In this document: positions 1 to 64,000 of the stretch, piece by piece
How positions within the stretch are numbered: the first letter of the stretch is position 1
How the letters are laid out: each line of letters opens with the position of its first letter
Source of the DNA: Escherichia coli
Lineage (GTDB): Bacteria; Pseudomonadota; Gammaproteobacteria; Enterobacterales; Enterobacteriaceae
Assembly (NCBI RefSeq): GCF_009931435.1
Contig: NZ_CP043414.1
Direction: 5' to 3' (one strand)
Length of the DNA: 64,000 nucleotides
The notes under the pieces: model-generated
Seen by the model: the letters and a program-made list of their open reading frames with translations, nothing else
Told to the model about the DNA's origin: nothing
Databases searched by the model: none
Translations under genes and position numbers: made by a program

Positions 1-1250
1 TCGGTGGCCTGTTGTCAGCGATCGGCGTCGCCGGGATGAGTCGGATGCTGGGCGCGAATGTGATTGCCACCAGCGGGCGTGCAGTTGAAGCGGCGGGCGA
101 CGTGGACGTCCTGCTGCTGGATAAAACCGGTACCATCACCCTCGGTAACCGTCAGGCATCAGAGTTTATCCCTGCGCAGGGCGTAGAGGAAAAAACGCTG
201 GCCGACGCAGCACAACTGGCTTCGCTGGCCGACGAAACGCCGGAAGGCCGCAGTATTGTGATCCTCGCCAAGCAGCGTTTTAACCTGCGCGAGCGCGATG
301 TGCAGTCGCTTCACGCCACTTTTGTACCGTTTACTGCGCAAAGTCGAATGAGCGGGATCAATATCGACAACCGTATGATCCGTAAAGGTTCTGTCGATGC
401 CATTCGCCGCCATATTGAAGCTAACGGTGGTCACTTCCCTGCCGATGTCGATCAAAAAGTCGATCAGGTTGCGCGTCAGGGGGCCACGCCTCTGGTAGTG
501 GTGGAAGATTCCCGCGTGCTGGGCGTTATTGCGCTGAAAGATATCGTCAAAGGCGGCATTAAAGAGCGCTTCGCCCAGCTGCGCCAAATGGGCATAAAAA
601 CGGTGATGATTACTGGCGATAACCGTCTGACTGCCGCCGCCATTGCCGCGGAAGCGGGCGTCGATGATTTTCTCGCTGAAGCGACACCGGAGGCCAAGCT
701 GGCATTGATCCGTCAGTATCAGGCGGAAGGCCGTTTGGTGGCGATGACCGGCGACGGCACCAACGATGCTCCGGCGCTGGCGCAGGCAGATGTCGCGGTA
801 GCGATGAACTCCGGTACTCAGGCGGCGAAAGAAGCGGGCAATATGGTGGATCTCGACTCTAACCCGACCAAGTTGATCGAGGTGGTGCATATTGGCAAAC
901 AGATGCTGATGACCCGTGGCTCGCTGACCACCTTCAGCATTGCCAACGATGTGGCGAAATACTTCGCCATTATTCCGGCGGCGTTCGCGGCAACGTATCC
1001 GCAGTTAAATGCGCTGAACATCATGCGCCTGCATTCGCCCGACTCCGCCATTCTCAGTGCGGTCATTTTCAACGCCTTGATTATCGTCTTTTTGATTCCC
1101 CTGGCGTTAAAAGGCGTGAGTTATAAACCGCTTACCGCTTCTGCCATGTTGCGCCGTAACTTATGGATTTACGGTCTGGGTGGGCTGCTGGTGCCGTTTA
1201 TTGGTATCAAAGTCATTGATTTACTGCTGACCGTTTGCGGTCTGGTGTGA
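1..1250 (+). CDS. kdpB: K+-transporting P-type ATPase subunit KdpB, 3' portion (5' end is upstream of the window)
   Basis: Frame open from window edge (ORF track 12..1250); translation contains DKTGT, TGDN and [11 protein letters not shown]-type ATPase motifs; followed by kdpC-kdpD-kdpE. Confidence 0.95.
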
Positions 1251-1258
1251 GGTTTACC

Positions 1259-1831
1259 ATGCGTGGATTACGTCCGGCATTATCAACATTTCTCTTTTTG
1301 TTACTGATTACTGGCGGTGTTTACCCGCTGCTGACCACCGCGCTGGGGCAATGGTGGTTTCCCTGGCAGGCCAATGGTTCGTTGATTCGCGAAGGTGATA
1401 CGGTGCGCGGCTCGGCATTAATCGGGCAGAATTTTACCGGCAACGGCTATTTTCATGGTCGCCCGTCGGCAACGACAGAAATGCCCTATAATCCACAGGC
1501 TTCTGGCGGGAGCAATCTGGCGGTCAGTAACCCTGAGCTGGATAAACAAATCGCTGCACGCGTTGCCGTATTACGGGCTGCTAACCCGGATGCCAGCACG
1601 AACGTTCCGGTTGAACTGGTGACGGCGTCGGCAAGCGGGCTGGACAATAATATTACCCCGCAAGCGGCGGTCTGGCAGATTCCTCGCGTGGCGAAAGCGC
1701 GTAATCTCAGCGTTGAACAGCTCACGCAGCTGATCGCAAAATACAGCCAACAACCGCTGGTGAAATATATCGGCCAGCCGGTCGTCAACATTGTCGAACT
1801 CAATCTGGCGCTGGATAAGCTTGATGAATAA
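1259..1831 (+). CDS. kdpC: K+-transporting ATPase subunit KdpC
   Basis: ORF track 1235..1831; start placed at internal ATG 1259 (MRGLRPALS...) giving ~190 aa with one N-terminal TM helix; synteny. Confidence 0.9.
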
Positions 1832-4508
1832 CGAACCCTTACGTCCCGACCCCGATCGTCTGCTGGAACAAACTGCCGCGCCGCATCGGGGGAAGCTGAA
1901 AGTTTTTTTCGGTGCCTGTGCAGGCGTCGGGAAGACCTGGGCGATGCTGGCAGAAGCCCAACGACTGCGGGCGCAAGGGCTGGATATTGTGGTTGGCGTG
2001 GTTGAAACTCACGGACGGAAAGATACCGCCGCAATGCTGGAAGGGCTGGCTGTTCTGCCGCTAAAACGCCAGGCGTACCGTGGGCGGCATATCAGCGAGT
2101 TTGATCTCGATGCCGCCCTCGCCCGCCGTCCGGCGCTGATCTTAATGGACGAACTGGCGCACAGTAATGCGCCAGGTTCTCGTCATCCTAAACGCTGGCA
2201 GGACATCGAAGAGCTGCTGGAAGCGGGCATTGATGTTTTCACGACCGTCAACGTTCAGCATCTGGAAAGCCTGAACGATGTGGTCAGCGGCGTCACCGGA
2301 ATTCAGGTGCGGGAAACCGTGCCCGATCCCTTTTTTGATGCTGCCGACGACGTAGTGCTGGTGGACTTGCCCCCGGACGATCTGCGTCAACGGCTGAAAG
2401 AAGGCAAAGTCTATATTGCCGGGCAGGCGGAGCGCGCCATTGAACATTTTTTCCGCAAAGGCAATCTGATCGCCCTGCGCGAACTGGCACTGCGCCGTAC
2501 TGCCGATCGCGTAGATGAGCAAATGCGCGCCTGGCGGGGGCATCCTGGCGAAGAGAAAGTCTGGCACACGCGCGACGCGATTCTTTTATGTATTGGGCAT
2601 AACACCGGCAGCGAAAAACTGGTCCGCGCGGCGGCGCGGTTGGCGTCACGGCTGGGGAGCGTCTGGCACGCGGTGTATGTTGAAACCCCTGCCCTGCACC
2701 GCTTACCGGAGAAAAAACGTCGGGCAATTCTCAGCGCCTTACGTCTGGCGCAGGAGCTGGGCGCGGAGACAGCAACACTTTCTGATCCGGCGGAAGAAAA
2801 AGCCGTAGTGCGTTATGCCCGTGAACATAATCTCGGCAAGATTATTCTCGGTCACCCGGCCTCGCGCCGCTGGTGGCGTCGGGAAACGTTTGCTGACCGA
2901 CTGGCGCGCATCGCCCCCGATCTCGATCAGGTGCTGGTCGCGCTTGATGAACCACCCGCCCGCCCGCTTAATAACGCGCCGGATAGCCGCTCTTTTAAAG
3001 ACAAGTGGCGGGTACAGATTCAGGGGTGCGTGGTTGCCGCCGCATTATGTGCCGTTATCACCTTAATTGCCATGCAGTGGCTGATGGCGTTTGATGCCGC
3101 CAACCTGGTGATGCTGTATCTGCTTGGCGTGGTGGTGGTGGCGCTATTTTATGGACGCTGGCCTTCGGTGCTTGCTACCGTCATTAATGTGGTGAGTTTC
3201 GATCTCTTTTTTATCGCCCCACGCGGCACGCTCGCCGTCTCTGATGTGCAGTATCTGCTGACTTTCGCGGTGATGTTAACCGTCGGGCTGGTGATCGGGA
3301 ATCTTACTGCTGGCGTACGTTATCAGGCGCGGGTAGCCCGTTACCGCGAGCAACGCACACGACACTTATATGAAATGTCGAAAGCTCTGGCTGTGGGACG
3401 CAGTCCGCAGGACATCGCCGCCACCAGCGAACAATTTTTTGCTTCCACGTTTCATGCCCGCAGCCAGGTGTTGTTGCCCGATGACAACGGTAAATTGCAG
3501 CCGTTGACACATCCGCAAGGAATGACGCCGTGGGACGATGCCATCGCGCAGTGGAGTTTTGATAAAGGCCTGCCTGCGGGCGCGGGCACCGACACGTTAC
3601 CCGGTGTGCCATACCAGATTTTGCCGTTAAAAAGCGGCGAGAAAACCTACGGGCTGGTGGTGGTGGAACCGGGGAATCTGCGCCAGTTGATGATCCCGGA
3701 ACAGCAACGCCTGCTGGAGACGTTTACGTTGTTAGTCGCCAATGCCCTGGAACGCCTGACGCTGACCGCCAGCGAAGAACAGGCGCGGATGGCAAGCGAA
3801 CGAGAACAGATCCGCAACGCCCTGCTGGCGGCGCTTTCGCATGATTTACGCACGCCGCTTACGGTGCTGTTCGGTCAGGCAGAAATCTTAACGCTCGATC
3901 TGGCAAGCGAAGGATCGCCTCACGCCCGCCAGGCCAGCGAGATTCGTCAGCATGTGCTGAACACGACCCGACTGGTGAATAATCTACTGGATATGGCGCG
4001 AATTCAGTCCGGCGGCTTTAATTTGAAGAAAGAGTGGTTAACGCTGGAAGAAGTGGTCGGCAGCGCGCTGAAAATGCTGGAACCGGGTTTATCCTCGCCC
4101 ATCAATCTTTCTCTGCCAGAACCGCTGACCTTAATCCACGTTGACGGGCCACTCTTTGAACGGGTGCTGATTAATCTGCTGGAGAACGCGGTGAAATACG
4201 CGGGTGCGCAGGCCGAAATTGGTATCGATGCCCACGTTGAGGGCGAAAATCTACAACTGGATGTCTGGGATAACGGCCCCGGTCTTCCGCCAGGTCAGGA
4301 GCAGACGATATTCGATAAGTTTGCTCGTGGAAATAAAGAGTCGGCAGTGCCGGGTGTAGGGCTTGGGCTGGCAATTTGTCGGGCAATTGTGGATGTACAC
4401 GGCGGCACCATTACCGCGTTCAACCGACCGGAAGGTGGTGCCTGTTTTCGTGTTACACTTCCCCAGCAAACTGCCCCTGAACTTGAAGAATTTCATGAGG
4501 ATATGTGA
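1824..4508 (+). CDS. kdpD: sensor histidine kinase KdpD
   Basis: ORF track 1791..4508; start placed at ATG 1824 (MNNEPLRPD...), 894 aa; Walker-like GACAGVGKT, four TM helices, HisKA (SHDLRTPL) and ATPase domain; 8-nt overlap with kdpC. Confidence 0.93.
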
Positions 4509-5182
4509 CAAACGTTCTGATTGTTGAAGATGAACAGGCTATTCGTCGCTTTCTGCGCACGGCGCTGGAGGGTGACGGTATGCGCGTTTTTGAAGCCGAA
4601 ACGCTGCAACGGGGGCTGCTGGAAGCGGCGACTCGTAAGCCAGATTTGATTATTCTCGATCTCGGCCTGCCAGACGGTGATGGGATTGAGTTTATCCGCG
4701 ACCTGCGCCAGTGGAGCGCGGTGCCAGTAATTGTGCTTTCCGCCCGCAGCGAAGAGAGCGACAAAATCGCCGCGCTGGATGCCGGAGCGGATGATTACCT
4801 GAGTAAGCCATTTGGCATTGGTGAATTGCAGGCCCGTCTGCGCGTCGCATTACGCCGCCACTCCGCCACCACCGCGCCCGAGCCGCTGGTGAAATTTTCC
4901 GATGTTACCGTCGATTTAGCTGCCCGCGTGATTCACCGCAGTGAGGAAGAGGTGCATCTCACCCCGATTGAATTCCGCCTGCTGGCGGTGCTACTCAACA
5001 ATGCCGGAAAAGTGCTCACCCAGCGCCAGCTTCTCAACCAGGTGTGGGGACCAAACGCGGTCGAACACAGCCACTATTTGCGTATTTATATGGGGCATCT
5101 GCGACAAAAACTGGAGCAAGATCCCGCCCGCCCTCGCCATTTTATTACTGAAACCGGTATTGGGTATCGGTTTATGCCATGA
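4505..5182 (+). CDS. kdpE: response regulator KdpE
   Basis: ORF track 4505..5182, 225 aa; GTG start overlapping kdpD stop (GTGA); receiver domain plus OmpR-type winged helix. Confidence 0.93.
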   Translation: MTNVLIVEDEQAIRRFLRTALEGDGMRVFEAETLQRGLLEAATRKPDLIILDLGLPDGDGIEFIRDLRQWSAVPVIVLSARSEESDKIAALDAGADDYLSKPFGIGELQARLRVALRRHSATTAPEPLVKFSDVTVDLAARVIHRSEEEVHLTPIEFRLLAVLLNNAGKVLTQRQLLNQVWGPNAVEHSHYLRIYMGHLRQKLEQDPARPRHFITETGIGYRFMP

Positions 5183-5227
5183 ATTATTATTCAATAAATA
5201 CGCTTAACTAATTATTAATTTATTATT

Positions 5228-5270
5228 AAACCTGCCCCGAAAATTATTATTTGGCAGGTTTAATTTCTTA
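5228..5270 (+). terminator. hairpin with large loop followed by T-rich tract downstream of kdpE
   Basis: aaacctgcc ... ggcaggttt inverted repeat then aatttctt; AT-rich context. Confidence 0.4.
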
Positions 5271-5456
5271 ATGAAAATATAACCTACGAAATTGCAACAT
5301 TTAAACAACAAAACAGCATCTAATATGGCGCTATTCATAATTAACGATTTATTATTTGGGGTGTGATCGTTTTTTGTTGATCTTCTTCACAGTTTATAGC
5401 CTTTTCATGGATAGAATAACTCTACCTTCAACTGACACAGCAAAAGGTAAAGGTAA

Positions 5457-5561
5457 ATGGAAAATAATAACCGCTTAATGCCTCATATAAGGCGGACAAC
5501 CCATATCATGAAGTTTGCCCATCGTAATAGTTTTGACTTTCATTTCTTTAATGCCCGTTAG
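5457..5561 (+). CDS. speFL: speF leader peptide SpeFL (34 aa, ornithine-sensing arrest peptide)
   Basis: Not in ORF track (below size cutoff). ATG 5457 to TAG 5559-5561 translates MENNNRLMPHIRRTTHIMKFAHRNSFDFHFFNAR; sits ~310 nt upstream of speF. Confidence 0.85.
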   Translation: MENNNRLMPHIRRTTHIMKFAHRNSFDFHFFNAR

Positions 5562-5871
5562 TCTTCTGACTAAAGGGCACCCCAGCGTACAGGTCTCCCT
5601 GACTTTAAGCATTACAGGTTAATACCTGTATCCCTCGGTGCTCATATACTGCTAACCCTTTTAAACTCTAAATAATTCAAGTCGCAGCACTAGCAACTTG
5701 AAGTATGACGAGTATAGCCAGTTACCGGGCTGGTCTGGGTTATTGCATCTGCAAAAAGCAAACTACTGATTTATTTATCAGCGGTGGAGTTTTGCTTTTT
5801 TTCCGGCGTGATCGATTTCTCCTTTGAGAAATTGAGGACCTGCTATTACCTGAAATAAAGAGATGAACAAA

Positions 5872-8070
5872 ATGTCAGAATTAAAAATTGCCGTTAGTCG
5901 TTCTTGCCCGGATTGTTTTTCCACTCATCGTGCATGCGTGAATATTGACGAAAGTAATTATATTGACGTTGCCGCCATTATTTTATCAGTCAATGATGTT
6001 GAACGTGGAAAACTCGATGAAATAGACGCTACTGGCTATGGCATTCCTGTTTTTATTGCAACGGAAAATGAAGAACGTGTACCAGCAGAATATCTGCCAC
6101 GTATTACTGGTGTCTTCGAGCATTGCGAATCACGGAAAGAATTTTACGGACGTCAGTTAGAAACCGCCGCCAGCCATTATGAAACGCAGCTGCGCCCGCC
6201 CTTCTTCCGCGCACTGGTCGATTATGTCAATCAGGGCAATAGCGCTTTTGACTGCCCGGGTCATCAGGGGGGTGAGTTTTTCCGTCGCCATCCGGCAGGC
6301 AATCAGTTCGTGGAATATTTTGGCGAAATGCTCTTCCGCTCCGACTTGTGTAATGCCGACGTAGCAATGGGCGATCTACTGATTCATGAAGGTGCGCCAT
6401 GCATTGCACAGCAACATGCGGCTAAAGTGTTTAATGCCGATAAAACGTACTTTGTTTTAAACGGCACCTCCTCTTCCAACAAAGTGGTTTTAAACGCCCT
6501 GCTAACACCGGGTGATCTGGTGCTGTTTGACCGCAATAACCATAAGTCTAACCACCACGGGGCCTTGCTACAGGCTGGTGCAACACCGGTTTATCTGGAA
6601 ACAGCACGTAACCCGTATGGTTTTATCGGTGGTATTGATGCGCACTGCTTCGAAGAAAGTTATCTGCGTGAACTGATTAGAGAAGTTGCACCGCAACGGG
6701 CAAAAGAGGCGCGTCCGTTCCGCCTCGCTGTGATTCAGTTAGGCACCTACGACGGTACTATTTATAACGCCCGCCAGGTGGTGGATAAAATCGGTCATCT
6801 GTGTGACTACATCCTGTTTGACTCAGCATGGGTCGGCTATGAACAGTTTATTCCGATGATGGCGGACTGTTCGCCGCTGCTACTGGAGCTTAATGAGAAC
6901 GATCCGGGTATTCTGGTTACGCAATCTGTACATAAGCAGCAGGCTGGTTTTTCTCAGACTTCACAAATTCATAAAAAAGACAGCCATATCAAAGGGCAAC
7001 AGCGTTATGTACCGCACAAACGCATGAACAACGCCTTTATGATGCACGCCTCCACCAGCCCGTTCTATCCGCTGTTTGCCGCACTGGATATTAACGCCAA
7101 AATGCATGAAGGTGTCAGCGGTCGTAATATGTGGATGGATTGTGTGGTTAACGGTATTAATGCCCGCAAATTGATCCTCGATAACTGCCAGCACATTCGT
7201 CCGTTCGTTCCTGAACTGGTGGATGGTAAACCCTGGCAATCGTATGAAACAGCGCAAATTGCGGTTGATCTGCGCTTCTTTAAATTTGTACCCGGTGAGC
7301 ACTGGCATTCTTTTGAAGGTTACGCAGAGAATCAATACTTTGTCGATCCGTGCAAACTGTTGCTGACAACCCCAGGTATTGATGCACGTAACGGCGAATA
7401 CGAAGCGTTCGGTGTACCCGCGACGATTCTTGCTAACTTCCTGCGCGAAAATGGCGTAGTGCCGGAAAAATGCGATCTTAACTCCATCCTCTTCCTGCTG
7501 ACTCCGGCAGAAGATATGGCCAAACTGCAGCAACTTGTTGCCCTGCTGGTACGCTTCGAAAAACTACTGGAAGCTGATGCGCCTCTGGCGGAAGTATTGC
7601 CTTCCATCTACAAACAGCATGAAGAGCGCTACGCCGGTTATACCCTGCGTCAGTTGTGCCAGGAAATGCATGATTTGTATGCCCGTCACAACGTGAAACA
7701 ACTGCAAAAAGAGATGTTCCGTAAGGAACACTTCCCACGCGTCAGCATGAATCCACAGGAAGCCAACTATGCCTACTTACGCGGTGAAGTGGAATTGGTT
7801 CGTCTGCCGGATGCAGAAGGCCGTATCGCAGCCGAAGGTGCGCTTCCTTATCCTCCGGGTGTGCTGTGTGTTGTTCCGGGTGAAATCTGGGGTGGTGCTG
7901 TTCTGCGTTACTTCAGCGCTCTGGAAGAAGGGATCAACCTGCTGCCAGGTTTTGCACCGGAGCTGCAGGGTGTCTATATCGAAGAACATGATGGTCGTAA
8001 GCAAGTTTGGTGCTATGTCATCAAGCCTCGTGATGCGCAAAGCACCCTGTTGAAAGGGGAAAAATTATGA
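5872..8070 (+). CDS. speF: inducible ornithine decarboxylase
   Basis: ORF track 5863..8070; start placed at ATG 5872 (MSELKIAV...) with aaagag 9 nt upstream, 732 aa; PLP-dependent Orn/Lys/Arg decarboxylase fold-type I. Confidence 0.93.
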   Translation: MSELKIAVSRSCPDCFSTHRACVNIDESNYIDVAAIILSVNDVERGKLDEIDATGYGIPVFIATENEERVPAEYLPRITGVFEHCESRKEFYGRQLETAASHYETQLRPPFFRALVDYVNQGNSAFDCPGHQGGEFFRRHPAGNQFVEYFGEMLFRSDLCNADVAMGDLLIHEGAPCIAQQHAAKVFNADKTYFVLNGTSSSNKVVLNALLTPGDLVLFDRNNHKSNHHGALLQAGATPVYLETARNPYGFIGGIDAHCFEESYLRELIREVAPQRAKEARPFRLAVIQLGTYDGTIYNARQVVDKIGHLCDYILFDSAWVGYEQFIPMMADCSPLLLELNENDPGILVTQSVHKQQAGFSQTSQIHKKDSHIKGQQRYVPHKRMNNAFMMHASTSPFYPLFAALDINAKMHEGVSGRNMWMDCVVNGINARKLILDNCQHIRPFVPELVDGKPWQSYETAQIAVDLRFFKFVPGEHWHSFEGYAENQYFVDPCKLLLTTPGIDARNGEYEAFGVPATILANFLRENGVVPEKCDLNSILFLLTPAEDMAKLQQLVALLVRFEKLLEADAPLAEVLPSIYKQHEERYAGYTLRQLCQEMHDLYARHNVKQLQKEMFRKEHFPRVSMNPQEANYAYLRGEVELVRLPDAEGRIAAEGALPYPPGVLCVVPGEIWGGAVLRYFSALEEGINLLPGFAPELQGVYIEEHDGRKQVWCYVIKPRDAQSTLLKGEKL

Positions 8071-9386
8071 GTCAGGCTAAATCGAACAAAATGGGCGTCG
8101 TTCAGTTAACCATACTGACGATGGTCAACATGATGGGCTCCGGCATCATCATGCTGCCGACAAAGCTTGCCGAAGTTGGGACAATCTCAATAATCTCCTG
8201 GTTGGTGACAGCCGTAGGCTCAATGGCGCTGGCATGGGCATTCGCAAAATGCGGTATGTTCAGCCGTAAATCAGGCGGTATGGGCGGTTATGCCGAGTAT
8301 GCTTTCGGTAAATCCGGTAACTTTATGGCGAACTATACCTACGGCGTCTCGCTGCTGATTGCTAACGTGGCGATTGCTATTTCGGCAGTTGGTTACGGCA
8401 CCGAACTGCTCGGCGCGAGTTTGTCACCAGTGCAGATTGGTCTGGCAACCATCGGAGTGCTGTGGATTTGTACCGTGGCTAACTTTGGTGGTGCGCGCAT
8501 TACCGGGCAAATCAGTAGCATTACCGTGTGGGGGGTCATTATTCCGGTGGTAGGCCTGTGCGTTATCGGCTGGTTCTGGTTTAGCCCGACACTTTACGTT
8601 GATTCCTGGAATCCGCATCATGCACCGTTCTTCAGTGCGGTAGGTTCTTCCATCGCCATGACGCTGTGGGCTTTTCTTGGTCTGGAGTCTGCGTGTGCGA
8701 ATACTGATGTAGTGGAAAACCCGGAACGTAATGTGCCAATCGCGGTACTCGGCGGTACGTTAGGTGCGGCGGTGATTTATATCGTCTCCACCAACGTGAT
8801 TGCCGGGATTGTGCCCAATATGGAGCTGGCAAATTCAACGGCACCATTTGGTCTGGCCTTCGCGCAAATGTTCACACCGGAAGTGGGTAAAGTCATTATG
8901 GCGCTGATGGTGATGTCCTGCTGCGGTTCACTGCTTGGCTGGCAGTTCACCATTGCCCAGGTGTTTAAATCTTCATCTGATGAAGGCTACTTCCCTAAAA
9001 TTTTCTCCCGTGTAACCAAAGTGGATGCACCGGTTCAGGGGATGTTGACCATTGTGATTATTCAGAGTGGATTGGCACTGATGACCATTAGCCCGTCACT
9101 GAACAGCCAGTTCAACGTGCTGGTTAACCTGGCCGTGGTGACCAATATCATTCCGTATATCCTGTCGATGGCGGCATTAGTCATTATTCAGAAGGTCGCC
9201 AATGTGCCACCATCAAAAGCGAAAGTAGCAAACTTTGTTGCCTTTGTTGGTGCGATGTACAGTTTCTATGCGCTGTACTCATCCGGGGAAGAAGCCATGC
9301 TGTACGGTTCCATCGTGACTTTCCTTGGTTGGACACTGTATGGTCTGGTATCACCACGCTTTGAACTGAAAAACAAACACGGTTAA
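8067..9386 (+). CDS. potE: putrescine-ornithine antiporter
   Basis: ORF track 8067..9386, 439 aa, 12 predicted TM segments, APC-family transporter; ATGA overlap with speF stop. Confidence 0.95.
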   Translation: MSQAKSNKMGVVQLTILTMVNMMGSGIIMLPTKLAEVGTISIISWLVTAVGSMALAWAFAKCGMFSRKSGGMGGYAEYAFGKSGNFMANYTYGVSLLIANVAIAISAVGYGTELLGASLSPVQIGLATIGVLWICTVANFGGARITGQISSITVWGVIIPVVGLCVIGWFWFSPTLYVDSWNPHHAPFFSAVGSSIAMTLWAFLGLESACANTDVVENPERNVPIAVLGGTLGAAVIYIVSTNVIAGIVPNMELANSTAPFGLAFAQMFTPEVGKVIMALMVMSCCGSLLGWQFTIAQVFKSSSDEGYFPKIFSRVTKVDAPVQGMLTIVIIQSGLALMTISPSLNSQFNVLVNLAVVTNIIPYILSMAALVIIQKVANVPPSKAKVANFVAFVGAMYSFYALYSSGEEAMLYGSIVTFLGWTLYGLVSPRFELKNKHG

Positions 9387-9404
9387 AAAAAGCGAAATAA
9401 AAAA

Positions 9405-9436
9405 GGGCGATTGAATGATCGCCCTTTCTGTTTGTT
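9405..9436 (+). terminator. rho-independent terminator after potE
   Basis: gggcgat / atcgccc stem with 6-nt loop followed by tttctgtttgtt. Confidence 0.7.
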
Positions 9437-9467
9437 GACAAAGAGTTCGTTATTTATGCCGCATCCG

Positions 9468-9610
9468 GCAGGTGTAGGGTCCAAACGCGGTCGAACACAG
9501 CAACTATTTGCGTAATTATATGAGGCATTTGCGACAAAAACTGGAACAGGATCTCGTCCGCCCCGCCATTTCATTACTGAAACCGGTATTGGGTATCGGT
9601 TTATGCTTTG
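9468..9610 (+). repeat. degenerate direct copy (~90% identity) of the last ~143 bp of kdpE (5038..5182), non-coding (premature TAG)
   Basis: By-eye alignment: caggtgtagggtccaaacgcggtcgaacacag...gaaaccggtattgggtatcggtttatgctttga versus kdpE 3' end caggtgtggggaccaaacgcggtcgaacacag...gaaaccggtattgggtatcggtttatgccatga; one 1-nt indel. Confidence 0.85.
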
Positions 9611-9734
9611 AAAAAAGTGGCAATGTATGGATAAAGTCATTTTTTATTCAAATATAAGGAACTTAATATTTAAAAAATGTCCCATACAATGCCTCATCAT
9701 AAATGACACCGTAGCACACAAGGAGCAAGTAGCG

Positions 9735-10385
9735 ATGCGTGAAGTGAGTCAGTTAGTAAATACTGAAGATTCAGCCTGGACAATAATCCAGAATTGGTTA
9801 AAAGAAGCCACAAACCATGCCGAACTCTTACCGGTTAATAAAGATTTAGCCGAAACCGCACTTTATCAATTACAGGTTACAACAAAATCACCGATGGGTG
9901 CGCTTGTCTATGGCTCCGGAGGTCTGCTGATTGATAACGGTTGGTTACGCATAGCAGGCTCTGGTCACCCCCGGTTACCACGAGATCCAGCAAGTTGGAC
10001 ACAACGCCCTGAATTCGCAAGCGTGCGGGCTTTACCCATCGCCGATGATGTCGCAGGGGGAATTTTTGCTCTTAATGGTGGCGATCTTGGGGAAGATACT
10101 GGCTGCGTTTATTATTTTGCGCCAGATACGCTGAGTTGGGAAAGTCTGGAGGTTGGATATTCTGAGTTTCTTCAGTGGGCATTATCCGGTGATTTAGATA
10201 CCTTCTATGAAAATGTACGCTGGCCGCAATGGCAAGAAGACGTAATAAAATTATCGGCAACGGAAGCCTTCACTTTCTACCCTTTCTTATGGGTACAAAG
10301 TGAAGAAGCAAGAACAAGAAAAGTTATTTCGCTTACTGAACTCTGGGAAATGCAGTATCAAATGAAAGAAACAATCACGCAATAA
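9735..10385 (+). CDS. DUF2625-family protein (YbfG-like), apparently intact
   Basis: ORF track 9627..10385; start placed at ATG 9735 (MREVSQL...) with aaggag 10 nt upstream, 216 aa; position corresponds to ybfG/ybfH locus. Confidence 0.7.
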   Translation: MREVSQLVNTEDSAWTIIQNWLKEATNHAELLPVNKDLAETALYQLQVTTKSPMGALVYGSGGLLIDNGWLRIAGSGHPRLPRDPASWTQRPEFASVRALPIADDVAGGIFALNGGDLGEDTGCVYYFAPDTLSWESLEVGYSEFLQWALSGDLDTFYENVRWPQWQEDVIKLSATEAFTFYPFLWVQSEEARTRKVISLTELWEMQYQMKETITQ

Positions 10386-10396
10386 GACATGTTCAG

Positions 10397-10428
10397 GTCC
10401 GGGTTTCATTCCCGGACTCGCTATTTTA
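10397..10428. terminator. hairpin between convergent genes (DUF2625 gene and ybfP)
   Basis: gtccggg tttcatt cccggac followed by tcgctatttt. Confidence 0.55.
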
Positions 10429-10920
10429 ATGTGTGTTTATCGCTTTCAATTCTTGCTGGCAATTTTCTGACTGACAGCGTCGCAACTCAATAATCCCGAC
10501 ATGCATCATCGAGCCAAAAAATCCGCTTTCGCTGACATAATCCTCATTAACTATCGGTCGAGTGCCGGGCTTACCCTGGCAAATCCCCATAAAAAATGAG
10601 GTGTAGCATTGCCATTCAGGATTTAAACCGGTCTTTTCTTGTGCTGACATATCATGAAGATAAGTAAGTTCTTTTTCGTTCCCGCCTGACAACTGCCAGC
10701 GGCGGGTATTATCAGGTAAGTTATCGCCACGGCAATTTGTCTTACACCGGGAAGGCGCAATATTTACCGCAATGCTACCCGTTAATCCTCTGGTTTTATC
10801 TTTAGGGGTCAGTAACCAGTCACCAGCTAATGATGATTGTTCAGGTTGGGCGCATGCTGTCAGCAGTAGTGTGGCGGTAATTAATGCCACTCTGACGACC
10901 AGACTCCTTTTGGTCTTCAT
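10426..10920 (-). CDS. ybfP: lipoprotein YbfP
   Basis: ORF track 10426..10971; start placed at ATG 10920 (MKTKRSLVVRVALITATLLLTAC), lipobox LTAC, 164 aa. Confidence 0.85.
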   Translation of the reverse strand: MKTKRSLVVRVALITATLLLTACAQPEQSSLAGDWLLTPKDKTRGLTGSIAVNIAPSRCKTNCRGDNLPDNTRRWQLSGGNEKELTYLHDMSAQEKTGLNPEWQCYTSFFMGICQGKPGTRPIVNEDYVSESGFFGSMMHVGIIELRRCQSENCQQELKAINTH

Positions 10921-10968
10921 TCGGAATTCCCTTGAGCTATTCAGTTTGTTGGCAAAGTACTCGTTGTT

Positions 10969-11075
10969 CATGCCGGATGCGGCGTGAACGCCTTATCCGT
11001 CCTACAAAATAGTGCAAATTCAATATATTGCACCATCCTCGTAGGCCTGATGAACGTAGCGTATCAGGCTATCAT
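10969..11075. repeat. BIME / REP palindromic units
   Basis: tgccggatgcggcgtgaacgccttatcc ... gtaggcctgatgaacgtagcgtatcaggc, canonical REP consensus in inverted pair. Confidence 0.85.
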
Positions 11076-11123
11076 AAGTAAAAAGGGCGATCTTCCGACC
11101 GCCCTTTTTCTTATTTAATGTGT

Positions 11124-12764
11124 TTACGCGTTTTTCAGAACTTCGCTAACAATCTCAACCGCTTCTTTCTCGATCTGCTTGCGATGTTCTTCACCGAGGA
11201 AGCTTTCGCAGTAGATTTTGTATGCGTCTTCCGTGCCTGACGGACGCGCGGCGAACCAGCCGTTGTCAGTCATCACTTTCAGACCGCCAATAGAAGCACC
11301 GTTGCCCGGTGCCGCCGTCAGGCGCGCGGTGATCGGGTCACCAGCCAGGGTGCTGGCGCTCACCATTTCCGGAGACAGCTTAGACAGCGCCGCTTTTTGT
11401 GCGGAAGTCGCAGCTGCCTGCAAACGGTTATAGCTCGGCGCACCAAAGCGTTTTGCCAGTTCGTTGTAGTGTTCCTGCGGGTTCTTACCAGTGACAGCGG
11501 TGATTTCCGCCGCCAGCAGACACATGATAATGCCGTCTTTATCAGTCGACCACGGCGTACCGTCGAAACGCAGGAAGGAAGCCCCCGCGCTCTCTTCGCC
11601 GCCAAAGCCAAAGCTGCCGTCGAACAGACCATCCACAAACCATTTGAAGCCTACCGGGACTTCTACCAGCTTACGGCCTAAGTCATTGACCACACGGTCG
11701 ATCATCGCAGATGAAACCAGCGTTTTACCGACAGCAACATCTTTGCCCCACTGCGGACGATGCTGGAACAGGTAGTTGATCGCCACCGCCAGGTAGTGGT
11801 TAGGATTCATCAAACCTGCCGGAGTGACGATACCGTGACGGTCATAATCCGGGTCGTTAGCAAATGCCAGATCGAACTTATCACGCAGTGCCAGCAGGCC
11901 CGCCATCGCACACTCGGAGGAGCAGTCCATACGGATCGCGCCGTCTTTATCGAGGTGCATAAAGCGGAAGGTTTGATCGACCTGATCGTTAACGATGGTC
12001 AGGTTAAGGTTGTAATACTCGCCAATACGCTTCCAGTATTCGATACCGGAACCGCCCAGCGGATCAACGCCCAGCGTCAGGCCCGCTTTCTGAATCGCCG
12101 CCATATCAACGATATCGGCCAGACCTTCCACAAACGGCTGCACCAGATCCTGCTCTTTCACATGACCGGATGCCATCGCTTCGTCGAGGGAGATACGCTT
12201 CACACCTTTCAGGCCATCGGCCATCAGTGCGTTGGCCCTGTCCTCCACCACTTTGGTGACGTTAGTATCAGCCGGGCCACCATTTGGCGGATTGTACTTG
12301 ATACCACCATCTTCCGGCGGGTTATGGGACGGTGTAATCACGATACCGTCTGCCAGCGGGCCACCTTTTTTATTGTGAACCAGGATGGCATTGGAAACGG
12401 CAGGCGTCGGAGTGAAGCCATTGTTTTCCTGCACAATAACATCTACGCCGTTCGCTGCCAGCACTTCCAGTACGGAAATGAACGCAGGCTCGGACAGGGC
12501 GTGAGTATCTTTACCCACATAGCAAGGGCCAGTGATGCCGTTTTTCGCACGTTCTTCAGCAATTGCCTGAGCGATCGCCAGAATATGCGGCTCGTTAAAG
12601 CTGTGGCGCGCTGCACTGCCACGGTGACCGGAAGTACCGAATTTCACCGCGTGCTCCGCATTCCCTGCTTCAGGTTTCAGTACATAATATTGCGCCGTCA
12701 GTTGGGCGACGTTAATCAAATCACTCTGTTGTGCAGGTTGGCCTGCACGATTGTGGATTGCCAT
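11124..12764 (-). CDS. pgm: phosphoglucomutase
   Basis: ORF track 11124..12815; start placed at ATG 12764 (MAIHNRAGQ...), 546 aa; TSGHRGS active-site serine motif. Confidence 0.95.
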
Positions 12765-12789
12765 TGCTTTGTCCTTTGTCTGCAACGTT

Positions 12790-13335
12790 TTAGATAGTTC
12801 CGCAAACCTTCTCAATCAATTCCGCCGGGAATTGCATCGACTGCATGATGTGTTCGATCATGCTGCATTTACGGCCGGTGTTGGTGTTGGTGATCACCCA
12901 ATATGGCGTGCCTGGCACATGTTTCGGCTTGGTCTGATTACCATTTTTCAGCAGCGTTTGTTCATCTGCCGCAAAGTAAACGCGTGTACGACCGTGCAAC
13001 GATTCCGTGGCCTCGGCAAACGCCTGGGCGTCAAGAGAATATAGTGTAGACAACAGCAGCATGAAGCGATTGACCGCTCGCTTTTGCTCTGCGTATTCGT
13101 CTGAAAGCAAAAGTTCACGCATTGCGCGAACCTTGTCTTTAATCGTTTTGACCGGCTTCGCTTCGACGATAGCAGGTGACGCAACGCGAACCTCTTTCGT
13201 CACCGGAGCAGCAGGCTGTGATGCGGCGGAAAATTTCAACATACGCCGTAAAATGTCGGATGCGCTCTCGCCGATATGCTTAGTGTGGCTGGCAATATAG
13301 CTGTAGAGTTCATCATCAACTTCAATCGTTTTCAT
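12790..13335 (-). CDS. seqA: replication-origin sequestration protein SeqA
   Basis: ORF track 12790..13413; start placed at ATG 13335 ([11 protein letters not shown]...), 181 aa; synteny with pgm. Confidence 0.93.
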
Positions 13336-13519
13336 CTTAATCCAGTGCAGTGTCTTAGCTGAATACAAGTCGCCAGGAGTATATGAATAAATCCCGGCAG
13401 CGGATAGCGTCAAGCCTGGCTTGCAGAAAAACTCGGATTAAACCTTATTTGTTGCAGCCCTGTGGCACAATGGTCAACATAATACCCTAACCCGACAACG
13501 CGAAAAAAAGAACTTTGCC

Positions 13520-14284
13520 ATGAAATTGAATATCCGCGCGCAAACTGCACAAAACCAGCACAATAATTCTCCCATCGTTCTTGTCCATGGTCTGTTTGGC
13601 AGCCTCGACAACCTTGGCGTACTGGCTCGCGATCTGGTAAACGATCACAATATCATCCAGGTTGATATGCGTAACCACGGTCTTTCCCCGAGAGATCCGG
13701 TGATGAATTACCCGGCGATGGCGCAGGATCTTGTTGATACCCTGGATGCACTGCAGATCGATAAAGCGACATTTATTGGACACTCAATGGGCGGCAAAGC
13801 GGTGATGGCACTGACTGCACTGGCCCCCGATCGCATCGATAAACTGGTGGCGATTGATATCGCGCCGGTCGACTATCACGTACGCCGTCATGATGAGATT
13901 TTCGCGGCTATCAACGCAGTCAGTGAATCCGACGCGCAAACTCGCCAGCAAGCAGCGGCAGTAATGCGCCAGCATCTTAATGAAGAAGGGGTGATTCAGT
14001 TTCTGTTGAAATCTTTTGTTGACGGGGAGTGGCGCTTTAACGTGCCGGTATTGTGGGATCAGTATCCGCATATTGTGGGTTGGGAGAAAATCCCGGCATG
14101 GGATCACCCTGCCCTGTTTATCCCAGGCGGCAATTCTCCGTATGTTAGCGAGCAGTATCGTGATGATTTACTGACACAATTTCCACAGGCACGAGCGCAT
14201 GTGATTGCTGGCGCGGGTCACTGGGTCCATGCTGAAAAACCGGATGCTGTATTACGCGCTATCCGTCGCTATCTCAATGATTAA
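13520..14284 (+). CDS. ybfF: alpha/beta-hydrolase esterase YbfF
   Basis: ORF track 13520..14284, 254 aa; GHSMGG nucleophile elbow. Confidence 0.9.
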   Translation: MKLNIRAQTAQNQHNNSPIVLVHGLFGSLDNLGVLARDLVNDHNIIQVDMRNHGLSPRDPVMNYPAMAQDLVDTLDALQIDKATFIGHSMGGKAVMALTALAPDRIDKLVAIDIAPVDYHVRRHDEIFAAINAVSESDAQTRQQAAAVMRQHLNEEGVIQFLLKSFVDGEWRFNVPVLWDQYPHIVGWEKIPAWDHPALFIPGGNSPYVSEQYRDDLLTQFPQARAHVIAGAGHWVHAEKPDAVLRAIRRYLND

Positions 14285-14423
14285 CGTAACTGATTAAAAA
14301 CCCAGCGTCCGCGTCGCTTTCCGCGCGTGGGCGTTGGCGTGACTCATCGCGCTGATGTATTATGGCGCGCTATCCATCCGGGCAGGCGCCTGGCTGATTG
14401 TTTCCCCCGAAGTCACCAAGATC

Positions 14424-14717
14424 ATGGCCAAAGAACAAACGGACCGTACGACATTAGATCTGTTCGCGCACGAGCGTCGACCGGGACGACCGAAAACTAA
14501 TCCGCTTTCGCGCGATGAACAGCTGCGTATTAATAAACGCAACCAGCTAAAACGCGACAAAGTACGTGGCCTTAAGCGTGTCGAACTGAAGCTGAACGCG
14601 GAAGCTGTCGAGGCGCTGAACGAGCTGGCGGAATCGCGCAATATGAGCCGTAGCGAACTGATCGAAGAGATGTTAATGCAGCAACTGGCGGCGCTGCGTA
14701 GCCAGGGCATCGTTTAA
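14424..14717 (+). CDS. ybfE: small CopG/RHH-like DNA-binding protein YbfE
   Basis: ORF track 14355..14717; start placed at ATG 14424 (MAKEQTDR...), 97 aa, basic and coiled. Confidence 0.8.
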
Positions 14718-14856
14718 TTTTCCACTTTCATGTAGCACAGTGTGCAGTCCTGCTCGTTTGCTGATTCCGCAAGACTGCCTGTTCTGCTATGATTGCCTTT
14801 ATCCGTGGGCAATTTTCCACCCCCATTTCAATAAGTTTCAAGAGGTTATTTCACTC

Positions 14857-15387
14857 ATGGCTATCACTGGCATCTTTTTCGGCAGCGACACCGGTAATAC
14901 CGAAAATATCGCAAAAATGATTCAAAAACAGCTTGGTAAAGACGTTGCCGATGTCCATGACATTGCAAAAAGCAGCAAAGAAGATCTGGAAGCATATGAC
15001 ATTCTGCTGCTGGGCATCCCAACCTGGTATTACGGCGAAGCGCAGTGTGACTGGGATGACTTCTTCCCGACTCTCGAAGAGATTGATTTCAATGGTAAAC
15101 TGGTTGCGCTATTTGGTTGTGGTGACCAGGAAGATTACGCTGAATACTTCTGTGACGCATTGGGCACCATCCGCGACATCATTGAACCGCGCGGCGCAAC
15201 TATCGTTGGTCACTGGCCAACTGCGGGCTACCACTTCGAAGCATCAAAAGGTCTGGCAGATGACGACCACTTTGTCGGACTGGCTATCGACGAAGATCGT
15301 CAGCCGGAACTGACCGCTGAACGTGTAGAAAAATGGGTTAAACAGATTTCTGAAGAGCTGCATCTCGACGAAATTCTCAATGCCTGA
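14857..15387 (+). CDS. fldA: flavodoxin 1
   Basis: ORF track 14740..15387; start placed at ATG 14857 ([16 protein letters not shown]...), 176 aa, flavodoxin FMN-binding signature. Confidence 0.95.
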
Positions 15388-15392
15388 TGTAA

Positions 15393-15425
15393 TACGGCGT
15401 AGACTCATGTCTACGCCGTATTAAT
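15393..15425 (+). terminator. rho-independent terminator after fldA
   Basis: atacggcgtagac tcat gtctacgccgtat perfect 13-bp stem followed by taat. Confidence 0.65.
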
Positions 15426-15592
15426 AGATAATGCCAATCAAAATAATTGCTACAAATTTGTAACTTTTGCCGTGGTACCTGTACAATGTTCCGGTGTTCA
15501 AGTGGCCTTGCCGTTGTAAATGTAAGCTGAGCCACGTTTTTATTAACAATATTTGCCAGGGACTTGTGGTTTTCATTTAGGCGTGGCAATTC

Positions 15593-15611
15593 TATAATGA
15601 TACGCATTATC
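15593..15611. promoter_or_regulatory. Fur box overlapping the uof/fur promoter (autoregulation)
   Basis: tataatgatacgcattatc matches 16/19 of GATAATGATAATCATTATC; overlaps a TATAAT -10 element and the uof start. Confidence 0.7.
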
Positions 15612-15683
15612 TCAAGAGCAAATTCTGTCACTTCTTCTAATGAAGTGAACCGCTTAGTAACAGGACAGATTCCGCATGACTGA
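15597..15683 (+). CDS. uof: upstream-of-fur leader ORF Uof (28 aa)
   Basis: Not in ORF track. ATG 15597 to TGA 15681-15683 translates MIRIISRANSVTSSNEVNRLVTGQIPHD; stop overlaps the fur start (ATGACTGA). Confidence 0.8.
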   Translation: MIRIISRANSVTSSNEVNRLVTGQIPHD

Positions 15684-16122
15684 TAACAATACCGCCCTAA
15701 AGAAAGCTGGCCTGAAAGTAACGCTTCCTCGCTTGAAAATCCTGGAAGTTCTTCAGGAGCCGGACAACCATCACGTCAGTGCGGAAGATTTATACAAACG
15801 TCTGATCGATATGGGTGAAGAAATTGGTCTGGCTACGGTTTATCGCGTACTGAACCAGTTTGACGATGCTGGTATCGTCACCCGCCACAATTTTGAAGGC
15901 GGTAAATCCGTATTTGAACTGACACAGCAACATCACCACGATCACCTGATCTGCCTCGACTGCGGTAAGGTTATCGAATTTAGTGATGATTCCATCGAAG
16001 CGCGTCAGCGTGAAATCGCCGCAAAACATGGCATTCGCCTGACTAACCATAGTCTCTATCTTTACGGTCACTGTGCCGAAGGCGATTGCCGCGAAGATGA
16101 GCACGCGCACGAAGGCAAATAA
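15676..16122 (+). CDS. fur: ferric uptake regulator Fur
   Basis: ORF track 15676..16122, 148 aa; HHHDH and CxxC metal-binding motifs. Confidence 0.97.
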   Translation: MTDNNTALKKAGLKVTLPRLKILEVLQEPDNHHVSAEDLYKRLIDMGEEIGLATVYRVLNQFDDAGIVTRHNFEGGKSVFELTQQHHHDHLICLDCGKVIEFSDDSIEARQREIAAKHGIRLTNHSLYLYGHCAEGDCREDEHAHEGK

Positions 16123-16140
16123 GCCAGTCTGAACGAGAAA

Positions 16141-16165
16141 AGCCAACCTGCGGGTTGGCTTTTTT
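16141..16165. terminator. terminator between convergent fur and chiQ
   Basis: agccaacc tgcg ggttggct followed by ttttt. Confidence 0.75.
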
Positions 16166-16205
16166 ATACAAGGGACATAAGAAAAGCGAGAGTTACAGCT
16201 CTCAC

Positions 16206-16532
16206 TTATTTGTTATTGCTGCGAATTTCCTGCCAGACCTTATCACAATCGGTTTTCACCGCCTGGTCATTACCGGTTTGCGTTGCCTGAATGCACTGCT
16301 GATAATCCAGCACACGGACACTTTCCTGCTCGGCAAATTGCTGATGTTGTTTCTCTTTCTTCAGCACGTTTAACACGCTCTGACAGGCTTCAATTTTTTC
16401 CGGCGAACCTTGCGCGGTGTTGATACAGGCGCTGTAAGCTTCTTTCAGATGGCTGTCTTCCTGTGGCGCGGTGGATTGTGCACAAGCCACCAGCCCCGAT
16501 GCCATCATGGCGATGAGAATCAGTTTTTTCAT
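16206..16532 (-). CDS. chiQ: lipoprotein ChiQ (YbfN)
   Basis: ORF track 16206..16532, 108 aa; signal peptide with lipobox LVAC; downstream of chiP on same strand. Confidence 0.85.
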   Translation of the reverse strand: MKKLILIAMMASGLVACAQSTAPQEDSHLKEAYSACINTAQGSPEKIEACQSVLNVLKKEKQHQQFAEQESVRVLDYQQCIQATQTGNDQAVKTDCDKVWQEIRSNNK

Positions 16533-16581
16533 TGCAAATTCCTCAAACGTGCGGCAGGCACAAAACCTGCCGCGTCGGGCA

Positions 16582-17988
16582 TCAGAAGATGGTGAATGGT
16601 GCGATTACCATAAATTTCACGTCACGCTCATCCTGGAAGATGTTGCCGTAACCACCGCCCCAGCTTGGGATGTCGGAGTGGTTGTCGTATTCGGTAAAGT
16701 GCAGTTTGAACATCGTGCCTTTGGCGCGACCGTCCTGAATGGTGTAGACCGCATCCAGGCTGTATGCAGACTCTTCAATAGTCCGGTTCTTGTCGTAGTA
16801 CGCATCCGGATTGCTCTGCCAGGTAGCGGGTTTAGCATCCCATGCGTAAACGTAGGAAGCGCCGATGGCGAAGCCTGGAAGATTCCAGTTTTTCAGGTCA
16901 TACATCGCACCGAAGAAGACCGCTTTTTCGCCGTTGGCGTTGAAGTCAGAACGGTTATCCCACCAGATATCCAGGCGACCGTTCGAGGAAGCATAGGTTG
17001 GAGTCATACGTTGCAGGAAGTATCCCTGCTGACCGTCGGCTTTAACCCAGGTGCCTTCCAGACGCAAATCCACTACGTCAGCCGCCCGGTAACCAAAGGT
17101 CAACGCTTGCAGCCAGGCAGTGCCGTCGTAAAGGTCGTTGACGCTGCGATCGTCAACTTTATCGCGCGTACCGTAGAACTGGTAGCTGGTGGTTAACGGG
17201 CTACCGGCGATATCAAATTTATAGCTGGCTTTGGCAAAATACTGATCAATATACCCTTCCGCCTGACCAAACGCCGCTTCCAGTACGAAGTTATTTTTGA
17301 AGTCGTACTTCGCCCCAAGGGAGTGTAGATAATCAACTTTAGTGGTTTTATCGTTCTGATAAAACTCATCCATTTCCAGATGCCACGGCGCTTTATATTC
17401 GTTGGTCCACATGTAGGAGAAACTCAACGCACCAGCATCGCCGTAATCAAAATTCGCCCCCGCTTCCGCCCCCTGATAAGTACCCGGCATAAAGCTCCAG
17501 TGCGGCGCTAACAGCGTCTGACCGGTTGGCTGAATATAACCTGCCCGCGCCCACACCGGACCGTATTTAAATTTGGCCGCTGCTTTATACAGGCTTATAC
17601 CGCTTTTATCGCCGGACCAGTCTTCGTCATAGGCTTTATTACTTTTTGAAAACGCGATTTCGTTCGGGTGAGAGCTGTCGCCGTTTTCCGCCATTTCAAT
17701 CGCCGTAAACGCGGCAATATCAAGGCCGAACATATCAGCAGCATAACCAGACTGAAAATCGAGGTTGGCGTTCCAGGTGGAATGAGAAAGGTTGGTTTTG
17801 TATTTGTCGCCGTCGGTAACGTCTTTACGGTCGCGTTCACGCTGCCAGTAATAGATACCGCCGGTTAAGGTTGAATCGTCGATGAATCCTTCGGCGCGAG
17901 CCTCCGGCATTGCCATAAAGCCCGACATTGCTGTAACACTGGCGATAGCCAGCGCCAGCGTACTACGTTTGCCACTAAACGTACGCAT
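16582..17988 (-). CDS. chiP: chitoporin ChiP (OprD-family outer-membrane porin)
   Basis: ORF track 16582..17988, 468 aa; signal peptide, C-terminal aromatic residue (…FTIF) typical of beta-barrels. Confidence 0.93.
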
Positions 17989-18342
17989 GGGTTAATCCTC
18001 TTTGACGTATAAATTGCTGCACCAAAGGTGAACAGCGAAAAAAATAAAAATTAAAAAAGTAGCGTTGAGAAAAGTCTCGCTGACTACAGGAACAGACTAT
18101 TTTTCGCGACGCGAATTATCAATCTCTTTCTGTAACCAGAATGTAAGAACATGAGCAACCGCACATATTTTGATGATTTTTGTTACAAGGCTTAAGTTTG
18201 TAGTTGAAAGGTTTACAAAAGAATAAAAGCCTGAGTTTCCAGCAAGATGAAAGCGGTTACATTTTATTTAATTATGCTTTGTGATTTTAAATTTGTTTTA
18301 TGGATAAATTGTGAAACGGAATTAATTCGCGAAGAAAAGCAG

Positions 18343-18375
18343 AAAAAAAACGCCGCGGAGCGCGGCGTTTGGGTT
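18343..18375. terminator. bidirectional hairpin terminator (serves glnS on the minus strand)
   Basis: A8 - cgccgcg gag cgcggcg - tttgggtttg; T-tract on both strands. Confidence 0.75.
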
Positions 18376-18387
18376 TGTTTGCTATTT

Positions 18388-18560
18388 CTTGCCGGATGCG
18401 GCGTGAACGCCTTATCCGGCCTACAAAAGCACGCAAATTCAATATATGGCAGAGATCATGTAGGCCTGATAAGCGTAGCGCATCAGGCAATTTAGCGTTT
18501 GAAACTGTTTCTATGTTTCTTGCCGGATGTGGCGTAAATGCCTCACCCGGCCTGGTAGAA
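18388..18560. repeat. BIME with three REP units
   Basis: gccggatgcggcgtgaacgccttatccggcctac ... gtaggcctgataagcgtagcgcatcaggc ... gccggatgtggcgtaaatgcctcacccggcc. Confidence 0.85.
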
Positions 18561-18567
18561 CTTAAAA

Positions 18568-20232
18568 CTACTCGCCTACTTTCGCCCAGGTATCACGCAG
18601 CCCAACGGTGCGGTTAAATACCGGTTTTTCCGCCGTAGAATGGCGGCTGTCGAGGCAGAAATAACCTTCACGCTCAAACTGGAATGCTTTGCCCGCTACC
18701 GCGTCTTTCAGCGACGGTTCAGCAAAGCCCTGTTTGATCACCAGCGATTCCGGGTTAATCACCGACAGGAAATCATCCGCAGCACCTGGGTTCGGCACGC
18801 TGAACAGACGATCGTACAGGCGGATTTCAACCGGCAGCGCATGTGCCGCGCTCACCCAGTGAATAACGCCTTTCACTTTACGACCATCTGCCGGATCTTT
18901 GCTTAAGGTGTCGGCGTCATAAGTACAGAAGATGGTGGTGATGTTGCCTTCGGCATCTTTCTCCACGCGTTCAGCCTTAATGACGTAAGCATTACGCAGA
19001 CGCACTTCTTTACCCAGCACCAGACGTTTGTACTGCTTGTTAGCTTCTTCGCGGAAATCGGCGCGGTCGATCCAAATCTCACCGCTAAACGGCACCTGAC
19101 GGCTGCCCATTTCCGGTTTGTTCGGATGGTTCGGCATGGTGACCATTTCGCCTTCGCCCTGATAGTTTTCGATAACCAGTTTCACCGGATCGATAACTGC
19201 CATTGCGCGCGGGGCGTTTTCGTTGAGATCTTCACGAATGCAGGATTCCAGCGACGCCATCTCAATGGTGTTGTCCTGCTTGGTCACGCCAATGCGTTTG
19301 CAGAACTCACGAATAGAAGCCGCAGTGTAACCACGACGACGCAGACCGGAAATGGTCGGCATACGAGGATCATCCCAGCCTTCAACGTGCTTGTCGGTCA
19401 CCAGCAGGTTCAGCTTACGCTTGGACATCACGGTGTATTCCAGATTCAGGCGCGAGAATTCGTACTGGCGCGGGTGAACAGGAATGGTGATGTTATCCAG
19501 CACCCAGTCATACAGGCGACGGTTGTCCTGGAATTCCAGCGTACACAGAGAGTGCGTAATACCTTCCAGCGCATCGCTGATGCAGTGGGTGAAGTCGTAC
19601 ATCGGGTAGATGCACCACTTGTTACCGGTCTGGTGGTGTTCAGCAAACTTAATGCGGTACAGCACCGGATCGCGCATCACGATAAACGGCGAAGCCATGT
19701 CGATTTTCGCGCGCAGGCAGGCTTTACCTTCTTCAAAACCACCGGTACGCATTTTTTCGAACAGCGCCAGGTTCTCTTCAACGCTGCGGTCGCGGTACGG
19801 GCTGTTTTTACCCGGCTGAGTCAGGGTGCCACGATATTCGCGGATCTGTTCCGGTGTCAGTTCATCAACATACGCCAGGCCTTTATTGATCAGTTCGATC
19901 GCATAGGCGTGGAGCTGATCAAAATAATCGGAGGAGTAACGGACGTTACCAGACCAGTGAAAACCTAACCACTCTACGTCGTTTTTGATCGAATCGACAT
20001 ACTCGATATCTTCTTTTACCGGGTTAGTGTCGTCGAAACGCAGGTTGCACTGGCCTTTATAGTCCTGGGCGATCCCGAAGTTCAGGCAGATAGATTTCGC
20101 ATGGCCAATATGCAGATAGCCATTCGGCTCCGGCGGGAAACGGGTGTGTACTGTGGTGTGCTTACCACTGGCCAGATCTTCATCGATGATCTGACGGATA
20201 AAGTTAGTCGGGCGGGCTTCTGCCTCACTCAT
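18568..20232 (-). CDS. glnS: glutaminyl-tRNA synthetase
   Basis: ORF track 18568..20232, 554 aa; class I HIGH (HIGH at N-terminus) and MSK motifs. Confidence 0.97.
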
Positions 20233-20352
20233 CGTGGATTCCTCAAAGCGTAAACAACGTATAACGGCGTATGATCTTATAAGCGGGACAGGCTGACAAC
20301 TGTTAGTTAGTGAAAATCGAAAATCTCACTGAGATTATGGGGATGATTGATG

Positions 20353-20388
20353 AAAAAAAAAGCGGCAGAGAAGATCTCCACCGCTTTT
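20353..20388 (-). terminator. rho-independent terminator after nagE (minus strand)
   Basis: On minus strand aaagcggtgg ... gccgcttt stem followed by T9. Confidence 0.65.
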
Positions 20389-20408
20389 GCCAGTCCTGCG
20401 TCATTGTT

Positions 20409-20489
20409 GGATGCGACGCTTAAGCGTCTTATCCAACCTGGACTGAGCTTTTGTAGGCCTGATAAGACGCGTCATGCGTCGCATCAGGC
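20409..20489. repeat. REP elements (two units)
   Basis: ggatgcgacgcttaagcgtcttatcc and gtaggcctgataagacgcgtcatgcgtcgcatcaggc. Confidence 0.8.
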
Positions 20490-20499
20490 ATGAAGCAGA

Positions 20500-22446
20500 T
20501 TACTTTTTGATTTCATACAGCGGCGTTTGACCCGCCACAACATGACCCTGAGCTTTAATGATAAGGCCGCTGAAATCGTCGATATTGCTGCAAACCACCG
20601 GGCTAATCATCGAACGGGCGTTAGCGTTCAGGTAATCCAGATCCATTTCCAGAATCGGTTGCCCTGCGCTTACTTGCGCCCCCTCTTCCACCAAACGTTT
20701 AAAGCCTTTGCCTTCCAGCGCTACGGTGTCGATACCCATATGGACGACAATCTCAGCGCCTTTTTCGGTTTCCAGGCAGAACGCGTGATTGGTGTTGAAG
20801 ATTTTTACGATTGTCCCTGCGGCTGGCGATACGACGATTTTATCCGTCGGTTTCACCGCCACACCGTCACCCACCGCTTTGCTGGCAAATGCTTCGTCAG
20901 GAACCTGATCCAGCGCCACAACATCACCGGTAATCGGCGATACCAGCTCCGCGACAGACACCGCGTTTGGTACGGCCTGCGGTTTTGCTACAGGCACGGT
21001 AGTTGCAGGCGCAGTTTCAGCAGAGGCGGCTGCTACCGGACCACGGGCAACGACTTTCTTCATTGCATCGCCAATGGATTCCGCTTTCGCGCCAACAATC
21101 ACCTGAATAGTCTGTTTGTTCAGTTTCACTACCCCAGAAGCACCCAGACGTTTACACATCGTATCGTTAACGCGGGCAGAGTCAGCCACGGTCAGACGCA
21201 GACGGGTGATACAGGCGTCAATCGCTTTCAGGTTGTCAGTACCGCCAACCGCAGCAATATAGTTGGTCGCCAGTTGAGTCAGGCCTTCCTCGGTATTGCT
21301 GTTGGCTTCTTCAGTAACGATCTCGTCTTCTTTATCTTCGCGACCCGGCGTTTTCAGATTGAACATGCGGATAACCACACTGAACACCACGAAGTAGATA
21401 GCGAAGAACACAACCCCCATCACCAGCAGCATCCAGACGTTCTGGCTGGCGGCCGGCAGGTTATACATCAACGCGTAGTCGATAGCCCCCGCAGAGAAGG
21501 AGAAGCCAGCATGGATACCCAGCAGCGTTGCCACAAACAGGCTGATACCCGTCAGCAGTGCGTGCAGGAGGTACAGCAGCGGTGCAAGGAACATGAACAG
21601 GAATTCCAGCGGCTCAGTCACACCGGTCAGGAACGCAGTAACAGCAACAGAAAGCAGCATACCGCCAACCATCGGACGACGCTCTTTCGGTGCTGCGAAG
21701 TACATCGCCAGCGCCGCGCCCGGCAGACCGAACATCATAATCGGGAAGAAGCCGGACATGAACATCCCCGCGGTGCCGTCACCGGCATAGAAGCGGTTAA
21801 TGTCGCCGTGGAAAACCGTACCCGCCGCGTTGGTGAATTCACCAATCTGGAACCAGGCGATGGTGTTCAGCACCTGATGCAGACCGGTTGGGATCAGCAG
21901 ACGGTTGATGAAACCAAAGATACCGGAACCCAGCGCGCCCGCAGAAACGATCCATTCGCCGCCTGCATGGATAGCGTGCTGTACCGGTGGCCAGACGTAA
22001 CCAAAAATGGCCGCCAGCACCAGGCAGAAGAAGCCGGTGGCGATCGGCACAAAACGTTTGCCGCCGAAGAAGCTCAGGAAGTCCGGCAGTTTAATATCGG
22101 ACCAACGGTTATAGGCAGCACCACCGACCAGACCGGTAATGATACCCGCCAGTACACCCATGTTAATTTCTGGGTTGATGGTCACCATCGCTTTGGTTAA
22201 CACAAAGTAACCGACCGCACCCGCCAGCGCCGCCGCACCTGCGCTGTCTTTCGACCAGCTGGATGCCACACCGATGGCGAAGATTAATGCGAGGTTATCA
22301 AAAATCGCACCGCCCGCCTGGGCAATAAACGCAACGTTAAGTAAATCTGGCTGACCGAATCGCAGCAACAGTGCCGCCACCGGCAGCACCGCGATAGGGA
22401 GCTGTAACGCCCTACCGAGTCGCTGGAAAAAACCTAAAATATTCAT
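20500..22446 (-). CDS. nagE: PTS N-acetylglucosamine-specific EIICBA
   Basis: ORF track 20500..22446, 648 aa; N-terminal multi-TM EIIC, EIIB CITRLR cysteine motif, C-terminal EIIA. Confidence 0.96.
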   Translation of the reverse strand: MNILGFFQRLGRALQLPIAVLPVAALLLRFGQPDLLNVAFIAQAGGAIFDNLALIFAIGVASSWSKDSAGAAALAGAVGYFVLTKAMVTINPEINMGVLAGIITGLVGGAAYNRWSDIKLPDFLSFFGGKRFVPIATGFFCLVLAAIFGYVWPPVQHAIHAGGEWIVSAGALGSGIFGFINRLLIPTGLHQVLNTIAWFQIGEFTNAAGTVFHGDINRFYAGDGTAGMFMSGFFPIMMFGLPGAALAMYFAAPKERRPMVGGMLLSVAVTAFLTGVTEPLEFLFMFLAPLLYLLHALLTGISLFVATLLGIHAGFSFSAGAIDYALMYNLPAASQNVWMLLVMGVVFFAIYFVVFSVVIRMFNLKTPGREDKEDEIVTEEANSNTEEGLTQLATNYIAAVGGTDNLKAIDACITRLRLTVADSARVNDTMCKRLGASGVVKLNKQTIQVIVGAKAESIGDAMKKVVARGPVAAASAETAPATTVPVAKPQAVPNAVSVAELVSPITGDVVALDQVPDEAFASKAVGDGVAVKPTDKIVVSPAAGTIVKIFNTNHAFCLETEKGAEIVVHMGIDTVALEGKGFKRLVEEGAQVSAGQPILEMDLDYLNANARSMISPVVCSNIDDFSGLIIKAQGHVVAGQTPLYEIKK

Positions 22447-22567
22447 CTTATTCCCCCTACGAGAACCCTATTTGGCTCGTTTAAAGCCGTATTTTTATTT
22501 TGCTGCAAATTGTACTGCCGATGTTCTGTAATCAGATTGTTAGATCATCTGCTACAGAGTGTGTGAA

Positions 22568-22594
22568 AATTTAATTCGTATCGCAAATTAAACG
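22568..22594. promoter_or_regulatory. candidate NagC operator in the nagE-nagB divergent control region
   Basis: AT-rich dyad aatttaattcgtatcgcaaattaaa with central CG-N4-CG, resembling NagC/Mlc sites. Confidence 0.4.
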
Positions 22595-22601
22595 CGTGTC
22601 T

Positions 22602-22623
22602 TTTGTGAGTTTTGTCACCAAAT
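22602..22623. promoter_or_regulatory. CRP binding site
   Basis: ttTGTGAgttttgTCACCa fits TGTGA-N6-TCACA. Confidence 0.6.
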
Positions 22624-22778
22624 ATCGTTATCATCACTCCCTTTTACTGGCTAAACCAGAAAACTTATTTTATCATTCAAAAAATCAGGTCGGATTGACG
22701 CCTGTCTGCGCAAATCCAGGTTACGCTTAAAGATGCCTAATCCGCCAACGGCTTACTTTTTACTTACTGAGGTGAATA

Positions 22779-23579
22779 ATGAGACTGATCCCCCTGACTA
22801 CCGCTGAACAGGTCGGCAAATGGGCTGCTCGCCATATCGTCAATCGTATCAATGCGTTCAAACCGACAGCCGATCGTCCGTTTGTTCTGGGTCTGCCGAC
22901 TGGCGGCACGCCGATGACCACCTACAAAGCGTTAGTTGAAATGCATAAAGCAGGCCAGGTCAGCTTTAAGCACGTTGTCACCTTCAACATGGACGAATAT
23001 GTCGGTCTGCCGAAAGAGCATCCGGAAAGCTACTACAGCTTTATGCACCGTAATTTCTTCGATCACGTTGATATTCCAGCAGAAAACATCAACCTTCTCA
23101 ACGGCAACGCCCCGGATATCGACGCCGAGTGCCGCCAGTATGAAGAAAAAATCCGTTCTTACGGAAAAATTCATCTGTTTATGGGCGGTGTAGGTAACGA
23201 CGGTCATATTGCATTTAACGAACCAGCGTCTTCTCTGGCTTCTCGTACTCGTATCAAAACCCTGACTCATGACACTCGCGTCGCGAACTCTCGTTTCTTT
23301 GATAACGATGTCAATCAGGTGCCAAAATATGCCCTGACTGTCGGTGTTGGTACATTGTTGGATGCCGAAGAAGTAATGATTCTGGTGCTGGGCAGCCAGA
23401 AAGCACTGGCGCTGCAAGCCGCCGTTGAAGGTTGCGTGAACCACATGTGGACCATCAGCTGTCTGCAACTGCATCCGAAAGCCATCATGGTGTGCGATGA
23501 ACCTTCTACCATGGAGCTGAAAGTTAAGACTTTAAGATATTTCAATGAATTAGAAGCAGAAAATATCAAAGGTCTGTAA
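22779..23579 (+). CDS. nagB: glucosamine-6-phosphate deaminase
   Basis: ORF track 22779..23579, 266 aa. Confidence 0.96.
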
Positions 23580-23597
23580 TTGTTATCCCTGCCCTGA

Positions 23598-24788
<1,191 letters not shown>

Positions 24789-24796
24789 GAGAAAGT

Positions 24797-26017
24797 ATGA
24801 CACCAGGCGGACAAGCTCAGATAGGTAATGTTGATCTCGTAAAACAGCTTAACAGCGCGGCGGTTTATCGCCTGATTGACCAGTACGGGCCAATCTCGCG
24901 GATTCAGATTGCCGAGCAAAGCCAGCTTGCCCCCGCCAGCGTAACCAAGATTACGCGTCAGCTTATCGAACGCGGGCTGATCAAAGAAGTTGATCAGCAG
25001 GCCTCCACCGGGGGCCGCCGCGCTATCTCCATTGTCACCGAAACCCGCAATTTCCACGCAATCGGCGTACGGCTTGGTCGTCATGACGCCACCATCACCC
25101 TGTTTGATCTCAGTAGCAAAGTGCTGGCAGAGGAACATTACCCGTTGCCTGAACGCACTCAGCAAACGCTGGAACATGCCCTGCTGAATGCCATTGCTCA
25201 GTTTATTGATAGCTACCAGCGCAAACTGCGCGAGCTGATCGCCATTTCCGTGATCCTGCCAGGGCTTGTTGACCCGGACAGTGGCAAAATTCATTACATG
25301 CCGCATATTCAGGTAGAAAACTGGGGACTGGTAGAAGCACTGGAAGAACGTTTTAAAGTGACCTGTTTTGTCGGCCACGATATCCGCAGTCTGGCACTGG
25401 CAGAGCACTACTTCGGTGCAAGCCAGGATTGCGAAGACTCCATTCTGGTGCGTGTCCATCGCGGGACCGGGGCCGGGATTATCTCTAATGGGCGCATTTT
25501 TATTGGCCGCAACGGCAACGTCGGTGAAATTGGCCATATTCAGGTCGAACCGCTGGGTGAACGCTGCCACTGCGGCAACTTTGGCTGCCTGGAAACTATC
25601 GCCGCCAACGCTGCCATTGAACAACGGGTGTTGAATCTGTTAAAGCAGGGCTACCAGAGCCGTGTGCCACTGGACGACTGCACCATCAAAACTATCTGCA
25701 AAGCCGCGAACAAAGGCGACGGTCTGGCGTCGGAAGTGATTGAATATGTTGGTCGTCATCTGGGTAAAACCATCGCCATTGCTATCAACTTATTTAATCC
25801 GCAAAAAATTGTTATCGCTGGTGAGATCACCGAAGCCGATAAAGTGCTGCTCCCTGCTATTGAAAGCTGCATTAATACCCAGGCATTGAAGGCATTTCGC
25901 ACCAATCTGCCCGTGGTACGTTCTGAGCTGGATCACCGCTCGGCAATCGGCGCTTTTGCGCTGGTAAAACGCGCCATGCTCAACGGTATTTTGCTCCAGC
26001 ATTTGCTGGAAAATTAA
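24797..26017 (+). CDS. nagC: ROK-family transcriptional repressor NagC
   Basis: ORF track 24797..26017, 406 aa; N-terminal HTH, ROK CxCGxxGC zinc motif (HCGNFGC). Confidence 0.96.
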   Translation: MTPGGQAQIGNVDLVKQLNSAAVYRLIDQYGPISRIQIAEQSQLAPASVTKITRQLIERGLIKEVDQQASTGGRRAISIVTETRNFHAIGVRLGRHDATITLFDLSSKVLAEEHYPLPERTQQTLEHALLNAIAQFIDSYQRKLRELIAISVILPGLVDPDSGKIHYMPHIQVENWGLVEALEERFKVTCFVGHDIRSLALAEHYFGASQDCEDSILVRVHRGTGAGIISNGRIFIGRNGNVGEIGHIQVEPLGERCHCGNFGCLETIAANAAIEQRVLNLLKQGYQSRVPLDDCTIKTICKAANKGDGLASEVIEYVGRHLGKTIAIAINLFNPQKIVIAGEITEADKVLLPAIESCINTQALKAFRTNLPVVRSELDHRSAIGAFALVKRAMLNGILLQHLLEN

Positions 26018-26064
26018 TGTGCTTTTATAGTGGCGCTTATTGTTGTCAATATTCTGGGTAGTCC

Positions 26065-26817
26065 ATGACCATTAAAAATGTAATTTGCGATATCGACGGC
26101 GTGCTGATGCACGATAACGTCGCCGTACCGGGTGCAGCGGAATTTTTGCACGGGATTATGGATAAAGGCCTGCCGCTGGTGTTGCTGACCAACTATCCTT
26201 CGCAGACCGGGCAAGATCTGGCGAACCGCTTTGCCACTGCGGGTGTCGATGTGCCGGACAGCGTGTTTTATACCTCCGCGATGGCGACCGCCGATTTCCT
26301 GCGTCGCCAGGAAGGTAAGAAAGCGTATGTGGTGGGCGAAGGCGCACTGATTCATGAACTGTACAAAGCCGGTTTCACTATTACCGATGTGAACCCTGAT
26401 TTTGTGATTGTTGGCGAAACGCGTTCCTACAACTGGGACATGATGCATAAAGCAGCCTATTTCGTCGCTAACGGTGCACGCTTTATCGCCACCAACCCGG
26501 ACACCCACGGGCGCGGTTTTTATCCGGCCTGTGGCGCGCTATGCGCGGGGATCGAAAAAATCTCCGGACGTAAACCGTTCTATGTTGGTAAGCCGAGTCC
26601 GTGGATCATCCGCGCAGCATTAAACAAAATGCAGGCGCATTCGGAAGAAACGGTGATTGTCGGCGATAACTTGCGCACCGACATTCTGGCGGGCTTCCAG
26701 GCCGGTCTGGAGACGATTCTGGTGCTTTCTGGTGTTTCATCGCTCGACGATATCGACAGTATGCCGTTCCGCCCAAGCTGGATTTACCCGTCAGTCGCTG
26801 AAATCGACGTTATCTGA
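26065..26817 (+). CDS. nagD: HAD-family UMP phosphatase NagD/UmpH
   Basis: ORF track 26065..26817, 250 aa; DxDG (CDIDGV) HAD motif at N-terminus. Confidence 0.94.
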   Translation: MTIKNVICDIDGVLMHDNVAVPGAAEFLHGIMDKGLPLVLLTNYPSQTGQDLANRFATAGVDVPDSVFYTSAMATADFLRRQEGKKAYVVGEGALIHELYKAGFTITDVNPDFVIVGETRSYNWDMMHKAAYFVANGARFIATNPDTHGRGFYPACGALCAGIEKISGRKPFYVGKPSPWIIRAALNKMQAHSEETVIVGDNLRTDILAGFQAGLETILVLSGVSSLDDIDSMPFRPSWIYPSVAEIDVI

Positions 26818-26868
26818 ATACCACCCACGTCTGCGGACGTGGTTGGCTCTGATGACAAACGCCAAACT

Positions 26869-26967
26869 GCCTGATGCGCTACGCTTATCAGGCCTACGCA
26901 GCTCCTGCAATATATTAAATTTTCATGCTTTTGTAGGCAGGATAAGGCGTTCACGCCGCATCCGGCA
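26869..26967. repeat. BIME / REP units
   Basis: gcctgatgcgctacgcttatcaggcctac ... gtaggcaggataaggcgttcacgccgcatccggca. Confidence 0.85.
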
Positions 26968-27213
26968 TGAACAAATCGCACTTTGTCAGCAATTTGGCCC
27001 CCGTAAAATATAACCATTTAATAAAACCCGCTAAAAATTATCGATTCATCAATAAATACATCCTCACACCAGACCTTTTTTCACCAATCGACAATCACCA
27101 TTACGTTTTTTATTTTCCCCCTGCCAAATCGCTTGCGCACAGTGCTGCTTTGCGGCATTTTTTTAAACAAGCAAACACAACAAGCAACAAATACCAGGTT
27201 AACGGAGAAGGTT

Positions 27214-28878
27214 ATGTGTTCAATTTTTGGCGTATTCGATATCAAAACAGACGCAGTTGAGCTGCGTAAGAAAGCACTCGAGCTGTCACGCCTGATGCGT
27301 CATCGTGGCCCGGACTGGTCCGGTATTTATGCCAGCGATAACGCCATTCTCGCCCACGAACGTCTGTCCATTGTTGACGTTAACGCGGGGGCGCAACCTC
27401 TCTACAACCAACAAAAAACTCATGTGCTGGCAGTAAACGGTGAAATCTACAACCACCAGGCATTGCGCGCTGAATATGGCGATCGTTACCAGTTCCAGAC
27501 CGGGTCTGACTGTGAAGTGATCCTCGCGCTGTATCAGGAAAAAGGGCCGGAATTTCTCGACGATTTGCAGGGCATGTTCGCTTTTGCCCTGTACGACAGC
27601 GAAAAAGATGCGTATCTGATTGGTCGCGACCATCTGGGGATCATCCCGCTATATATGGGCTATGACGAACACGGTCAGCTGTATGTGGCCTCAGAAATGA
27701 AAGCTCTCGTGCCAGTATGCCGCACGATTAAAGAGTTCCCGGCGGGGAGCTATTTATGGAGTCAGGACGGCGAAATCCGTTCTTATTATCACCGCGACTG
27801 GTTCGACTACGATGCGGTGAAAGATAACGTGACCGACAAAAACGAGCTGCGTCAGGCACTGGAAGATTCCGTTAAAAGCCATCTGATGTCTGATGTGCCT
27901 TACGGTGTGCTGCTTTCTGGTGGTCTGGATTCCTCAATTATTTCCGCGATCACCAAGAAATACGCCGCCCGTCGCGTGGAAGATCAGGAACGCTCTGAAG
28001 CCTGGTGGCCGCAGCTGCACTCCTTTGCTGTAGGTCTGCCGGGTTCACCGGATCTGAAGGCAGCCCAGGAAGTGGCAAACCATCTGGGCACTGTGCATCA
28101 TGAAATTCACTTCACTGTACAGGAAGGTCTGGACGCCATCCGCGACGTGATTTACCACATCGAAACCTATGATGTGACCACTATTCGCGCTTCAACACCG
28201 ATGTATTTAATGTCGCGTAAGATCAAAGCGATGGGCATTAAAATGGTACTGTCCGGTGAAGGTTCTGATGAAGTGTTTGGCGGTTATCTCTACTTCCACA
28301 AAGCGCCGAACGCTAAAGAACTGCATGAAGAGACGGTGCGCAAACTGTTGGCCCTGCATATGTATGACTGCGCGCGCGCCAACAAAGCGATGTCCGCCTG
28401 GGGCGTGGAAGCGCGCGTTCCGTTCCTCGACAAGAAATTCCTCGACGTGGCGATGCGCATTAACCCGCAGGATAAAATGTGCGGTAACGGCAAGATGGAA
28501 AAACACATCCTGCGTGAATGTTTTGAGTCGTACCTGCCTGCAAGTGTGGCCTGGCGGCAGAAAGAGCAGTTCTCCGATGGCGTCGGTTACAGTTGGATCG
28601 ATACCCTGAAAGAAGTGGCGGCGCAGCAGGTTTCTGATCAACAGCTGGAAACTGCCCGCTTCCGCTTCCCGTACAACACGCCGACGTCCAAAGAAGCGTA
28701 TCTGTACCGGGAGATCTTTGAAGAACTGTTCCCGCTTCCGAGCGCCGCAGAGTGCGTGCCGGGCGGCCCGTCCGTCGCGTGTTCTTCCGCTAAAGCGATT
28801 GAATGGGATGAGGCGTTCAAGAAAATGGACGATCCGTCTGGTCGTGCGGTTGGTGTTCACCAGTCGGCGTATAAGTAA
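27214..28878 (+). CDS. asnB: asparagine synthetase B (glutamine-hydrolysing)
   Basis: ORF track 27133..28878; start placed at ATG 27214 (MCSIFGVFD..., catalytic Cys2), 554 aa; SGGLDSS PP-loop. Confidence 0.96.
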   Translation: MCSIFGVFDIKTDAVELRKKALELSRLMRHRGPDWSGIYASDNAILAHERLSIVDVNAGAQPLYNQQKTHVLAVNGEIYNHQALRAEYGDRYQFQTGSDCEVILALYQEKGPEFLDDLQGMFAFALYDSEKDAYLIGRDHLGIIPLYMGYDEHGQLYVASEMKALVPVCRTIKEFPAGSYLWSQDGEIRSYYHRDWFDYDAVKDNVTDKNELRQALEDSVKSHLMSDVPYGVLLSGGLDSSIISAITKKYAARRVEDQERSEAWWPQLHSFAVGLPGSPDLKAAQEVANHLGTVHHEIHFTVQEGLDAIRDVIYHIETYDVTTIRASTPMYLMSRKIKAMGIKMVLSGEGSDEVFGGYLYFHKAPNAKELHEETVRKLLALHMYDCARANKAMSAWGVEARVPFLDKKFLDVAMRINPQDKMCGNGKMEKHILRECFESYLPASVAWRQKEQFSDGVGYSWIDTLKEVAAQQVSDQQLETARFRFPYNTPTSKEAYLYREIFEELFPLPSAAECVPGGPSVACSSAKAIEWDEAFKKMDDPSGRAVGVHQSAYK

Positions 28879-28891
28879 GAAATGCGGTACT

Positions 28892-28920
28892 GCCCCGGAG
28901 AAATCCGGGGCTGTTTCAGT
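28892..28920 (+). terminator. terminator after asnB
   Basis: gccccgga gaaa tccggggc followed by tgtttcagtt. Confidence 0.65.
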
Positions 28921-29357
28921 TATTGAGCTGCTTGTTGATTCTGATATGCAGTAAGGAAATGTTCCGGGTTTGCCACATCACTGTTTGACAACTCATCACT
29001 GTAGGCCACCGACCAGGTCGCCTGCTCATCCGGAATATGCAGGCTGCCATTCCCCTCTTTCAGGCGTAATAACTCAAAAGATTTGCCCTTAATTACGGCG
29101 GTATAGGATTTTTCACCTTCCTGTAATGCTTTCACTTTACAGCGAAAAATCTGGCCATCGATGTCATTATCAACATGCGATACCTGAATGAGGGCTTCAT
29201 TAGAGGCTTTCGGCCCTATCCGCATCATCCACACCACAGCGCCTTCCTGCCCACGATAGCCAAAAACATATTTCCCGATTTCCGGTTTGACCGTATCGGC
29301 AAACGCAGATTGCATGAGTAATAACGCCCCCATCAGCGCCGTCATAAAACGCAGCAT
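28920..29357 (-). CDS. hypothetical secreted protein (145 aa, cleavable signal peptide)
   Basis: ORF track 28920..29357; ATG with gaggga 7 nt upstream; N-terminus MLRFMTALMGALLLMQSAFA then DTVKPE (AxA signal-peptidase site); no family recognised by eye. Confidence 0.6.
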   Translation of the reverse strand: MLRFMTALMGALLLMQSAFADTVKPEIGKYVFGYRGQEGAVVWMMRIGPKASNEALIQVSHVDNDIDGQIFRCKVKALQEGEKSYTAVIKGKSFELLRLKEGNGSLHIPDEQATWSVAYSDELSNSDVANPEHFLTAYQNQQAAQ

Positions 29358-29620
29358 AGTATTCCCTCAATAAATCGCCTGAAGTGGTAGCAGAGATGCA
29401 GGCGTAGCGATCCCTGCCCTGTCCTGTTGCAACGGGCCAGTATTTCATAGATTAATTTCCTACCACTATTGTTGAATTCCGAATTTCATCCTGTATGACA
29501 AAAGAATGGCTGTAGGGTGGGGAAAAAACACAAAGTAAACAATAATTGACGAATATAGCGCCACGCTGTTCGCAACCTAACCAAACAGTCACTTTCGAGC
29601 AATTTTCCTTGAAAAAGAGG

Positions 29621-29660
29621 TTGACGCTGCAAGGCTCTATACGCATAATGCGCCCCGCAA
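29621..29660 (+). promoter_or_regulatory. stable-RNA type promoter of the tRNA operon
   Basis: TTGACG -35 (29621-29626), 17-nt spacer, CATAAT -10 (29644-29649), GC-rich discriminator gcgccccgc; tRNA starts ~40 nt downstream. Confidence 0.65.
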
Positions 29661-29688
29661 CGCCGATAAGGTATCGCGAAAAAAAGAT

Positions 29689-29765
29689 GGCTACGTAGCT
29701 CAGTTGGTTAGAGCACATCACTCATAATGATGGGGTCACAGGTTCGAATCCCGTCGTAGCCACCA
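29689..29765 (+). tRNA. metT: tRNA-Met (CAU, elongator)
   Basis: 77-nt cloverleaf ggctacgtagctcagttggttagagcacatcactCATaatgatg...cgtagccacca with encoded CCA. Confidence 0.97.
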
Positions 29766-29773
29766 TCTTTTTT

Positions 29774-29858
29774 GCGGGAGTGGCGAAATTGGTAGACGCA
29801 CCAGATTTAGGTTCTGGCGCCGCAAGGTGTGCGAGTTCAAGTCTCGCCTCCCGCACCA
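29774..29858 (+). tRNA. leuW: tRNA-Leu (UAG)
   Basis: 85-nt gcgggagtggcgaaattggtagacgcaccagattTAGgttctgg... long variable arm, CCA end. Confidence 0.97.
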
Positions 29859-29881
29859 TTCACCAGAAAGCGTTGTACGGA

Positions 29882-29956
29882 TGGGGTATCGCCAAGCGGT
29901 AAGGCACCGGTTTTTGATACCGGCATTCCCTGGTTCGAATCCAGGTACCCCAGCCA
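29882..29956 (+). tRNA. glnU: tRNA-Gln (UUG)
   Basis: 75-nt tggggtatcgccaagcggtaaggcaccggtttTTGataccgg...ccccagcca. Confidence 0.97.
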
Positions 29957-29990
29957 TCTTCTTCGAGTAAGCGGTTCACCGCCCGGTTAT

Positions 29991-30065
29991 TGGGGTATCG
30001 CCAAGCGGTAAGGCACCGGTTTTTGATACCGGCATTCCCTGGTTCGAATCCAGGTACCCCAGCCA
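29991..30065 (+). tRNA. glnW: tRNA-Gln (UUG)
   Basis: Identical 75-nt copy of the UUG tRNA-Gln. Confidence 0.97.
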
Positions 30066-30080
30066 TCGAAGAAACAATCT

Positions 30081-30157
30081 GGCTACGTAGCTCAGTTGGT
30101 TAGAGCACATCACTCATAATGATGGGGTCACAGGTTCGAATCCCGTCGTAGCCACCA
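30081..30157 (+). tRNA. metU: tRNA-Met (CAU, elongator)
   Basis: Second 77-nt copy identical to metT. Confidence 0.97.
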
Positions 30158-30205
30158 AATTCTGAATGTGTCGAATGCGTTCGGCAAATTCACAAACCAA
30201 TTTGT

Positions 30206-30280
30206 TGGGGTATCGCCAAGCGGTAAGGCACCGGATTCTGATTCCGGCATTCCGAGGTTCGAATCCTCGTACCCCAGCCA
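30206..30280 (+). tRNA. glnV: tRNA-Gln (CUG)
   Basis: 75-nt tggggtatcgccaagcggtaaggcaccggattCTGattccgg...ccccagcca. Confidence 0.97.
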
Positions 30281-30317
30281 ATTTATTCAAGACGCTTACC
30301 TTGTAAGTGCACCCAGT

Positions 30318-30392
30318 TGGGGTATCGCCAAGCGGTAAGGCACCGGATTCTGATTCCGGCATTCCGAGGTTCGAATCCTCGTACCCCAGCCA
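30318..30392 (+). tRNA. glnX: tRNA-Gln (CUG)
   Basis: Second identical CUG tRNA-Gln copy. Confidence 0.97.
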
Positions 30393-30400
30393 CATTAAAA

Positions 30401-30430
30401 AAGCTCGCTTCGGCGAGCTTTTTGCTTTTC
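30401..30430 (+). terminator. rho-independent terminator of the tRNA operon
   Basis: aagctcgc ttcg gcgagctt followed by tttgcttttc; preceded by A-run. Confidence 0.85.
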
Positions 30431-30444
30431 TGCGTATATTCAAT

Positions 30445-30535
30445 GTCGAATGCGATGTTGACACGTCTTATTCTTCAAAGTCGGATGCGACGCTGATGCG
30501 TCTTATCCGACCTACAGTTGGCATGCATCCGGCAA
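30445..30535. repeat. REP-like palindromic units
   Basis: gtcgaatgcgatgttgacacgtcttattc and cggatgcgacgctgatgcgtcttatccgacctac. Confidence 0.75.
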
Positions 30536-30545
30536 TGTTGTAAGG

Positions 30546-31721
30546 CTACAACCCTAACGCATATTTCAGCGCCTGCCGTTTCAATACGCCAGCACGCTCC
30601 GCCGCCATTAACCCGAGATTACGCATAAAACGCAGTGGCGGCAGATTATTGCTGAATCCGGCATAAAACAGATCCATACCGCTTTGCATAATGAAGTTAT
30701 CCGCCATACGCCGCATCTGGTAACGCTTGAGGACAGGATAACTGGCCCACGCTTCACCGTAGCTGCGGGCATTCACCAGAACGTCAATCAGCGCATCAAC
30801 ATCGCGATAACCAAGATTCACCCCCTGCCCCGCCAGCGGATGAATGGTGTGCGCCGCATCGCCCACCAGCGCAAGCCCTGGCTGCACATACTGCAACGCA
30901 TGGCGGCGCGTCAGCGGAAACGCACCAGCAGCAAGCGGCGTTACATAACCCAGACGTGACGGGAAATGCTTCGCGATTTCCGCCTGGAGCTGCGCCATAT
31001 TCATATTCTGCAACTGGCGAATACGCGCTGGTGAGTCGTACCACACCAGCGATGCCCAGTTATCAAACAGCGGCAAAAACGCACGCGGCCCGTCCGGAGT
31101 AAACTGCTGCCAGGTGCTGTCGCCGGGATCATTCTCGCACTGTACGCTAATCAACATACACGACTGCGCATACTGCCAGGCATGAACGCCAATTCCCGCC
31201 ATTTGCCGCACCTGCGAATTTGCACCGTCAGCGCCAATCACCAGCTTCGCCTGGATCACTTCGCCCCCCTTCAGTTCCAGTTCCTGAAGATCATTATGGC
31301 GATGCAGAGCAATTAGTGAGCCTGGCACACGTAACGTTACTTTCGGATGCGCTTCCAGCGCCTGCCACAGCGCCTGTTGCAGGACAGTGTTTTCCACCAT
31401 ATAGCCAAGCAACGGCAGCTTCAATTCGGCTGCATCAAACACCACATGCGCCGTTTCCCACTCCCACGTTTCCAGTCTGCGATAAGGATGGCAACGCATG
31501 GCCTGTACCGCGTCCCAGACGCCTAAACCTTTAAGCAATGATACCGAAGCCGCACTAATCGCCGAGATCCGCACGTCAGGCTGGCTGTCAGCGACAAACG
31601 GTGCAGGCTCTGCATGCTCGATTACCGTTACCGAAAATCCGTGCTGAGCCAGTCCCAGCGCCAGTGCGCCGCCGACCATTCCTCCGCCGACAATGGCAAT
31701 TTCCGTTGGTTGATTTGTCAT
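30546..31721 (-). CDS. ubiF: FAD-dependent 2-octaprenyl-3-methyl-6-methoxy-1,4-benzoquinol hydroxylase
   Basis: ORF track 30546..31727 begins at an in-frame TTG; start placed at ATG 31721 (MTNQPTEIAIVGGGMVGG, FAD-binding GxGxxG), 391 aa. Confidence 0.93.
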   Translation of the reverse strand: MTNQPTEIAIVGGGMVGGALALGLAQHGFSVTVIEHAEPAPFVADSQPDVRISAISAASVSLLKGLGVWDAVQAMRCHPYRRLETWEWETAHVVFDAAELKLPLLGYMVENTVLQQALWQALEAHPKVTLRVPGSLIALHRHNDLQELELKGGEVIQAKLVIGADGANSQVRQMAGIGVHAWQYAQSCMLISVQCENDPGDSTWQQFTPDGPRAFLPLFDNWASLVWYDSPARIRQLQNMNMAQLQAEIAKHFPSRLGYVTPLAAGAFPLTRRHALQYVQPGLALVGDAAHTIHPLAGQGVNLGYRDVDALIDVLVNARSYGEAWASYPVLKRYQMRRMADNFIMQSGMDLFYAGFSNNLPPLRFMRNLGLMAAERAGVLKRQALKYALGL

Positions 31722-31866
31722 GGTCAATCATCCTGTTAGCAATATGCTTTAAGTTTACAGGATTTTTACCCCCAAGGGCTGATAACGCTCATACTGGTCA
31801 CAACGGCAGCAAAGCATTACACTATGCGCCCTGCATTCCTGGCTACTATTTCGCAAGAGCAAGTCG

Positions 31867-33291
31867 ATGACCAAAAAACTCCATATTAAAACCTGGGGCT
31901 GTCAGATGAACGAGTACGATTCATCGAAGATGGCCGATCTGCTGGATGCCACCCACGGCTATCAACTGACCGACGTGGCGGAAGAAGCGGATGTGCTGCT
32001 GCTGAACACCTGCTCAATCCGCGAGAAGGCTCAGGAAAAAGTCTTCCATCAGTTGGGTCGCTGGAAACTGTTAAAAGAGAAGAATCCAGACCTGATTATC
32101 GGCGTCGGCGGCTGCGTGGCATCGCAAGAAGGCGAGCACATTCGCCAGCGCGCCCACTATGTTGATATTATTTTTGGGCCGCAAACGCTGCACCGTCTGC
32201 CGGAGATGATCAACTCCGTACGCGGCGACCGCAGCCCGGTTGTAGATATCAGCTTTCCGGAAATCGAGAAGTTTGACCGTCTGCCGGAACCGCGTGCCGA
32301 AGGACCAACCGCGTTTGTCTCCATCATGGAAGGCTGCAATAAATATTGCACCTACTGTGTGGTGCCTTACACCCGTGGTGAAGAGGTAAGCCGTCCTTCC
32401 GACGATATTCTGTTTGAGATTGCCCAGCTTGCGGCTCAGGGCGTGCGTGAAGTCAACCTGCTCGGTCAGAACGTGAACGCCTGGCGTGGTGAGAACTACG
32501 ACGGCACCACCGGATCGTTTGCCGATCTGCTGCGTCTGGTTGCGGCGATCGACGGGATCGATCGTATTCGCTTTACCACCAGCCATCCGATCGAATTCAC
32601 CGACGATATCATCGAAGTGTACCGTGACACGCCGGAGCTGGTGAGCTTCCTGCATCTGCCGGTACAGAGCGGTTCCGATCGCATTCTGAACCTGATGGGA
32701 CGTACCCATACAGCGCTGGAGTACAAAGCGATCATCCGTAAACTGCGTGCGGCGCGTCCGGATATTCAGATCAGTTCTGACTTCATCGTTGGCTTCCCTG
32801 GCGAAACCACCGAAGACTTCGAGAAAACGATGAAGCTGATTGCCGACGTCAATTTCGACATGAGCTACAGCTTTATCTTCTCTGCACGTCCGGGTACGCC
32901 AGCCGCCGATATGGTTGATGATGTTCCGGAAGAAGAGAAGAAGCAGCGTCTGTATATTCTGCAAGAGCGCATTAATCAGCAAGCGATGGCATGGAGCCGC
33001 CGTATGCTCGGCACCACCCAGCGTATTCTGGTAGAAGGTACATCGCGTAAGAGCATCATGGAGCTTTCCGGTCGTACTGAAAATAACCGCGTGGTCAACT
33101 TCGAGGGCACACCGGATATGATCGGTAAATTCGTCGATGTAGAAATTACCGACGTCTACCCGAACTCTCTGCGCGGTAAAGTGGTGCGAACTGAAGATGA
33201 AATGGGTCTGCGCGTGGCAGAAACACCGGAATCGGTGATTGCCCGTACCCGCAAAGAAAATGACCTTGGCGTGGGTTATTATCAGCCGTAA
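31867..33291 (+). CDS. miaB: tRNA-i6A37 methylthiotransferase (radical SAM)
   Basis: ORF track 31867..33291, 474 aa; CxxxCxxC radical-SAM motif (CNKYCTYC) and N-terminal cysteine cluster. Confidence 0.96.
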
Positions 33292-33297
33292 TTCTCA

Positions 33298-33327
33298 GGC
33301 CCGCCGTTCCGGTGGGCCTTGTTTTTT
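33298..33327 (+). terminator. hairpin plus T-tract after miaB (likely partial terminator, ybeZ follows)
   Basis: ggcccgcc gttcc ggtgggcc followed by ttgttttttc. Confidence 0.6.
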
Positions 33328-33443
33328 CTCTCTTTATCCCCATCTTTATCTCAATGCTTGCGCCTTTTTCCTGTGGCGTGAATAATTTCCTTATAGGCCG
33401 GTGAATGTTCAGCTTCCGGCGGCATACAGATAAGAGGAACGGT

Positions 33444-34484
33444 TTGAACATAGACACTCGCGAAATTACTCTGGAGCCAGCAGACAACGCACGTCTGTTG
33501 AGCCTGTGCGGCCCGTTTGATGACAACATCAAACAACTCGAACGCCGTCTCGGCATCGAAATCAATCGCCGTGATAACCACTTTAAACTGACCGGCCGTC
33601 CGATTTGCGTCACCGCTGCGGCAGACATTCTGCGTAGCCTGTATGTCGATACTGCCCCGATGCGCGGTCAGATTCAGGATATCGAGCCGGAACAGATCCA
33701 CCTGGCGATTAAAGAAGCACGCGTGCTGGAACAAAGTGCGGAGAGCGTGCCGGAGTATGGCAAAGCGGTCAATATCAAGACCAAACGCGGCGTAATCAAG
33801 CCGCGCACGCCAAACCAGGCGCAGTACATCGCCAATATTCTCGACCATGACATTACCTTCGGCGTTGGCCCGGCGGGTACGGGTAAAACCTACCTGGCAG
33901 TGGCTGCGGCAGTTGATGCCCTGGAGCGTCAGGAAATTCGCCGTATTCTGCTGACTCGTCCGGCGGTAGAAGCCGGTGAGAAACTGGGCTTCCTGCCTGG
34001 CGATTTAAGCCAGAAAGTGGACCCGTATCTGCGCCCGCTGTATGACGCGCTGTTTGAAATGTTGGGCTTTGAGAAAGTCGAGAAGCTGATTGAGCGCAAC
34101 GTTATTGAAGTCGCGCCACTGGCCTATATGCGTGGCCGTACGCTGAACGACGCGTTTATCATTCTTGATGAGAGCCAGAACACCACCATCGAACAGATGA
34201 AGATGTTCCTGACTCGTATCGGTTTTAACTCAAAAGCGGTTATTACCGGCGATGTCACGCAGATCGACTTACCGCGTAATACTAAATCAGGTTTACGTCA
34301 CGCTATCGAAGTGTTAGCCGATGTCGAAGAGATCAGCTTTAACTTCTTCCACAGCGAAGACGTGGTTCGTCACCCGGTGGTAGCGCGTATCGTTAACGCT
34401 TATGAAGCCTGGGAAGAAGCCGAACAAAAACGAAAAGCGGCGCTGGCAGCAGAACGCAAGCGCGAAGAACAGGAACAAAAATGA
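33444..34484 (+). CDS. ybeZ: PhoH-like ATPase YbeZ
   Basis: ORF track 33405..34484; start placed at TTG 33444 (aagagga 5 nt upstream) giving 346 aa beginning (M)NIDTREI; Walker A GPAGTGKT. Confidence 0.9.
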
Positions 34485-34948
34485 GTCAGGTGATCCTCGA
34501 TTTACAACTGGCATGTGAAGATAATTCCGGGTTACCGGAAGAGAGCCAGTTTCAGACATGGCTGAATGCGGTGATCCCGCAGTTTCAGGAAGAATCGGAA
34601 GTGACTATTCGCGTGGTCGATACCGCCGAAAGCCACAGTCTCAATCTGACCTATCGCGGTAAGGATAAGCCGACCAACGTGCTCTCCTTCCCGTTTGAAG
34701 TACCGCCTGGCATGGAGATGTCGCTGCTGGGTGATCTGGTTATCTGCCGTCAGGTCGTTGAGAAGGAAGCACAAGAGCAAGGCAAACCACTGGAAGCGCA
34801 CTGGGCGCATATGGTGGTGCACGGCAGTCTGCATTTGTTAGGTTACGATCACATCGAAGACGACGAAGCAGAAGAAATGGAAGCCCTCGAAACAGAGATT
34901 ATGCTTGCTCTGGGCTATGAGGATCCGTACATTGCCGAGAAAGAATAA
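34481..34948 (+). CDS. ybeY: endoribonuclease YbeY (rRNA maturation)
   Basis: ORF track 34481..34948, 155 aa; HxxxHxxGxxH zinc motif ([11 protein letters not shown]); ATGA overlap with ybeZ. Confidence 0.95.
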
Positions 34949-35037
34949 TTTGCCAGGCATTTGACTGGCAGACGTCCCCGCCGTTGGTGATTAACGACGG
35001 CGTTTTGATTAACTAACATGAGAACCCATACGACGCC

Positions 35038-35916
35038 ATGAGCGACGACAATTCACACAGTAGTGACACGATAAGCAACAAGAAGGGATTTTTCTCCCTG
35101 TTACTCAGCCAACTTTTCCACGGTGAACCGAAAAACCGTGACGAACTGCTGGCGCTGATCCGTGATTCCGGGCAGAACGACCTTATCGACGAAGATACGC
35201 GCGATATGCTCGAAGGGGTGATGGACATCGCAGACCAACGCGTTCGCGACATCATGATCCCCCGCTCCCAGATGATTACCCTGAAACGCAACCAGACGCT
35301 GGACGAATGCCTTGATGTCATCATCGAGTCCGCCCACTCACGTTTCCCGGTGATTAGCGAAGACAAAGATCACATTGAAGGGATTCTGATGGCGAAAGAC
35401 TTGCTGCCGTTTATGCGCAGCGATGCAGAAGCCTTCAGCATGGACAAAGTGTTACGTCAGGCGGTTGTCGTTCCTGAAAGTAAGCGCGTAGACCGGATGC
35501 TGAAAGAGTTTCGCTCTCAGCGTTACCACATGGCGATCGTCATTGACGAATTCGGTGGGGTTTCCGGTCTGGTGACCATTGAAGATATCCTGGAACTGAT
35601 TGTTGGTGAGATTGAAGACGAGTATGACGAAGAAGATGATATCGACTTCCGTCAGCTGAGTCGTCATACCTGGACCGTGCGCGCACTGGCTTCCATCGAA
35701 GATTTCAACGAAGCCTTCGGCACCCACTTTAGCGATGAAGAAGTCGACACCATCGGCGGTCTAGTGATGCAGGCATTTGGGCATCTCCCGGCGCGTGGCG
35801 AAACCATCGACATCGACGGTTACCAGTTCAAAGTGGCGATGGCCGACAGTCGGCGTATTATTCAGGTTCATGTCAAAATCCCGGATGACTCACCCCAGCC
35901 AAAGCTGGATGAATAA
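35038..35916 (+). CDS. corC: CBS-domain Mg/Co efflux-associated protein CorC
   Basis: ORF track 35038..35916, 292 aa. Confidence 0.93.
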
Positions 35917-35940
35917 AACCGAAACTGGATAGATAACTAC

Positions 35941-37479
35941 ATGGCTTTTGCCTCATTAATTGAACGCCAGCGCATTCGCCTGCTGCTGGCGTTATTATTC
36001 GGTGCCTGCGGAACGCTGGCCTTCTCTCCTTACGATGTCTGGCCTGCGGCGATTATTTCGCTGATGGGACTTCAGGCGCTCACCTTTAACCGCCGTCCAC
36101 TCCAGTCTGCCGCTATTGGCTTTTGCTGGGGATTTGGCCTGTTTGGCAGCGGTATTAACTGGGTCTATGTCAGCATCGCGACCTTTGGCGGAATGCCTGG
36201 CCCAGTTAACATCTTCCTGGTGGTGCTGCTGGCGGCGTATTTGTCGCTGTATACCGGACTGTTTGCTGGCGTGCTGTCGCGTCTGTGGCCGAAAACCACC
36301 TGGCTACGCGTGGCGATTGCCGCCCCTGCTCTCTGGCAAGTGACCGAGTTTCTGCGCGGTTGGGTGCTGACTGGCTTCCCGTGGTTGCAGTTCGGCTATA
36401 GCCAGATTGACGGTCCGTTAAAAGGACTGGCACCGATAATGGGCGTGGAAGCCATTAACTTCCTGCTGATGATGGTAAGCGGCCTGCTGGCACTGGCGTT
36501 GGTCAAACGCAACTGGCGTCCGCTGGTGGTGGCCGTCGTGCTGTTCGCCCTTCCCTTCCCGCTGCGTTACATCCAGTGGTTCACCCCGCAACCGGAGAAA
36601 ACCATTCAGGTTTCGATGGTTCAGGGCGACATTCCGCAATCGCTGAAGTGGGATGAAGGCCAGCTTCTCAATACGCTGAAGATTTACTACAACGCAACGG
36701 CACCGCTGATGGGCAAGTCATCGCTGATTATCTGGCCGGAGTCGGCGATAACCGACCTGGAAATTAATCAGCAGCCGTTCCTCAAAGCACTGGACGGTGA
36801 GTTGCGTGATAAAGGTAGCTCGCTGGTCACCGGGATTGTCGACGCGCGTCTCAATAAGCAGAACCGCTACGATACCTACAACACCATCATCACGCTGGGT
36901 AAAGGTGCACCGTACAGCTATGAATCGACCGATCGCTATAACAAAAACCATCTGGTGCCGTTTGGCGAGTTTGTCCCGCTGGAGTCGATTCTGCGTCCGT
37001 TAGCACCGTTCTTTGATCTGCCGATGTCGTCATTCAGCCGTGGACCATATATCCAACCACCGCTGTCGGTAAATGGTATTGAGCTTACTGCGGCTATTTG
37101 CTACGAGATCATTCTCGGCGAGCAAGTGCGCGATAACTTCCGCCCGGATACCGACTATCTGCTGACTATCTCCAACGATGCGTGGTTTGGTAAGTCTATT
37201 GGCCCATGGCAGCACTTTCAGATGGCGCGAATGCGTGCGCTGGAGCTGGCGCGCCCGCTGCTGCGTAGCACCAATAATGGCATCACGGCGGTGATTGGTC
37301 CGCAGGGTGAGATTCAGGCGATGATCCCGCAATTCACCCGCGAGGTGTTGACCACTAATGTGACGCCGACTACCGGACTCACACCGTACGCACGTACCGG
37401 CAACTGGCCGCTGTGGGTACTGACGGCACTGTTTGGTTTTGCCGCTGTGTTGATGAGTCTGCATCAACGACGTAAATAA
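35941..37479 (+). CDS. lnt: apolipoprotein N-acyltransferase
   Basis: ORF track 35941..37479, 512 aa; N-terminal multi-TM region plus CN-hydrolase domain. Confidence 0.95.
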
Positions 37480-37490
37480 TCCCTTCTTAT

Positions 37491-37558
37491 CGTGCCGGAA
37501 TACATCCCGTATTTCGGCACGCTCGCCGGATGTGGTATCAGTGCGTTATCCGGATGAC
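37491..37558. repeat. hairpin plus REP-like palindrome downstream of lnt
   Basis: cgtgccgga ... tcggcacg stem, then gccggatgtggtatcagtgcgttatccggatgac. Confidence 0.6.
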
Positions 37559-37578
37559 AAAATTCCCCTATCCAACTT

Positions 37579-37594
37579 TGGCACATCTATTGCT
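37579..37594 (+). promoter_or_regulatory. candidate sigma-54 (-24/-12) promoter upstream of gltI
   Basis: TGGCAC-atcta-TTGCT matches TGGCAC-N5-TTGCW; TGCACC / GGTAGCACC half-site-like motifs nearby. Confidence 0.35.
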
Positions 37595-37875
37595 TTGTTA
37601 TACAAGGCAAAGCTTGAACCCGCGTCAGAACAACCCGGTTGCACCACAGCAATCCACCGGTAGCACCAAAAGAGTGCATTTTAAGAATTTTGCTTCGGAA
37701 TGGTGCGGCGCATCTCGCAAAAACAAACAATAAAACATCAATATCTTTACATTTAGCCAAACTAAATGTTACCTAACAAACACAACACTGCACAATAAAG
37801 TTGCAGATGATAACAACACAAACACTCACAACGGGTATCCATGCGTTCTTAACGCAGAAGATAAAGGAGTTGGAT

Positions 37876-38784
37876 ATGCAATTACGTAAACCTGCCACAG
37901 CAATCCTGGCCCTGGCGCTTTCCGCAGGCCTGGCACAGGCAGATGACGCCGCCCCGGCAGCGGGCAGTACGCTGGACAAAATCGCCAAAAACGGTGTGAT
38001 TGTCGTCGGTCACCGTGAATCTTCAGTACCTTTCTCTTATTACGACAATCAGCAAAAAGTGGTGGGTTACTCGCAGGATTACTCCAACGCCATTGTTGAA
38101 GCAGTGAAAAAGAAACTCAATAAACCGGACTTGCAGGTGAAACTGATTCCGATCACCTCACAAAACCGTATTCCGCTGCTGCAAAACGGCACTTTCGATT
38201 TTGAATGTGGTTCAACCACCAACAACGTCGAACGCCAAAAACAGGCGGCTTTCTCTGACACTATTTTCGTGGTCGGTACGCGCCTGCTGACCAAAAAAGG
38301 CGGCGATATCAAAGATTTTGCCGACCTGAAAGGCAAAGCCGTAGTCGTTACTTCCGGCACTACCTCTGAAGTTTTGCTCAACAAACTGAATGAAGAGCAA
38401 AAAATGAATATGCGCATCATCAGCGCCAAAGATCACGGTGACTCTTTCCGCACCCTGGAAAGCGGTCGTGCCGTTGCCTTTATGATGGATGACGCTCTGT
38501 TAGCCGGTGAGCGAGCGAAAGCGAAGAAACCAGACAACTGGGAAATCGTCGGCAAGCCGCAGTCTCAGGAAGCCTACGGTTGCATGTTGCGTAAAGACGA
38601 TCCGCAGTTCAAAAAGCTGATGGATGACACTATCGCTCAGGTGCAGACCTCCGGTGAAGCGGAAAAATGGTTTGATAAGTGGTTCAAAAATCCAATTCCG
38701 CCGAAAAACCTGAACATGAATTTCGAACTGTCAGACGAAATGAAAGCACTGTTCAAAGAACCGAATGACAAGGCACTGAACTAA
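37876..38784 (+). CDS. gltI: glutamate/aspartate ABC transporter periplasmic binding protein
   Basis: ORF track 37801..38784; start placed at ATG 37876 (MQLRKPATAILALALSAGLAQA signal peptide) with aaggag upstream, 302 aa. Confidence 0.94.
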   Translation: MQLRKPATAILALALSAGLAQADDAAPAAGSTLDKIAKNGVIVVGHRESSVPFSYYDNQQKVVGYSQDYSNAIVEAVKKKLNKPDLQVKLIPITSQNRIPLLQNGTFDFECGSTTNNVERQKQAAFSDTIFVVGTRLLTKKGGDIKDFADLKGKAVVVTSGTTSEVLLNKLNEEQKMNMRIISAKDHGDSFRTLESGRAVAFMMDDALLAGERAKAKKPDNWEIVGKPQSQEAYGCMLRKDDPQFKKLMDDTIAQVQTSGEAEKWFDKWFKNPIPPKNLNMNFELSDEMKALFKEPNDKALN

Positions 38785-38789
38785 TTACA

Positions 38790-38941
38790 AGAACCAGGGG
38801 CGGAAATTCCAGCCCTCTCGATTGTTACGTAGCACGGACAGACTATACGCCTGATGGTCGTTCCCCATCGGGCCTGAAAACCGCAATACGCTGGGTAACA
38901 ATCTTCGAGGGTAGCAGTTAACGCTGCTACCCTCTTTTTTC
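38790..38941 (+). ncRNA. sroC: sRNA SroC region (gltI 3' end / gltI-gltJ spacer), ending at an intra-operon terminator
   Basis: 169-nt spacer between gltI and gltJ ending in gagggtagcag ttaacg ctgctaccctc + T7 (38907..38941); 5' boundary not determinable from sequence alone. Confidence 0.5.
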
Positions 38942-38953
38942 TGGAGTAGATTT

Positions 38954-39694
38954 ATGTCTATAGACTGGAACTGGGGTATTTTTTTACAACAAGCCCCGTT
39001 CGGCAACACCACCTATCTTGGTTGGATCTGGAGTGGTTTTCAGGTGACGATCGCTTTGTCGATCTGCGCCTGGATTATCGCTTTCCTCGTCGGTTCATTT
39101 TTCGGCATTTTACGTACCGTTCCAAACCGTTTTCTCTCCGGTCTGGGTACGTTGTATGTCGAACTGTTCCGCAACGTGCCGTTGATTGTGCAATTCTTTA
39201 CCTGGTATCTGGTTATCCCTGAACTGTTGCCGGAAAAAATCGGCATGTGGTTTAAGGCAGAACTAGACCCCAATATTCAGTTTTTCCTCTCCTCCATGCT
39301 CTGTCTGGGACTGTTTACTGCAGCTCGTGTTTGCGAACAAGTACGCGCCGCGATTCAGTCGCTGCCGCGTGGGCAAAAAAATGCCGCGCTGGCAATGGGT
39401 CTGACGCTACCGCAGGCTTACCGCTACGTACTGTTGCCTAACGCTTATCGCGTTATCGTCCCGCCAATGACCTCTGAGATGATGAACCTGGTAAAAAACT
39501 CCGCCATCGCCTCGACCATCGGTCTGGTGGATATGGCGGCGCAGGCCGGTAAATTGCTCGATTACTCGGCCCACGCCTGGGAGTCATTTACCGCCATTAC
39601 GCTGGCGTATGTGTTGATTAACGCTTTTATCATGCTGGTGATGACGCTGGTTGAACGTAAAGTTCGCCTGCCCGGCAACATGGGGGGCAAATAA
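38954..39694 (+). CDS. gltJ: glutamate/aspartate ABC transporter permease
   Basis: ORF track 38954..39694, 246 aa, multi-TM. Confidence 0.94.
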
Positions 39695-40368
39695 TGTACG
39701 AGTTTGACTGGAGTTCCATTGTTCCTTCCCTGCCATATCTGCTCGACGGGCTGGTGATCACCCTGAAAATCACCATCACGGCGGTGGTCATTGGTATTTT
39801 GTGGGGTACGTTGCTGGCAGTAATGCGCTTGTCCAGCTTTGCGCCGATTGCCTGGTTTGCCAAAGCCTACGTTAACGTGTTCCGTTCGATCCCGTTAGTC
39901 ATGGTTTTGCTATGGTTTTACCTGATTGTGCCGGGTTTTCTGCAAAACGTGCTGGGATTATCGCCAAAAAATGATATCCGTTTAATTTCGGCGATGGTGG
40001 CGTTTTCGATGTTTGAAGCGGCCTACTATTCAGAGATTATCCGTGCCGGTATTCAAAGTATTTCCCGTGGGCAGTCGAGCGCCGCGCTGGCGTTGGGGAT
40101 GACTCACTGGCAGTCGATGAAACTGATTATTCTGCCGCAGGCGTTCCGCGCGATGGTGCCGCTGCTGCTCACTCAGGGCATCGTACTGTTCCAGGATACC
40201 TCGCTGGTGTATGTGTTATCTCTGGCCGATTTCTTCCGTACCGCCTCAACCATTGGTGAGCGTGATGGTACACAGGTCGAAATGATTCTGTTTGCCGGGT
40301 TTGTTTATTTCGTTATTAGCCTTAGCGCATCGTTGTTGGTCAGCTACTTGAAAAGAAGGACAGCATAA
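39694..40368 (+). CDS. gltK: glutamate/aspartate ABC transporter permease
   Basis: ORF track 39694..40368, 224 aa, multi-TM; 1-nt overlap with gltJ. Confidence 0.94.
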
Positions 40369-41093
40369 TGATTACCCTGAAAAATGTTTCAAAATGGTAT
40401 GGTCACTTTCAGGTGCTGACCGACTGCTCAACCGAAGTGAAAAAAGGTGAAGTAGTGGTGGTTTGTGGTCCGTCAGGCTCTGGCAAATCAACACTGATTA
40501 AAACCGTCAACGGCCTCGAACCGGTGCAGCAAGGTGAAATCACCGTCGATGGTATCGTGGTTAATGATAAGAAAACCGATCTGGCAAAGCTGCGTTCCCG
40601 CGTCGGGATGGTGTTCCAGCATTTCGAGCTGTTCCCTCATTTGTCGATTATTGAAAACCTGACCCTGGCGCAGGTAAAAGTGCTTAAACGCGATAAAGCG
40701 CCCGCTCGTGAAAAAGCCCTGAAATTGCTGGAGCGCGTCGGGCTTTCCGCACATGCCAATAAGTTTCCGGCGCAGCTTTCCGGCGGTCAGCAGCAGCGTG
40801 TGGCGATCGCTCGCGCATTGTGCATGGATCCTATCGCGATGCTGTTCGACGAACCGACATCGGCGCTGGATCCGGAGATGATTAACGAAGTGCTGGACGT
40901 GATGGTGGAACTGGCGAACGAAGGAATGACCATGATGGTGGTGACCCACGAAATGGGCTTTGCCCGTAAAGTGGCGAATCGGGTGATCTTTATGGACGAG
41001 GGTAAAATTGTCGAAGACTCGCCGAAAGACGCTTTCTTCGATGATCCGAAATCGGACCGCGCAAAAGACTTCCTCGCGAAAATCCTGCATTAA
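40368..41093 (+). CDS. gltL: glutamate/aspartate ABC transporter ATP-binding protein
   Basis: ORF track 40368..41093, 241 aa; Walker [18 protein letters not shown] signature, Walker B. Confidence 0.95.
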
Positions 41094-41210
41094 TCACTCT
41101 GGCGCGCATACCCAAGTGCGCGCCATCTCACGCTTTATCGTTTCGCTCCTCGTATCTGTTACATCCTGGCGTTACCCTTGTCGCAAAGAAGCACACAACA
41201 AGGAGCAACA

Positions 41211-42146
41211 ATGGCACTGCCGATTCTGTTAGATTGCGACCCAGGTCATGACGACGCTATCGCAATAGTTCTCGCCCTCGCCTCACCAGAGCTTGATGTC
41301 AAAGCAATTACGTCTTCCGCCGGAAACCAGACACCAGAAAAAACCTTACGCAATGTTCTGCGTATGCTGACCTTGCTTAATCGCACCGATATTCCGGTAG
41401 CAGGCGGCGCGGTAAAACCATTAATGCGTGATTTGATTATCGCGGACAATGTGCACGGCGAAAGCGGTCTCGACGGCCCGGCATTACCGGAACCGACGTT
41501 CGCACCGCAAAACTGTACGGCGGTGGAGCTGATGGCGAAAACGCTGCGTGAAAGTGCGGAACCTGTCACGATTGTTTCTACCGGACCGCAAACTAACGTT
41601 GCCTTGCTGCTCAATAGCCATCCGGAACTGCATAGCAAAATCGCCCGTATCGTGATTATGGGCGGCGCAATGGGGCTTGGTAACTGGACGCCAGCCGCCG
41701 AGTTTAATATTTATGTTGACCCGGAAGCGGCAGAAATTGTTTTCCAGTCAGGGATCCCGGTGGTGATGGCCGGTCTGGATGTTACCCACAAAGCACAAAT
41801 CCACGTTGAAGACACCGAGCGTTTCCGCGCGATTGGCAACCCTGTTTCAACCATTGTTGCCGAACTGCTGGATTTCTTCCTCGAATATCACAAAGACGAA
41901 AAATGGGGCTTTGTGGGCGCACCGCTGCATGACCCATGCACCATCGCCTGGCTGTTGAAACCAGAGTTGTTTACCACTGTTGAGCGCTGGGTTGGCGTGG
42001 AAACACAGGGGAAATATACTCAGGGCATGACGGTTGTTGATTATTATTATCTGACAGGCAATAAACCGAATGCCACTGTAATGGTCGATATTGATCGTCA
42101 GGGCTTTGTTGATTTACTGGCTGAGCGTCTGAAATTTTACGCTTAA
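41211..42146 (+). CDS. rihA: pyrimidine-specific ribonucleoside hydrolase
   Basis: ORF track 41178..42146; start placed at ATG 41211 ([16 protein letters not shown], DxDxxxDD motif) with aaggag upstream, 311 aa. Confidence 0.94.
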
Positions 42147-42229
42147 CACACCACATTGATTAAGATCACCACGCTTTCACAGGGTGGTCTTAATCTGTTT
42201 ATCTCTTTTTCTTTCAAGATATAAATGCA

Positions 42230-43900
42230 ATGGATAATGCAGAACTCGCCATTGGTATCGATCTCGGCACTACCAATAGTTTAATTGCCGTCTGGAAAGA
42301 CGGTGCCGCGCAATTAATTCCAAATAAGTTCGGTGAATATTTAACACCATCCATCATTAGTATGGATGAAAATAATCATATTTTAGTCGGAAAACCGGCT
42401 GTATCACGGCGCACTTCGCATCCGGATAAAACCGCCGCATTATTTAAACGCTCAATGGGCAGTAATACCAACTGGCGGTTAGGCAGCGACACATTTAACG
42501 CACCAGAACTGTCCTCTTTGGTCTTACGTTCATTAAAAGAAGATGCCGAAGAATTTCTGCAACGTTCTATTAAAAATGTGGTGATCTCTGTTCCGGCTTA
42601 TTTCAGTGATGAACAACGCAAGCATACCCGTTTAGCAGCGGAGCTAGCCGGGTTAAATGCGGTACGCTTAATTAATGAACCCACAGCAGCTGCGATGGCA
42701 TATGGCCTGCATACGCAACAAAATACCCGCTCGCTGGTTTTTGATCTCGGTGGCGGCACGTTTGACGTCACGGTGCTCGAATACGCCACGCCGGTGATTG
42801 AAGTTCACGCCTCCGCTGGCGACAACTTTCTTGGCGGCGAAGATTTTACTCATATGCTGGTGGATGAAGTTTTAAAACGCGCCGCAGTGGCTAAAAACAT
42901 GCTCAACGAAAGTGAGCTGGCAGCCCTGTACACCAGCGTGGAAGCGGCAAAATGCAGCAATCAATTACCGCTGCAAATTAGCTGGCAGTATCAGGAAGAA
43001 ACGCGTGAGTGCGAATTTTACGAGAACGAACTGGAAGATTTGTGGTTGCCGCTGCTCAATCGCTTGCGAGTGCCGATTGAACAGGCGTTGCGCGATGCAC
43101 GTCTGAAGCCAAGTCAAATCGACAGTCTGGTGCTGGTTGGCGGCGCATCACAAATGCCGCTGGTGCAGCGAATCGCCGTGCGTCTGTTTGGCAAATTACC
43201 GTATCAAAGTTACGACCCGAGTACTATTGTCGCGCTGGGCGCAGCGATCCAGGCCGCCTGCCGCTTACGCAGCGAAGACATTGAAGAAGTGATCCTCACC
43301 GATATTTGCCCCTACTCCTTAGGTGTTGAAGTTAACCGCCAGGGCGTTTCCGGCATTTTCTCACCGATTATTGAACGAAACACCACTGTACCGGTGTCGC
43401 GTGTAGAAACTTACTCGACCATGCACCCGGAACAGGATTCAATTACGGTTAACGTCTATCAGGGAGAAAACCACAAAGTTAAAAATAACATTCTGGTAGA
43501 ATCCTTCGATGTGCCGTTGAAGAAAACCGGGGCTTATCAGTCGATTGATATTCGCTTTAGTTATGATATCAACGGGTTGCTTGAAGTTGACGTGCTTCTG
43601 GAAGACGGCAGCGTTAAGTCCAGAGTCATTAACCACAGCCCGGTAACGTTAAGTACCCAGCAAATTGAAGAGAGTCGGGCAAGGTTATCCGCATTAAAAA
43701 TTTATCCGCGCGATATGCTTATCAACCGTACCTTTAAGGCCAAACTGGAAGAGTTGTGGGCGCGGGCGCTGGGTGACGAGCGAGAAGAGATCGGCCGGGT
43801 GATCACCGATTTTGATGCGGCGTTGCAGTCAAACGATATGGCCCGCGTCGATGAAGTTCGGCGACGGGCGAGCGATTATTTGGCTATTGAGATCCCTTAA
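42230..43900 (+). CDS. hscC: Hsp70-family chaperone HscC (truncated substrate-binding lid relative to DnaK)
   Basis: ORF track 42230..43900, 556 aa; IGIDLGTTNS and DLGGGTFD Hsp70 signatures. Confidence 0.94.
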   Translation: MDNAELAIGIDLGTTNSLIAVWKDGAAQLIPNKFGEYLTPSIISMDENNHILVGKPAVSRRTSHPDKTAALFKRSMGSNTNWRLGSDTFNAPELSSLVLRSLKEDAEEFLQRSIKNVVISVPAYFSDEQRKHTRLAAELAGLNAVRLINEPTAAAMAYGLHTQQNTRSLVFDLGGGTFDVTVLEYATPVIEVHASAGDNFLGGEDFTHMLVDEVLKRAAVAKNMLNESELAALYTSVEAAKCSNQLPLQISWQYQEETRECEFYENELEDLWLPLLNRLRVPIEQALRDARLKPSQIDSLVLVGGASQMPLVQRIAVRLFGKLPYQSYDPSTIVALGAAIQAACRLRSEDIEEVILTDICPYSLGVEVNRQGVSGIFSPIIERNTTVPVSRVETYSTMHPEQDSITVNVYQGENHKVKNNILVESFDVPLKKTGAYQSIDIRFSYDINGLLEVDVLLEDGSVKSRVINHSPVTLSTQQIEESRARLSALKIYPRDMLINRTFKAKLEELWARALGDEREEIGRVITDFDAALQSNDMARVDEVRRRASDYLAIEIP

Positions 43901-43906
43901 ACACGG

Positions 43907-43947
43907 CTGCCGGATGCGGCATAAACGCTGCATCCGGCATCGGCGCA
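43907..43947. repeat. REP-like palindrome between convergent hscC and djlC
   Basis: gctgccggatgcggcataaacgctgcatccggcatcggcgc. Confidence 0.75.
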
Positions 43948-43959
43948 AAAAACACATCC

Positions 43960-45411
43960 TCAGCTAAACAACATCGCGATTTTTCCGAGAGCATAGCCTA
44001 TCACCAGCACCGTTAAGCTGATTTTGATAATGCTGGTAATGCTCTGTGGTTTTTCATCCTCATCATTTTTTTCTTCGTGGTTTTCAGGTGTTGGCTCATC
44101 GACATCTTCATCCTCCGGCTCGAGTTTCACTTTCGTCAACAGCATCCGCGTGATAATGGCCTCTAATGGATGAGCATCTCCACCTTCCAGCCTTGTATTA
44201 AGACGGGCCAGCATCTCTTGTTTCGGGAACGCTTCCAGCACAACCTGTTCCGCTACACGATACAAATCCAGTAACGGTGAATCTTGTTCTGTCTCGCTAC
44301 CGACTCTCGATTTCCACCATGCCCATGCTTTGCGCTTGAAGAATAACGACTCAATAAACGATTGACCTAACGGCGATAATTTTCCGCTATGTAAAATTTC
44401 CGCCCATAACAGCCGCGTCCGGGCGCTCTCACCAGGAACATATTTCAACGGGTTACCTTGCGCATCAATCATGCTTTGCGCTTCGATAACTATCACTAAC
44501 AGCGCGAAATAATCCGGGCAATGTTGCGCACTCCACTGCAGTAATAAATTATCGGCTTGTGTAGACGGATAACTTTCCCAGTAACCGCAGAGATCGGCAA
44601 GCATGCTTTCCCCCTCGCCGCAGTACAACCGTTGCGCACACTGGTAATATCGGGCATCTTCACTTTCTGGTTCTTCCGTTTGCCACTGTTGCGCTACAGG
44701 AATGAGTTCCGCCATACCTGTTTGCACCGAGCTGTACCAGCGCAACAGTTTGCGATGTAACTTTGCATCATCAGGAATGAACCACGGACCTTCCATTGCC
44801 ATAAACGCAGTGACATAGTCAGGATGGTAACGGCAGCAGCGTTCCAGCGCGAAGTAATACTCAACAGTCTGGTTCTGCAACGCGACGGGATATTCCAGAA
44901 GGCTAAGGAAATCGAAACAATCACCAGCCTGAATGGCCTCAAGAAAAGCCTCCCTTTCTTCCTCATCCATTCCTTCGCTGTCATTAAACGAATGCCAGTT
45001 CAAACGCTCTGCCAGCAAAGAAGCACAATTTAATGAAAGATATCGCGCTTCTATAGCGACTGCACACAGCGGCCAGCGTAATTGATCGACATCCTCCATG
45101 TTCCAGGTATTTAATTGCTGAATAAATTTCTGCCAGGCGGAGGGCTGAAAACGATCACTTTCAGAATCCAGTAATGCCCTGAATGCACGTAGTATTTCAT
45201 GTTCAGCGGCGGCATCTTTTTCTTCATCATCTGCTTCCGCGACAGGATTTACCGCCAGTCGCAGCGCCTCTTCATAGGCCTGGCGTAATGCTTTAAACCC
45301 CTGCGGATCGGTTTCGGGATGACACAACGGTAAGCGAGCAAGATAAGCCTGGCGGATAATGTCTATTTGCGTCGTGCTTTCAATTTCGAGGATTTGCCAA
45401 CATGTTTTCAT
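43960..45411 (-). CDS. djlC: tail-anchored J-domain co-chaperone of HscC
   Basis: ORF track 43960..45411, 483 aa; N-terminal J-like segment (…[24 protein letters not shown]), acidic linker, C-terminal hydrophobic anchor ([18 protein letters not shown]). Confidence 0.85.
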
Positions 45412-46115
45412 AGGTCGCTCACATCCTTAAGCGTTACCGGGCATTCAGGCTGGACAGTTAATGGCTGCCAGGGAAGCGTGGCATAGAAACGGTCGCTTCC
45501 CGCTGCCAGCTCTTCGAACATCCGACTCCCGGCGCTATCGTATTTGTACAGGGTTAGCGCCTCGCGTAGCGAAGCGTTGTCTTCGCACTGAGAAGATTGC
45601 CAGTAGAGACGCCCTAACGAATAGGCGGAAAAATAGTGCATCCAGCTGTGATAGTAATGGTGTGCTCGTATATAGACGCGCGATTGCAGCCATAAACTCT
45701 CGTCTTCCGTCAGCCACTTGTTGAGCACACCAACCCGTGATAAAAAACCCATCCGCACATAATCCCAGGCTTTGATTCCCCCTTCCCCACAACACATAGC
45801 GGTTTGGGCAACGAATTGGGTATAAATCAACCCTCTCTCCGAGCCGCCAGCAATTAATGCTTTCCACTCTTCAGGGGAAGAGCGATGCCATGTCAGATAT
45901 AAGCCAGCTAAATCATTGGCATGACCATCATCGGTCATCTGATAAATAGTCTGAATTAAATCATCACGATTATTTATTCCCCAGGATGATGAGAGATCGA
46001 ATTCTTTTATCCCGGTATACATTTTTGGCGAGTCATGCGCGGGCTTGCAACCCTGATTAAGTATTTCCATGGGCGTAGAAAGCGCAAAAAGAAGATATTG
46101 TTCTTCCTTATTCAT
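45408..46115 (-). CDS. ybeU: DUF1266-type protein YbeU (paralog of YbeR)
   Basis: ORF track 45408..46115, 235 aa; stop overlaps djlC start (ATGA). Confidence 0.85.
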
Positions 46116-46216
46116 TTGTTAATAATCCCTTAAGTGCATTAACTGACTACTTTTTTATTATTGATGAGTATAAACTTGACGCTTTCAAAATAAAAAGAAA
46201 ATCGAAGCATTCACAC

Positions 46217-46771
46217 ATGAATAAAAAATTAATGTATATATTCGCAATATTTATAGTTGCAGCAATAACCTGTATTAGCCAACCCAAGAAAACGACGTTG
46301 CGTGATAAAGCCATGGCGAATTATGCCTTTGATTATTTAAGCTCACCGGGCAGTCTTCCATTCACCACGGCAGCCACGGAGCTTTCCGCGATTCATGGTC
46401 ACTCAACGTCGCAATATCGCCTTGGAGAATTTTATCTTCATGGTAGCGACGGTAAACCACTGGATTATACACAGGCGAGATACTGGTATGAGCAATCAGC
46501 GGAACAGGAAAATCCACGCGCGCAAAGTAAACTGGGGTGGATCTACCTCAAAGGTCTGGGGGTCAAACCCGATACCCGTAAAGCAATTCTCTGGTATAAG
46601 GAAGCAGCTGAACAAGGGCATGTTCATGCACAATACACGTTGGGTTTGATCTACAGAAACGGCACGGGTATTAGCACCAACAATTATGAAGCTCGCAAAT
46701 GGTTAGAACTGGCGGCAGAGCAACATTATAAAAATGCGGAAAGATTACTTGCAGAGCTTCCCGCACATTAA
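46217..46771 (+). CDS. ybeT: Sel1-repeat (TPR-like) protein with N-terminal signal/anchor
   Basis: ORF track 46217..46771, 184 aa; hydrophobic N-terminus, repeated AQxxLGxxYxxGxGVxxD Sel1 units. Confidence 0.85.
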
Positions 46772-46780
46772 CGTCGACTT

Positions 46781-48208
46781 TCACCCGAACAGATGAAGTA
46801 TTTTCCCTATCAAACCAGCAAAGATAAAAATATAGAAAATAATTTTAATGATGCCCAGACAGCCCGGCCCACCATCGTCAACGGGCATTGGCTGCGGTTG
46901 CGGCTCCGGCTCGACGGTTTGTTGCCCGGCAAAATTCGCCGACTGAATTAATAATCGTCGAATTATTAATGCGTCCAGAGGACAACGATCTTCTGCATCA
47001 AGGCGGGCGACGATCGGCATCAATGATTCTTCTGTAGGTTGGCTGGTCTGCACTAATTGTTTAGCAACTAAATATAATGTCCATAAGGGATGCTGTGTAT
47101 CACGCGTGAGTGAGATTCGCGGCTTACGCCCTTTGTGCAAAACCATCTCAACCAGAGAACGCCCCAGCGCAGAGAGTTTCTCATCGCTGAGTATTTCGTA
47201 TAATTGAAAGCGCGTACGCGCACTGTCACCAGGAACATAAAGTAACGGTTTCCCCTGATCGTTAACCAGTTCACGTGCTTCAATCATCATCACGACTAAC
47301 GGGTAATAATCGACCCGATGCTGACGGCACCATTGCAACATTAAAGCATCCGCCTGGGTGGAGGGATACTCGCGCCAGTAGTCACAAAGTTCTGCCAGCA
47401 GGCTTTCGCCTTCTCCACAATAGACGCGTTGCGCGTATTCATAATAACGCGCATCTTCATTATCAGGTTCAGCTTCCCGCCACGACCGGGCGTAATCCAG
47501 AAGTTCGGGGATATCCAGACGGCTTGTGCTATACCAGCGGAGTAAATTTCTGTGCAAATTTGCATCATCGGGGATAATCACTGCGCGATGTTGCGCTAAA
47601 TACAATGTCAGCCATTCTGGATGCGATGACCAAATCCGCGCGAACATTTGGTAAAAATCAATGGTGTCATTTTGTACGGCAACGGGCAGATGCAGAATGG
47701 TCTGGAAGTTAAAAACATTCCCCTTCGCAATGGCATATAAAAAGGATTCCAGTTCTTCTTCGTCTATTTCCCCGACGTTTTCCTCCTGCAACCACCGCAA
47801 TCTTTCTGCTAATAACACCACGCACTCGAAGGATAAATGGGCAGTGTTCATGGCTATTGTGCACAGCGACCAGCGTAATTCATCAATATCTTCCATCGAG
47901 CAATAATTTAATTGCTGAATGAATCGCTGCCAGGCAGAGGGCAGAAAACGTTCGCTATCAGAGGCGAGTAACGCACGAAAGGCGAGCAGAATTTCATGTT
48001 CTGCAACTTCATGTTCTTCTGGTTGCCAAACAGATTTAGCAGGCGACTGCGCAATCCGTAGCGCCTCCTCATACGCCTGACGAAGTTGTTTAAAACCCTG
48101 CGGATCGGTTTCTGGATGAAAGGACGGTAACAGCGCCAGATAAGCGCGGCGGATAATATCGACGTCAGTTGTTTCCTCTATGTTGAGGATCTTCCAGCAA
48201 TTTTTCAT
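46781..48208 (-). CDS. djlB: tail-anchored J-domain protein (paralog of DjlC)
   Basis: ORF track 46781..48208, 475 aa; same N-terminal J-like segment (…[24 protein letters not shown]) and C-terminal anchor ([18 protein letters not shown]). Confidence 0.85.
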
Positions 48209-48912
48209 AGATCGCTCATATCCTTAAGCGTTTCCGGGCATGCAGAATAGTAAGCCAATGGTTGCCAGGACAAGGTAGGGTAATACGCATCATCACTGGC
48301 AAATAATTGATAAAACATATCATTGCCGGAATCGTCGTATTCTTTACGCGCTAAAAATTCACGTAATAACTGAAGATTATCATCTTCGGGAGACTGCCAA
48401 TATTGCCGACCAAAGGTATAACCGGCAAAGTATTGCTGCCAGTTACTATAATAACGTAGCGCCCGTAGATGAATGCGCGACTGGATCCATAGACTTTCTT
48501 CTTCGCTCAACCAGTTATTAAGTACGCCCATTCGGCTTAAAAAACCCATCCGGACATAATCCCAGGCTTTGATTCCCCCTTCGCCACAGCATTCGGCGGT
48601 GCTGGCGACAAATTGCGCATAAGCCTGACCTTGCTCATTTAGTTCAGCAAGATAATCACGCCATTCACATGGAGAATAACGAAACCAGCGGTGATAAAAC
48701 CCTGCCAACCGCGCAGCATGACCGTTATCCATCATTCGGTGAATTGTACGCAGCAGGTCATCACGGTCATCAATTCCCCATGAGGAAGAAAGGTCAAAAA
48801 AGCATGTACCTAAATACATTTTGGGGGATGAATGCGAAGGTAAACAGCATTCATTGCGTATTTCCATCGGAGTGGAAAGTGCAAACAATATTTTTTGCGA
48901 CTCCATGTCCAT
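48205..48912 (-). CDS. ybeR: DUF1266-type protein YbeR (paralog of YbeU)
   Basis: ORF track 48205..48912, 235 aa; stop overlaps djlB start. Confidence 0.85.
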
Positions 48913-49075
48913 ATAATTTATCCTTAAACATTCATTTAATGAATGTAAACTACATTGCGAGACTCATTTATTTATACTTTTCTGACGCAACATAATACGC
49001 ATAAAATAAGGCTTACGCAAAAATGGAATACATAAAAATATAATATGTTTTATCTACAACCATAAGGAAATGATA

Positions 49076-50053
49076 ATGATTTTTACGTCAAGTTGCTGCG
49101 ATAACTTATCAATAGATGAGATTATCGAACGTGCTGAAAAAGGCGATTGCGAGGCTCAATATATTGTTGGGTTTTATTATAATCGCGATAGCGCAATTGA
49201 CTCTCCGGATGACGAAAAGGCCTTTTACTGGCTGAAGCTGGCCGCTGAGCAAGGTCATTGTGAAGCACAATATTCCTTAGGGCAAAAGTATACCGAGGAT
49301 AAAAGCCGTCATAAAGATAATGGGCAAGCCATCTTTTGGCTGAAAAAAGCTGCCCTACAAGGCCATACTTTCGCTTCCAACGCCCTTGGCTGGATACTGG
49401 ATCGTGGAGAAGACCCCAACTATAAAGAAGCGGTTGTCTGGTATCAGATAGCCGCGGAGAGCGGAATGTCTTATGCGCAAAATAATCTTGGGTGGATGTA
49501 CAGAAATGGCAACGGAGTCGCACAAGACTATGCGCTGGCATTTTTCTGGTACAAACAAGCTGCATTGCAAGGCCATAGTTACGCACAAGACAATCTGGCC
49601 GATCTTTATGAAGACGGTAAAGGTGTTGCCCAAAACAAAGCTCTTGCCGCATTCTGGTATTTGAAAAGCGCACAGCAAGGTAATCGGCACGCTCAATTTC
49701 AAATTGCGTGGGATTATAACGCTGGCGAAGGGGTTGACCAGGACTATAAGCAAGCAATGTACTGGTATCTGAAGGCTGCCGCTCAGGAAAGCGTCGGCGC
49801 TTACGTTAACATCGGCTATATGTATAAACACGGTCAAGGCGTTGAGAAGGATTATCAGGCCGCCTTTGAATGGTTTACGAAAGCCGCTGAATGCGATAAT
49901 GCCACTGCCTGGTATAACCTTGCCATTATGTATCATTACGGAGAAGGAAGACCTGTCGATCTCCGACAGGCTCTCGATCTGTATCGTAAAGCTCAGTCAT
50001 CCGGTACCAGGGATGTCAGTCAAAAAATCCGTGAGATTGAAGATTTACTGTAG
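49076..50053 (+). CDS. ybeQ: Sel1-repeat protein YbeQ
   Basis: ORF track 49070..50053; start placed at second ATG 49076 (aagga 7 nt upstream), 325 aa; ~8 tandem Sel1 repeats. Confidence 0.85.
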   Translation: MIFTSSCCDNLSIDEIIERAEKGDCEAQYIVGFYYNRDSAIDSPDDEKAFYWLKLAAEQGHCEAQYSLGQKYTEDKSRHKDNGQAIFWLKKAALQGHTFASNALGWILDRGEDPNYKEAVVWYQIAAESGMSYAQNNLGWMYRNGNGVAQDYALAFFWYKQAALQGHSYAQDNLADLYEDGKGVAQNKALAAFWYLKSAQQGNRHAQFQIAWDYNAGEGVDQDYKQAMYWYLKAAAQESVGAYVNIGYMYKHGQGVEKDYQAAFEWFTKAAECDNATAWYNLAIMYHYGEGRPVDLRQALDLYRKAQSSGTRDVSQKIREIEDLL

Positions 50054-50122
50054 AGATAAAAACAAGGGCCGGGGAATTTTATTCGGCCCATATTCTCTTT
50101 ATTGCTGTTTGAAATCGGACCA

Positions 50123-50605
50123 TTAAGGCTCGAACGGGCGTCTCTGGAACTGATCATGACCACATTTCGGGCATAGCGTCAGCACTTCCGGTGTGTAGAT
50201 TGGGAGATGGAAATGACATTTCTCGCAGACCAGATTTCCCAGCCCTACCACTTCTCCGCTGTGATAAACCCCGTGATGATTGAGGTCCTGGAAAACTTCG
50301 CGCCATTCAAGCTGCGTTTTATCGGTGATGTCTGCCAGTTCCTGCCACAAGCTTTCTTTAATCACCCTCATAAAGACGCTGTCAGACTCTTCTTTCAGGC
50401 TCTCTTCATAGCTCATGGCGAACTCTTCCAGGTCACGTCTGACAGCTCGCGTCAGCTCATCGACCTCGGTTCGCGTTAACTCCCCTGTTTTTATTACGCG
50501 CTCGCGCGCCTGTTCCACCAGTGCGTCGATATCACGTTCGCCATTACGCAGGCGTTCGCTCAGTGACGCGACCAGTTCACGGTAATATTGAGCAACCTTG
50601 TTCAT
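50123..50605 (-). CDS. ybeL: zinc-ribbon protein YbeL (DUF1451)
   Basis: ORF track 50123..50605, 160 aa; C-terminal CEKC...CPKC zinc ribbon. Confidence 0.88.
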   Translation of the reverse strand: MNKVAQYYRELVASLSERLRNGERDIDALVEQARERVIKTGELTRTEVDELTRAVRRDLEEFAMSYEESLKEESDSVFMRVIKESLWQELADITDKTQLEWREVFQDLNHHGVYHSGEVVGLGNLVCEKCHFHLPIYTPEVLTLCPKCGHDQFQRRPFEP

Positions 50606-50840
50606 CGTTTCATCTCCCGGGTCGTTAACTGACTATAATAATAGACGTTCTTTGTTCCTTGCTTTGCTATTACGCCCACAAACTCTGTAAATTAATGTAT
50701 GAATAATCCGGGCATCATTTCAACGTCGAGTGCGCGAAAGGCTGTTTTGACGCGGACGTTTGGGCTATGCTATGCGGATCTGAAAAACCACCTCTAACGC
50801 TACTTTTGTAGCCGTATTGAAAACAGGACCACTGGCTGCC

Positions 50841-53423
50841 ATGCAAGAGCAATACCGCCCGGAAGAGATAGAATCCAAAGTACAGCTTCATTGGGATGAG
50901 AAGCGCACATTTGAAGTAACAGAAGACGAGAGCAAAGAGAAGTATTACTGCCTGTCTATGCTTCCCTATCCTTCTGGTCGACTACACATGGGCCACGTAC
51001 GTAACTACACCATCGGTGACGTGATCGCCCGTTACCAGCGCATGCTGGGCAAAAACGTTCTGCAGCCGATCGGCTGGGACGCGTTTGGTCTGCCTGCGGA
51101 AGGCGCAGCGGTGAAAAATAACACCGCGCCAGCACCGTGGACGTACGACAACATCGCGTACATGAAAAACCAGCTCAAAATGCTGGGCTTTGGTTATGAC
51201 TGGAGCCGCGAGCTGGCAACCTGTACGCCGGAATACTACCGTTGGGAACAGAAATTCTTCACCGAGCTGTATAAAAAAGGCCTGGTATATAAGAAGACTT
51301 CTGCGGTCAACTGGTGCCCGAACGACCAGACCGTACTGGCGAACGAACAGGTTATCGACGGCTGCTGCTGGCGCTGCGATACCAAAGTTGAGCGTAAAGA
51401 GATCCCGCAATGGTTTATCAAAATCACCGCTTACGCTGACGAGCTGCTCAACGATCTGGATAAACTGGATCACTGGCCAGACACCGTTAAAACCATGCAG
51501 CGTAACTGGATTGGTCGTTCCGAAGGCGTAGAAATCACTTTCAACGTTAACGACTATGACAACACGCTGACCGTTTACACTACCCGCCCGGACACCTTTA
51601 TGGGTTGTACCTACCTGGCGGTAGCGGCAGGTCATCCGCTGGCACAGAAAGCGGCGGAAAATAATCCTGAACTGGCCGCCTTTATTGACGAATGCCGTAA
51701 CACCAAAGTTGCCGAAGCTGAAATGGCGACGATGGAGAAAAAAGGCGTCGATACTGGCTTTAAAGCGGTTCACCCATTAACGGGCGAAGAAATTCCCGTT
51801 TGGGCAGCAAACTTCGTATTGATGGAATACGGCACCGGCGCAGTTATGGCGGTTCCGGGTCACGACCAGCGCGACTACGAGTTTGCCTCTAAATACGGCC
51901 TGAATATCAAGCCGGTTATCCTGGCAGCTGACGGCTCTGAGCCAGATCTTTCTCAGCAAGCCCTGACCGAAAAAGGCGTGCTGTTCAACTCTGGCGAGTT
52001 CAACGGCCTTGATCATGAAGCAGCCTTCAACGCCATCGCCGATAAACTGACTGCGATGGGTGTTGGCGAGCGTAAAGTGAACTACCGCCTGCGCGACTGG
52101 GGTGTTTCCCGTCAACGTTACTGGGGCGCGCCGATTCCGATGGTGACACTGGAAGACGGTACTGTAATGCCGACCCCGGACGACCAGCTGCCGGTGATCC
52201 TGCCGGAAGATGTGGTGATGGACGGCATTACCAGCCCGATAAAAGCTGATCCTGAGTGGGCGAAAACCACCGTTAACGGTATGCCAGCGCTGCGTGAAAC
52301 CGACACTTTCGACACCTTTATGGAGTCCTCCTGGTACTATGCGCGCTACACTTGCCCTGAGTACAAAGAAGGTATGCTGGATTCCGAAGCGGCCAACTAC
52401 TGGCTGCCGGTGGATATCTACATTGGTGGTATCGAACACGCCATTATGCACCTGCTCTACTTCCGCTTCTTCCATAAACTGATGCGTGATGCAGGCATGG
52501 TGAACTCTGACGAACCAGCAAAACAGTTGCTGTGTCAGGGTATGGTGCTGGCGGATGCCTTCTACTATGTTGGCGAAAACGGCGAGCGTAACTGGGTTTC
52601 CCCAGTTGATGCTATCGTTGAACGTGACGAGAAAGGCCGTATCGTGAAAGCGAAAGACGCGGCAGGCCATGAACTGGTTTATACCGGCATGAGCAAAATG
52701 TCCAAGTCGAAGAACAACGGTATCGACCCACAGGTGATGGTTGAACGTTACGGCGCGGACACCGTTCGTCTGTTTATGATGTTTGCTTCTCCGGCGGATA
52801 TGACTCTCGAATGGCAGGAGTCTGGCGTGGAAGGGGCTAACCGCTTCCTGAAACGTGTCTGGAAACTGGTTTACGAGCACACTGCAAAAGGTGATGTTGC
52901 AGCACTGAATGTCGACGCGTTGACTGAAGATCAGAAAGCACTGCGTCGCGATGTGCATAAAACTATCGCTAAAGTGACCGATGATATCGGCCGTCGTCAG
53001 ACCTTCAACACCGCGATTGCGGCAATTATGGAGCTGATGAACAAACTGGCGAAAGCACCGACCGATGGCGAGCAGGATCGCGCCCTGATGCAGGAAGCGC
53101 TGCTGGCGGTAGTCCGTATGCTTAACCCGTTCACCCCGCACATCTGCTTCACGCTGTGGCAGGAACTGAAAGGCGAAGGCGATATCGACAACGCGCCGTG
53201 GCCGGTTGCTGACGAAAAAGCGATGGTGGAAGACTCCACGCTGGTGGTGGTGCAGGTTAACGGTAAAGTCCGTGCCAAAATCACTGTTCCGGTGGACGCA
53301 ACGGAAGAACAGGTTCGCGAACGTGCTGGCCAGGAACATCTGGTAGCAAAATATCTCGATGGCGTTACTGTGCGTAAAGTGATTTACGTACCAGGTAAAC
53401 TCCTCAATCTGGTCGTTGGCTAA
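50841..53423 (+). CDS. leuS: leucyl-tRNA synthetase
   Basis: ORF track 50817..53423; start placed at ATG 50841 ([11 protein letters not shown]...), 860 aa; class I HMGH and KMSKS motifs. Confidence 0.97.
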
Positions 53424-53437
53424 GCGCGGGAGGAAGC

Positions 53438-54019
53438 GTGCGATATCTGGCAACATTGTTGTTATCTCTGGCGGTGTTAATCACCGCCGGGTGTGGCTGG
53501 CATCTGCGTGATACTACGCAGGTTCCTTCCACTATGAAGGTCATGATCCTGGACTCTGGCGACCCGAACGGGCCGTTAAGTCGTGCGGTGCGTAACCAGT
53601 TACGTCTGAACGGTGTCGAGTTGCTTGATAAAGAAACCACCCGTAAGGACGTTCCATCCCTGCGTTTGGGTAAAGTGAGCATCGCGAAAGATACCGCATC
53701 GGTATTCCGTAACGGTCAAACAGCAGAGTATCAGATGATCATGACGGTTAATGCGACCGTGTTGATCCCCGGCCGTGACATCTACCCGATTAGCGCCAAA
53801 GTCTTCCGTTCGTTCTTCGATAACCCGCAAATGGCGTTAGCGAAAGATAACGAACAAGACATGATCGTAAAAGAGATGTACGACCGTGCTGCCGAACAGC
53901 TGATTCGTAAGCTGCCAAGCATCCGTGCTGCGGATATTCGTTCCGACGAAGAACAGACGTCGACCACAACGGATACTCCGGCAACGCCTGCACGCGTCTC
54001 TACCACGCTGGGTAACTGA
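53438..54019 (+). CDS. lptE: LPS-assembly lipoprotein LptE
   Basis: ORF track 53438..54019, 193 aa; lipobox ITAGC. Confidence 0.94.
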
Positions 54020-55050
54020 TGATTCGGTTGTACCCGGAACAACTTCGCGCGCAGCTCAATGAAGGGCTGCGCGCGGCGTATCTTTTACTTGGTAACGATC
54101 CTCTGTTATTGCAGGAAAGCCAGGACGCTATTCGTCAGGTCGCTGCGGCACAAGGATTCGAAGAACACCACACTTTTTCCATTGATCCCAACACTGACTG
54201 GAATGCGGTCTTTTCGTTATGCCAGGCCATGAGTCTGTTTGCCAGTCGACAAACGCTATTGCTGTTGTTACCAGAAAACGGACCGAATGCGGCGATCAAT
54301 GAACAACTTCTCACACTCACTGGACTTCTGCATGACGACCTGCTGTTGATCGTCCGCGGTAATAAATTAAGCAAAGCGCAAGAAAATGCCGCCTGGTTTA
54401 CTGCTCTTGCAAATCGAAGCGTGCAGGTGACCTGTCAAACACCGGAGCAGGCTCAGCTTCCTCGCTGGGTTGCTGCGCGTGCAAAACAGCTCAACTTAGA
54501 ACTGGATGACGCCGCAAATCAGGTGCTCTGCTACTGTTATGAAGGTAACCTGCTGGCGCTGGCCCAGGCACTGGAGCGTTTATCGCTACTCTGGCCAGAC
54601 GGCAAACTGACATTACCTCGCGTTGAACAGGCGGTGAATGATGCCGCGCATTTCACCCCTTTTCATTGGGTTGATGCTTTGTTGATGGGAAAAAGTAAGC
54701 GCGCGTTGCATATTCTTCAGCAACTGCGTCTGGAAGGCAGCGAACCGGTTATTTTGTTGCGCACATTACAACGTGAACTGTTGTTACTGGTTAACCTGAA
54801 ACGCCAGTCTGCCCATACGCCACTGCGTGCGTTGTTTGATAAGCATCGGGTATGGCAGAACCGCCGGGGCATGATGAGTGAGGCGTTAAATCGCTTAAGC
54901 CAGCCGCAGTTACGTCAGGCCGTGCAACTCCTGACACGAACGGAACTCACCCTCAAACAAGATTACGGTCAGTCAGTGTGGGCAGAGCTGGAAGGGTTAT
55001 CTCTTCTGTTGTGCCATAAACCGCTGGCGGACGTATTTATCGACGGTTGA
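54019..55050 (+). CDS. holA: DNA polymerase III delta subunit
   Basis: ORF track 54019..55050, 343 aa; 1-nt overlap with lptE stop. Confidence 0.94.
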
Positions 55051-55051
55051 T

Positions 55052-55693
55052 ATGAAATCTTTACAGGCTCTGTTTGGTGGCACCTTTGATCCGGTGCACT
55101 ATGGTCATCTTAAGCCCGTGGAAACGCTGGCGAACTTGATTGGTCTGACGCGAGTCACCATCATCCCTAATAATGTTCCTCCGCATCGTCCCCAGCCGGA
55201 AGCAACCAGTGTGCAGCGTAAACACATGCTTGAACTGGCGATTGCCGACAAGCCACTGTTTACCCTTGATGAACGCGAGCTAAAGCGCAATGCTCCCTCT
55301 TACACTGCACAAACACTGAAAGAATGGCGGCAGGAACAAGGGCCAGATGTGCCGCTGGCATTTATTATTGGCCAGGATTCACTGCTCACCTTTCCAACCT
55401 GGTACGAATACGAAACGATACTCGACAATGCACATTTGATCGTCTGTCGGCGTCCCGGTTACCCACTAGAAATGGCGCAACCGCAATACCAGCAATGGCT
55501 GGAAGATCATTTGACACATAACCCGGAAGATCTCCATCTTCAGCCTGCCGGTAAAATTTATCTGGCTGAAACGCCATGGTTTAACATCTCGGCGACCATC
55601 ATCCGCGAACGGTTGCAAAACGGTGAATCGTGTGAGGATTTATTGCCGGAACCGGTACTGACTTACATAAACCAACAAGGCTTGTATCGCTGA
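55052..55693 (+). CDS. nadD: nicotinate-nucleotide adenylyltransferase
   Basis: ORF track 55052..55693, 213 aa; [11 protein letters not shown] nucleotidyltransferase motif. Confidence 0.95.
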
Positions 55694-55716
55694 TACCTGT
55701 CGTTACGGAGGGCATG

Positions 55717-56328
55717 ATGCGACTGTGGTTAATTCGTCATGGCGAAACGCAAGCGAATGTCGATGGTCTGTACAGCGGTCATGCTCCCACACCCCTGACT
55801 GCGCGCGGTATTGAGCAAGCGCAAAATCTGCATACGCTGCTACATGGTGTTTCCTTTGATCTGGTTTTATGCAGTAAACTGGAACGGGCACAGCATACCG
55901 CGCGACTGGTTCTCAGTGATCGCCTGCTCCCCGTGCAAATCATCCCTGAACTCAACGAAATGTTTTTTGGCGACTGGGAGATGCGACATCATCGCGACCT
56001 CATGCAAGAAGATGCCGAAAACTATAGCGCGTGGTGCAATGACTGGCATCATTCTATCCCCACGAACGGTGAAGGATTTCAGGCATTTTCGCAACGTGTG
56101 GAACGCTTTATCACAAGGCTTAGTCAATATCAGCACTATCAGAATATTTTAGTCGTCAGCCATCAGGGCGTACTGAGTCTGTTAATTGCTCGTTTAATTG
56201 GCATGCCTGCCGAGTCTATGTGGCATTTCCGCGTTGACCAGGGGTGTTGGAGCGCCATTGATATCAACCAAAAATTCGCGACGCTACGCGTCCTCAATAG
56301 CCGTGCCATCGGGGTCGAGAATGCATGA
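55717..56328 (+). CDS. cobC: histidine-phosphatase family alpha-ribazole phosphatase
   Basis: ORF track 55714..56328; second ATG 55717 preferred (ggaggg spacing), 203 aa; RHGE catalytic motif (LIRHGETQ). Confidence 0.9.
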   Translation: MRLWLIRHGETQANVDGLYSGHAPTPLTARGIEQAQNLHTLLHGVSFDLVLCSKLERAQHTARLVLSDRLLPVQIIPELNEMFFGDWEMRHHRDLMQEDAENYSAWCNDWHHSIPTNGEGFQAFSQRVERFITRLSQYQHYQNILVVSHQGVLSLLIARLIGMPAESMWHFRVDQGCWSAIDINQKFATLRVLNSRAIGVENA

Positions 56329-56569
56329 CTTTGCTGTTTTTTTACGGGTAAGCCGCAACGACCATTGACAGCCCCGGGCAGGCTGATATTCTCCGCAGCC
56401 AGACTTTTTCCGCCAGACACGACTTTGTAGAAATTGTTTTACAAAAATGGCGATGCAATCTGCGGCGCGGGGTGGGATGATAGCCCACTTTCGAAAGCCG
56501 ATTCGGCGACAATTGTCCCGAAATCGCCTCTGGTTCAGGTATACTGACAGACCATTTTTATCTATTTGA

Positions 56570-56905
<336 letters not shown>

Positions 56906-56908
56906 TGC

Positions 56909-57376
56909 GTGAAGCTGCAACTTGTCGCCGTGGGAACGAAAATGCCGGACTGGGTACAAACCGGTTTTACCGAGTACCTGCGTCGTTTTCCGAAAGATAT
57001 GCCCTTCGAGCTGATTGAAATTCCGGCCGGAAAACGCGGCAAGAATGCGGACATCAAGCGCATACTCGACAAAGAGGGTGAGCAGATGCTGGCAGCCGCA
57101 GGCAAAAACCGCATTGTTACCCTCGATATTCCAGGCAAGCCCTGGGATACGCCGCAGTTAGCCGCTGAGCTGGAACGCTGGAAACTGGATGGTCGCGACG
57201 TCAGTCTGCTGATTGGCGGGCCTGAAGGGTTGTCGCCTGCCTGCAAAGCGGCGGCGGAACAAAGCTGGTCGCTGTCGGCGCTTACCCTTCCCCATCCGCT
57301 GGTTCGCGTGCTGGTCGCAGAGAGTCTGTACCGGGCGTGGAGCATCACCACCAACCATCCTTATCACCGTGAGTGA
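56909..57376 (+). CDS. rlmH: 23S rRNA m3Psi1915 methyltransferase RlmH
   Basis: ORF track 56909..57376, 155 aa; GTG start 3 nt after rsfS stop. Confidence 0.92.
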
Positions 57377-57406
57377 TAAGGGAGCTTTGAGTAGAAAACG
57401 CAGCGG

Positions 57407-59308
57407 ATGAAACTACAGAACTCTTTTCGCGACTATACGGCAGAGTCCGCGCTGTTTGTGCGCCGGGCGCTGGTCGCCTTTTTGGGGATTTTGCTGCTGA
57501 CCGGCGTGCTTATCGCCAATCTGTATAATCTGCAAATTGTTCGCTTTACCGATTACCAGACCCGATCTAATGAAAACCGCATTAAGCTGGTGCCTATCGC
57601 GCCCAGCCGCGGCATTATCTACGACCGTAACGGTATCCCTCTGGCACTTAACCGCACTATCTACCAGATAGAGATGATGCCGGAGAAAGTCGATAACGTG
57701 CAGCAAACGCTGGACGCTTTGCGCAGCGTGGTTGATCTGACCGATGACGATATTGCTGCATTCCGAAAAGAGCGCGCACGTTCACACCGTTTCACCTCTA
57801 TCCCGGTGAAAACTAACCTGACCGAAGTACAAGTGGCGCGCTTTGCCGTTAACCAGTACCGTTTTCCGGGTGTCGAAGTTAAAGGCTATAAGCGTCGTTA
57901 CTATCCTTACGGTTCGGCGTTGACCCACGTCATCGGCTATGTGTCGAAAATCAACGATAAAGACGTCGAACGCCTGAATAATGACGGCAAACTGGCCAAC
58001 TATGCGGCAACGCATGATATCGGTAAGCTGGGCATTGAGCGTTACTATGAAGACGTGCTGCACGGTCAGACCGGTTATGAAGAGGTTGAAGTTAACAACC
58101 GTGGGCGTGTTATCCGCCAGTTAAAAGAAGTGCCACCGCAAGCCGGACACGATATTTACCTGACGCTGGATCTCAAACTCCAGCAATATATTGAAACGCT
58201 GCTGGCGGGTAGCCGCGCAGCGGTGGTAGTCACCGATCCGCGTACAGGTGGGGTGCTGGCGCTGGTTTCCACGCCTAGTTATGACCCAAACCTGTTTGTT
58301 GACGGTATCTCCAGCAAAGATTATTCCGCCTTGCTGAACGACCCAAATACACCGCTGGTGAACCGCGCCACACAGGGGGTTTATCCTCCCGCGTCTACAG
58401 TTAAACCCTATGTGGCGGTTTCGGCATTGAGCGCCGGAGTGATCACGCGCAATACGACGCTGTTTGACCCAGGCTGGTGGCAACTGCCAGGTTCGGAAAA
58501 ACGTTATCGTGACTGGAAAAAATGGGGCCACGGGCGTCTGAATGTCACAAGATCGCTGGAAGAATCTGCGGATACCTTCTTCTATCAGGTGGCCTACGAT
58601 ATGGGGATCGATCGCCTCTCCGAATGGATGGGTAAATTCGGTTATGGTCATTACACCGGTATCGACCTGGCGGAAGAACGTTCCGGCAACATGCCTACAC
58701 GCGAATGGAAACAGAAACGCTTTAAAAAACCGTGGTATCAGGGTGACACCATTCCGGTTGGTATCGGTCAGGGTTACTGGACAGCGACCCCAATCCAGAT
58801 GAGTAAGGCACTGATGATCCTGATTAATGACGGTATCGTGAAAGTTCCACATTTGCTGATGAGCACCGCTGAAGACGGCAAACAGGTGCCATGGGTACAA
58901 CCGCATGAACCGCCCGTCGGCGATATTCATTCCGGTTACTGGGAGCTGGCAAAAGACGGTATGTACGGTGTTGCTAACCGCCCTAACGGTACGGCGCATA
59001 AATACTTTGCCAGCGCACCGTACAAAATTGCAGCAAAATCCGGTACGGCTCAGGTCTTCGGCCTGAAAGCGAACGAAACCTATAATGCGCACAAAATTGC
59101 CGAGCGTTTACGTGACCACAAACTGATGACCGCCTTTGCGCCATACAACAATCCGCAAGTCGCTGTCGCCATGATTCTGGAGAACGGCGGTGCGGGTCCG
59201 GCGGTTGGTACGCTGATGCGCCAGATCCTCGACCACATTATGTTGGGTGATAACAACACCGATCTGCCTGCGGAAAATCCAGCGGTTGCCGCAGCGGAGG
59301 ACCATTAA
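57407..59308 (+). CDS. mrdA: penicillin-binding protein 2 (elongasome transpeptidase)
   Basis: ORF track 57407..59308, 633 aa; N-terminal TM anchor, transpeptidase STVK, SGN and KSG motifs. Confidence 0.96.
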
Positions 59309-59310
59309 TC

Positions 59311-60423
59311 ATGACGGATAATCCGAATAAAAAAACATTCTGGGATAAAGTCCATCTCGATCCCACAATGCTGCTGATCTTACTGGCATTGCTGGTTTAC
59401 AGCGCCCTGGTTATCTGGAGCGCCAGCGGTCAGGATATTGGCATGATGGAGCGTAAAATAGGCCAAATCGCGATGGGCCTGGTCATCATGGTGGTGATGG
59501 CGCAAATTCCTCCACGCGTTTATGAAGGCTGGGCTCCCTATCTCTACATCATCTGTATTATTTTGCTGGTGGCGGTAGATGCTTTTGGTGCCATCTCTAA
59601 AGGCGCTCAACGCTGGCTGGACCTCGGTATCGTTCGTTTTCAGCCGTCGGAAATTGCCAAAATAGCCGTACCACTGATGGTAGCGCGCTTTATCAACCGC
59701 GACGTTTGCCCGCCGTCGTTGAAGAACACAGGCATCGCGCTGGTGCTGATATTTATGCCCACGCTGCTGGTGGCTGCGCAGCCTGACCTGGGGACATCAA
59801 TCCTCGTTGCGCTTTCCGGTCTGTTTGTACTGTTCCTCTCTGGCCTTAGCTGGCGTCTGATTGGCGTCGCAGTAGTGCTGGTGGCGGCGTTCATTCCTAT
59901 TCTGTGGTTCTTCCTGATGCATGATTACCAGCGCCAGCGCGTAATGATGCTCCTGGACCCGGAATCAGACCCACTCGGCGCGGGCTATCATATTATTCAG
60001 TCTAAAATTGCTATTGGCTCCGGCGGATTACGCGGCAAAGGCTGGCTGCACGGTACTCAGTCACAGCTTGAATTTCTCCCCGAACGCCATACTGACTTTA
60101 TTTTCGCGGTACTGGCGGAAGAGCTGGGATTAGTGGGCATTTTGATTCTGCTCGCTCTCTACATTCTGCTGATCATGCGCGGGCTGTGGATAGCCGCCAG
60201 AGCGCAAACCACCTTTGGTCGCGTCATGGCTGGCGGCTTAATGCTGATATTATTCGTTTATGTCTTCGTAAATATTGGTATGGTAAGCGGTATTCTGCCG
60301 GTTGTAGGGGTTCCGCTCCCACTGGTCAGTTATGGAGGATCGGCGCTAATTGTGCTGATGGCTGGGTTCGGGATTGTAATGTCAATCCACACCCACAGGA
60401 AAATGTTGTCGAAAAGCGTGTAA
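59311..60423 (+). CDS. mrdB: SEDS-family peptidoglycan glycosyltransferase RodA
   Basis: ORF track 59311..60423, 370 aa, polytopic membrane protein. Confidence 0.96.
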
Positions 60424-60433
60424 GAGGTGCGCA

Positions 60434-61522
60434 ATGCGTAAGCAGTGGCTCGGGATCTGCATCGCGGCAGGAATGCTCGCGGCATGTACAAGCGATGATG
60501 GTCAGCAACAGACGGTAAGTGTACCGCAGCCTGCGGTATGTAACGGCCCCATAGTTGAAATTAGCGGGGCGGACCCGCGTTTCGAACCACTGAACGCGAC
60601 GGCAAATCAGGATTACCAGCGCGATGGTAAAAGCTACAAAATCGTGCAGGATCCATCTCGATTTAGCCAGGCGGGACTGGCCGCAATCTATGACGCCGAA
60701 CCAGGCAGTAACCTGACGGCCTCTGGCGAAGCATTCGATCCGACACAGCTGACAGCGGCCCATCCAACGCTTCCGATCCCCAGCTACGCCAGAATCACTA
60801 ACCTGGCTAACGGACGAATGATCGTGGTGCGCATTAATGATCGCGGTCCTTACGGCAACGACCGCGTTATTTCGCTTTCTCGCGCGGCAGCTGACCGTCT
60901 TAACACGTCAAACAACACCAAAGTTCGTATCGATCCGATTATTGTCGCCCAGGATGGTTCGCTTTCTGGTCCTGGTATGGCCTGTACCACAGTTGCCAAA
61001 CAGACTTACGCCCTGCCTGCACCTCCCGATTTAAGCGGTGGCGCGGGAACAAGTTCAGTGTCAGGCCCGCAGGGTGACATTCTTCCGGTCAGTAATTCGA
61101 CGCTAAAAAGCGAAGATCCGACCGGCGCGCCGGTAACCAGCAGCGGTTTCCTCGGTGCACCAACGACGTTAGCGCCTGGTGTGCTGGAAGGCAGCGAACC
61201 AACACCTGCGCCACAGCCCGTTGTTACAGCCCCCTCGACAACGCCTGAAACCTCGCCTGCAATGGTGACACCGCAAGCCGCCTCACAAAGCGCCAGCGGC
61301 AACTTTATGGTGCAAGTCGGGGCCGTAAGCGATCAGGCGCGTGCGCAACAGTACCAACAGCAACTGGGACAGAAGTTCGGCGTCCCCGGTCGCGTAACTC
61401 AAAATGGCGCGGTCTGGCGGATCCAGCTTGGCCCATTCGCCAGCAAAGCCGAAGCCAGTACCTTGCAGCAACGTTTGCAAACCGAAGCCCAATTACAGTC
61501 ATTTATTACCACCGCGCAGTAG
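60434..61522 (+). CDS. rlpA: septal lipoprotein RlpA (DPBB domain, Pro/Ser/Thr-rich linker, SPOR domain)
   Basis: ORF track 60434..61522, 362 aa; lipobox LAAC; low-complexity linker; C-terminal SPOR-like region. Confidence 0.94.
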   Translation: MRKQWLGICIAAGMLAACTSDDGQQQTVSVPQPAVCNGPIVEISGADPRFEPLNATANQDYQRDGKSYKIVQDPSRFSQAGLAAIYDAEPGSNLTASGEAFDPTQLTAAHPTLPIPSYARITNLANGRMIVVRINDRGPYGNDRVISLSRAAADRLNTSNNTKVRIDPIIVAQDGSLSGPGMACTTVAKQTYALPAPPDLSGGAGTSSVSGPQGDILPVSNSTLKSEDPTGAPVTSSGFLGAPTTLAPGVLEGSEPTPAPQPVVTAPSTTPETSPAMVTPQAASQSASGNFMVQVGAVSDQARAQQYQQQLGQKFGVPGRVTQNGAVWRIQLGPFASKAEASTLQQRLQTEAQLQSFITTAQ

Positions 61523-61661
61523 CGTAAAGCAGGCATCTGATGTGTCAATTTCTGTAAATGACGTTAACAAAGTCACGCGGAAAGTCAGATGCCTGCCGGT
61601 AGTGCATTTGCTATAGTAGGGCACTTTTTTTAATTCCATCACGGATGTCGTAGTTCAGACC

Positions 61662-62873
61662 ATGAATACCATTTTTTCCGCTCGTATCATGAAGCGCCTG
61701 GCGCTCACCACGGCTCTTTGCACAGCCTTTATCTCTGCTGCACATGCCGATGACCTGAATATCAAAACTATGATCCCGGGTGTACCGCAGATCGATGCGG
61801 AGTCCTACATCCTGATTGACTATAACTCGGGCAAAGTGCTCGCCGAACAGAACGCAGATGTCCGCCGCGATCCTGCCAGTCTGACCAAAATGATGACCAG
61901 TTACGTTATCGGCCAGGCAATGAAAGCCGGTAAATTTAAAGAAACTGATTTAGTCACCATCGGCAACGACGCATGGGCCACCGGTAACCCGGTATTTAAA
62001 GGTTCTTCGCTGATGTTCCTCAAACCGGGCATGCAGGTTCCGGTTTCTCAGCTGATCCGCGGTATTAACCTGCAATCGGGTAACGATGCTTGCGTCGCCA
62101 TGGCCGATTTTGCCGCTGGTAGCCAGGACGCTTTTGTTGGCTTGATGAACAGCTACGTTAACGCACTGGGCCTGAAAAACACTCACTTCCAGACCGTGCA
62201 CGGTCTCGACGCTGACGGTCAGTACAGCTCCGCGCGAGATATGGCGCTGATCGGCCAGGCGTTGATCCGTGACGTACCGAATGAATACTCGATCTATAAA
62301 GAAAAAGAATTTACGTTTAACGGTATTCGCCAGCTGAACCGTAACGGCCTGTTATGGGATAACAGCCTGAATGTCGACGGCATCAAAACCGGACACACTG
62401 ACAAAGCAGGTTACAACCTTGTTGCTTCTGCGACTGAAGGCCAGATGCGCTTGATCTCTGCGGTGATGGGCGGACGTACTTTTAAAGGCCGTGAAGCCGA
62501 AAGTAAAAAACTGCTAACCTGGGGCTTCCGTTTCTTCGAAACCGTTAACCCACTGAAAGTAGGTAAAGAGTTCGCCTCTGAACCGGTTTGGTTTGGTGAT
62601 TCTGATCGCGCTTCGTTAGGTGTTGATAAAGACGTGTACCTGACCATTCCGCGTGGCCGCATGAAAGATCTGAAAGCCAGCTATGTGCTGAACAGCAGTG
62701 AATTGCATGCGCCGCTGCAAAAGAATCAGGTCGTCGGTACTATCAACTTCCAGCTTGATGGCAAAACGATCGAACAACGCCCGCTGGTTGTGCTGCAAGA
62801 AATCCCGGAAGGCAACTTCTTCGGCAAAATCATTGATTACATTAAGTTAATGTTCCATCACTGGTTTGGTTAA
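61662..62873 (+). CDS. dacA: D-alanyl-D-alanine carboxypeptidase PBP5
   Basis: ORF track 61662..62873, 403 aa; signal peptide, SLTK active site, SGN and KTG motifs, C-terminal amphipathic anchor. Confidence 0.96.
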
Positions 62874-62928
62874 AAATCGAACACTTGAAAGTGTGATTTC
62901 CGCCCCCATATACTAAGCATCAGTAAAA

Positions 62929-62960
62929 AACTCCCGCCTTCTGGCGGGAGTTGCTATTTA
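62929..62960 (+). terminator. rho-independent terminator after dacA
   Basis: ctcccgcc ttct ggcgggag followed by ttgctattt; preceded by A6. Confidence 0.75.
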
Positions 62961-62982
62961 ATTACGTTACGCCGGAGCTGAC

Positions 62983-63246
62983 ATGAAAACCAAACTTAAC
63001 GAACTGCTTGAATTCCCTACTCCTTTTACTTACAAAGTTATGGGGCAGGCGTTACCTGAGCTGGTTGATCAGGTGGTTGAAGTGGTACAGCGCCATGCGC
63101 CAGGTGACTACACCCCAACGGTAAAACCAAGCAGCAAAGGCAACTACCACTCGGTATCTATCACTATCAACGCCACTCATATTGAGCAGGTTGAAACACT
63201 GTATGAAGAACTGGGCAAAATCGATATTGTCCGCATGGTTCTGTAA
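62983..63246 (+). CDS. ybeD: UPF0250 protein YbeD
   Basis: ORF track 62983..63246, 87 aa. Confidence 0.92.
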
Positions 63247-63346
63247 CTCGCGTATTCTTTACCCGGCCCCTGGTCGGGTAACTCCCCTCTCCTCGCTGTG
63301 ATATACTTTTCCCCCACTTTTACTCATTCTCCACGGAGATGCCGTT

Positions 63347-63988
63347 TTGTATCAGGATAAAATTCTTGTCCGCCAGCTCGGTCTTCAGCCTTACGAGCCA
63401 ATCTCCCAGGCTATGCATGAATTCACCGATACCCGCGATGAAAGTACTCTTGATGAAATCTGGCTGGTCGAGCACTATCCGGTATTCACCCAAGGGCAGG
63501 CAGGAAAAGCGGAGCACATTTTAATGCCGGGCGATATTCCGGTGATCCAAAGCGATCGCGGTGGGCAGGTGACTTATCACGGGCCGGGGCAACAGGTGAT
63601 GTATGTGTTGCTTAACCTGAAACGCCGTAAACTCGGTGTGCGTGAACTGGTGACCTTGCTCGAGCAAACAGTGGTGAATACCCTGGCTGAACTGGGTATA
63701 GAAGCACATCCTCGGGCTGACGCGCCTGGTGTCTATGTCGGGGAAAAGAAAATTTGCTCACTTGGTTTACGTATTCGGCGCGGTTGTTCATTCCACGGTC
63801 TGGCATTAAACGTCAATATGGATCTTTCGCCATTTTTACGTATTAATCCTTGTGGGTATGCCGGAATGGAAATGGCTAAAATATCACAATGGAAACCCGA
63901 AGCGACAACTAATAATATTGCACCGCGTTTGCTAGAAAATATTTTAGTGCTACTAAACAATCCCGACTTCGAATATATTACCGCTTAA
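63347..63988 (+). CDS. lipB: octanoyltransferase (lipoyl(octanoyl) transferase)
   Basis: ORF track 63347..63988, 213 aa; TTG start with ggag 9 nt upstream. Confidence 0.94.
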
Positions 63989-64000
63989 TTACATACATCA

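Follow-up and report, generated by a model that had tools for sequence, protein, structure and literature searches.

Organization of the kdpE-pgm interval

The window, that is, the whole stretch of 64,000 nucleotides of Escherichia coli DNA that was analyzed, contains a variable interval between kdpE and pgm. This interval comprises speFL-speF-potE (the module), a second copy of the 3′ end of kdpE (the stub), and the ybfG-ybfP islet, along with several short repeated elements. Table 1 summarizes the corresponding features.

Table 1. Features of the kdpE-pgm interval, with positions given as those of the window.
Feature	Position	Strand	Evidence
kdpE, functional response-regulator gene	4505..5182	+	ORF list; PGAP annotation of matching record; at least 97% identical to other Escherichia KdpE
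Repeat copy 1: final 144 nt of kdpE, TGA stop included, and 1 further base	5039..5183	+	MAFFT, blastn, repeat search
AT-rich kdpE-speF interval: promoter region, speFL, speFL-speF leader	5184..5871	+	GC 0.35–0.39
speFL, 34-aa ORF	5457–5561	+	ORF list; tblastn
speF, inducible ornithine decarboxylase	5872..8070	+	annotation of near-identical record; tblastn
potE, putrescine-ornithine antiporter	8067..9386	+	annotation; in 5045/5426 E. coli genomes
Terminator L, bidirectional hairpin, type next to pgm in E. albertii (GGGCGATTGAATGATCGCCC)	9402..9427	.	z = -4.8
Filler: box′ and overlapping truncated REP arm	9428..9468	+	sequence comparison
box′ (CTGTTTGTTGACAAAGAGTTCGTTATTTATGCC), 33 nt, within filler	9428–9460	+	repeat of box upstream of ybfP
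Truncated REP arm (GCCGCATCCGGCA), 13 nt	9458–9470	+	overlaps box′
Repeat copy 2: kdpE 3′ stub, pseudogene ybfI; TAG 9475–9477, 1-nt deletion	9469..9612	+	MAFFT, blastn, PGAP, MG1655
ybfG, DUF2625 protein, intact in source strain	9735..10385	+	annotation; PF10946
ybfP, lipoprotein	10426..10920	-	annotation; MG1655
box, parental copy, upstream of ybfP	10942..10974	+	sequence comparison
BIME: two REPs either side of ES036-like spacer	10972..11075	.	Rfam; homology
Terminator R, hairpin next to pgm (GGGCGATCTTCCGACCGCCC)	11082..11110	.	z = -5.6 on +, -7.9 on -
pgm, conserved right-hand anchor of variable interval	11125..12765	-	annotation; tblastn

The short elements recur within the arrangement. 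Terminators L and R form a direct repeat with 76% identity (family D3), and the box was found in just two copies in the window, where none would be expected by chance. Among the surveyed loci, the box was confined to two sites, one behind terminator L and one upstream of ybfP. Accordingly, the arrangement holds three direct-repeat pairs, namely, the kdpE ends, the 33-nt box, and the terminators. The BIME, a REP of which can be read as GCCGGATGCGGCG...CGCCTTATCCG, shares homology with the spacer between kdpE and pgm in Escherichia species without speF. Its Rfam match to ES036 scored 45.5 bits, above the gathering threshold, while the match to naRNA4 was weak and sub-threshold. Queries with the BIME element matched a median of 22–40 places per E. 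coli genome. REP palindromes of this widely dispersed kind were present both in the BIME and in the 13-nt arm in front of the stub, and the last 2 nt of that arm fall inside the CAGGTGT microhomology with which the stub opens.

The GC content was 0.47–0.54 in speF-potE and 0.41–0.46 in the ybfG-ybfP islet, and the kdpE-speF interval was lower still (Table 1). The original prediction had read the AT-rich segment at 5183–5860 as consistent with foreign or H-NS-silenced DNA. However, neither atypical acquired genes nor poor conservation was found there, as the GC content of speF-potE is ordinary and SpeFL is 82–97% identical across genera in tblastn searches. SpeFL is an ornithine-sensing arrest peptide with Rho-dependent attenuation (10.1101/604074). 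The AT-rich segment is the conserved speFL leader with its Rho attenuator and is not a sign of foreign DNA. The proposed comparison of speF-potE with its flanks also pointed away from the module, because the lower-GC part among the coding regions at the locus was the islet.

A displaced 3′ end of kdpE

A second, colinear copy of the kdpE end lies downstream of potE in the same orientation (blastn E = 1e-50), and the repeat search split this repeat into two families, D1 and D2. Alignment of both copies gave 14 differing columns out of 144, corresponding to an identity of approximately 90%. These differences include a single 1-nt deletion, located in the downstream copy, where CCCTCGCC became CCC-CGCC. 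At the beginning of the repeat, CAG GTG TGG (5039–5047) is changed to CAG GTG TAG (9469–9477), and the homology between the copies ends exactly at the kdpE stop codon (TGAA). The repeat, its one indel, and the non-coding state of the downstream copy with its TGG-to-TAG change had all been predicted from the sequence and were confirmed, the predicted coordinates being right within 1–2 nt. Moreover, the similarity consists of approximately 140 bp of colinear kdpE coding sequence, as had been supposed, and a short REP-like motif was excluded as its source by blastn and alignment. The copy was also placed correctly downstream of the potE terminator, but it does not lie directly against the hairpin, from which it is separated by 41 nt of filler.

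The downstream copy is the feature annotated in K-12 MG1655 as the pseudogene ybfI (b4636), which is likewise situated between potE and ybfG. PGAP describes the copy in the window as 'frameshifted; incomplete; missing N-terminus', and in other strains as a partial 'winged helix-turn-helix domain-containing protein' pseudogene. The stub is without the first 534 nt of kdpE and carries two disabling lesions, TAG at fragment codon 3 and the 1-nt deletion. Colinear homology over 143–144 nt, truncation, lesions, and the lack of codon-position bias identify it as a gene-fragment pseudogene. In an Rfam scan, no RNA family was found over the stub, the sole matches being REP-associated and located in the BIME, and simple promoter scans gave only weak consensus matches over the stub, near shuffle expectation. 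The second kdpE end, displaced and dead, is what remains of a kdpE gene and was shown to be without function and without mobile-element machinery. The repeat is real but an ordinary evolutionary scar, and the pseudogene itself was already annotated. The ybfI annotation is silent on the origin of the fragment, and nothing on the origin of E. coli ybfI, ybfG, or ybfP was found in the literature searched.

The kinship of the stub was determined by comparison with kdpE alleles. The stub differed by 8–12% from E. coli kdpE alleles and clustered with them, while the divergence of kdpE between genera was 23–30%, compared with approximately 9% for the stub. This closeness points to a young, within-lineage event. 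However, kdpE 3′ ends are unusually diverse in E. coli, differing at up to 13 of 144 nt, and the stub is thus not precisely datable. Two stub alleles, F-type and K-12-type, were distinguished; they differ at 7% of positions and form one clade with a common junction and four private changes, TAG included. The window carries the rarer F-phylogroup-type allele, which has an extra 1-nt frameshift relative to the K-12 allele. The stub-private changes were distributed 5:5:3 over codon positions 1:2:3, plus the frameshift, in what is a small sample. Judging from these sequences, the stub arose once and decays neutrally. The ending of the stub, ATGCTTTGA, compared with ATGCCATGA in the window kdpE, was considered as the mark of a foreign allele and was rejected because CTTTGA is the prevailing ending of E. 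coli kdpE; the unusual allele is the Pro codon of the window's own kdpE.

Distribution of the module, the stub, and the islet

The occurrence of these elements was surveyed in 80 enterobacterial species loci, from which E. fergusonii, E. marmotae, E. ruysiae, and Salmonella were absent, and in 5426 complete E. coli genomes. The module was located between kdpE and pgm in 29 of the 80 species loci, including those of E. albertii, Citrobacter, Enterobacter, Kluyvera, Lelliottia, and Atlantibacter, and no kdpE remnant was detected in any of these 29 loci (E ≤ 1e-3). In tblastn searches, the identities of SpeF and PotE dropped with species distance in step with those of KdpD and KdpE. In 40 of the 80 loci, kdpE and pgm were directly adjacent. 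In Klebsiella indica, the module is missing but kdpE is directly followed by the final 79 nt of potE, indicating that module-less states can be secondary.

Among the E. coli genomes, the remnant was present in 1833–1850 (34%), the module occurred without the repeat in approximately 59%, and speF-potE was missing from 7%. The stub was found only together with the ybfG-ybfP islet; in O157, which has potE-terminator-pgm, the stub, ybfG, and ybfP are all absent. The PotE proteins of islet-bearing and islet-free genomes were identical. Among the surveyed loci, the islet was specific to E. coli. YbfG homologues of >85% identity came from E. coli wherever the source was named, and exact-protein look-ups for YbfG homologues gave E. 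coli-type loci only. No YbfG context outside E. coli was found, the next relatives being at most 57% identical, with the exception of two short fragments.

Structural haplotypes and proposed origin of the window type

The kdpE-pgm interval is a REP-rich cassette hot spot at which several structural haplotypes exist side by side in Escherichia, namely, haplotype A (kdpE-BIME-pgm), haplotype B (kdpE-BIME-ybfP-pgm; 247 of the 5426 E. coli genomes), haplotype D (kdpE-speFL-speF-potE-pgm), and haplotype E, the window type. At least five layouts were observed in E. coli. The downstream copy implies a kdpE that formerly stood directly upstream of the ybfG-side sequence. Moreover, terminator L matches the terminator next to pgm in E. 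albertii, while the BIME and terminator R match the spacers of speF-less Escherichia. We consider it probable that the repeat marks a joint, made within Escherichia, between a module-bearing and a module-less haplotype, and not the original acquisition of the module.

Under this interpretation, the window type would have had a single origin in the E. coli lineage. One parent would have been a chromosome segment with the module and with terminator L at its end, the arrangement of E. albertii, and the other a module-less kdpE-ybfG-ybfP-box-BIME-terminator R-pgm haplotype. Illegitimate recombination would have fused the two 143 nt before the end of the second kdpE, the joint passing through the 41-nt filler, for which the box-REP upstream of ybfP was presumably the template, and the 7-nt microhomology CAGGTGT. 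As the module-bearing side would have supplied an intact kdpE, the displaced stub would have been free to decay. Both junctions, terminator L|box′ as well as REP′|kdpE′, could have formed in one complex event, by tandem duplication and then replacement, or by a Campbell-type integration in which a potE-terminator L-box haplotype took up a circle. A surviving ancestral kdpE-ybfG haplotype was not found, the three genomes with this layout looking like secondary deletions, and we thus infer the module-less parent.

The original prediction was that foreign speFL-speF-potE, with an H-NS-silenced AT-rich leader, had been inserted at the 3′ end of kdpE and that the repeat was the footprint of this acquisition. 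The geometry agrees with such an insertion, as the repeats bracket the module exactly and the module-side copy completes kdpE; a 3′ end has indeed been displaced, and the functional end of kdpE now stands before speFL. The kdpE-pgm adjacency in half of the species loci likewise makes the module an insertion relative to that layout, and the leader is low in GC. However, the module lacks the repeat in all 29 module-bearing species loci and in the majority of E. coli genomes, and the divergence of SpeF and PotE between species follows that of KdpD and KdpE. If the remnant had the age of the module, it should have diverged by at least 23–30%, as kdpE has between genera, and not by 9%. In addition, speF-potE has ordinary GC, the leader is a conserved regulatory element, and the stub travels with ybfG-ybfP rather than with the module. 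A primary acquisition was therefore judged highly improbable. The structure bears a likeness to att-flanked islands and prophages at tRNA or tmRNA genes, in which the inserted DNA lies between two copies of a gene 3′ end and the gene remains intact. Here, however, 143 nt are repeated at 90% identity, where such islands have a short identical core, and in many genera the module between the repeats is the ancestral occupant of the slot. No site-specific recombinase was found between the repeats, where only speFL, speF, and potE are located, or in the flanks (kdpD/E and ybfG/ybfP/pgm), near-identical short cores were absent, and the presence of the module was uncoupled from that of the repeat. 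Transposon or IS insertion fits no better, as the interval contains no transposase and the duplication is 143 nt, not 2–14 bp.

Two further explanations place the event downstream of potE. The last 143 nt of kdpE may have been copied there by template switching or REP-mediated tandem duplication, with a secondary link to ybfG-ybfP. REP-adjacent duplications of the kdpE end do occur at the locus, since in the module-less locus L092 (6001–6072) the final ~76 nt of kdpE and the BIME were independently duplicated in tandem, and the left junction of the stub also abuts a REP arm. This local duplication is nevertheless very unlikely: the copy is non-tandem and 4.4 kb away, and terminators L and R are different alleles, each typical of another haplotype, which indicates two parents. 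Furthermore, the homology stops exactly at the stop codon, where alternative cassettes diverge in all haplotypes; a joint of haplotypes predicts this end, whereas a random copy would reach it only through chance. Alternatively, a kdpE-speFL-speF-potE-terminator-pgm recipient may have gained a kdpE′-ybfG-ybfP-BIME-terminator R-pgm fragment downstream of potE from a module-less strain, with the stub as a passenger, integration being homologous at the pgm side and illegitimate at the left. The constant linkage of the stub to a low-GC, E. coli-specific islet and the identical PotE proteins are consistent with this mirror image, and its product has the same structure and final sequence as the joint of haplotypes, making the two hard to separate. 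However, the sampled islet-free E. coli spacers all carry the R-type hairpin, while the islet-bearing form has the L-type after potE. The islet would also have needed its own L hairpin, box′, and REP′, so that the donor would have been no simple kdpE-ybfG haplotype. On this evidence, the gain of the islet by a module-bearing recipient was regarded as unlikely.

Deletion-type haplotypes

For each of the three repeat pairs, a matching deletion-type haplotype was found in natural genomes. Corresponding to the kdpE/kdpE′ pair, speFL-speF-potE is lost in CUWW10/ET846 and GF4-3; corresponding to the box′/box pair, the stub and ybfG-ybfP are missing from R32_14_1F and N96; and corresponding to the terminator L/R pair, the whole islet is absent in the common potE-pgm form. 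A chimeric kdpE-ybfG query matched two genomes (CUWW10 and GF4-3), plus ET846 with an IS1. Genomes lacking speF-potE in which kdpE is directly followed by ybfG thus exist as rare E. coli, the layout for which the original prediction had proposed a check, but they are not ancestral empty sites. In its left flank, CUWW10 has one mismatch over 2696 nt to a K-12-type haplotype E genome, and in its islet approximately 1 nt differs outside the repeat. The GF4-3 islet nests within the K-12-type clade, whose origin is later than that of the stub. Some of the speF-potE-less genomes lost the module via deletion between the kdpE ends and some via IS1. The IS1 copies in HS and MB10 arose separately and at a later time.

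Two genomes, R32_14_1F and N96, have the layout that had been predicted as an intermediate, potE-terminator L-box-BIME-terminator R-pgm. Their box has 3–4 private changes, which is at odds with a clean recent deletion as well as with a simple ancestor, and the layout may be a precursor or a deletion product. All four sampled E. coli potE-pgm spacers consisted of the potE flank and an R-type hairpin, with hairpin loop alleles (ttgc, ttct, ttcc) in common with the terminator R alleles of islet-bearing genomes. Based on these four spacers and on hairpin-type parsimony, the common potE-pgm form was probably derived from the window type.

It is possible, though doubtful, that E. coli ancestrally carried the window type at a cassette-exchange hot spot driven by REPs, where the three nested repeat pairs would render the acid-inducible module and the islet precisely and recurrently excisable. 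If so, the potE-pgm form (~59%) and the module-less forms (~7%) would be products of repeated loss mediated by repeats or IS1, and the stub would be a working recombination substrate shaping strain variation in polyamine and acid response. Deletion between direct repeats, RecA-dependent or not, is a route of gene loss and offers a parallel in that natural genomes are without exactly the DNA inside each repeat pair; the events here are deduced from genome comparison. REP and BIME sequences reportedly also lie at the join points of rearrangements and tandem duplications, as in Salmonella his-region duplications. Similarly, the left edge of the stub and the L092 duplication are both REP-adjacent in an interval packed with REPs. 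However, no REP-REP recombination is seen at the joint; one of its partners is coding, and the microhomology is only 7 nt.

Implications

The direct consequences of the repeat are small, since the stub is already annotated as a pseudogene and gives no indication of function. The repeat serves as a worked example of how a tidy 'insertion footprint' in a single genome can mislead: the module is far older than the repeat, which probably records the later joining of two structural haplotypes. Moreover, the kdpE-pgm polymorphism matters wherever speF/potE, ornithine decarboxylase, or acid-response phenotypes are used as core E. coli traits.

Repetition of the kdpE 3′ end

The repeat of the kdpE 3′ end downstream of potE, claimed in the original prediction, was borne out, with coordinates correct to within 1-2 nt. 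MAFFT, blastn (E = 1e-50) and repeat finding concurred that the final 144 nt of kdpE plus one base (5039-5183) are repeated at 9469-9612. By our own count, 14 of 144 columns differ between the copies, and the two repeat-finding families covering the repeat (D1 and D2) are split by a single 1-nt deletion. At 9469-9477, the CAG GTG TGG of kdpE was changed to CAG GTG TAG. The repeat is far above chance expectation. The possibility that only a short REP-like motif recurs was tested, and the similarity was found to be kdpE coding sequence with no REP motif.

The second copy, hereafter the stub, is a real feature already annotated as a pseudogene. In the MG1655 RefSeq record it is ybfI (b4636, 716721-716870), between ybfG and potE. 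At the same position in other strains, PGAP places a partial "winged helix-turn-helix domain-containing protein", with the note "frameshifted; incomplete; missing N-terminus" in a strain identical to the window. A literature search found no paper treating the origin of ybfI.

Gene order and coordinates of the features in the E. coli window
Feature	Position	Strand	Placement
kdpD			first, before kdpE
kdpE	4505-5182
speFL	5457-5561
speF	5872-8070
potE	8067-9386
pseudogene			between potE and ybfG
ybfG (DUF2625)	9735-10385
ybfP	10426-10920	minus
BIME			between ybfP and pgm
pgm	11125-12765	minus

Distribution of the module and the stub

A KdpE scan using one genome per species gave 80 loci, the layouts of which were typed by tblastn. 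In 40 of these, kdpE and pgm were convergent neighbours less than 1.3 kb apart (including Pantoea, Serratia, Buttiauxella, several Citrobacter, E. whittamii and a second non-coli Escherichia), and in 29 the speFL-speF-potE module lay between them (including E. albertii, Citrobacter, Enterobacter, Kluyvera, Lelliottia, Trabulsiella, Cedecea and Atlantibacter). YbfG, YbfP and a second copy of the locus's own kdpE end were found in none of the 80. Identity to the window decreased in parallel for SpeF and PotE and for KdpD and KdpE, being 95, 97, 97 and 96%, respectively, in E. albertii, 85-86, 91-92, 81-83 and 83-84% in Enterobacter, and 82-83, 91, 78 and 79% in Atlantibacter. As SpeF and PotE track KdpD and KdpE, the module is old at the kdpE-pgm slot. 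Between genera, kdpE 3′ ends differ by 23-30%, and at least this divergence was expected of a remnant of the module's original insertion; thus, the stub, at only about 9%, is not that old.

Klebsiella indica (locus L018, 10675-10755) lacks speF-potE, yet the final 79 nt of potE, encoding VTFLGWTLYGLVSPRFELKNKHG and the stop, directly follow the kdpE stop codon. This remnant is a deletion scar, and the module-less state can be secondary. In Pseudocitrobacter faecalis (L022, 3251-5480), potE is absent and the pgm terminator comes immediately after speF, making an antiporter-less module variant.

Layouts were also counted among 5426 complete E. coli genomes. The stub was present in 1833-1850 (34%) and potE in 5045 (93%); therefore, approximately 59% have the module without the stub. 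No match to the potE 3′ half was found in 381 genomes (7%), and the inducible ornithine decarboxylase/antiporter operon is not strictly core in E. coli. In O157:H7, O111, 83972 (B2) and W4, potE and pgm are parted by one bidirectional terminator (~56 nt), with no stub, ybfG or ybfP there. Moreover, 247 of the 5426 showed a module-less kdpE-BIME-ybfP-box-BIME-pgm layout, where the box is a 33-nt sequence 5′ of ybfP. From these stub-free layouts, with and without the module, it was concluded that the stub accompanies the ybfG-ybfP islet, not the module.

Accordingly, the repeat could not be retained as the footprint of module acquisition, given the 29 module-bearing species loci without a second kdpE end and the module-bearing, stub-free majority of E. 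coli; what stood was the reading of the copy as a displaced end of kdpE and a recombination scar. The AT-rich leader had been considered consistent with foreign DNA. This region (5184-5871, GC 0.35-0.39) holds speFL and the speFL-speF leader, and SpeFL was 82-97% identical across genera (tblastn), so the reading was not upheld. speFL encodes a conserved arrest peptide that senses ornithine, with attenuation dependent on Rho (10.1101/604074). The low GC is a regulatory-region property and does not argue for recent foreign origin.

GC content was lower in the islet (0.41-0.46) than in speF-potE (0.47-0.54) and kdp (0.53-0.60). YbfG homologues above 85% identity were from E. coli wherever the source was named, and further relatives were at most 57% identical, except two short unnamed fragments (86% and 73%). 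In GCA_049181985.1 (L088, 1-5930), the locus is adjoined 5′ of ybfG by transposon DNA encoding DDE transposases, a beta-lactamase and a resolvase; homology to the window begins at 9664, the stub and all leftward sequence being replaced.

Alleles and decay of the stub

The stub allele of the window is typical of IAI39, SMS-3-5 and CE10, with about 130 genomes at least 99% identical, and differs from the K-12/BL21 type at 7% of positions. Both types form one clade with an identical junction and four common private changes, including the TAG. The private changes are spread 5:5:3 over codon positions, with one frameshift, a pattern expected under neutral decay. The nearest relatives were E. coli kdpE alleles (88-92%), then other Escherichia (85-89%) and Citrobacter (78-85%). 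The sequence comparison suggests that the stub originated once, in the E. coli lineage, prior to divergence of the two allele classes.

The window kdpE ends in Met-Pro (ATGCCATGA) and most E. coli kdpE in Met-Leu (ATGCTTTGA; window 5175-5260 vs 2830-2900 of loci L001 and L002). The kdpE-speFL spacer has two unrelated allelic forms, a window/O157 type and a K-12/L001 type, diverging from the stop codon. In L001, the stub is identical and the islet nearly so, but the spacer is of the other form and SpeF is only 96% identical. Judged from these alleles, the region is a recombination mosaic.

Structure and origin of the joint

The right end of the window layout (box, BIME and terminator R, GGGCGATCTTCCGACCGCCC) is homologous to the kdpE-pgm spacer of module-less Escherichia species, and terminator R is of a type seen in module-less haplotypes. 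Terminator L, the hairpin after potE (GGGCGATTGAATGATCGCCC), is of the type adjoining pgm directly in E. albertii. Both were strong predicted hairpins on folding. The 41 nt between terminator L and the stub comprise box′ (9428-9460), of which the only other copy lies at 10942-10974, 5′ of ybfP, and an overlapping 13-nt REP arm (9458-9470; GCCGCATCCGGCA), the exact reverse complement of the 5′ arm of the REP after the parental box. The REP arm passes into kdpE inside the common heptamer CAGGTGT, and the kdpE homology ends exactly at the stop codon, where alternative cassettes diverge in every haplotype. Within the BIME spacer between ybfP and pgm, 11006-11048 (+) matched Rfam ES036 (CssrF sRNA; 45.5 bits vs a gathering score of 37.6), adjoined by a weak naRNA4 match (10966-11002); both are more likely to be REP-associated repeat families than an sRNA specific to this locus.

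The stub is thus a kdpE 3′ end that has been displaced, is decaying and goes with the ybfG islet. It would have arisen through fusion of two haplotypes, one bearing the module with terminator L at its end and the other module-less (kdpE-ybfG-ybfP), by an illegitimate, REP-adjacent, microhomology-based joint with a short templated filler; the product would be the same whichever chromosome was the recipient. The same final sequence may also result from tandem duplication followed by replacement, or from Campbell-type integration of a circle into a potE-terminator L-box layout. In E. coli 2018-05-2CC (L092, 5870-6195; kdpE-BIME-ybfP-pgm), the final ~76 nt of kdpE and its BIME (two REPs) are tandemly duplicated. 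This remnant is independent of the stub, in a strain without speF-potE, and thus REP-adjacent duplications of the kdpE end recur at kdpE-pgm.

The direct repeats support deletions, and for all three pairs (kdpE/stub, box′/box and terminator L/R) the corresponding shorter layout was found in natural genomes. With a chimeric query, intact kdpE running directly into the stub 3′ flank and ybfG, without speF-potE, was detected in two genomes, CUWW10 and GF4-3; ET846 has this layout plus IS1. On its left flank, CUWW10 has a single mismatch in 2696 nt relative to a K-12-type genome with the full arrangement; compared with such genomes, its islet shows an estimated ~1 nt difference outside the repeat, and its kdpE resembles the K-12 type as far as the final 19 nt of the repeat. 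For the islet of GF4-3, identity was 98.3-98.7% to K-12-type islets and 96% to the window-type islet, which nests it in a clade younger than the stub. Consequently, these genomes were rejected as empty sites; by sequence, CUWW10, GF4-3 and ET846 appear to be secondary module excisions between the kdpE repeats.

For box′/box, two genomes (R32_14_1F and N96) show potE-terminator L-box-BIME-terminator R-pgm; their box has 3-4 private changes, which leave either direction of change possible. It reads CAGATTATTAACAAAG after terminator L (L098/L099, ~380-410), with three G-to-A and one T-to-A within 8 nt and flanks otherwise identical to the window type. In all four E. coli potE-pgm spacers sampled, the potE flank is joined to an R-type hairpin, with loop alleles (ttgc, ttct and ttcc) also present in terminator R of islet-bearing genomes. 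On this basis, a deletion across AAGTAAAAAAGGGCGAT, which may have happened more than once, would have turned the window type into the common potE-pgm form. IS1 copies occupy the speF-potE site in HS (L100, 2642-3500, also replacing the stub and ybfG) and MB10 (L097, 3395-4320), which look like IS1-mediated adjacent deletions, another route of module loss. As a useful by-product, the kdpE-pgm interval was revealed as a structurally polymorphic, REP-rich cassette slot from which speF-potE has been repeatedly lost.

Follow-up and report, generated by a model that had tools for sequence, protein, structure and literature searches.

A 34-codon open reading frame (ORF) located between kdpE and speF in the window (i.e., the whole 64,000-nucleotide stretch of Escherichia coli DNA that was analyzed) is almost certainly speFL, the translated leader that opens the speFL-speF-potE operon. 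The genes and sequence elements of this region are listed with their coordinates in Table 1. Comparison with the ORF list and its translation indicated that the ORF and its peptide were exactly as claimed in the initial annotation, and the placement of the ORF in the kdpE-speF spacer was borne out by profile matches of both flanking genes. This spacer is 689 bases long, and the UAG stop of speFL within it (positions 5559-5561) is followed by 310 nt of leader before the speF start at 5872, with potE next. ORF tracks built with a length cut-off overlook a gene of this size.

Table 1. Genes and sequence elements in and around the speFL-speF-potE region of the window.
Feature	Positions	Strand	Description and basis
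kdpE	4505..5182	+	NF007820, 487 bits
Box TTGATCTTCTTCAC, of the form TTGAT-N4-(A/T)TCAC	5377..5390	+	Conserved in a divergent spacer, in the window and K-12 and in more than 70 species
Predicted -10 hexamer TAGAAT	5412..5417	+	TA(G/A)AAT in nearly all aligned species
Shine-Dalgarno-like AAGGTAAAGGT	5444..5454	+	Directly 5' of the speFL AUG; read from sequence
speFL	5457..5561	+	34 codons, ATG to TAG, encoding MENNNRLMPHIRRTTHIMKFAHRNSFDFHFFNAR; ORF list and translation
C-rich, G-poor tract, candidate rut region	5460..5700	+	Overlaps speFL in its 3' part and reaches ~140 nt beyond it; composition
speFL codons 12-13, AGG CGG	5490..5495	+	Consecutive Arg codons; read from sequence
speFL codons 28-32, UUCAUUUCUUUA	5539..5550	+	Predicted partner of 5856-5867
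Stop-codon hairpin UGCCCGUUAGUC-UUCU-GACUAAAGGGCA	5552..5579	+	Includes codon 34 and UAG; local fold -16.4 kcal/mol
Small hairpin ACAGGU-UAAU-ACCUGU	5614..5629	+	Stem ACAGG/CCTGT retained in 12 aligned leaders
Hairpin UUCAAGUCGCAGCACUAGCAACUUGAA	5676..5702	+	10-pair inverted repeat within a ~51-nt segment (~5661-5711)
speF ribosome-binding region, UAAAGAGAUGAA	5856..5867	+	Predicted partner of 5539-5550
speF, inducible ornithine decarboxylase	ORF from 5863; RefSeq-type start 5872..8070	+	732 codons; TIGR04301, 1436 bits (cut-off 1310)
potE, putrescine-ornithine antiporter	8067..9386	+	Second operon gene; NF007938, 856 bits; TIGR04299, 850 bits

The identity of the peptide was readily established from its sequence. 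An end-to-end alignment with the SpeFL chain of PDB entries 6TBV and 6TC3 (MENNSRTMPHIRRTTHIMKFAHRNSFDFHFFNAR), a comparison with published SpeFL of the kind that the initial annotation had proposed, gave identity at 32 of 34 residues (E = 1.7e-18), the sole differences being S5N and T7L. The Asn-Asn-Asn-Arg-Leu stretch pointed out near the N-terminus was likewise confirmed, and differs (NNNRL here versus NNSRT in K-12 and the PDB chain) at just these two residues. The peptide also matched the Pfam SpeFL leader peptide family PF10940 (27.9 bits, E = 2.1e-6, against a cut-off of 25), and the exact sequence is RefSeq WP_001312672.1, named "leader peptide SpeFL". This protein is annotated in a strain with a kdpE-speF spacer 100% identical to that of the window and also in O157:H7 and other RefSeq E. 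coli, each confirmed by translation, and the exact peptide was present on at least 1000 contigs of the protein collection under names that included "leader peptide SpeFL [Shigella sonnei]". The K-12 orthologue, b4803, occupies the same position. The claimed match to the ornithine-sensing arrest leader was thus sustained by structural, Pfam and RefSeq sequences alike. An NCBIfam HMM scan of the peptide gave no match, so that the annotation rests on Pfam and sequence identity, and SpeFL is evidently named at NCBI by another route. As SpeFL has already been described, is in Pfam and is annotated in RefSeq with this exact sequence, the gene is not new.

The size of the ORF is not significant in itself, since several further ORFs of 23-45 codons were noted on both strands of the same spacer. 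Short ORFs being this frequent, the frame could be viewed as a chance one in an AT-rich spacer, untranslated or without function; what places speFL beyond chance is homology, including the match to the PDB chain, together with conservation. According to the initial annotation, a lack of the ORF in related genomes would have told against its identity. In a species scan performed with the first 250 residues of the window SpeF against one genome per species, 80 speF-like loci were obtained and a SpeFL-like ORF was noted upstream on the same strand in 76 of them, with its stop approximately 200-500 nt before the SpeF match except for a Yersinia locus, where the distance was 98 nt. Downstream potE was detected in 74 of the 76 ORF-bearing loci, the other two being short contigs that ended before potE. 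Thus, every speF-potE locus (74 of 74) carried the ORF, while the four loci without the ORF were also without potE and presumably represent the constitutive paralogue speC.

No stop codon interrupted the speFL frame in any of 69 distinct orthologous ORFs; neither of the other two sense frames was open in a single one of them, and even the best antisense frame was open in only 43. Averaged over sequence pairs, variability was 0.14, 0.09 and 0.41 at the first, second and third codon positions, respectively (i.e., three to four times as high at the third position as at the others), and mean pN/pS was approximately 0.12. A similar pattern was evident from direct comparison of the window with K-12 speFL, where 14 nucleotide differences changed 12 codons, 10 of them synonymously and 2 (codons 5 and 7) by replacement (pS 0.59, pN 0.04), and where residues 8-34 were identical despite nine synonymous changes in that part of the gene. 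An AAGG/GGA motif was retained at the Shine-Dalgarno position of speFL in the species alignment. Judged from aligned sequences, the substitution pattern of the ORF is that of a peptide that is translated and maintained by purifying selection, by which the chance-ORF reading, to which almost no probability attaches, appears already refuted.

It is also very improbable that the functional gene of this region is one of two other small ORFs that overlap speFL, namely an antisense ORF of 45 codons (5475-5612, minus strand) or a RefSeq coding sequence of 43-44 codons (approximately 5347-5478), although both are open in the window and the latter is annotated in many genomes of the window haplotype. 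The frame opposite speFL was open in just 43 of the 69 orthologues. The RefSeq coding sequence goes by the label "TonB-dependent receptor" or "hypothetical protein" and runs, in another frame, across the predicted promoter and into the start of speFL. No match for it was obtained in Pfam or NCBIfam; it spans conserved promoter elements and is unannotated in K-12-type genomes, where the corresponding stretch is approximately 70% identical; this mini-CDS is probably a spurious call.

Having speFL as the functional ORF, the window can be compared with published models of the leader. Ornithine-dependent arrest, the HIRRXXH motif and structures have been reported for K-12 SpeFL by Herrero del Valle et al. 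(bioRxiv 10.1101/604074), whose model has ornithine captured by 23S rRNA and the HIRRXXH loop, RF1 blocked at UAG, and ribosomes masking a rut site placed so as to overlap speFL. Relief of Rho-dependent termination before speF by translation of the ORF has been described both for K-12 (10.1101/604074) and for Salmonella (Ben-Zvi et al., 2019, PMC6386406). Codons 12-13 are called rare in both papers; these Arg codons slow ribosomes, so that rut is exposed and Rho loads at low ornithine (10.1101/604074), and the same codons report arginine supply in Salmonella (PMC6386406). In Salmonella, Rho-dependent termination occurs just downstream of a hairpin that contains the 3' end of the ORF (orf34), and an inhibitory helix that sequesters the speF ribosome-binding site and is opened by translation was validated by mutation (PMC6386406).

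Mutational work in vitro has identified residues without which arrest is lost or severely weakened (10.1101/604074), and all of them (H10, I11, R12, R13, H16, F26, F28, F30 and F31) are present in the window peptide, in which HIRRTTH occupies residues 10-16 and Phe is found at 20, 26, 28, 30 and 31, the positions that make up the hydrophobic core of the effector domain. Residues H10, I11, R12, R13, H16, M18, R23, F26 and F28 were invariant in 71 peptides of 34 residues, the window counted, while position 7 was the most variable (11 different residues) and position 5 was N or S in all but one. Of the 76 orthologues, 52 had AGG as codon 12 and a further 21 had AGA, CGA or CGG there. The initial annotation had suggested a variable N-terminal part and a conserved C-terminal arrest segment. 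This holds within the species to the extent that residues 8-34 are identical in two common E. coli forms; across genera, the C-terminal half also varies, at positions 19-21, 24-25, 27, 29-30 and 33-34. Other natural variants were noted in the protein collection. A common E. coli variant beginning MENNSRTMPHIRRKTH (T14K, at an X position of HIRRXXH) occurred on at least 1000 contigs and another, beginning MENNNRKMPHIRRVTH (L7K and T14V, the latter also at an X position of HIRRXXH), on 593 contigs, and rarer variants altered essential residues (e.g., R13L and F28L).

At the RNA level, the predicted hairpin around the speFL stop codon corresponds to the published RNA polymerase pause hairpin. When 47 Enterobacteriaceae sequences were aligned, standard pairs filled 84% of the pair cells of this hairpin, versus 15-43% with slid partners. 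Compensatory changes were found in four cells only, and with so few of them no covariation support is claimed; moreover, the conservation of the hairpin is not independent evidence since its 5' arm is also coding sequence. The hairpin is thus conserved in Enterobacteriaceae by alignment and unproven by covariation. No hairpin was present at the speFL stop in loci of Hafnia, Buttiauxella, Serratia and the Proteus group, in which a C-rich tract directly followed the stop.

In the window, GC skew was negative in nearly every 60-nt window of 5460-5700 and reached -0.52 at 5620-5679, a composition that makes this stretch a candidate rut region. The minimum-free-energy fold of the 432-nt leader included a predicted long-range helix of 12 bp between codons 28-32 of speFL (5539-5550) and the speF ribosome-binding region (5856-5867), in which AAATAAAGAGATGAA was nearly invariant among 12 aligned leaders. 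The predicted energy of this duplex was -14.9 kcal/mol in the window versus -8.9 kcal/mol in K-12. The loop of the small hairpin at 5614-5629 carried an insertion of approximately 120 nt in a Citrobacter locus (L004) and in Salmonella arizonae (L015). The ~51-nt segment that contains the last hairpin of the leader (approximately 5661-5711) was present in the Escherichia-type leader, where it was common to E. albertii (L008) and strain E69 (L007) with stem-preserving changes, and was absent from K-12 and from aligned Citrobacter-type leaders. A minus-strand "terminator" reported by a generic terminator scan proved to be this hairpin (5676-5702) read backwards.

Searches with Rfam release 15 gave no family at gathering score within 4500-6500. 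Three weak sub-threshold matches, to STnc370, ncr1175 and isrH, were obtained in the same interval. Those to STnc370 (5193-5269, 27 versus 54) and isrH (5660-5716, 18 bits versus 45) were treated as chance or generic hairpin similarity; the isrH match overlaps the 5661-5711 module, and that to STnc370 is accounted for by a hairpin just 3' of kdpE (AAACCUGCC-N16-GGCAGGUUU followed by AAUUUCUU, at 5228-5261), which probably acts as intrinsic terminator for the kdp operon.

The promoter of the operon was predicted from conservation. In the spacer between kdpE and speFL, the window and K-12 have diverged strongly, and the two blocks that survive, also kept in more than 70 species, are the TTGAT-N4-(A/T)TCAC box and, approximately 22 nt downstream of it, the -10 hexamer. 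The Hafnia version of the box is a perfect palindrome, GTGATAAATATCAC. The box is a predicted FNR/CRP-type activator site for the speFL-speF-potE promoter, and its spacing from the -10 hexamer resembles that of a class II promoter with an activator of the FNR/CRP family. Transcription would then start at approximately 5424, about 33 nt before the AUG, which is consistent with the Salmonella start mapped 31 nt before the orf34 AUG (PMC6386406). A generic sigma-70 scan did not report the site at 5412-5417, which was missed for want of a good -35 element. The conserved box is a mildly new side observation.

Every sequence element of the published model was present in the window, including the HIRRTTH motif, the Phe residues, AGG-CGG, UAG, the predicted hairpin, the C-rich tract and the predicted helix, which suggests that the window holds a complete, apparently functional speFL-speF-potE unit. 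By homology with the K-12 and Salmonella alleles on which the model was built, transcription of the window allele would start approximately 33 nt upstream of the speFL AUG, the ribosome translating speFL would slow at the rare AGG-CGG codons, and RNA polymerase would pause at the hairpin containing the UAG stop. At low ornithine, the ribosome would terminate and leave, exposing the C-rich rut region, and Rho would terminate transcription just past the hairpin, with a predicted 3' end at approximately 5580-5585. At high ornithine, the HIRRTTH loop of the nascent peptide would hold one ornithine molecule against 23S rRNA, with compaction of the Phe-rich C-terminal domain and a block of RF1 at UAG. 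Stalled and queued ribosomes would then cover the rut region, and the stalled ribosome would prevent codons 28-32 of speFL from pairing with the speF Shine-Dalgarno sequence, allowing speF and potE to be transcribed and translated. Stalling, ornithine binding and Rho dependence are in this way carried over to the window allele by homology with the characterized ones.

The speF gene of the window is intact, with no internal stop, and the RefSeq start in a near-identical strain is the ATG at 5872. Disrupted copies were noted elsewhere. In strain 2020CK-00188, which has a 100% identical spacer, speF (L001, 6690-8888) differs at three bases, one of which (G to A at window position 7236) introduces a stop at codon 455, and speF is also disrupted in the K-12-type strain ABW_A33. 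A copy of approximately 145 bases of the kdpE 3' end (5039-5183) was found downstream of potE at 9469-9612. This copy is approximately 91% identical to the K-12 kdpE 3' end; it bears the name ybfI in K-12, and RefSeq lists it as a partial winged-helix pseudogene. Because of it, speFL-speF-potE has a direct repeat on either side, the kind of arrangement that insertion of the operon at the kdpE end would leave.

The presence of two deeply divergent leader haplotypes in E. coli, a mildly new point, was evident from a search of 5426 complete E. coli genomes with a 201-base query that covered speFL and the start of the leader. Matches were obtained in 5043 genomes, with identities of at least 90% in 3341 and of 80-90% in 1702, while 383 gave no match. 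Four genomes sampled from the former group all encoded the exact window peptide, and two sampled from the latter encoded the K-12 peptide or its T14K variant. NNNRL is thus the majority E. coli form, in agreement with the consensus of other Enterobacteriaceae, and the K-12 NNSRT the minority one. An initial megablast reading of 2075 genomes without the region was discarded, since a more sensitive search indicated that most of these carry the divergent K-12-type haplotype. In one of the 383 genomes without a match, that of a laboratory strain, an IS1-associated loss of speFL-speF-potE was seen.

Identity between the window and K-12, determined in 200-base windows, was approximately 96-97% in kdpD, 68-88% from the kdpE 3' end to approximately 5935, as low as 78% again at 5936-6135, 86-92% over 6136-6735, and mostly 92-100% deeper in speF and in potE. 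The divergent haplotype segment corresponded to 5138-6335 of the window, extending from the kdpE 3' end across speFL and the leader and ending a few hundred bases inside speF. The spacer and leader of the window were closest to those of E. albertii (83-85%), whereas the K-12 version was closest to Citrobacter/Raoultella-type leaders (approximately 82%), and the K-12 N-terminus, MENNSRT, is that found in Citrobacter. The structurally characterized SpeFL is thus the minority E. coli allele, possibly one that was imported, and the divergence suggests either an old import or a balanced polymorphism. One further contig of K-12 type, a 2.2-kb contig labeled as a Collinsella sp. metagenome-assembled genome (L012, JAIJJM010000551.1), was 100% identical to the K-12 speFL-speF segments compared (595 nt of spacer and leader and the first 529 nt of speF) and almost certainly represents E. 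coli contamination of the Collinsella bin.

The window locus resembles that of K-12 SpeFL in its location between kdpE and speF-potE, its 34 codons, its UAG stop and its AGG-CGG at codons 12-13, as well as in sharing 32 of 34 residues, HIRRTTH, all five Phe residues of the effector domain and the stop-codon hairpin. It differs from K-12 in its upstream spacer, which is approximately 68-75% identical, in the 201-nt leader query, which is approximately 17% different, and in the length of the speFL-speF leader, which is 310 nt as opposed to 257 nt, the window having the 51-nt hairpin-bearing insertion.

These differences raise the possibility, which is somewhat doubtful, that the ORF is indeed speFL but that the Escherichia-type leader is quantitatively different from that of K-12, with a greater weight of arginine-codon pausing or RNA refolding, as in the Salmonella model, or with a different ornithine threshold. 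Candidate causes would be stronger pairing of the speF ribosome-binding site (predicted anti-SD duplex of -14.9 versus -8.9 kcal/mol), the extra hairpin module (5676-5702) in a leader for which the query is only approximately 83% identical to K-12-type genomes, and N5/L7, as deletion of residues 1-7 abolishes K-12 SpeFL arrest (10.1101/604074) and the N-terminal hairpin thereby matters. However, residues 5 and 7 look tolerant in being the most variable of the family and are not named in the text of 10.1101/604074, all tested essential residues and the RNA elements of the model are kept, and the energy differences are predictions. The wider proposition, that E. coli maintains two ancient, divergent speFL control regions, an Escherichia type with N5/L7 and the extra hairpin module and a Citrobacter-like K-12 type with S5/T7 and a shorter leader, is offered tentatively and is considered unlikely as it stands.

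With Salmonella Typhimurium orf34 (PMC6386406), the window ORF shares its 34 codons near the transcription start, the consecutive AGG-CGG, a hairpin at the ORF end (just after which Rho-dependent termination occurs in Salmonella) and a long-range helix to the speF ribosome-binding site, which in the window is a predicted one. The Salmonella leader, by contrast, is longer, with the speF AUG at +516, and the published stop of orf34 is UGA as opposed to UAG in the window. In the S. arizonae locus, 378 nt separate the ORF from speF, the insertion of approximately 120 nt lying where the window has the small hairpin loop, and the peptide carries F7 and M19. TnaC, the leader peptide of tnaCAB, is similar to SpeFL in that nascent peptide and free amino acid together prevent release at the stop codon, leaving a stalled ribosome that covers rut and thereby averts Rho-dependent termination (10.1101/604074), but the two have no sequence relationship and the TnaC ligand is tryptophan, at another tunnel site, so that TnaC is a functional analogue and not a family member. 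MdtU, encoded by the upstream ORF of mdtJI (Adams et al., 2021, PMC7815308), is likewise a polyamine-related leader ORF for which stalling control of premature Rho-dependent termination was proposed; its peptide is unrelated, its effector is spermidine and its mechanism is only proposed.

SpeFL provides a textbook-grade example of metabolite sensing shared between a nascent peptide and the ribosome. The common E. coli allele is that of the window and not the K-12 allele of the structures, and all required residues are unchanged in it. The strong divergence of the leader within the species offers a natural experiment on how much leader RNA is needed. If putrescine production answered to different thresholds or inputs (ornithine, arginine, pH or anaerobiosis) under the two haplotypes, then the mechanistic work would describe only the minority, possibly imported allele and, if this is true, the majority allele would be a natural regulatory variant relevant to gut colonization or acid stress.

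Follow-up and report, generated by a model that had tools for sequence, protein, structure and literature searches.

REP palindromes and BIMEs lie 3' of genes in a 64-kb segment of an Escherichia coli chromosome

The window analysed here, a stretch of 64,000 nucleotides, belongs to an Escherichia coli chromosome and is collinear (~96% identity) with K-12 from kdpB to lipB. We found 14 REP-derived units located at eight intergenic sites, all of which had been listed in an original prediction of REP/BIME palindromes, and consensus and profile analyses confirmed REP-family sequence at each coordinate given there. Eight of the units were canonical imperfect palindromes bearing a 5' GTAG (10971-11005, 11041-11069, 18390-18424, 18460-18489, 20453-20490, 26868-26897, 26933-26967 and 30480-30515). 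The GTAG was missing from the remaining six (9453-9470, 18521-18554, 20406-20440, 30445-30471, 37525-37553 and 43908-43939), which were therefore filed as relics or fragments rather than canonical members. The REP/BIME identity proposed in the prediction was thus correct, while its description of the units as canonical held for the eight bearing GTAG and failed for the other six. No curated REP features were listed in the K-12 RefSeq record.

The consensus search suggested along with the prediction was run on the window and gave matches far above shuffles. The proposed left half-site, GCCGGATGCGGCG, matched 17 times with up to two mismatches against 2.95 expected, a number reached in none of 100 shuffles, and the right half-site matched 5 times against 0.13 expected. 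With none expected in each case, we observed three matches to the full y consensus (10972-11005, 18391-18424, 26933-26966), three to the z1 consensus and two to a z2-stem pattern with a variable gap. A profile made from 10 units and run on all 64 kb (E < 0.1) returned the same 14 loci, the last of them as 43908-43938, and no further REP units in either flank (1-9400 and 44000-64000). The same families emerged from an independent repeat finder. With the exception of the 9453 fragment, all sites folded better than shuffled sequence (z from -3.2 to -6.8), and chance palindromes were rejected by these shuffle tests. Single units folded at -12 to -21 kcal/mol; 9453-9470 gave no such stem-loop and 30445-30471 a weak one. 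In y-type and z2-type units the AA/GC bulge was predicted to form a symmetric 2x2 internal loop, and in z1 units the AA lay on the 5' side. The bulge was missing from 43908-43939 and 18521-18554.

All eight sites fell in gaps between K-12-mapped genes and 3' of a gene, so the statement that almost all lie downstream of stop codons was true of every one. The intergenic share of the window is 11.5%, which puts the chance of finding eight of eight sites there at ~3e-8. Six of the gaps were co-directional (potE>ybfI, pgm<ybfP, glnS<chiP, nagE<glnS, umpH>asnB and lnt>gltI) and two were convergent (glnX>|<ubiF and hscC>|<djlC). REPs were missing at four other K-12-mapped convergent junctions, and at a fifth should an additional 145-aa gene be genuine. 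When the comparison was confined to gaps of 40 bp or more, a REP was present in 2 of the 6 convergent gaps and in 6 of the 24 tandem ones, giving no convergent enrichment at this sample size (Fisher p = 0.65). The prediction that the palindromes are concentrated at convergent gene ends was therefore not borne out. None of the 6-7 divergent, promoter-only gaps in the window carried a REP, and the known rule that REPs lie 3' of genes and avoid divergent gaps holds in the window. In a 2026 preprint the REPs of the whole MG1655 genome were about 40% tandem, 60% convergent and 1% divergent; the headline of the prediction therefore echoes a genome-wide tendency and not this window.

Three of the sites shared a y–L–z1 layout (10971-11069, 18390-18489 and 26868-26967), each a single-copy element whose y match pairs with a z1 match 35 nt away on the opposite strand, with the GTAG ends of both units facing a conserved ~35-nt L linker. 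In unit order this is exactly the layout of BIME-1 (RIP, RIB), as defined in PMC3333891. The element in the pgm/ybfP gap, BIME-1 A, consisted of a y-type unit on the left at 10971..11005 (minus strand, on which its GTAG reads; y consensus with 1 mismatch; profile E = 2.7e-9) with both GTAG and the symmetric AA/GC internal loop, an unstranded L linker at 11006..11040, and a 29-nt z1-type unit on the right at 11041..11069 (plus strand; GTAG; z1 consensus with 3 mismatches; profile E = 2e-4). The whole element was 83% identical over 106 nt to that at 18386-18491, in the glnS 3' region. There, BIME-1 B contained an exact y consensus at 18390..18424 (minus strand; profile E = 5.8e-10), an unstranded linker at 18425..18459 that aligned with both other BIME-1 linkers, and an exact z1 consensus at 18460..18489 (plus strand; profile E = 1.6e-6). 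BIME-1 D, in the umpH (nagD)/asnB gap, contained a z1-type unit at 26868..26897 (minus strand; exact z1 consensus; profile E = 1.6e-6), an unstranded linker at 26898..26932 in the orientation opposite to A and B, and a y-type unit at 26933..26967 (plus strand; y consensus with 1 mismatch; profile E = 3.5e-9). The repeat finder placed the linker of D in inverted-repeat pairs with the other BIME-1 elements. L linkers often bear an IHF site (PMC3333891), and by direct reading ATTCAATATATTG in the 11006..11040 linker agreed with the IHF core WATCAANNNNTTR in 12 of 13 nucleotides. For the other two linkers (18425-18459 and 26898-26932) the agreement was 11 of 13, with one further core mismatch each compared with K-12. 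The 100-nt BIME-1 was present in 5,425 of 5,426 E. coli genomes, at a median of at least 40 places per genome.

Unlike a plain BIME-1, the chiP-glnS element here had an extra third unit alongside it. This y-like unit at 18521..18554 (minus strand; profile E = 3.7e-7) carried CCAG instead of GTAG on a nearly perfect stem, its hairpin folded at -20.7 kcal/mol (z = -4.55), and its end was 13 nt from the glnS stop codon. Liang, Rudd and Deutscher reportedly described REPs within 15 nt of stop codons in 2015. The nagE-glnS gap contained a doublet (20406-20490) of inverted units across an 11-nt linker. Its inner partner at 20406..20440 (minus strand; profile E = 5.1e-7) had a z2-type stem, the AA/GC bulge and a TTGGAT foot, with CCAG in place of GTAG. 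The other, at 20453..20490 (plus strand; profile E = 1.8e-8), was a z2-type unit with GTAG and an exact z2-stem pattern whose loop was 1 nt longer than the published consensus (PMC2817692 Table 1) and whose end was 9 nt from the nagE stop codon. The convergent gap that separates the terminator of the tRNA operon from the ubiF stop codon held a canonical unit at 30480..30515 (minus strand; z2-stem pattern; profile E = 3.7e-8; -21.5 kcal/mol), with GTAG, a stem of z2 type and TCGGAT as its foot. Next to it, in direct orientation, was a decayed copy at 30445..30471 (minus strand; profile E = 0.054; -5.3 kcal/mol) with no GTAG and 67% identity to the 20401-20439 family in the repeat finder.

The other units without GTAG were more isolated. 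A degenerate REP-like palindrome at 37525..37553 (minus strand; profile E = 0.051), 45 nt past the lnt stop codon, had 63% identity to the y reference in the repeat finder and was conserved in K-12. A separate 13-bp hairpin before it, at 37493-37521 and thus within the 37491-37558 range of the prediction, is not a REP. The hscC/djlC convergent gap held a near-perfect 13-bp palindrome at 43908..43939, with no GTAG and no bulge, that matched the profile on both strands (E = 1.4e-4 and 0.11). It was composed of two REP tail halves, TGCCGGATGCGGC/GCTGCATCCGGCA, and folded at -29.6 kcal/mol (z = -6.15). Past the potE terminator, a REP tail fragment, ATGCCGCATCCGGCAGG, was observed at 9453..9470 (plus strand; profile E = 0.047) with no significant fold (z = -0.71). 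This fragment abuts the start of ybfI, a kdpE-derived pseudogene in which the duplicated kdpE segment begins at 9469.

Compared with known systems, the y, z1 and z2 units here were 35, 29 and 37-38 nt long, equal to the published definitions (PMC8266576; PMC2817692 Table 1), and matched the E. coli consensuses with 0-3 mismatches, sharing the 5' GTAG, the AA/GC bulge, the extragenic location and the high copy number. Unlike standard REPs, six of the 14 units were without GTAG and/or the bulge and fall outside the family as strictly defined, and two GTAG or CCAG units had TCGGAT or TTGGAT feet, not CCGGAT or CCTGAT. The doublet at 20406-20490 shares a z2 unit and a short linker with BIME-2 and atypical BIMEs (y + z2, short linkers, tandem), but unlike BIME-2 it is single copy and one partner carries CCAG rather than GTAG; the name atypical or partial BIME suits it better. 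The Pseudomonas REPINs, REP doublets mobilised by RAYTs, resemble these elements in that an inverted pair of REPs is probably what moves or functions, and presumably in their association with a RAYT elsewhere in the genome. They differ in sequence family and RAYT group, and the E. coli BIME pairs, unlike REPINs, join two unit types (y with z1 or z2).

We are highly confident that these sites hold the ordinary REP (palindromic unit) family of E. coli, arranged in BIMEs, with putative functions as suggested by the literature. The REP biology seen here is already known, and nothing in it challenges the current understanding of REPs. Being GC-rich hairpins located 7-54 nt past stop codons, the palindromes might be taken for Rho-independent terminators of the upstream genes, which we consider very improbable: no T-run follows any REP hairpin, none of them appeared in the lists of terminator-like sites, and separate hairpins with T-runs were found nearby (9402-9427, 18348-18370, 20358-20388 and 30398-30423). 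One sequence occurring at so many places per genome is also unlike gene-specific terminators. Rfam names suggest dedicated small-RNA genes at these places (ES036/CssrF and naRNA4/CssrE), a reading that is equally hard to credit. ES036 scored above its gathering score of 37.6 at 11006-11048 (45.5 bits), but the ES036 matches, including those at 18425-18467 (24.6 bits, sub-threshold) and 26890-26932 (minus strand; 36.9 bits, just below the gathering score), fell precisely on the L linkers of the three BIME-1 elements; the model thus describes the repeat, not a unique gene, and the apparent sRNA match is really a BIME-1 linker. The naRNA4 matches, observed at most REP sites, were all sub-threshold (22.8-43 bits against a gathering score of 59.5), and no promoter-like site stood out at the REP elements. 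REP325, the model element and the source of naRNA4, is described in the 2026 preprint as a local 3'-UTR element and not a nucleoid-organising RNA.

The open reading frames that cross REPs (18247..18495, 18369..18617, 26657..27013 and their antisense partners) exist as the prediction had said, and its remark that they are spurious was correct. They are open for 67-118 codons, and in some genomes NCBI PGAP places a 'hypothetical protein' on REPs, yet there is hardly any chance that they encode real small proteins. No Pfam match was found for them and no K-12 CDS lies at these places. Their peptides are translated repeat (AGCGVNALSGLQ, PDALRLSGL, GRIRRSRRIR) present on both strands, 26657..27013 overlaps the 3' end of umpH in a different reading frame, and the underlying DNA differs by whole REP units between strains. 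That REP repeats explain several such small ORFs matters mainly for annotation hygiene.

Taking the sites as REPs, the published biology suggests how they might arise and act. Units with GTAG and the AA/GC bulge would be single-strand DNA hairpin substrates of TnpA_REP (RAYT, YafM), the REP-associated tyrosine transposase, which would be encoded elsewhere in the chromosome; the cognate gene, yafM, is not in the 64-kb window, where every gene maps to a K-12 ortholog other than yafM. Along with slippage or recombination from one unit to another, this transposase would generate new copies, multiply them and remove them, and units without GTAG would no longer be recognised by it and would persist only as hairpins. 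The BIME-1 linker would serve as a putative IHF binding site. The REP units of glnS and nagE are bounded on one side by the stop codon and on the other by an intrinsic-terminator-like hairpin followed by a T-run, at 18348..18370 (minus strand; 10 pairs; tail TTTTTCTGCT) downstream of the three glnS units and at 20358..20388 (minus strand; 14 pairs; tail TTTTTCATCA) downstream of the nagE doublet. From this position they are probably transcribed into the mRNA 3' UTR, where, by analogy with published work, their RNA stem-loops could stop 3'-to-5' exonucleases and in part reduce read-through to the gene that follows. Published REP effects are context-dependent, with no global half-life effect in the 2026 preprint. 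The pgm BIME-1 lies past a terminator-like hairpin and may therefore be little transcribed. Because unit number at these loci varies across E. coli, the REPs point to the 3' UTRs of glnS, nagE, pgm, umpH, lnt, hscC/djlC and ubiF as places at which strains may differ in mRNA stability or read-through.

REP elements were polymorphic between strains by unit number at orthologous loci. At seven sites the units were identical in kind to those at the orthologous K-12 sites. The nagE–glnS doublet was present at full length in 902 of 5,426 genomes; the four other strains in which we read the locus, K-12 among them, carried a collapsed single palindrome there, with the 20406-20440 unit absent from the K-12 allele. 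Such a collapse could occur by deletion between short direct repeats within the inverted pair, e.g. GCGTC...GCGTC at 20423/20475. With 43908-43939 (hscC/djlC) and the nagE-glnS allele of K-12 and the three other strains as examples, we tentatively raise the possibility, itself rather doubtful, that perfect palindromes without GTAG or bulge are a recurrent class of collapsed REP doublets, kept as hairpins. They would be frozen in place because they are without RAYT recognition features, and as symmetric hairpins they might be usable by transcripts of either strand. The orthologous pgm-ybfP and chiP-glnS elements were found in at least 2,014 and at least 2,456 genomes, respectively, with single loci read individually, and in one strain the chiP–glnS triplet was reduced to a single unit.

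The REP and BIME sequences of the window are textbook elements that are already known, and only two points about them are mildly non-obvious: the collapsed palindromes lacking GTAG, and the Rfam ES036 "sRNA" hits, which are BIME-1 linkers. Three approaches agreed that the predicted sites hold REP-family sequence: searching with consensus patterns, scanning the whole window with a profile, and running an independent repeat finder. The left half of the REP consensus matched 17 times (2.95 expected) and the right half 5 times (0.13 expected); for neither did any shuffle reach the observed count. The full y consensus matched at 10972-11005, 18391-18424 and 26933-26966 (0 expected), the z1 consensus at 11041-11069, 18460-18488 and 26869-26897, and a z2-stem pattern at 20453-20489 and 30480-30515. 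A profile of ten units, run across all 64 kb with filters off, reached E<0.1 at 14 places, each within the predicted intervals, with no further REP at this threshold in 1-9400 or 44000-64000. The repeat finder returned identical REP families (D4, D6, D10, D11, I1-I4, I6), and every site except the fragment at 9453-9470 folded significantly better than dinucleotide shuffles (z -3.2 to -6.8). Rfam models that derive from REPs add support: ES036 (CssrF) matched the three BIME-1 linkers described below, and sub-threshold matches to naRNA4, a model derived from REP325, were observed at most REP sites.

By definition, y units measure 35 nt, z1 units 29 nt and z2 units 37 nt, each with a preceding GTAG and an AA/GC bulge (PMC8266576); Y and Z2 sequences are listed in Table 1 of PMC2817692. 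BIME-1 joins y and z1 through a long L linker, often with an IHF site, and BIME-2 consists of tandem repeats of y and z2 separated by short linkers (PMC3333891). The original prediction had called all the units except one fragment canonical; eight fit the family's strict definition, and the other six count as relics. Three BIME-1 elements were observed (10971-11069, 18390-18489 and 26868-26967), the third inverted relative to the others. A third, y-like unit with a nearly perfect stem adjoins the second BIME-1 (18521-18554), with CCAG replacing GTAG. The doublet at 20406-20490 pairs a canonical z2 unit with an inverted partner 11 nt away, which has kept the bulge but carries CCAG and a TTGGAT foot. 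At 30480-30515, a unit that has both GTAG and a z2-type stem is accompanied by its decayed direct copy (30445-30471) and a stray REP tail half (~30521-30535). The remaining sites comprise a degenerate REP-like palindrome (37525-37553), a near-perfect palindrome of two REP tail halves without GTAG or bulge (43908-43939) and a REP tail fragment (9453-9470). The segment 37493-37521, counted within a predicted REP range of 37491-37558, is a hairpin and not a REP. Its 13-bp stem (GTGCCGGAATAC...GTATTTCGGCAC) lies 13 nt past the lnt stop codon, is kept in K-12, is unrelated to REP and has no T-run.

The ES036 (CssrF) matches at 11006-11048, 18425-18467 and 26890-26932 coincide with the L linkers of all three y-L-z1 elements (45.5, 24.6 and 36.9 bits, respectively), one exceeding the gathering score. 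What the model detects in the window is therefore a dispersed repeat rather than a unique gene for an sRNA. Separately, ybfI (9463-9612) was found to be a duplicate of the kdpE 3' end (5039-5183; 89-92% identical). The copy starts at 9469, directly against the tail fragment at 9453-9470, so that a REP half stands at the duplication junction.

All eight REP sites are intergenic, for which the chance is ~3e-8 given a window intergenic share of 11.5%. Six lie in co-directional gaps (potE>ybfI, pgm<ybfP, glnS<chiP, nagE<glnS, umpH>asnB, lnt>gltI) and two in convergent gaps (glnX/ubiF, hscC/djlC), with none in the divergent gaps of the window. When gaps of 40 bp or more are compared, REPs occur in two of the six convergent ones and in six of the 24 tandem ones (p = 0.65), and four other convergent junctions among the K-12-mapped genes are REP-free (ybfG/ybfP, fur/chiQ, ybeT/djlB, ybeQ/ybeL). 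The predicted coordinates are thus accurate and the placement downstream of stop codons is right, but the claim of concentration at convergent gene ends is over-generalised and, for this window, wrong. It agrees instead with the genome-wide figure for MG1655, where ~60% of REPs are convergent (2026 preprint). By direct reading, the nearest unit follows the stop codon by 7 nt at hscC, 9 nt at nagE, 13 nt at glnS, 20 nt at djlC, 30 nt at ubiF, 45 nt at lnt, 50 nt at umpH and 54 nt at pgm. Terminator-like hairpins with T-runs were observed beyond the REPs of glnS (18370-18348, - strand) and nagE (20388-20358, - strand), and these REPs would therefore belong to the 3' UTR. The order is the reverse at pgm, potE and the tRNA operon, where the REPs lie beyond the terminator-like hairpin.

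The stretch from asnB to the metT tRNA operon holds an ORF of 145 aa (28920-29357, - strand) whose N-terminus resembles a signal peptide. The ORF is absent from K-12, relative to which the window has extra DNA at ~29008-29435, and has no Pfam match. Of 5,426 E. coli genomes, 985 contain no less than 80% of the segment and carry the annotation "hypothetical protein" there. If the gene is real, asnB is convergent with it, and this gap would be a fifth REP-free convergent junction.

The small ORFs 18247..18495, 18369..18617 and 26657..27013, predicted to be spurious, do exist, and their conceptual products are the REP repeat translated in frame, with repeat-derived peptides such as AGCGVNALSGLQ, PDALRLSGL and GRIRRSRRIR. 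None of the three has a Pfam match or a K-12 CDS at its position, and 26657..27013 overlaps the 3' end of umpH in another reading frame. The opposite strand of the REPs has comparable ORFs, and in some genomes NCBI's PGAP annotation pipeline has placed a "hypothetical protein" on such REPs.

K-12 carries the same units at seven of the eight REP sites, differing by point changes only. The nagE-glnS doublet occurs at full length in 902 of 5,426 genomes; in K-12 and three other strains read, this gap holds a single palindrome, TTGGATGCGACGC-NNNN-GCGTCGCATCAGGCA, equal to the doublet minus ~52 bp between two GCGTC direct repeats. REP doublets may repeatedly decay into such collapsed palindromes without GTAG. 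In E2348/69, an SLC13-family permease gene adjoins nagE and the collapsed palindrome at the position expected for glnS, making this REP-bearing gap a site of gene-content variation. The chiP-glnS gap of strain IMT16316 holds a single y unit, compared with three units in the window and in K-12. BIMEs are documented to generate intergenic polymorphism (PMC3333891), a finding that PMC2817692 attributes to Bachellier 1997, and the differences in unit number at these two gaps are documented BIME behaviour. The BIME-1 100-mer occurs at no fewer than 40 places per genome in 5,425 of 5,426 genomes.

The analysis itself shows what the units look like in sequence and structure, where they lie, how many copies there are and how they vary between strains; the mechanism is drawn from the literature. 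The REP-associated tyrosine transposase (TnpA_REP/RAYT) binds REP, takes GTAG-plus-bulge units as single-strand substrates and cleaves at CT beside the inverted partner or in the linker (PMC3333891, PMC8266576). The GTAG-plus-bulge units of the window would be such substrates, and units without GTAG should escape recognition. No yafM, which encodes this transposase, was found within the 64-kb window; in K-12 it sits elsewhere (PMC2817692). BIME-1 linkers bind IHF (PMC3333891, PMC2817692), as those of the window may also do. Depending on context, REP stem-loops in RNA protect upstream mRNA from 3' exonucleases and partly attenuate read-through in a Rho-dependent manner, and the REPs observed here would likewise stabilise upstream mRNA and attenuate read-through. 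Liang, Rudd and Deutscher reportedly found in 2015 that REPs at most ~15 nt from a stop codon can lower translation; in the window this would concern hscC, nagE and glnS.

The kdpB-lipB interval of K-12 MG1655 (~661.6-726.2 kb) is collinear with the window, in reverse orientation, at 94.5-96.8% identity, about 96%, and all K-12 genes of this interval were mapped onto it, giving a complete gene map. Rfam located sroC and a seven-tRNA-gene cluster. An 11-kb piece matched over at least 80% of its length in 5,417 of 5,426 complete E. coli genomes (megablast), with a top identity of 98.3-98.6%. Identity to K-12 was lower for speFL (86.7%), chiQ (91.7%), speF (92.2%) and ubiF (93.5%). Given ~96% identity to K-12, a best match of ~98.5% over 11 kb and some more divergent genes, the source seems, from these comparisons, to be either a mosaic or a member of a lineage that has been sampled sparsely. 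An intact 252-aa DUF2625 ORF (9627-10385; Pfam E = 2.3e-86) occupies the position of the K-12 pseudogene ybfG, and the ~1.2-kb IS5D insertion of K-12 is missing from the lnt-gltI gap (~37780), leaving the region upstream of gltI uninterrupted. We also observed a paralogous tandem duplication comprising djlC-ybeU and djlB-ybeR (45053-45825 versus 47850-48622), 72-76% identical in three blocks at a 2,797-nt offset.

Follow-up and report, generated by a model that had tools for sequence, protein, structure and literature searches.

The gene fur, in the 64,000-nucleotide stretch of Escherichia coli DNA analysed here (the window), is preceded by a short frame whose stop codon overlaps the fur start codon and whose own start codon lies within a Fur box. 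The questions raised by this locus are what the frame is, whether the translation of fur is coupled to it, and what the Fur box at its start controls. We put the probability at about 90% that the frame is uof, the leader ORF of E. coli fur, embedded in the fur promoter and operator, with the coupling to fur and the control by RyhB and MiaB being those described in the literature.

The identity of the frame could be settled in several ways. An ORF ending in a TGA that overlaps the fur ATG had been picked out in a sequence-only reading, and it matches the letters of the window base for base. From 15590 onward the sequence runs ...TTCTATAATGATACGCATTATCTCAAGAGC..., and the codon listing gives an ORF from the ATG at 15597-15599 to the TGA at 15681-15683, 5 nt inside fur, with the product MIRIISRANSVTSSNEVNRLVTGQIPHD. 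Its absence from the ORF track had been put down to its size, correctly, since it falls below the default 60-aa listing threshold. A profile search assigned the product to the NCBIfam equivalog NF011344, ‘fur leader peptide’ (85.2 bits against a cutoff of 71), a 28-position model to whose positions 1-28 residues 1-28 of uof align end to end. At the homologous coordinates, the K-12 MG1655 annotation has uof (b4637), ‘RyhB-regulated fur leader peptide’. On sequence comparison the window is K-12 without differences from about 15522 through the fur start, and a single substitution relative to K-12 was seen about 65 nt upstream of the uof ATG.

A 751-bp segment surrounding the site found matches in 5424 of the 5426 complete E. 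coli genomes, with 100% identity to strain R32_14_1F and about 98.5% to most other E. coli, and for a 121-bp core the identity reaches 99% or more in 5096 of the 5424. The RefSeq record of R32_14_1F annotates ‘uof: fur leader peptide’ at exactly homologous coordinates, in the neighbourhood ybfF-ybfE-fldA-uof-fur-chiQ-chiP. Among the matches listed, sampled down the whole ranking of E. coli genomes, uof was annotated in every row. In one complete E. coli genome the region of the fur leader and fur is present a second time, on a plasmid. Comparison with the described uof-fur arrangement, which had been suggested as a check, thus finds the peptide, the overlap, the Fur box, the UCA codon 6 and the gene order all shared with K-12. 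The uof-fur leader of E. coli is already known and already annotated, and to have noticed it here was correct but ordinary. The features of the locus are collected in the table.

Table. Features of the uof-fur leader, in window coordinates
Feature	Position	Strand	Evidence
Upstream sigma-70-like promoter candidate, TTGTAA-18-TACAAT	15458..15487	+	promoter scan, 9/12
fur promoter Pfur: -35 TTTTCA, 17-nt spacer, -10 TATAAT	15570..15598	+	promoter scan, 10/12
Predicted three-part imperfect RyhB duplex stretch	15579..15630	+	pairs RyhB nt 37-76, -23.2 kcal/mol
Fur box (operator), TATAATGATACGCATTATC	15593..15611	.	16/19 to consensus
uof ORF (fur leader peptide)	15597..15683	+	28 sense codons + stop; K-12 b4637 identity, NCBIfam NF011344, RefSeq annotation
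uof codon 6, TCA (Ser), reported to need MiaB-modified tRNA-Ser	15612..15614	+	codon list; PMC7466049, PMC11448259
Leader RNA hairpin in uof codons 11-17, UCACUUC/7-nt loop/GAAGUGA	15628..15648	+	minimum-energy folds
Weak fur Shine-Dalgarno AGGA, 10 nt before ATG	15662..15665	+	sequence reading; anti-SD duplex -4.0 kcal/mol
fur start codon overlapped by uof stop, ATGACTGA	15676..15683	+	sequence reading
fur CDS, 148 aa	15676..16122	+	ORF list, RefSeq annotation

The start of uof lies within the fur promoter. The promoter scan gives TTTTCA-17-TATAAT as the best sigma-70-like match of the region, and from the position of the -10 element the Pfur start would be expected near 15605, inside uof. 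The Fur box, scored against the 19-bp consensus GATAATGATAATCATTATC, is the sole match with three or fewer mismatches on either strand of the 64-kb window; shuffled sequences gave 0.03 such matches expected by chance, with any match appearing in three of 100 shuffles. It covers both the perfect TATAAT (15593-15598) and the uof ATG, so that a 16/19 match over the -10 element and the uof start was found just where it had been placed. Published work has the Pfur start sites falling within the uof ORF, Puof upstream of uof, and the Fur box over the Pfura -10 (PMC6191717, PMC7867234), and three promoters are reported to feed ybfE-fldA-uof-fur (PMC4161252). The upstream candidate, with a start at about 15494 judging from its -10 element, is possibly Puof, the promoter of the transcripts that carry the uof start codon.

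Since the Pfur start sites lie inside uof, Pfur transcripts cannot encode full-length uof, and since these transcripts do not have the uof AUG, repression through the Fur box and uof-fur coupling act on different transcripts. The gene and the mechanisms named in the sequence-only reading, autoregulation through the Fur box among them, are supported, with one correction. The operator does lie over a -10 element, but this is the -10 of Pfur, whose transcripts start inside uof, and so the box exerts no control over uof translation. Thus the Fur box at the uof start codon is a DNA-level operator of Pfur, and coupling applies only to transcripts begun further upstream, at the Puof, fldA or ybfE promoters.

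No terminator was seen between uof and fur, either by reading the sequence or in the promoter/terminator scan. By eye, a 9-bp hairpin with a poor T tail, GGCGTAGAC-TCAT-GTCTACGCC, is visible just after fldA (15398-15421, plus strand); it could be a leaky terminator, which would fit co-transcription of fldA and fur. A classical fur terminator, AGCCAACC-TGCG-GGTTGGCT followed by T6, can likewise be made out at 16141-16165 on the plus strand, and was not listed by the consensus scan.

In Vecerek et al. 2007, as relayed in passages of PMC7534054, PMC12683245 and PMC11550727, efficient translation of fur is linked to the 28-aa uORF uof, and the same three sources state that RyhB blocks uof initiation, so lowering Fur synthesis. 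The coupling of fur translation to the upstream frame, which had been thought probable, agrees with these reports on the identical K-12 sequence (PMC7534054, PMC12683245). The Shine-Dalgarno elements of uof and fur are both weak (anti-SD duplexes of -3.6 and -4.0 kcal/mol, with 9-nt spacing), and this weak pair is compatible with a need for coupling without deciding the matter. Folding of the leader indicated no significant global structure (z = -1.2 and +0.09), and the minimum-energy fold leaves the fur start only loosely paired.

The comparative survey used one genome per species, anchored on the Fur protein, and yielded 80 Enterobacterales loci. TATAATG is kept in 72 of these, within a conserved promoter/operator block, TCTATAATGA(G/T)ACGCATT, and ATGACTGA is kept in 77, even where no more than 2-6 codons of the upstream frame are open. 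Both non-fur frames of ATGACTGA contain a TGA, so an upstream frame that extends as far as fur necessarily terminates in an overlap. Because the motif is also kept in loci without an upstream ORF, the overlap alone is no evidence of coupling, and it may exist for the sake of fur itself.

The fate of the ORF opened by TATAATG was tabulated for 73 sequences, namely the window and the 72 TATAATG loci. It ends on the ATGACTGA overlap in 37 (the window and 36 loci, among them Escherichia, most Citrobacter, Enterobacter, Kosakonia, Kluyvera, Pluralibacter, Phytobacter, Leclercia, Pseudescherichia and Siccibacter) and stops upstream of fur in 24 (for example Salmonella enterica subsp. arizonae, C. 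sedlakii, Klebsiella oxytoca, Raoultella, Atlantibacter and Pantoea). In seven it ends at an alternative ATGA overlap in the other frame (Mangrovibacter, Cedecea and others), in four it runs in frame into fur without a stop (Buttiauxella and Dryocola among them), and in one, from Enterobacter asburiae, the overlapping stop is lost. The uof overlap arrangement is therefore found in only about half of the 80 Enterobacterales loci, and is missing from Salmonella, Klebsiella, Raoultella and many other genera. The sequence-only reading had looked to closely related genomes for the ORF and its start codon, and there the outcome is mixed: Escherichia and most Citrobacter and Enterobacter carry the ORF, whereas Salmonella, Klebsiella and Raoultella have only a truncated version, uncoupled from fur. 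In four loci, from Enterobacter sp. R1, Buttiauxella and Dryocola (L057, L058, L060 and L063), the ATG of TATAATG lies about 66-69 nt upstream of fur and in frame with it; if this ATG were used, Fur would gain an N-terminal extension of 22-23 aa.

Six further contigs (L084-L089) encode a 150-aa Fur, which we take to be the S. enterica protein, and have leaders near-identical to that of the subsp. arizonae record. In all six, this Salmonella-type leader has a 16-codon uORF (MIRIILSAISVTSLMK) that stops 30 nt before the fur ATG. The uORF is uncoupled because the hairpin loop is 1 nt shorter, which shifts the frame and leaves the stem intact.

Selection on the peptide was assessed in the indel-free 28-codon class, comprising 22 distinct sequences. 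The pN/pS was about 0.7 for uof; read in its two alternative frames this DNA gave 0.57 and 1.23, while the value for fur from these taxa was 0.015. No purifying selection on the uof peptide was detectable in this sample. The comparative data suggest that it is the act of translating uof that matters, its amino-acid sequence appearing not to. Codon 6 is TCA only in Escherichia, most Citrobacter and Pseudescherichia, with CCA in Enterobacter. The uof frame itself is free of stops in all 37 overlap-class sequences, where the other two frames carry 1-6 stops, and the step from the 28- to the 29-codon class is exactly 3 nt (-79 versus -82), the frame being preserved in about eight further lineages. 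The stop-free frame and the 3-nt length difference would favour some selection for an open frame, though weakly, given the shared ancestry of the sequences.

What is most widely conserved in the leader is of another kind. An alignment of 64 Enterobacteriaceae leaders has three strongly conserved blocks: the -35 region GTTTTCATTTAG, the -10 element with the Fur box, and AACAGGACAGATTCCGCATGAC, which is the fur ribosome-binding region and nearly invariant between genera. GTTTTCATTTAG and TCTATAATGA are among the best conserved blocks of these leaders, and the Fur box is conserved as TATAATGA(T/G)ACGCATTA in most Enterobacteriaceae. The leader hairpin, with arms UCACUUC (15628-15634) and GAAGUGA (15642-15648), recurs at the homologous position in most Enterobacteriaceae, even where the uof frame is lost. 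Two stem positions show compensatory double switches, from U-A to C-G and from A-U to G-C, as in GCUCC/GGAGC of Atlantibacter and GCUCA/UGAGC of Cedecea.

A covariance model of the hairpin recovers the leader in genera close to E. coli, including Klebsiella and Raoultella, and misses divergent genera. The alignment built with this model also drew in reverse-strand and spurious matches, and was replaced. In the homology-anchored register test, the per-sequence shuffle p was modest (median 0.25). We regard the hairpin as a putative structural element of the leader, supported but not proven, and its switches may trace to few events. No Rfam family covers the fur leader, and just three sub-threshold, chance-level matches to Rfam came up nearby. 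Elsewhere in the window, gathering-level Rfam matches on the plus strand correspond to the sroC sRNA (38780-38942), a cluster of seven tRNA genes (29689-30389) and the ES036 (CssrF) sRNA (11006-11048).

With this pattern of conservation, it is possible to regard the uof frame as largely an evolutionary by-product of TATAATG, the hairpin and the fur ribosome-binding region, with ribosomes that initiate directly at fur on the short Pfur transcript making most of the Fur. Any translation of uof in E. coli would then be a minor, lineage-restricted addition and not the reason for which the DNA is conserved. The pN/pS of uof, no different from that of the other frames and set against the far lower value for fur, fits such an account, as do the Pfur start sites inside uof (PMC6191717, PMC7867234). 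TATAATG is widely kept, yet its ORF reaches the overlap in only 36 loci and stops upstream in 24; the frame-shifting 1-nt changes sit in the hairpin loop and spare the stem; and the tail of the peptide, ATGQIPHD, persists in leaders that have an in-frame stop at -22 and whose frame is therefore open from -19 only. However, experiments on the exact sequence, cited in passages of PMC7534054 and PMC6191717, report ribosome binding at the uof start, coupling, and effects of RyhB and of compensatory mutations, and a dedicated Puof promoter has been reported (PMC6191717, PMC7867234). The frame that stays open in every overlap-class sequence while the other frames do not, and the leader-length differences of exactly 3 nt that keep it, also speak against a by-product. 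Taken together, we consider this account unlikely.

Keeping to uof as a translated leader ORF of E. coli, we would suggest only tentatively, and at somewhat less than even odds, that the overlap coupling may be confined to one set of lineages (Escherichia, most of Citrobacter and Enterobacter, and relatives of these), the peptide itself being under no selection. The wider conservation would then be that of the promoter/operator, the hairpin and the fur ribosome-binding block, and RyhB and MiaB control of Fur would differ between E. coli and Salmonella. The 1-nt loop change that uncouples the Salmonella uORF would imply such a difference in post-transcriptional Fur control. In the literature searched we found no description of a lineage-restricted overlap, of the missing peptide constraint, of the conserved hairpin or of the uncoupled Salmonella leader. 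The comparative result amounts to a modest caution against transferring the E. coli uof/RyhB/MiaB model to Salmonella or Klebsiella.

For the pairing with RyhB, the query sequence was checked against the K-12 ryhB annotation. Computed with the single-stranded region of RyhB only, the predicted core duplex joins GAGCAA (15616-15621) and UGUC (15626-15629) to RyhB nt 38-47, including G44/C45, at about -12 kcal/mol. The extended duplex of -23.2 kcal/mol spans the uof start and requires opening of the RyhB terminator stem, in keeping with PMC3018821, where the published site is said to overlap the RyhB terminator and not to be reproduced by prediction tools. Among background windows of the 64 kb, 30% of those of 30 nt equal the core energy and 63% equal the start-region energy, and 34% of those of 50 nt equal the whole uof-start stretch (15585-15635). 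Elsewhere, the homologous stretch pairs poorly with RyhB (median -7.8 kcal/mol), reaching -10 kcal/mol or better in 12 of 81 cases. By energy alone, RyhB pairing at uof cannot be told from chance, and the sequence neither confirms nor refutes it. Folding RyhB and the leader as whole molecules was abandoned, since the resulting duplexes (-50 kcal/mol, with huge loops) were unrealistic.

The strongest predicted RyhB site of the locus is at 15741-15760 (plus strand), in fur codons 22-28, where CUGGAAGU...GAGC pairs with RyhB nt 44-47 and 53-60 at -17 to -18 kcal/mol, among the best 3% of the background. We judged this site to be probably a chance match, as its synonymous positions vary freely between genera. 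It does bear on a different account of the regulation, in which RyhB would act on fur chiefly elsewhere than at the uof start, at the core 15616-15630 or in the fur CDS, and through mRNA decay. RyhB is reported to require G44/C45 and to destabilise the short Pfur transcript, which has no uof AUG, and not the uof-fur transcript (PMC6191717). On that short transcript only the core of the predicted uof duplex survives, and the fur CDS site also uses G44 and C45. The core is nevertheless at background level, the CDS site is only marginally above chance (z = -2.1), quite apart from its variable synonymous positions, and published work, in passages of PMC7534054, attributes RyhB repression to blocked uof initiation. 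We consider it improbable that RyhB acts chiefly away from the uof start. The reported effect of RyhB on the short transcript, together with the fact that transcripts of the main Fur-regulated promoter do not carry the uof start, may limit the share of Fur that is made through coupling.

That the genuine ORF is instead the 39-codon frame from the TTG at 15564, which shares the uof frame and is what the mechanical ORF list gives when frames of at least 20 aa are listed (15564..15683), is very unlikely: the 28 positions of NF011344 match residues 1-28 end to end, both K-12 and RefSeq annotate the ATG start, passages of PMC7534054 describe a 28-aa product, and across genera the in-frame upstream extension opens at widely differing positions, with the TTG not conserved. 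This candidate was rejected on the profile match and the unconserved TTG.

With uof as the 28-codon leader ORF, the locus would work as follows. Iron-loaded Fur bound at 15593-15611 would occlude Pfur, as the position of the box over the -10 suggests, and so repress transcription of its own gene; the transcripts that Pfur does make begin a few bases downstream of the -10, inside uof, and would be without the uof AUG. On longer transcripts, from Puof or by read-through from fldA or ybfE, the AUG at 15597 would open the 28-codon frame. Ribosomes translating uof would terminate at the UGA, 5 nt past the fur AUG, and in the coupling described in the literature this would help initiation of fur at its weak and distant Shine-Dalgarno. 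When iron is scarce, RyhB with Hfq would, again following the literature, pair around the uof start and early codons, block uof initiation and lower Fur synthesis. Published work on codon 6 would add a dependence of uof decoding on the Fe-S enzyme MiaB, through UCA.

Near the UCA codon stand ATA (codon 2) and AGA (codon 7), both of them rare codons in E. coli (uof 15597-15617, plus strand). ‘Multiple rare codons’ in uof are mentioned in PMC11550727, and passages of PMC7466049 and PMC11448259 state that the UCA at codon 6 makes uof decoding MiaB-dependent. The gene for this Fe-S methylthiotransferase, miaB, is itself in the window, 16 kb from uof (31867-33291, plus strand; TIGR01574, 738.7 bits). 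We take its position relative to uof to be the normal K-12 gene order, with no sign of functional linkage.

The locus illustrates that a single stretch of DNA can combine the roles of promoter, operator, start codon and sRNA target. It is also a reminder that short ORFs fall below ORF-track thresholds.

Compared with known systems, the closest is uof-fur of E. coli K-12 itself (b4637/b0683; Vecerek, Moll and Blaesi 2007, as cited in passages of PMC7534054 and PMC6191717). The nucleotides are identical from upstream of the -35 through the fur start, the 28-aa peptide, the ATGACTGA overlap, the Fur box, the UCA codon 6 and the order ybfE-fldA-uof-fur-chiQ-chiP are all common to both, and there is no difference inside the element. 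The Salmonella-type fur leader (L028, L084-L089) shares the promoter, the Fur box (16/19), the hairpin stem, the fur ribosome-binding region and ATGACTGA, but has the 16-codon uORF with no stop/start overlap with fur. The leaders thrL and ivbL, with the sRNA GcvB (PMC7534054), are alike in that initiation at a short uORF is the control point at which an Hfq-dependent sRNA acts for the downstream gene; they work by transcription attenuation, sensing charged tRNA, whereas uof is described as acting by translational coupling through the stop/start overlap (PMC7534054). Finally, a Fur box over the -10 is shared with other promoters under Fur autoregulation. Here too a palindromic operator of 19 bp (16/19) overlaps the -10 hexamer, but its bases also serve as the first five codons of an ORF, one that is read solely from transcripts of upstream promoters.

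What the first reader, a model, noticed from the sequence alone, without database searches (positions are those of the whole stretch)
22447..22778. nagE-nagB divergent control region with CRP site and NagC-like operator
The 332-bp divergent spacer carries a good CRP site (22602..22623) and an AT-rich dyad typical of NagC/Mlc operators (22568..22594). A second AT-rich box lies near 22664..22692, at a spacing compatible with repression loops. nagC itself is encoded in the same operon two genes downstream.
Basis: partly seen in the sequence, partly recalled or inferred. Interest (0 to 1): 0.2.

Follow-up and report, generated by a model that had tools for sequence, protein, structure and literature searches.

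The report
Known E. coli nagE-nagB control region

Summary
The 332-bp spacer 22447-22778 is the E. coli nagE-nagBACD divergent control region. It is present in 5424 of 5426 complete E. coli genomes and differs from K-12 at four positions, none in a binding site.

- The dyad at 22570-22592 is letter for letter the published nagE NagC operator.
- The box at 22664-22686 is the published nagB NagC operator.
- The 22-mer at 22601-22622 is the CRP site that a RegulonDB-derived table places at -61.5 (nagE) and -70.5 (nagBACD).

Matrices built without the nag sites rank the two operators 2nd and 3rd, and the CRP site 2nd, in the 64-kb window.

In 53 Enterobacterales spacers the operator centres lie 94 bp apart in 47, 93 in 5 and 95 in 1. 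TGTGA is invariant while the CRP N6 spacer varies freely.

The mechanism is the published one. NagC bound cooperatively at both operators loops the DNA and blocks both promoters. GlcNAc-6-phosphate releases it, and cAMP-CRP activates both promoters.

Already known; low interest.

The parts
22447..22778 (.). nagE-nagB divergent intergenic control region (332 bp)
   Evidence: It is bounded by the nagE and nagB start codons. It is present in 5424 of 5426 complete E. coli genomes. It has 4 substitutions against K-12 MG1655, none in a binding site.
22570..22592 (-). nagE NagC operator (weak; T/A at positions -11/+11). It covers about -20 to -42 of PnagE, including the inferred -35 hexamer.
   Evidence: Exact match to TTTAATTTGCGATACGAATTAAA in PMC3098098 Table 1. 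It scores 18.9 bits on the leave-out NagC matrix, rank 2 of the window. Mean identity is 92% across 53 Enterobacterales spacers. Its weakness and dependence on the nagB operator are stated in PMC4288165.
22601..22622 (.). Main cAMP-CRP (CAP) site TTTTGTGAGTTTTGTCACCAAA, centre 22611.5
   Evidence: Listed with this exact sequence at -61.5 (nagE) and -70.5 (nagBACD), and found by Genomic SELEX (PMC3105977 supplement). It is the only core match with at most one mismatch in the window. It scores 9.19 bits, rank 2. TGTGA is 100% conserved, TCACC 97% and the N6 spacer 51% across 53 species.
22664..22686 (+). nagB NagC operator (strong; C at positions -11 and +11). It covers about -18 to +5 of PnagB, including the inferred -10 hexamer and the start site.
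   Evidence: Exact match to CTTATTTTATCATTCAAAAAATC in PMC3098098 Table 1. It scores 13.8 bits, rank 3. Mean identity is 94% across 53 species.
22567..22588 (.). Second CRP site listed in RegulonDB (AAATTTAATTCGTATCGCAAAT), overlapping the nagE operator
   Evidence: PMC3105977 Table S4 gives it at -27.5 (nagE) and -104.5 (nagBACD). Its core at 22570-22585 scores 8.61 bits, rank 5 in the window. Its role was not tested here.
22550..22586 (-). PnagE: start site 22550, -10 CACACT (22563-22558), -35 TTGCGA (22586-22581)
   Evidence: The start site is derived from the CRP position of -61.5 in the RegulonDB-derived table. The hexamers are my inference. AGTGT at 22558-22562 is nearly invariant in 53 species, and reads TACACT on the nagE strand in Pantoea, Erwinia and Serratia. 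The simple consensus scan found no strong promoter, as expected for CRP-dependent promoters.
22648..22682 (+). PnagB: -35 TGGCTA (22648-22653), 17-bp spacer, -10 TATCAT (22671-22676), start site 22682
   Evidence: The start site is derived from the CRP position of -70.5. TGGCTA, and TATCAT or TATGAT, are conserved across species. The hexamer assignment is inference.
20500..22446 (-). nagE, the GlcNAc-specific PTS transporter IIABC
   Evidence: NF007608 equivalog, 1445.6 bits against a cut-off of 1010.
22779..26817 (+). nagBACD operon: nagB 22779-23579, nagA 23640-24788, nagC 24797-26017, nagD/umpH 26065-26817
   Evidence: NCBIfam equivalogs all score above their cut-offs. NagC NF047937 scores 718 bits against 650. 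NagC carries the NagC-type linker motif TGGRR (motif defined in PMC4288165).

Best explanation
This is the E. coli nagE-nagBACD divergent promoter region, and it works as already published.

Two back-to-back sigma-70 promoters start transcription at about 22550 (nagE, leftward) and 22682 (nagB, rightward).

Without amino sugars, the ROK-family repressor NagC, encoded in the operon at 24797-26017, binds the strong nagB operator at 22664-22686. That operator lies over the -10 hexamer and the start site. NagC binds cooperatively to the weak nagE operator at 22570-22592, which lies over the -35 hexamer. The centres are 94 bp apart, about nine helical turns, so the two sites face the same side of the helix. 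The DNA between them is looped, and both promoters are shut.

GlcNAc-6-phosphate, made when NagE imports GlcNAc, releases NagC.

cAMP-CRP binds the site centred at 22611.5. This lies inside the loop, at -61.5 from nagE and -70.5 from nagB, and CRP activates both promoters from there.

Shown here: sequence identity to the published sites, matrix ranks, and conservation of the sites and their spacing. Taken from papers: protein binding, looping, induction and the CRP positions. Inferred: the promoter hexamers.
For: - The genes were identified by equivalog models. The spacer is present in 5424 of 5426 complete E. coli genomes and is 99% identical to K-12, with no change in any site.
- Both operators match PMC3098098 Table 1 exactly. 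They rank 2nd and 3rd of about 128,000 positions with a matrix that excludes them.
- The CRP 22-mer is identical to the RegulonDB entry at -61.5 and -70.5, and nagB and nagE were recovered as CRP targets by Genomic SELEX. It ranks 2nd on the matrix.
- In 53 Enterobacterales spacers the operator-to-operator distance is 94 bp in 47, 93 in 5 and 95 in 1. The distances from the start codons to the operators vary far more: 110-186 bp on the nagE side and 102-121 bp on the nagB side.
- The CRP centre lies 30.5 bp from the nagE operator centre in 48 of the 53. The TGTGA half-site is invariant while the N6 spacer is only 51% conserved. Conservation drops to about 50-65% between the sites.
- The looping requirement and the weak/strong operator asymmetry are stated in PMC4288165 and PMC5401889. 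Induction by GlcNAc-6-phosphate is stated in PMC3551598 and PMC8964723.
- NagC has the GGRR linker that specifies NagC-type operator recognition.
Against: Nothing found contradicts it. There are limits to the evidence.
- The CRP matrix alone is weak evidence. Markov-random sequence gives about 7 hits this good per 64 kb, or 0.036 per 332 bp.
- The nagB operator score of 13.8 bits would arise about 0.7 times per 64 kb by chance.
- The consensus promoter scan found no promoter in the spacer, so my hexamer assignments rest on conservation and on start sites taken from a table.
- The primary footprinting papers (Plumbridge and Kolb 1991, 1993, 1998; Plumbridge 2001) could not be read here.
- No binding was measured for this particular strain's sequence.
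Confidence: 0.97

Rival explanations
1. The left dyad at 22570-22592 is really an Mlc operator, so nagE would be under glucose/Mlc control rather than NagC control.
For: It has T/A at positions -11/+11, the hallmark of Mlc sites. PMC4288165 calls it a hybrid Mlc/NagC site that NagC alone does not repress. Mlc and NagC sequence logos are essentially indistinguishable.
Against: The same paper reports no cross-regulation between the two regulons at physiological protein levels. It also reports that, with the nagB operator present, the site is preferentially regulated by NagC. The strictly conserved 94-bp phasing with the strong NagC operator fits cooperative NagC binding, not an independent Mlc site.
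Confidence: 0.02
2. The AT-rich boxes are conserved only because they are promoter elements (-10, -35 or UP-like DNA), not because a repressor binds them.
For: Both boxes overlap the inferred promoter hexamers: TTGCGA lies inside the nagE box and TATCAT inside the nagB box. AT-rich DNA is common in promoters.
Against: Conservation extends over the whole 23 bp, including the TT/AA at positions -6,-5/+5,+6 and the outer arms well beyond the hexamers. Both boxes are exact published operators. They outrank all but one site in the window on a matrix trained on unrelated NagC operators. The exact 94-bp spacing between two divergent promoters has no explanation from promoter function alone. Overlap with promoter elements is how repression works, so it is not an alternative to it.
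Confidence: 0.01
3. The left dyad works mainly as the second CRP site that RegulonDB lists at -27.5 from nagE, with CRP rather than NagC as its main ligand.
For: PMC3105977 Table S4 lists AAATTTAATTCGTATCGCAAAT as a CRP site. Its core scores 8.61 bits, rank 5 in the window.
Against: It lacks both consensus half-sites (TTTAA...TCGCA against TGTGA...TCACA). Its conservation pattern, with invariant TT-N9-AA arms, follows the NagC dyad rather than a CRP dyad. The Genomic SELEX box reported for this spacer is the main site only.
Confidence: 0.05

Closest known systems
E. coli K-12 nagE-nagBACD regulatory region (Plumbridge and Kolb; RegulonDB entries for NagC and CRP)
   Same: It is the same locus. 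Gene order is the same and the spacer length is the same (332 bp). The nagE operator, the nagB operator and both listed CRP sites are identical, and the operator spacing is 94 bp.
   Different: There are four single-base substitutions in the spacer relative to MG1655, at window positions 22483, 22632, 22757 and 22767. All lie outside the operators, the CRP sites and the inferred hexamers. NagE is 98.8% identical to the K-12 protein.
Other two-operator NagC loop systems in E. coli (chbB, glmUS, fimB, manX)
   Same: They use the same repressor and the same 23-bp quasi-palindrome with TT/AA at positions -6,-5/+5,+6. They also need two sites and DNA looping.
   Different: Here the two operators each sit on one of two divergent promoters, with a CRP site inside a short 94-bp loop. 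At glmUS, NagC activates rather than represses.
Mlc operators (for example ptsG)
   Same: The logo is nearly indistinguishable, and the nagE operator shares the A/T at positions -11/+11 typical of Mlc sites.
   Different: The nagB operator has C at both outer positions, the NagC signature. Regulation in vivo is by NagC.

Membership tests
NagC operator | 23-bp quasi-palindrome with invariant TT at -6,-5 and AA at +5,+6 from the centre (PMC4288165) | tested here: met
   nagE operator 22570-22592: TT at 22575-76 and AA at 22586-87, centre 22581. nagB operator 22664-22686: TT at 22669-70 and AA at 22680-81, centre 22675. Both arms are conserved in 53 species.
NagC operator | C or G at positions -11/+11 in high-affinity NagC sites, against A/T in Mlc sites | tested here: met
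   The nagB operator has C at both ends. The nagE operator has T and A, exactly as published for the wild-type weak nagE operator. So the feature is met for the strong site and knowingly absent from the weak one.
NagC operator | Scores like known operators on a matrix built from independent NagC sites | tested here: met
   The scores are 18.9 and 13.8 bits, against 16.5-24.0 bits for the 8 training sites. They rank 2nd and 3rd in 64 kb. The nagB operator falls slightly below the training range.
NagC operator | Physical binding by NagC, released by GlcNAc-6-phosphate | not testable with these tools
   Published for the identical sequences. PMC5401889 used nagE-nagB as its positive control for footprinting and gel shifts. 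Induction is described in PMC3551598 and PMC8964723.
NagC repression loop (nagE-B type) | Two operators on the same face of the helix (a whole number of turns apart), with cooperative binding | tested here: met
   The centres are 94 bp apart, or 8.95 turns at 10.5 bp per turn. The distance is 94 bp in 47 of 53 species, 93 in 5 and 95 in 1, while the flanking distances vary by tens of bp. Cooperativity itself comes from the literature.
NagC repression loop (nagE-B type) | A cognate NagC repressor with a NagC-type linker (GGRR) is encoded in the genome | tested here: met
   NF047937 equivalog at 718 bits against a cut-off of 650. The motif STGGRRAIS is present, and its role is defined in PMC4288165.
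Class I CRP-dependent promoter site | Match to TGTGA-N6-TCACA with G at position 4 and C at position 13 | tested here: met
   TGTGAGTTTTGTCACC matches 9 of 10 core positions, with G4 and C13 present. It scores 9.19 bits, the 75th percentile of 124 RegulonDB sites.
Class I CRP-dependent promoter site | Centred near -61.5, -71.5 and so on from the transcription start | tested here: inconclusive
   The positions -61.5 (nagE) and -70.5 (nagBACD) come from the RegulonDB-derived table. The start sites were not determined here. The conserved hexamers I inferred are consistent with them.
Class I CRP-dependent promoter site | Conservation pattern of a dimer site: half-sites fixed, spacer free | tested here: met
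   Identity is 100% for TGTGA, 97% for TCACC and 51% for the N6 spacer across 53 species.

The most novel reading that the evidence does not exclude
Outside the three known binding sites, the transcribed leaders carry short blocks conserved across Enterobacterales. The nagB leader has CCAGGTTACGCTTAA (about 22717-22731) and TCCGCCAAC (about 22741-22749). The nagE leader has TTTTTATT(G/T)TG (about 22491-22501 on the + strand). These could mark an undescribed extra layer of control, such as a small-RNA or protein binding site on the mRNAs, or another DNA-binding factor.
Probability: 0.12. Interest if true: 0.3.

Novelty: already known. Interest (0 to 1): 0.05.

Why it matters
It matters little as a discovery. 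This is a textbook example of repression by DNA looping combined with CRP activation at divergent promoters, mapped experimentally from 1989 to 2015.

It is a useful positive control for the scan. A reader working from raw sequence alone placed all three sites to within a few bases.

The comparative result obtained here is a tidy independent confirmation of the looping model, but not a new idea. It shows strict retention of the 94-bp operator spacing and of the 30.5-bp distance from the CRP site to the nagE operator centre in 53 Enterobacterales species. This holds even where the divergent transporter gene is a form only about 55% identical to E. coli NagE.

Tried and rejected
- **Consensus promoter scan of the spacer.** It found no sigma-70 promoter. 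The promoters are weak and activator-dependent, so I assigned the hexamers from conservation instead.
- **Primary papers.** Plumbridge 2001 (PMC29661), El Qaidi 2008 (PMC2446801), Plumbridge 1995 (PMC394474), Plumbridge and Kolb 1998 (PMC147383) and Plumbridge 1996 (PMC177988) are not held. The site sequences and positions therefore come from secondary open-access tables.
- **RNA element in the spacer.** Rfam found nothing there. The two roughly 100-nt leaders do not fold better than shuffled sequence, with z-scores of -1.86 and -0.83. I rejected a structured RNA element.
- **Terminator-like hairpin at 22473-22489.** It lies on the strand antisense to the nagE leader, has a 5-bp stem, and such hits are at chance level. 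I treated it as chance.
- **Partial spacer match in E. coli C9.** I suspected a different nagE allele. It turned out to be an IS4-like insertion in the spacer.
- **CRP matrix.** I considered building one from sites recalled from memory and rejected that. I used the published table instead.

Full report
**What is there.** The window segment 22447-22778 is the 332-bp spacer between two divergent ORFs, 20500-22446 (minus strand) and 22779-23579 (plus strand). NCBIfam equivalog models name the flanking genes, all scoring above their curated cut-offs:
- glnS, 18568-20232 (minus)
- nagE, 20500-22446 (minus)
- nagB, 22779-23579
- nagA, 23640-24788
- nagC, 24797-26017
- nagD/umpH, 26065-26817

The order matches the K-12 MG1655 annotation. 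The spacer is found in 5424 of 5426 complete E. coli genomes, at 95% identity or more. It differs from MG1655 by four substitutions, at window positions 22483, 22632, 22757 and 22767. So the window is Escherichia coli or a very close relative such as Shigella.

**Checking the three elements against published sites.** Table 1 of the FITBAR paper (PMC3098098) lists ten experimentally known NagC operators.
- The nagB operator CTTATTTTATCATTCAAAAAATC occurs exactly at 22664-22686 on the plus strand.
- The nagE operator TTTAATTTGCGATACGAATTAAA occurs exactly at 22570-22592 on the minus strand.
- A third listed operator, ybfM/chiP proximal, occurs at 18098-18120.

Both nag operators have the family's invariant TT at -6,-5 and AA at +5,+6. 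The nagB site has C at both outer positions. The nagE site has T and A there. PMC4288165 describes this as the reason the nagE operator is weak and depends on cooperative binding with the nagB operator through a loop.

For CRP, Table S4 of PMC3105977 is drawn from RegulonDB. It lists aacgcgtgtcTTTTGTGAGTTTTGTCACCAAAtatcgttatt as a CRP site at -70.5 for nagBACD and -61.5 for nagE. The same paper recovered this box by Genomic SELEX and counts nagB and nagE among confirmed CRP targets. The table also lists a second CRP site, AAATTTAATTCGTATCGCAAAT (22567-22588), at -27.5 and -104.5. That site overlaps the nagE operator.

The listed positions put the transcription starts at 22550 (nagE, minus strand) and 22682 (nagB, plus strand).

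- A symmetrised NagC matrix from the eight operators that are not in this spacer gives 18.9 bits for the nagE operator and 13.8 bits for the nagB operator. These are ranks 2 and 3 of all positions in the 64 kb, behind only the chiP operator. The order is the same when chiP is also left out. In Markov-random sequence such scores are expected 0.02 and 0.7 times per 64 kb.
- A CRP matrix from 124 RegulonDB cores, nag entries excluded, gives 9.19 bits for 22604-22619. That is rank 2 in the window and the 75th percentile of the training sites. The matrix is noisy, with about 7 such hits expected per 64 kb of random sequence, or 0.036 per 332 bp.
- The plain core pattern with at most one mismatch occurs once in the window, here, against 1.73 expected.

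Taken alone the CRP score is modest, so comparative evidence carries more weight.

**Comparative evidence.** One scan of the genome collection, using a degenerate pattern in nagB codons 11-17, returned 120 loci. Of these, 53 are Enterobacterales loci with nagE divergent from nagB. The three-site architecture is present in all 53.
- The operator centre-to-centre distance is 94 bp in 47, 93 in 5 and 95 in 1.
- The CRP centre is 30.5 bp from the nagE operator centre in 48 and 29.5 bp in 5.
- By contrast, the distance from the nagE start codon to its operator ranges from 110 to 186 bp. The distance from the nagB operator to the nagB ATG ranges from 102 to 121 bp.

Column identity to the window sequence is as follows:

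| Segment | Mean identity |
|---|---|
| nagE operator | 92% |
| nagB operator | 94% |
| CRP TGTGA half-site | 100% |
| CRP TCACC half-site | 97% |
| CRP N6 spacer | 51% |
| Segments between the sites | 50-64% |
| nagE-side leader segment (22447-22549) | 50% |
| nagB-side leader segment (22687-22778) | 56% |

This is the footprint expected of two dimer-binding sites held in fixed helical phase.

**Promoters (inferred).** Three further conserved blocks fit promoter hexamers at the tabulated start sites.
- AGTGT at 22558-22562 reads CACACT on the nagE strand, and TACACT in Pantoea, Erwinia and Serratia. This is the -10 hexamer of PnagE.
- TTGCGA at 22586-22581, 17 bp upstream and inside the nagE operator, is the -35 hexamer of PnagE.
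- TGGCTA at 22648-22653, together with TATCAT or TATGAT at 22671-22676 inside the nagB operator, are the -35 and -10 hexamers of PnagB.

So NagC at the nagE operator covers the -35 region of PnagE. NagC at the nagB operator covers the -10 region and the start of PnagB. The consensus scan found no promoter, which is consistent with weak, CRP-dependent promoters.

**Mechanism.** The best explanation is the published one. NagC carries the NagC-type GGRR linker (PMC4288165). It binds the strong nagB operator and, cooperatively, the weak nagE operator nine helical turns away, looping the DNA and repressing both promoters. GlcNAc-6-phosphate releases NagC. cAMP-CRP at 22601-22622 activates both promoters from class I-type positions.

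From my own recollection of Plumbridge and Kolb 1998, which I could not read here, the CRP-induced bend also helps the loop to form. This would explain RegulonDB's 'dual' label. I mark that as unverified.

**Rivals.** I considered three: an Mlc site, promoter elements only, and a CRP site in place of the NagC site at the left dyad. All are weak, for the reasons given in the rivals section.

**Other checks.** Rfam finds nothing in the spacer. The two leaders do not fold significantly better than shuffled sequence.

**Verdict.** The region is already known in detail, and interest is low.

Noticed in passing
window 18098-18120 (minus strand): Exact copy of the published ybfM/chiP proximal NagC operator GATAATTCGCGTCGCGAAAAATA, in the glnS-chiP spacer. 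It is the top-scoring NagC site of the whole window (24.0 bits, and 20.7 bits when left out of the matrix). The CRP Genomic SELEX table also lists a box in the glnS-ybfM spacer.
   Followed up: partly
loci L008, L015, L016, L020, L022, L028, L042-L044, L052, L054 and others: The gene divergent from nagB comes in two forms across Enterobacterales. One is K-12-like NagE (81-100% identity). The other is only about 37-58% identical in the tblastn matches that begin at the N-terminus, many of which span the whole protein. It is found in many Enterobacter, Klebsiella, Pantoea, Erwinia and Lelliottia. Both forms keep the same operator-CRP-operator spacer architecture.
   Followed up: partly
L028 4026-6041 (contig NZ_JAATUR010000059.1, titled E. 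coli SCPM-O-B-8794): This locus has a chimeric NagE. The IIC-IIB part is of the divergent form, while the C-terminal IIA domain is 100% identical to the window protein. NagB is 99.6% identical. The divergent segment is absent from all 5426 complete E. coli genomes. It is either a rare recombinant or an assembly artefact.
   Followed up: partly
L122 (E. coli C9, NZ_CP010129.1), corresponding to about window 22553: An IS4-like (ISVsa5-family) element is inserted in the nagE-nagB spacer, next to the nagE -10 and start-site region. It separates nagE from its operator, the CRP site and its promoter.
   Followed up: yes
window about 22717-22731, 22741-22749 and 22491-22501: Short blocks in the nagB and nagE 5' leaders are conserved in most of the 53 Enterobacterales spacers: CCAGGTTACGCTTAA, TCCGCCAAC and TTTTTATT(G/T)TG. 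They lie outside the known protein-binding sites. No significant RNA fold was found and their function is unknown.
   Followed up: partly
window 22447-22778: No complete E. coli genome in the collection matches the spacer at 100%. The best match is 99.7%, with a one-base length difference. NagE is 98.8% identical to K-12. The source may be an uncommon E. coli lineage or Shigella, but it was not identified.
   Followed up: no
window 38780-38942, 29689-30389 and 11006-11048: Rfam hits elsewhere in the window: the sroC sRNA (174.8 bits), a cluster of seven tRNA genes, and the ES036/CssrF sRNA (45.5 bits).
   Followed up: no
window 46930-46952 and 5376-5391: The next-best NagC-matrix hit is CAAAATTCGCCGACTGAATTAAT (12.5 bits). 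The top CRP-matrix hit is GTTGATCTTCTTCACA (9.86 bits). Both are at scores that chance can produce, and their context was not examined.
   Followed up: no

Follow-up and report, generated by a model that had tools for sequence, protein, structure and literature searches.

Introduction

The described systems closest to the protein analysed here are the PliC/MliC lysozyme inhibitors (PF09864), together with Neisseria ACP and Brucella PhiA, and the calycins, among them the bacterial lipocalin Blc, the avidins, and YceI-like proteins. In PliC/MliC, an SGxxY motif carried on a protruding loop contacts the catalytic residues of lysozyme and is needed for lysozyme binding (PMC8334348). PhiA, which shares the fold and lacks SGxxY, did not inhibit lysozyme (PMC8334348), so that the barrel fold alone is insufficient for lysozyme inhibition. 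Here we describe a gene lying between asnB and the metT tRNA cluster in a 64,000-nucleotide stretch of Escherichia coli DNA (the window, whose positions are used throughout), with a product that resembles PliC/MliC and ACP in predicted fold and location, and in its stand-alone genetics. Its predicted up-and-down barrel of eight strands, with a helix at the C-terminus, and its predicted extracytoplasmic location would also match the calycins, the likeness in this case being one of topology only. We consider it very likely that this is a real gene for an exported barrel protein, acting as a periplasmic binding module, that is ancestral at the locus and has been deleted in K-12.

The gene and its surroundings

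The coding sequence occupies 28920–29357 on the minus strand and comprises 145 codons and a stop, with an ATG start preceded at a distance of 6 nt by a Shine-Dalgarno sequence (GAGGG, 29364–29368, minus strand), the sequence TTGAGGGAATA at this site being kept in alignments with Salmonella and Pseudocitrobacter. Codons 1–20 (29298–29357, minus strand) read as a Sec type I signal peptide, MLRFMTALMGALLLMQSAFA, followed by DT and with the cut predicted after AFA. An MLR n-region containing Arg3 leads into the h-region FMTALMGALLLM and then into QSAFA and the first D of the mature chain, placing an A-x-A motif at positions -3/-1, with no lipobox cysteine. QSAFA is retained among the close homologues, the distant homologues all carry N-terminal hydrophobic leaders, and the AlphaFold2 model has a low-confidence N-terminal helix (residues 2–17) at the signal peptide. 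The stand-alone chromosomal gene would therefore, as read from these features, specify a 145-residue precursor exported via Sec and cleaved to a mature product of 125 residues (computed mass ~13.9 kDa, pI 5.3), predicted to be a soluble periplasmic protein. The open reading frame list and the sequence agree exactly with the original prediction of a minus-strand reading frame furnished with a Shine-Dalgarno sequence and a signal peptide.

The gene is convergent with asnB, the stop of which is at 28878, and between them a terminator scan finds a GC-rich hairpin, the asnB terminator (28892–28911), which lies 14 nt past the asnB stop and 9 nt past that of the gene, and probably serves as a terminator in both directions. 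The mechanically called open reading frame of asnB begins at a TTG at 27133 (27133–28878), with the real start being the ATG at 27214 (MCSIFGV...), which gives the standard 554-residue asparagine synthetase B. On the other side the metT cluster of seven tRNAs is divergent from the gene, its first tRNA-Met starting at 29689, and the asnB–metT spacer of the window measures 810 bp. The promoter of the tRNA operon, a neighbour outside the gene, reads TTGACG-17-CATAAT (29621–29649, plus strand; 10/12 positions matched in a promoter scan) and is invariant in an alignment across four genera. The predicted placement of the gene between the asnB terminator and the metT promoter is borne out by these two features. 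An Rfam scan of the region returned tRNA as the sole match.

Upstream of the gene, an alignment of E. coli, Salmonella, and Pseudocitrobacter reveals a non-coding block (29440–29500, minus strand), including AGGATGAAATTCGGAATTCAACAATAGTG, GGATGAAATTCGGAATTCAACAATAGTG, and GAAATTAATCTATGAAATACTG, that is conserved across genera, with upstream blocks conserved out to Pseudocitrobacter, where synonymous sites are saturated. This block is a candidate promoter or regulator site of the gene, a candidate region for activating the divergent metT promoter from upstream, or both. K-12 keeps the block despite losing the gene, and so the promoter of the divergent tRNAs may be what the block serves, perhaps by way of an activator bound upstream. 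A hairpin of the form GCAGG-N10-CCTGC, seen in the alignment upstream of the reading frame (29398–29417, minus strand) and within the segment deleted in K-12, has identical arms and a different loop in Pseudocitrobacter, and is weak evidence because it shows no compensatory change. A promoter scan found no consensus sigma-70 promoter upstream on the minus strand, and the divergent tRNA promoter may account for part of the upstream conservation; for these reasons, expression of the gene is something that we infer.

Distribution in E. coli and deletion in K-12

The spacer separating metT (end at 697133) from asnB (from 697513) in MG1655 (NC_000913.3) measures 379 bp and contains no annotated feature. 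The original prediction had held that K-12 carries no annotated protein gene between asnB and metT, and that its spacer is roughly 400 bp shorter; both statements are correct, the difference being 810 - 379 = 431 bp. Alignment shows that the K-12 spacer keeps the first 130 bp after asnB and then jumps to sequence beyond position 29439 of the window, so that the missing segment (29009–29439, 431 bp) comprises codons 1–116, the Shine-Dalgarno sequence, and 82 bp upstream. A GGCCA pentamer stands at each side of the deletion junction, at 29004–29008 on the left and 29435–29439 on the right, and one copy is retained in the deleted strains, where CTGTAGGCCA is joined directly to GTATTTCATAG.

The last 89 nt of the gene (28920–29008, minus strand), which are its final 28 codons and stop, remain in K-12 at MG1655 697383–697471, a remnant that translates in frame to AYSDELSNSDVANPEHFLTAYQNQQAPQ and the stop, and they are likewise kept in O157:H7 and UM146. 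Because K-12 retains these codons, the K-12 form is a 431-bp deletion between the two GGCCA pentamers, and the sequence comparison indicates that the arrangement in the window is ancestral, with that of K-12 derived from it by microhomology-mediated loss. The locus thereby resembles other microhomology-mediated gene-loss alleles of E. coli K-12, in which a 5-bp direct repeat bounds the deletion, one copy is kept, and an in-frame 3′ remnant is left, and it differs from them in that the same junction occurs here on two divergent flanking haplotypes.

Four deleted strains share that junction base for base, namely a K-12 derivative, O157:H7, UM146 of group B2, and CEA224S. Over 113 positions of the left flank (compared across window 28879–29008), the deleted B2 strain UM146 shows 2 differences from the intact B2 (ST131, JJ1887) allele and 15 from the K-12 remnant, with K-12 and the window allele differing at 5. 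The occurrence of one junction on two divergent haplotypes, B2 and non-B2, implies either that the deletion is recurrent at GGCCA, or that it is a long-standing polymorphism, with flanks that have since become uniform within each lineage.

Megablast searches of complete E. coli genomes in RefSeq, a collection that over-represents clinical clones such as ST131, found the flanks of the locus in 5424 of 5426 genomes and the full-length spacer in 985. The central 425 bp alone matches exactly the same 985 genomes, every match being single-copy and chromosomal. Carriers thus make up 18% of the complete genomes, and the segment is absent from about 82%, K-12 included; by the explanation favoured here, these would have lost an ancestral gene at asnB/metT through the 431-bp deletion from GGCCA to GGCCA. 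The gene is dispensable in most E. coli. Among the carriers are named ST648 and ST131 strains, for example JJ1887 and O25b:H4-ST131, with an allele of 96.9% identity being the one seen in ST131 (34 of 60 rows in an evenly spaced sample of the megablast ranking).

All 985 carriers annotate the coding sequence in RefSeq as 'hypothetical protein' (e.g. WP_000943486.1), so the gene is already known in that form, and the exact protein of the window is recorded, under the same label, on 880 contigs. A literature search for the RefSeq accession of the protein gave no result. In JJ1887 the locus tag is AX202_RS29730 (609–1046 of the extracted locus), out of numerical order with respect to the neighbours RS03375 and RS03365, which suggests that the coding sequence was added in a later re-annotation.

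The tRNA cluster itself also varies. CEA224S (NZ_CP166080.1, 691432–696986) combines the K-12-type deletion with absence of the entire seven-tRNA metT cluster (window 29689–30392); its metT promoter region runs into downstream terminator-like sequence, with no tRNA annotated between asnB and ubiF, and the explanation could be either genuine loss of the seven tRNA genes or a collapse in the assembly. The cluster holds seven tRNAs in the window and in MG1655, six in the K-12 derivative PG20180053, five in E. whittamii, and eight in Superficieibacter electus, the number changing mainly in the repeated tRNA-Gln units (window 29689–30392).

Conservation outside E. coli

The gene occupies the same asnB/metT position, ~330–350 bp from tRNA-Met, in Pseudocitrobacter cyperus and some Salmonella enterica, and a search for related loci with the close-homologue alignment, covering six species representatives, places it there also in E. 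whittamii, Superficieibacter electus, and Pseudocitrobacter vendiensis. Orthologues are named in addition from E. albertii, E. marmotae, and E. ruysiae. In 16 of 17 aligned homologues the frame is uninterrupted and can be aligned over its whole length, and it is conserved across genera down to 55% identity. Conservation of the frame across strains was the check originally proposed on whether the open reading frame is real, and its outcome confirms that this is a gene and more than a chance reading frame. The Nei-Gojobori method gives a dN/dS of 0.086 when the window gene is compared with a divergent allele from E. coli, and of 0.066 when it is compared with that from Salmonella, with dS between the window and Salmonella reaching 0.86 in the gene and 0.74 in asnB. 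Values of 0.07–0.09 indicate strong purifying selection, with divergence similar to that of the adjacent asnB, a housekeeping gene.

The Salmonella allele is rare (19 contigs), and a second, deeply divergent allele class in E. coli, at 80–90% identity, is found in 4 of the 985 carriers. The allele of OkiPb01715 (910–1347 of its locus), which lacks both GGCCA pentamers, has 85% nucleotide identity to the window and 94% to the Salmonella enterica allele (5001–5438), with its flanking asnB being 97% identical to that of K-12 and 92% to that of Salmonella. This pattern suggests either interspecies exchange or an old dimorphism, and as far as these alignments indicate, allele exchange between species has probably taken place atop vertical descent.

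The original prediction read the gene as a strain-variable islet beside a tRNA cluster, that is, as a horizontally acquired, strain-specific insertion. Strain-variable it is, being present in 985 of 5426 genomes, but insertion is extremely improbable. The low frequency of 18%, the adjoining tRNA genes, the greater closeness of the OkiPb01715 allele to Salmonella than to the window, which suggests some exchange of alleles, and the occurrence of a 55%-identical homologue at another locus adjoining tRNA-Met would all suit an islet. However, the strains without the gene keep its last 89 nt in frame, and in four genera the gene is found at one and the same position, diverging in proportion to phylogenetic distance. 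Furthermore, there is no integrase or tRNA-derived att site; the flanking repeats, direct or inverted, that were looked for gave short chance pairs only, with none of 10 nt or more bounding the segment; the GC content of the segment (0.47–0.48) is unremarkable; and the gene stands upstream of the tRNA promoter, away from any tRNA 3′ end. Ancestral presence followed by deletion is the reading retained here.

The 55%-identical homologue (metagenome contig ERZ27276850 k141_233923, 5001–5447) lies away from asnB, between amiC and mltA, among several small unannotated open reading frames and about 800 bp from tRNA-Met, making it a second case near this tRNA.

A protein family outside Pfam

The original prediction described the product as unrecognised, which holds in so far as no named family was matched, and is qualified by the 880 contigs on which the exact protein was already recorded. 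The window protein gave no match to Pfam at E<=10, none to NCBIfam or PADLOC, and only noise at E>0.03 to PHROGs, whilst 62 aligned family members matched no Pfam family at E<=0.001. Searches of the PDB by sequence and by profile returned nothing significant, the best match (E=0.54), to Neisseria ACP, lying in part over the signal peptide. Pfam scans did not reproduce the label 'DUF4367' that UniRef gives to the orthologue from Pseudocitrobacter.

In a phmmer search of 1.84 billion cluster representatives, 151 relatives were found at E<=1e-3 and 64 at E<=1e-10, mostly of 135–160 residues and aligning over their full length, with named members from Xanthomonas and Mixta. Two giant repetitive matches, P0070 and P0084, were rejected as cumulative low-complexity or repeat matches, and P0076 was set aside by the same reasoning. 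Foldseek comparison with AFDB50 added further genera at TM 0.7–0.87 (query-length normalised), namely Atlantibacter, Yersinia, Pantoea, Brenneria, Kosakonia, Sodalis, Pseudomonas, Dyella, Duganella, and Rhizobium, as well as Pedobacter, Spirosoma, Cytophaga, and Myxococcus, along with one yeast and one nematode entry, all labelled 'uncharacterized', 'secreted protein', or 'lipoprotein'. True homologues among the uncharacterised entries include A0A376LJX6 of E. coli, H5UZC5 of Atlantibacter hermannii, B0RW38 of Xanthomonas campestris ('secreted protein'), and A0A0T9M1N9 of Yersinia kristensenii ('lipoprotein'), which share 32–99% identity, TM 0.70–0.87 (query-normalised), length, and architecture with the window protein, and differ from it in the genomic position of their genes. 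Full-length homology together with the motifs RPE..Y..Y.G.EG, R.GP, D[HN]x[WI]DG, and PEHFLT.YL unites these proteins with that of the window, and on such sequence criteria there is a widespread family of secreted proteins of roughly 140–155 residues, outside Pfam, in Enterobacterales, Xanthomonas, Pseudomonas, Rhizobium, Bacteroidota, and others.

The gene is a singleton in five different housekeeping contexts in the neighbourhoods of distant homologues, with no common partner gene among those examined, and since the neighbours differ in every case, genomic context carries no functional clue. It is very improbable that the protein is an orphan immunity protein, directed against a periplasm-targeting type VI or contact-dependent effector and kept in the absence of its toxin. 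Domain fusions are more informative. The module follows a class III cyclase domain, a transmembrane segment, and a Pro/Ala-rich linker in one relative, a TIR domain and transmembrane segment in another, and a receiver domain in a fungal protein, and it is present as a tandem duplicate in one protein. Its fusion to membrane-anchored cyclase and TIR signalling proteins suggests that it may be an extracytoplasmic binding or sensing module.

Predicted structure and comparison with lysozyme inhibitors and calycins

The AlphaFold2 model, built with the family alignment (mean pLDDT 91.6, pTM 0.80), predicts an eight-stranded up-and-down beta-barrel (strands 27–36, 41–47, 54–60, 70–77, 83–89, 92–100, 103–108, and 113–119) followed by a C-terminal helix (131–144). 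Conservation is concentrated in RPE..Y..Y.G.EG of strand 1 and the 1–2 loop, R.GP....EALVQ of strands 2–3, D-[HN]-x-[WI]-D-G of the 3–4 loop, and PEHFLT.YL of the C-terminal helix. In the model, the loops at one end of the barrel, contributing Y-x-G-x-E-G (strands 1/2), D-[HN]-x-[WI]-D-G (3/4), and G91 (5/6), probably form a recognition surface. The 3–4 loop reads DNDIDG in the Escherichia clade, in contrast to DHxWDG in the wider family, a difference that may mean more than one target for the proposed binding surface.

Foldseek found no match in the PDB at E<=1e-3, with the fHbp barrel, designed barrels, PliC, and avidins ranking together at TM of about 0.4 (query-normalised), a ranking that points to a generic small eight-stranded up-and-down barrel lacking a close solved relative. 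The eight-stranded antiparallel beta-barrel of PliC/MliC is thus also predicted for the window protein, and a conserved loop inserted into an active-site cleft, as in PliC/MliC and ACP, could allow it to inhibit lysozyme, or some other hydrolase of peptidoglycan, in the periplasm. This more specific reading is nevertheless unlikely. Neither Pfam MliC nor Ivy is matched by any of the 62 family members at a cutoff as loose as E<=0.1, and comparison of the family profile with E. coli MliC by hhalign yields a probability of 5%, over the signal peptide only. SGxxY is absent from the window protein, where the nearest string, NGSLH (residues 102–106), lies inside predicted strand 7; some distant family members show SGELY thereabouts, at what may be an equivalent position. 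PhiA, moreover, has the fold yet did not inhibit lysozyme (PMC8334348), and in the Foldseek comparison PliC stands no higher than the fHbp barrel, avidins, and designed barrels.

The window protein is also about 35 residues longer than PliC/MliC, with an extra conserved C-terminal helix (NPEHFLTAYL), and differs from them in having no SGxxY loop, no disulfide (it contains a single Cys), and a TM of only about 0.4. Membership of the PliC/MliC family is ruled out by the lack of both a profile match and SGxxY. Ivy (PF08816) was likewise rejected, with no Pfam Ivy match in the 62 members, no CKPHDC loop, and the single Cys, and the 'Ivy' label on one AFDB relative has no profile match behind it.

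The predicted topology, an up-and-down barrel closed by a helix, would also suit a calycin-like protein of the lipocalin or avidin type, sequestering or sensing a hydrophobic or envelope-derived small molecule in the periplasm; the likeness is confined to topology, and we regard this more specific reading as rather unlikely. The preferred reading is an extracytoplasmic binding module, probably with the loops at one barrel end as its recognition surface. We infer the periplasmic binding or protective function, and any target: the protein is probably a dispensable periplasmic binding module, protective or sensory. Its most likely role is a protective one, as a dispensable binder or inhibitor of some protein that attacks the envelope, or else the binding of a small envelope ligand.

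Implications

Three points appear to be new here, namely the recognition of the K-12 asnB–metT spacer as a deletion scar with an in-frame 3′ remnant, the definition of a family lacking a Pfam model together with its confident barrel prediction, and the presence of the same junction on two haplotype backgrounds. The findings overturn nothing in current understanding. The asnB–metT locus illustrates cleanly that what passes for an 'intergenic region' in K-12 can be the scar left by a deleted gene, and the shared junction on two haplotypes bears on the origin and persistence of presence/absence polymorphisms in E. coli. Because K-12 lacks the gene, it has escaped all K-12-based functional genomics, whilst being present in clinically dominant lineages, with named ST131 and ST648 strains among them.

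With no Pfam model, solved structure, or assigned function, the family offers a cheap and well-defined target for characterisation. A more novel reading, which is quite unlikely, would make the protein the founding member in E. coli of a new and widespread family of periplasmic inhibitor or sensor barrels. If that held, the family could represent, for example, an unrecognised class of inhibitors of host or competitor cell-wall hydrolases, or an envelope-ligand sensor module reused in cyclase and TIR signalling proteins, and a role in host fitness would then explain why extraintestinal pathogenic lineages such as ST131 and ST648 retain the gene when K-12 and most commensal lineages have lost it.
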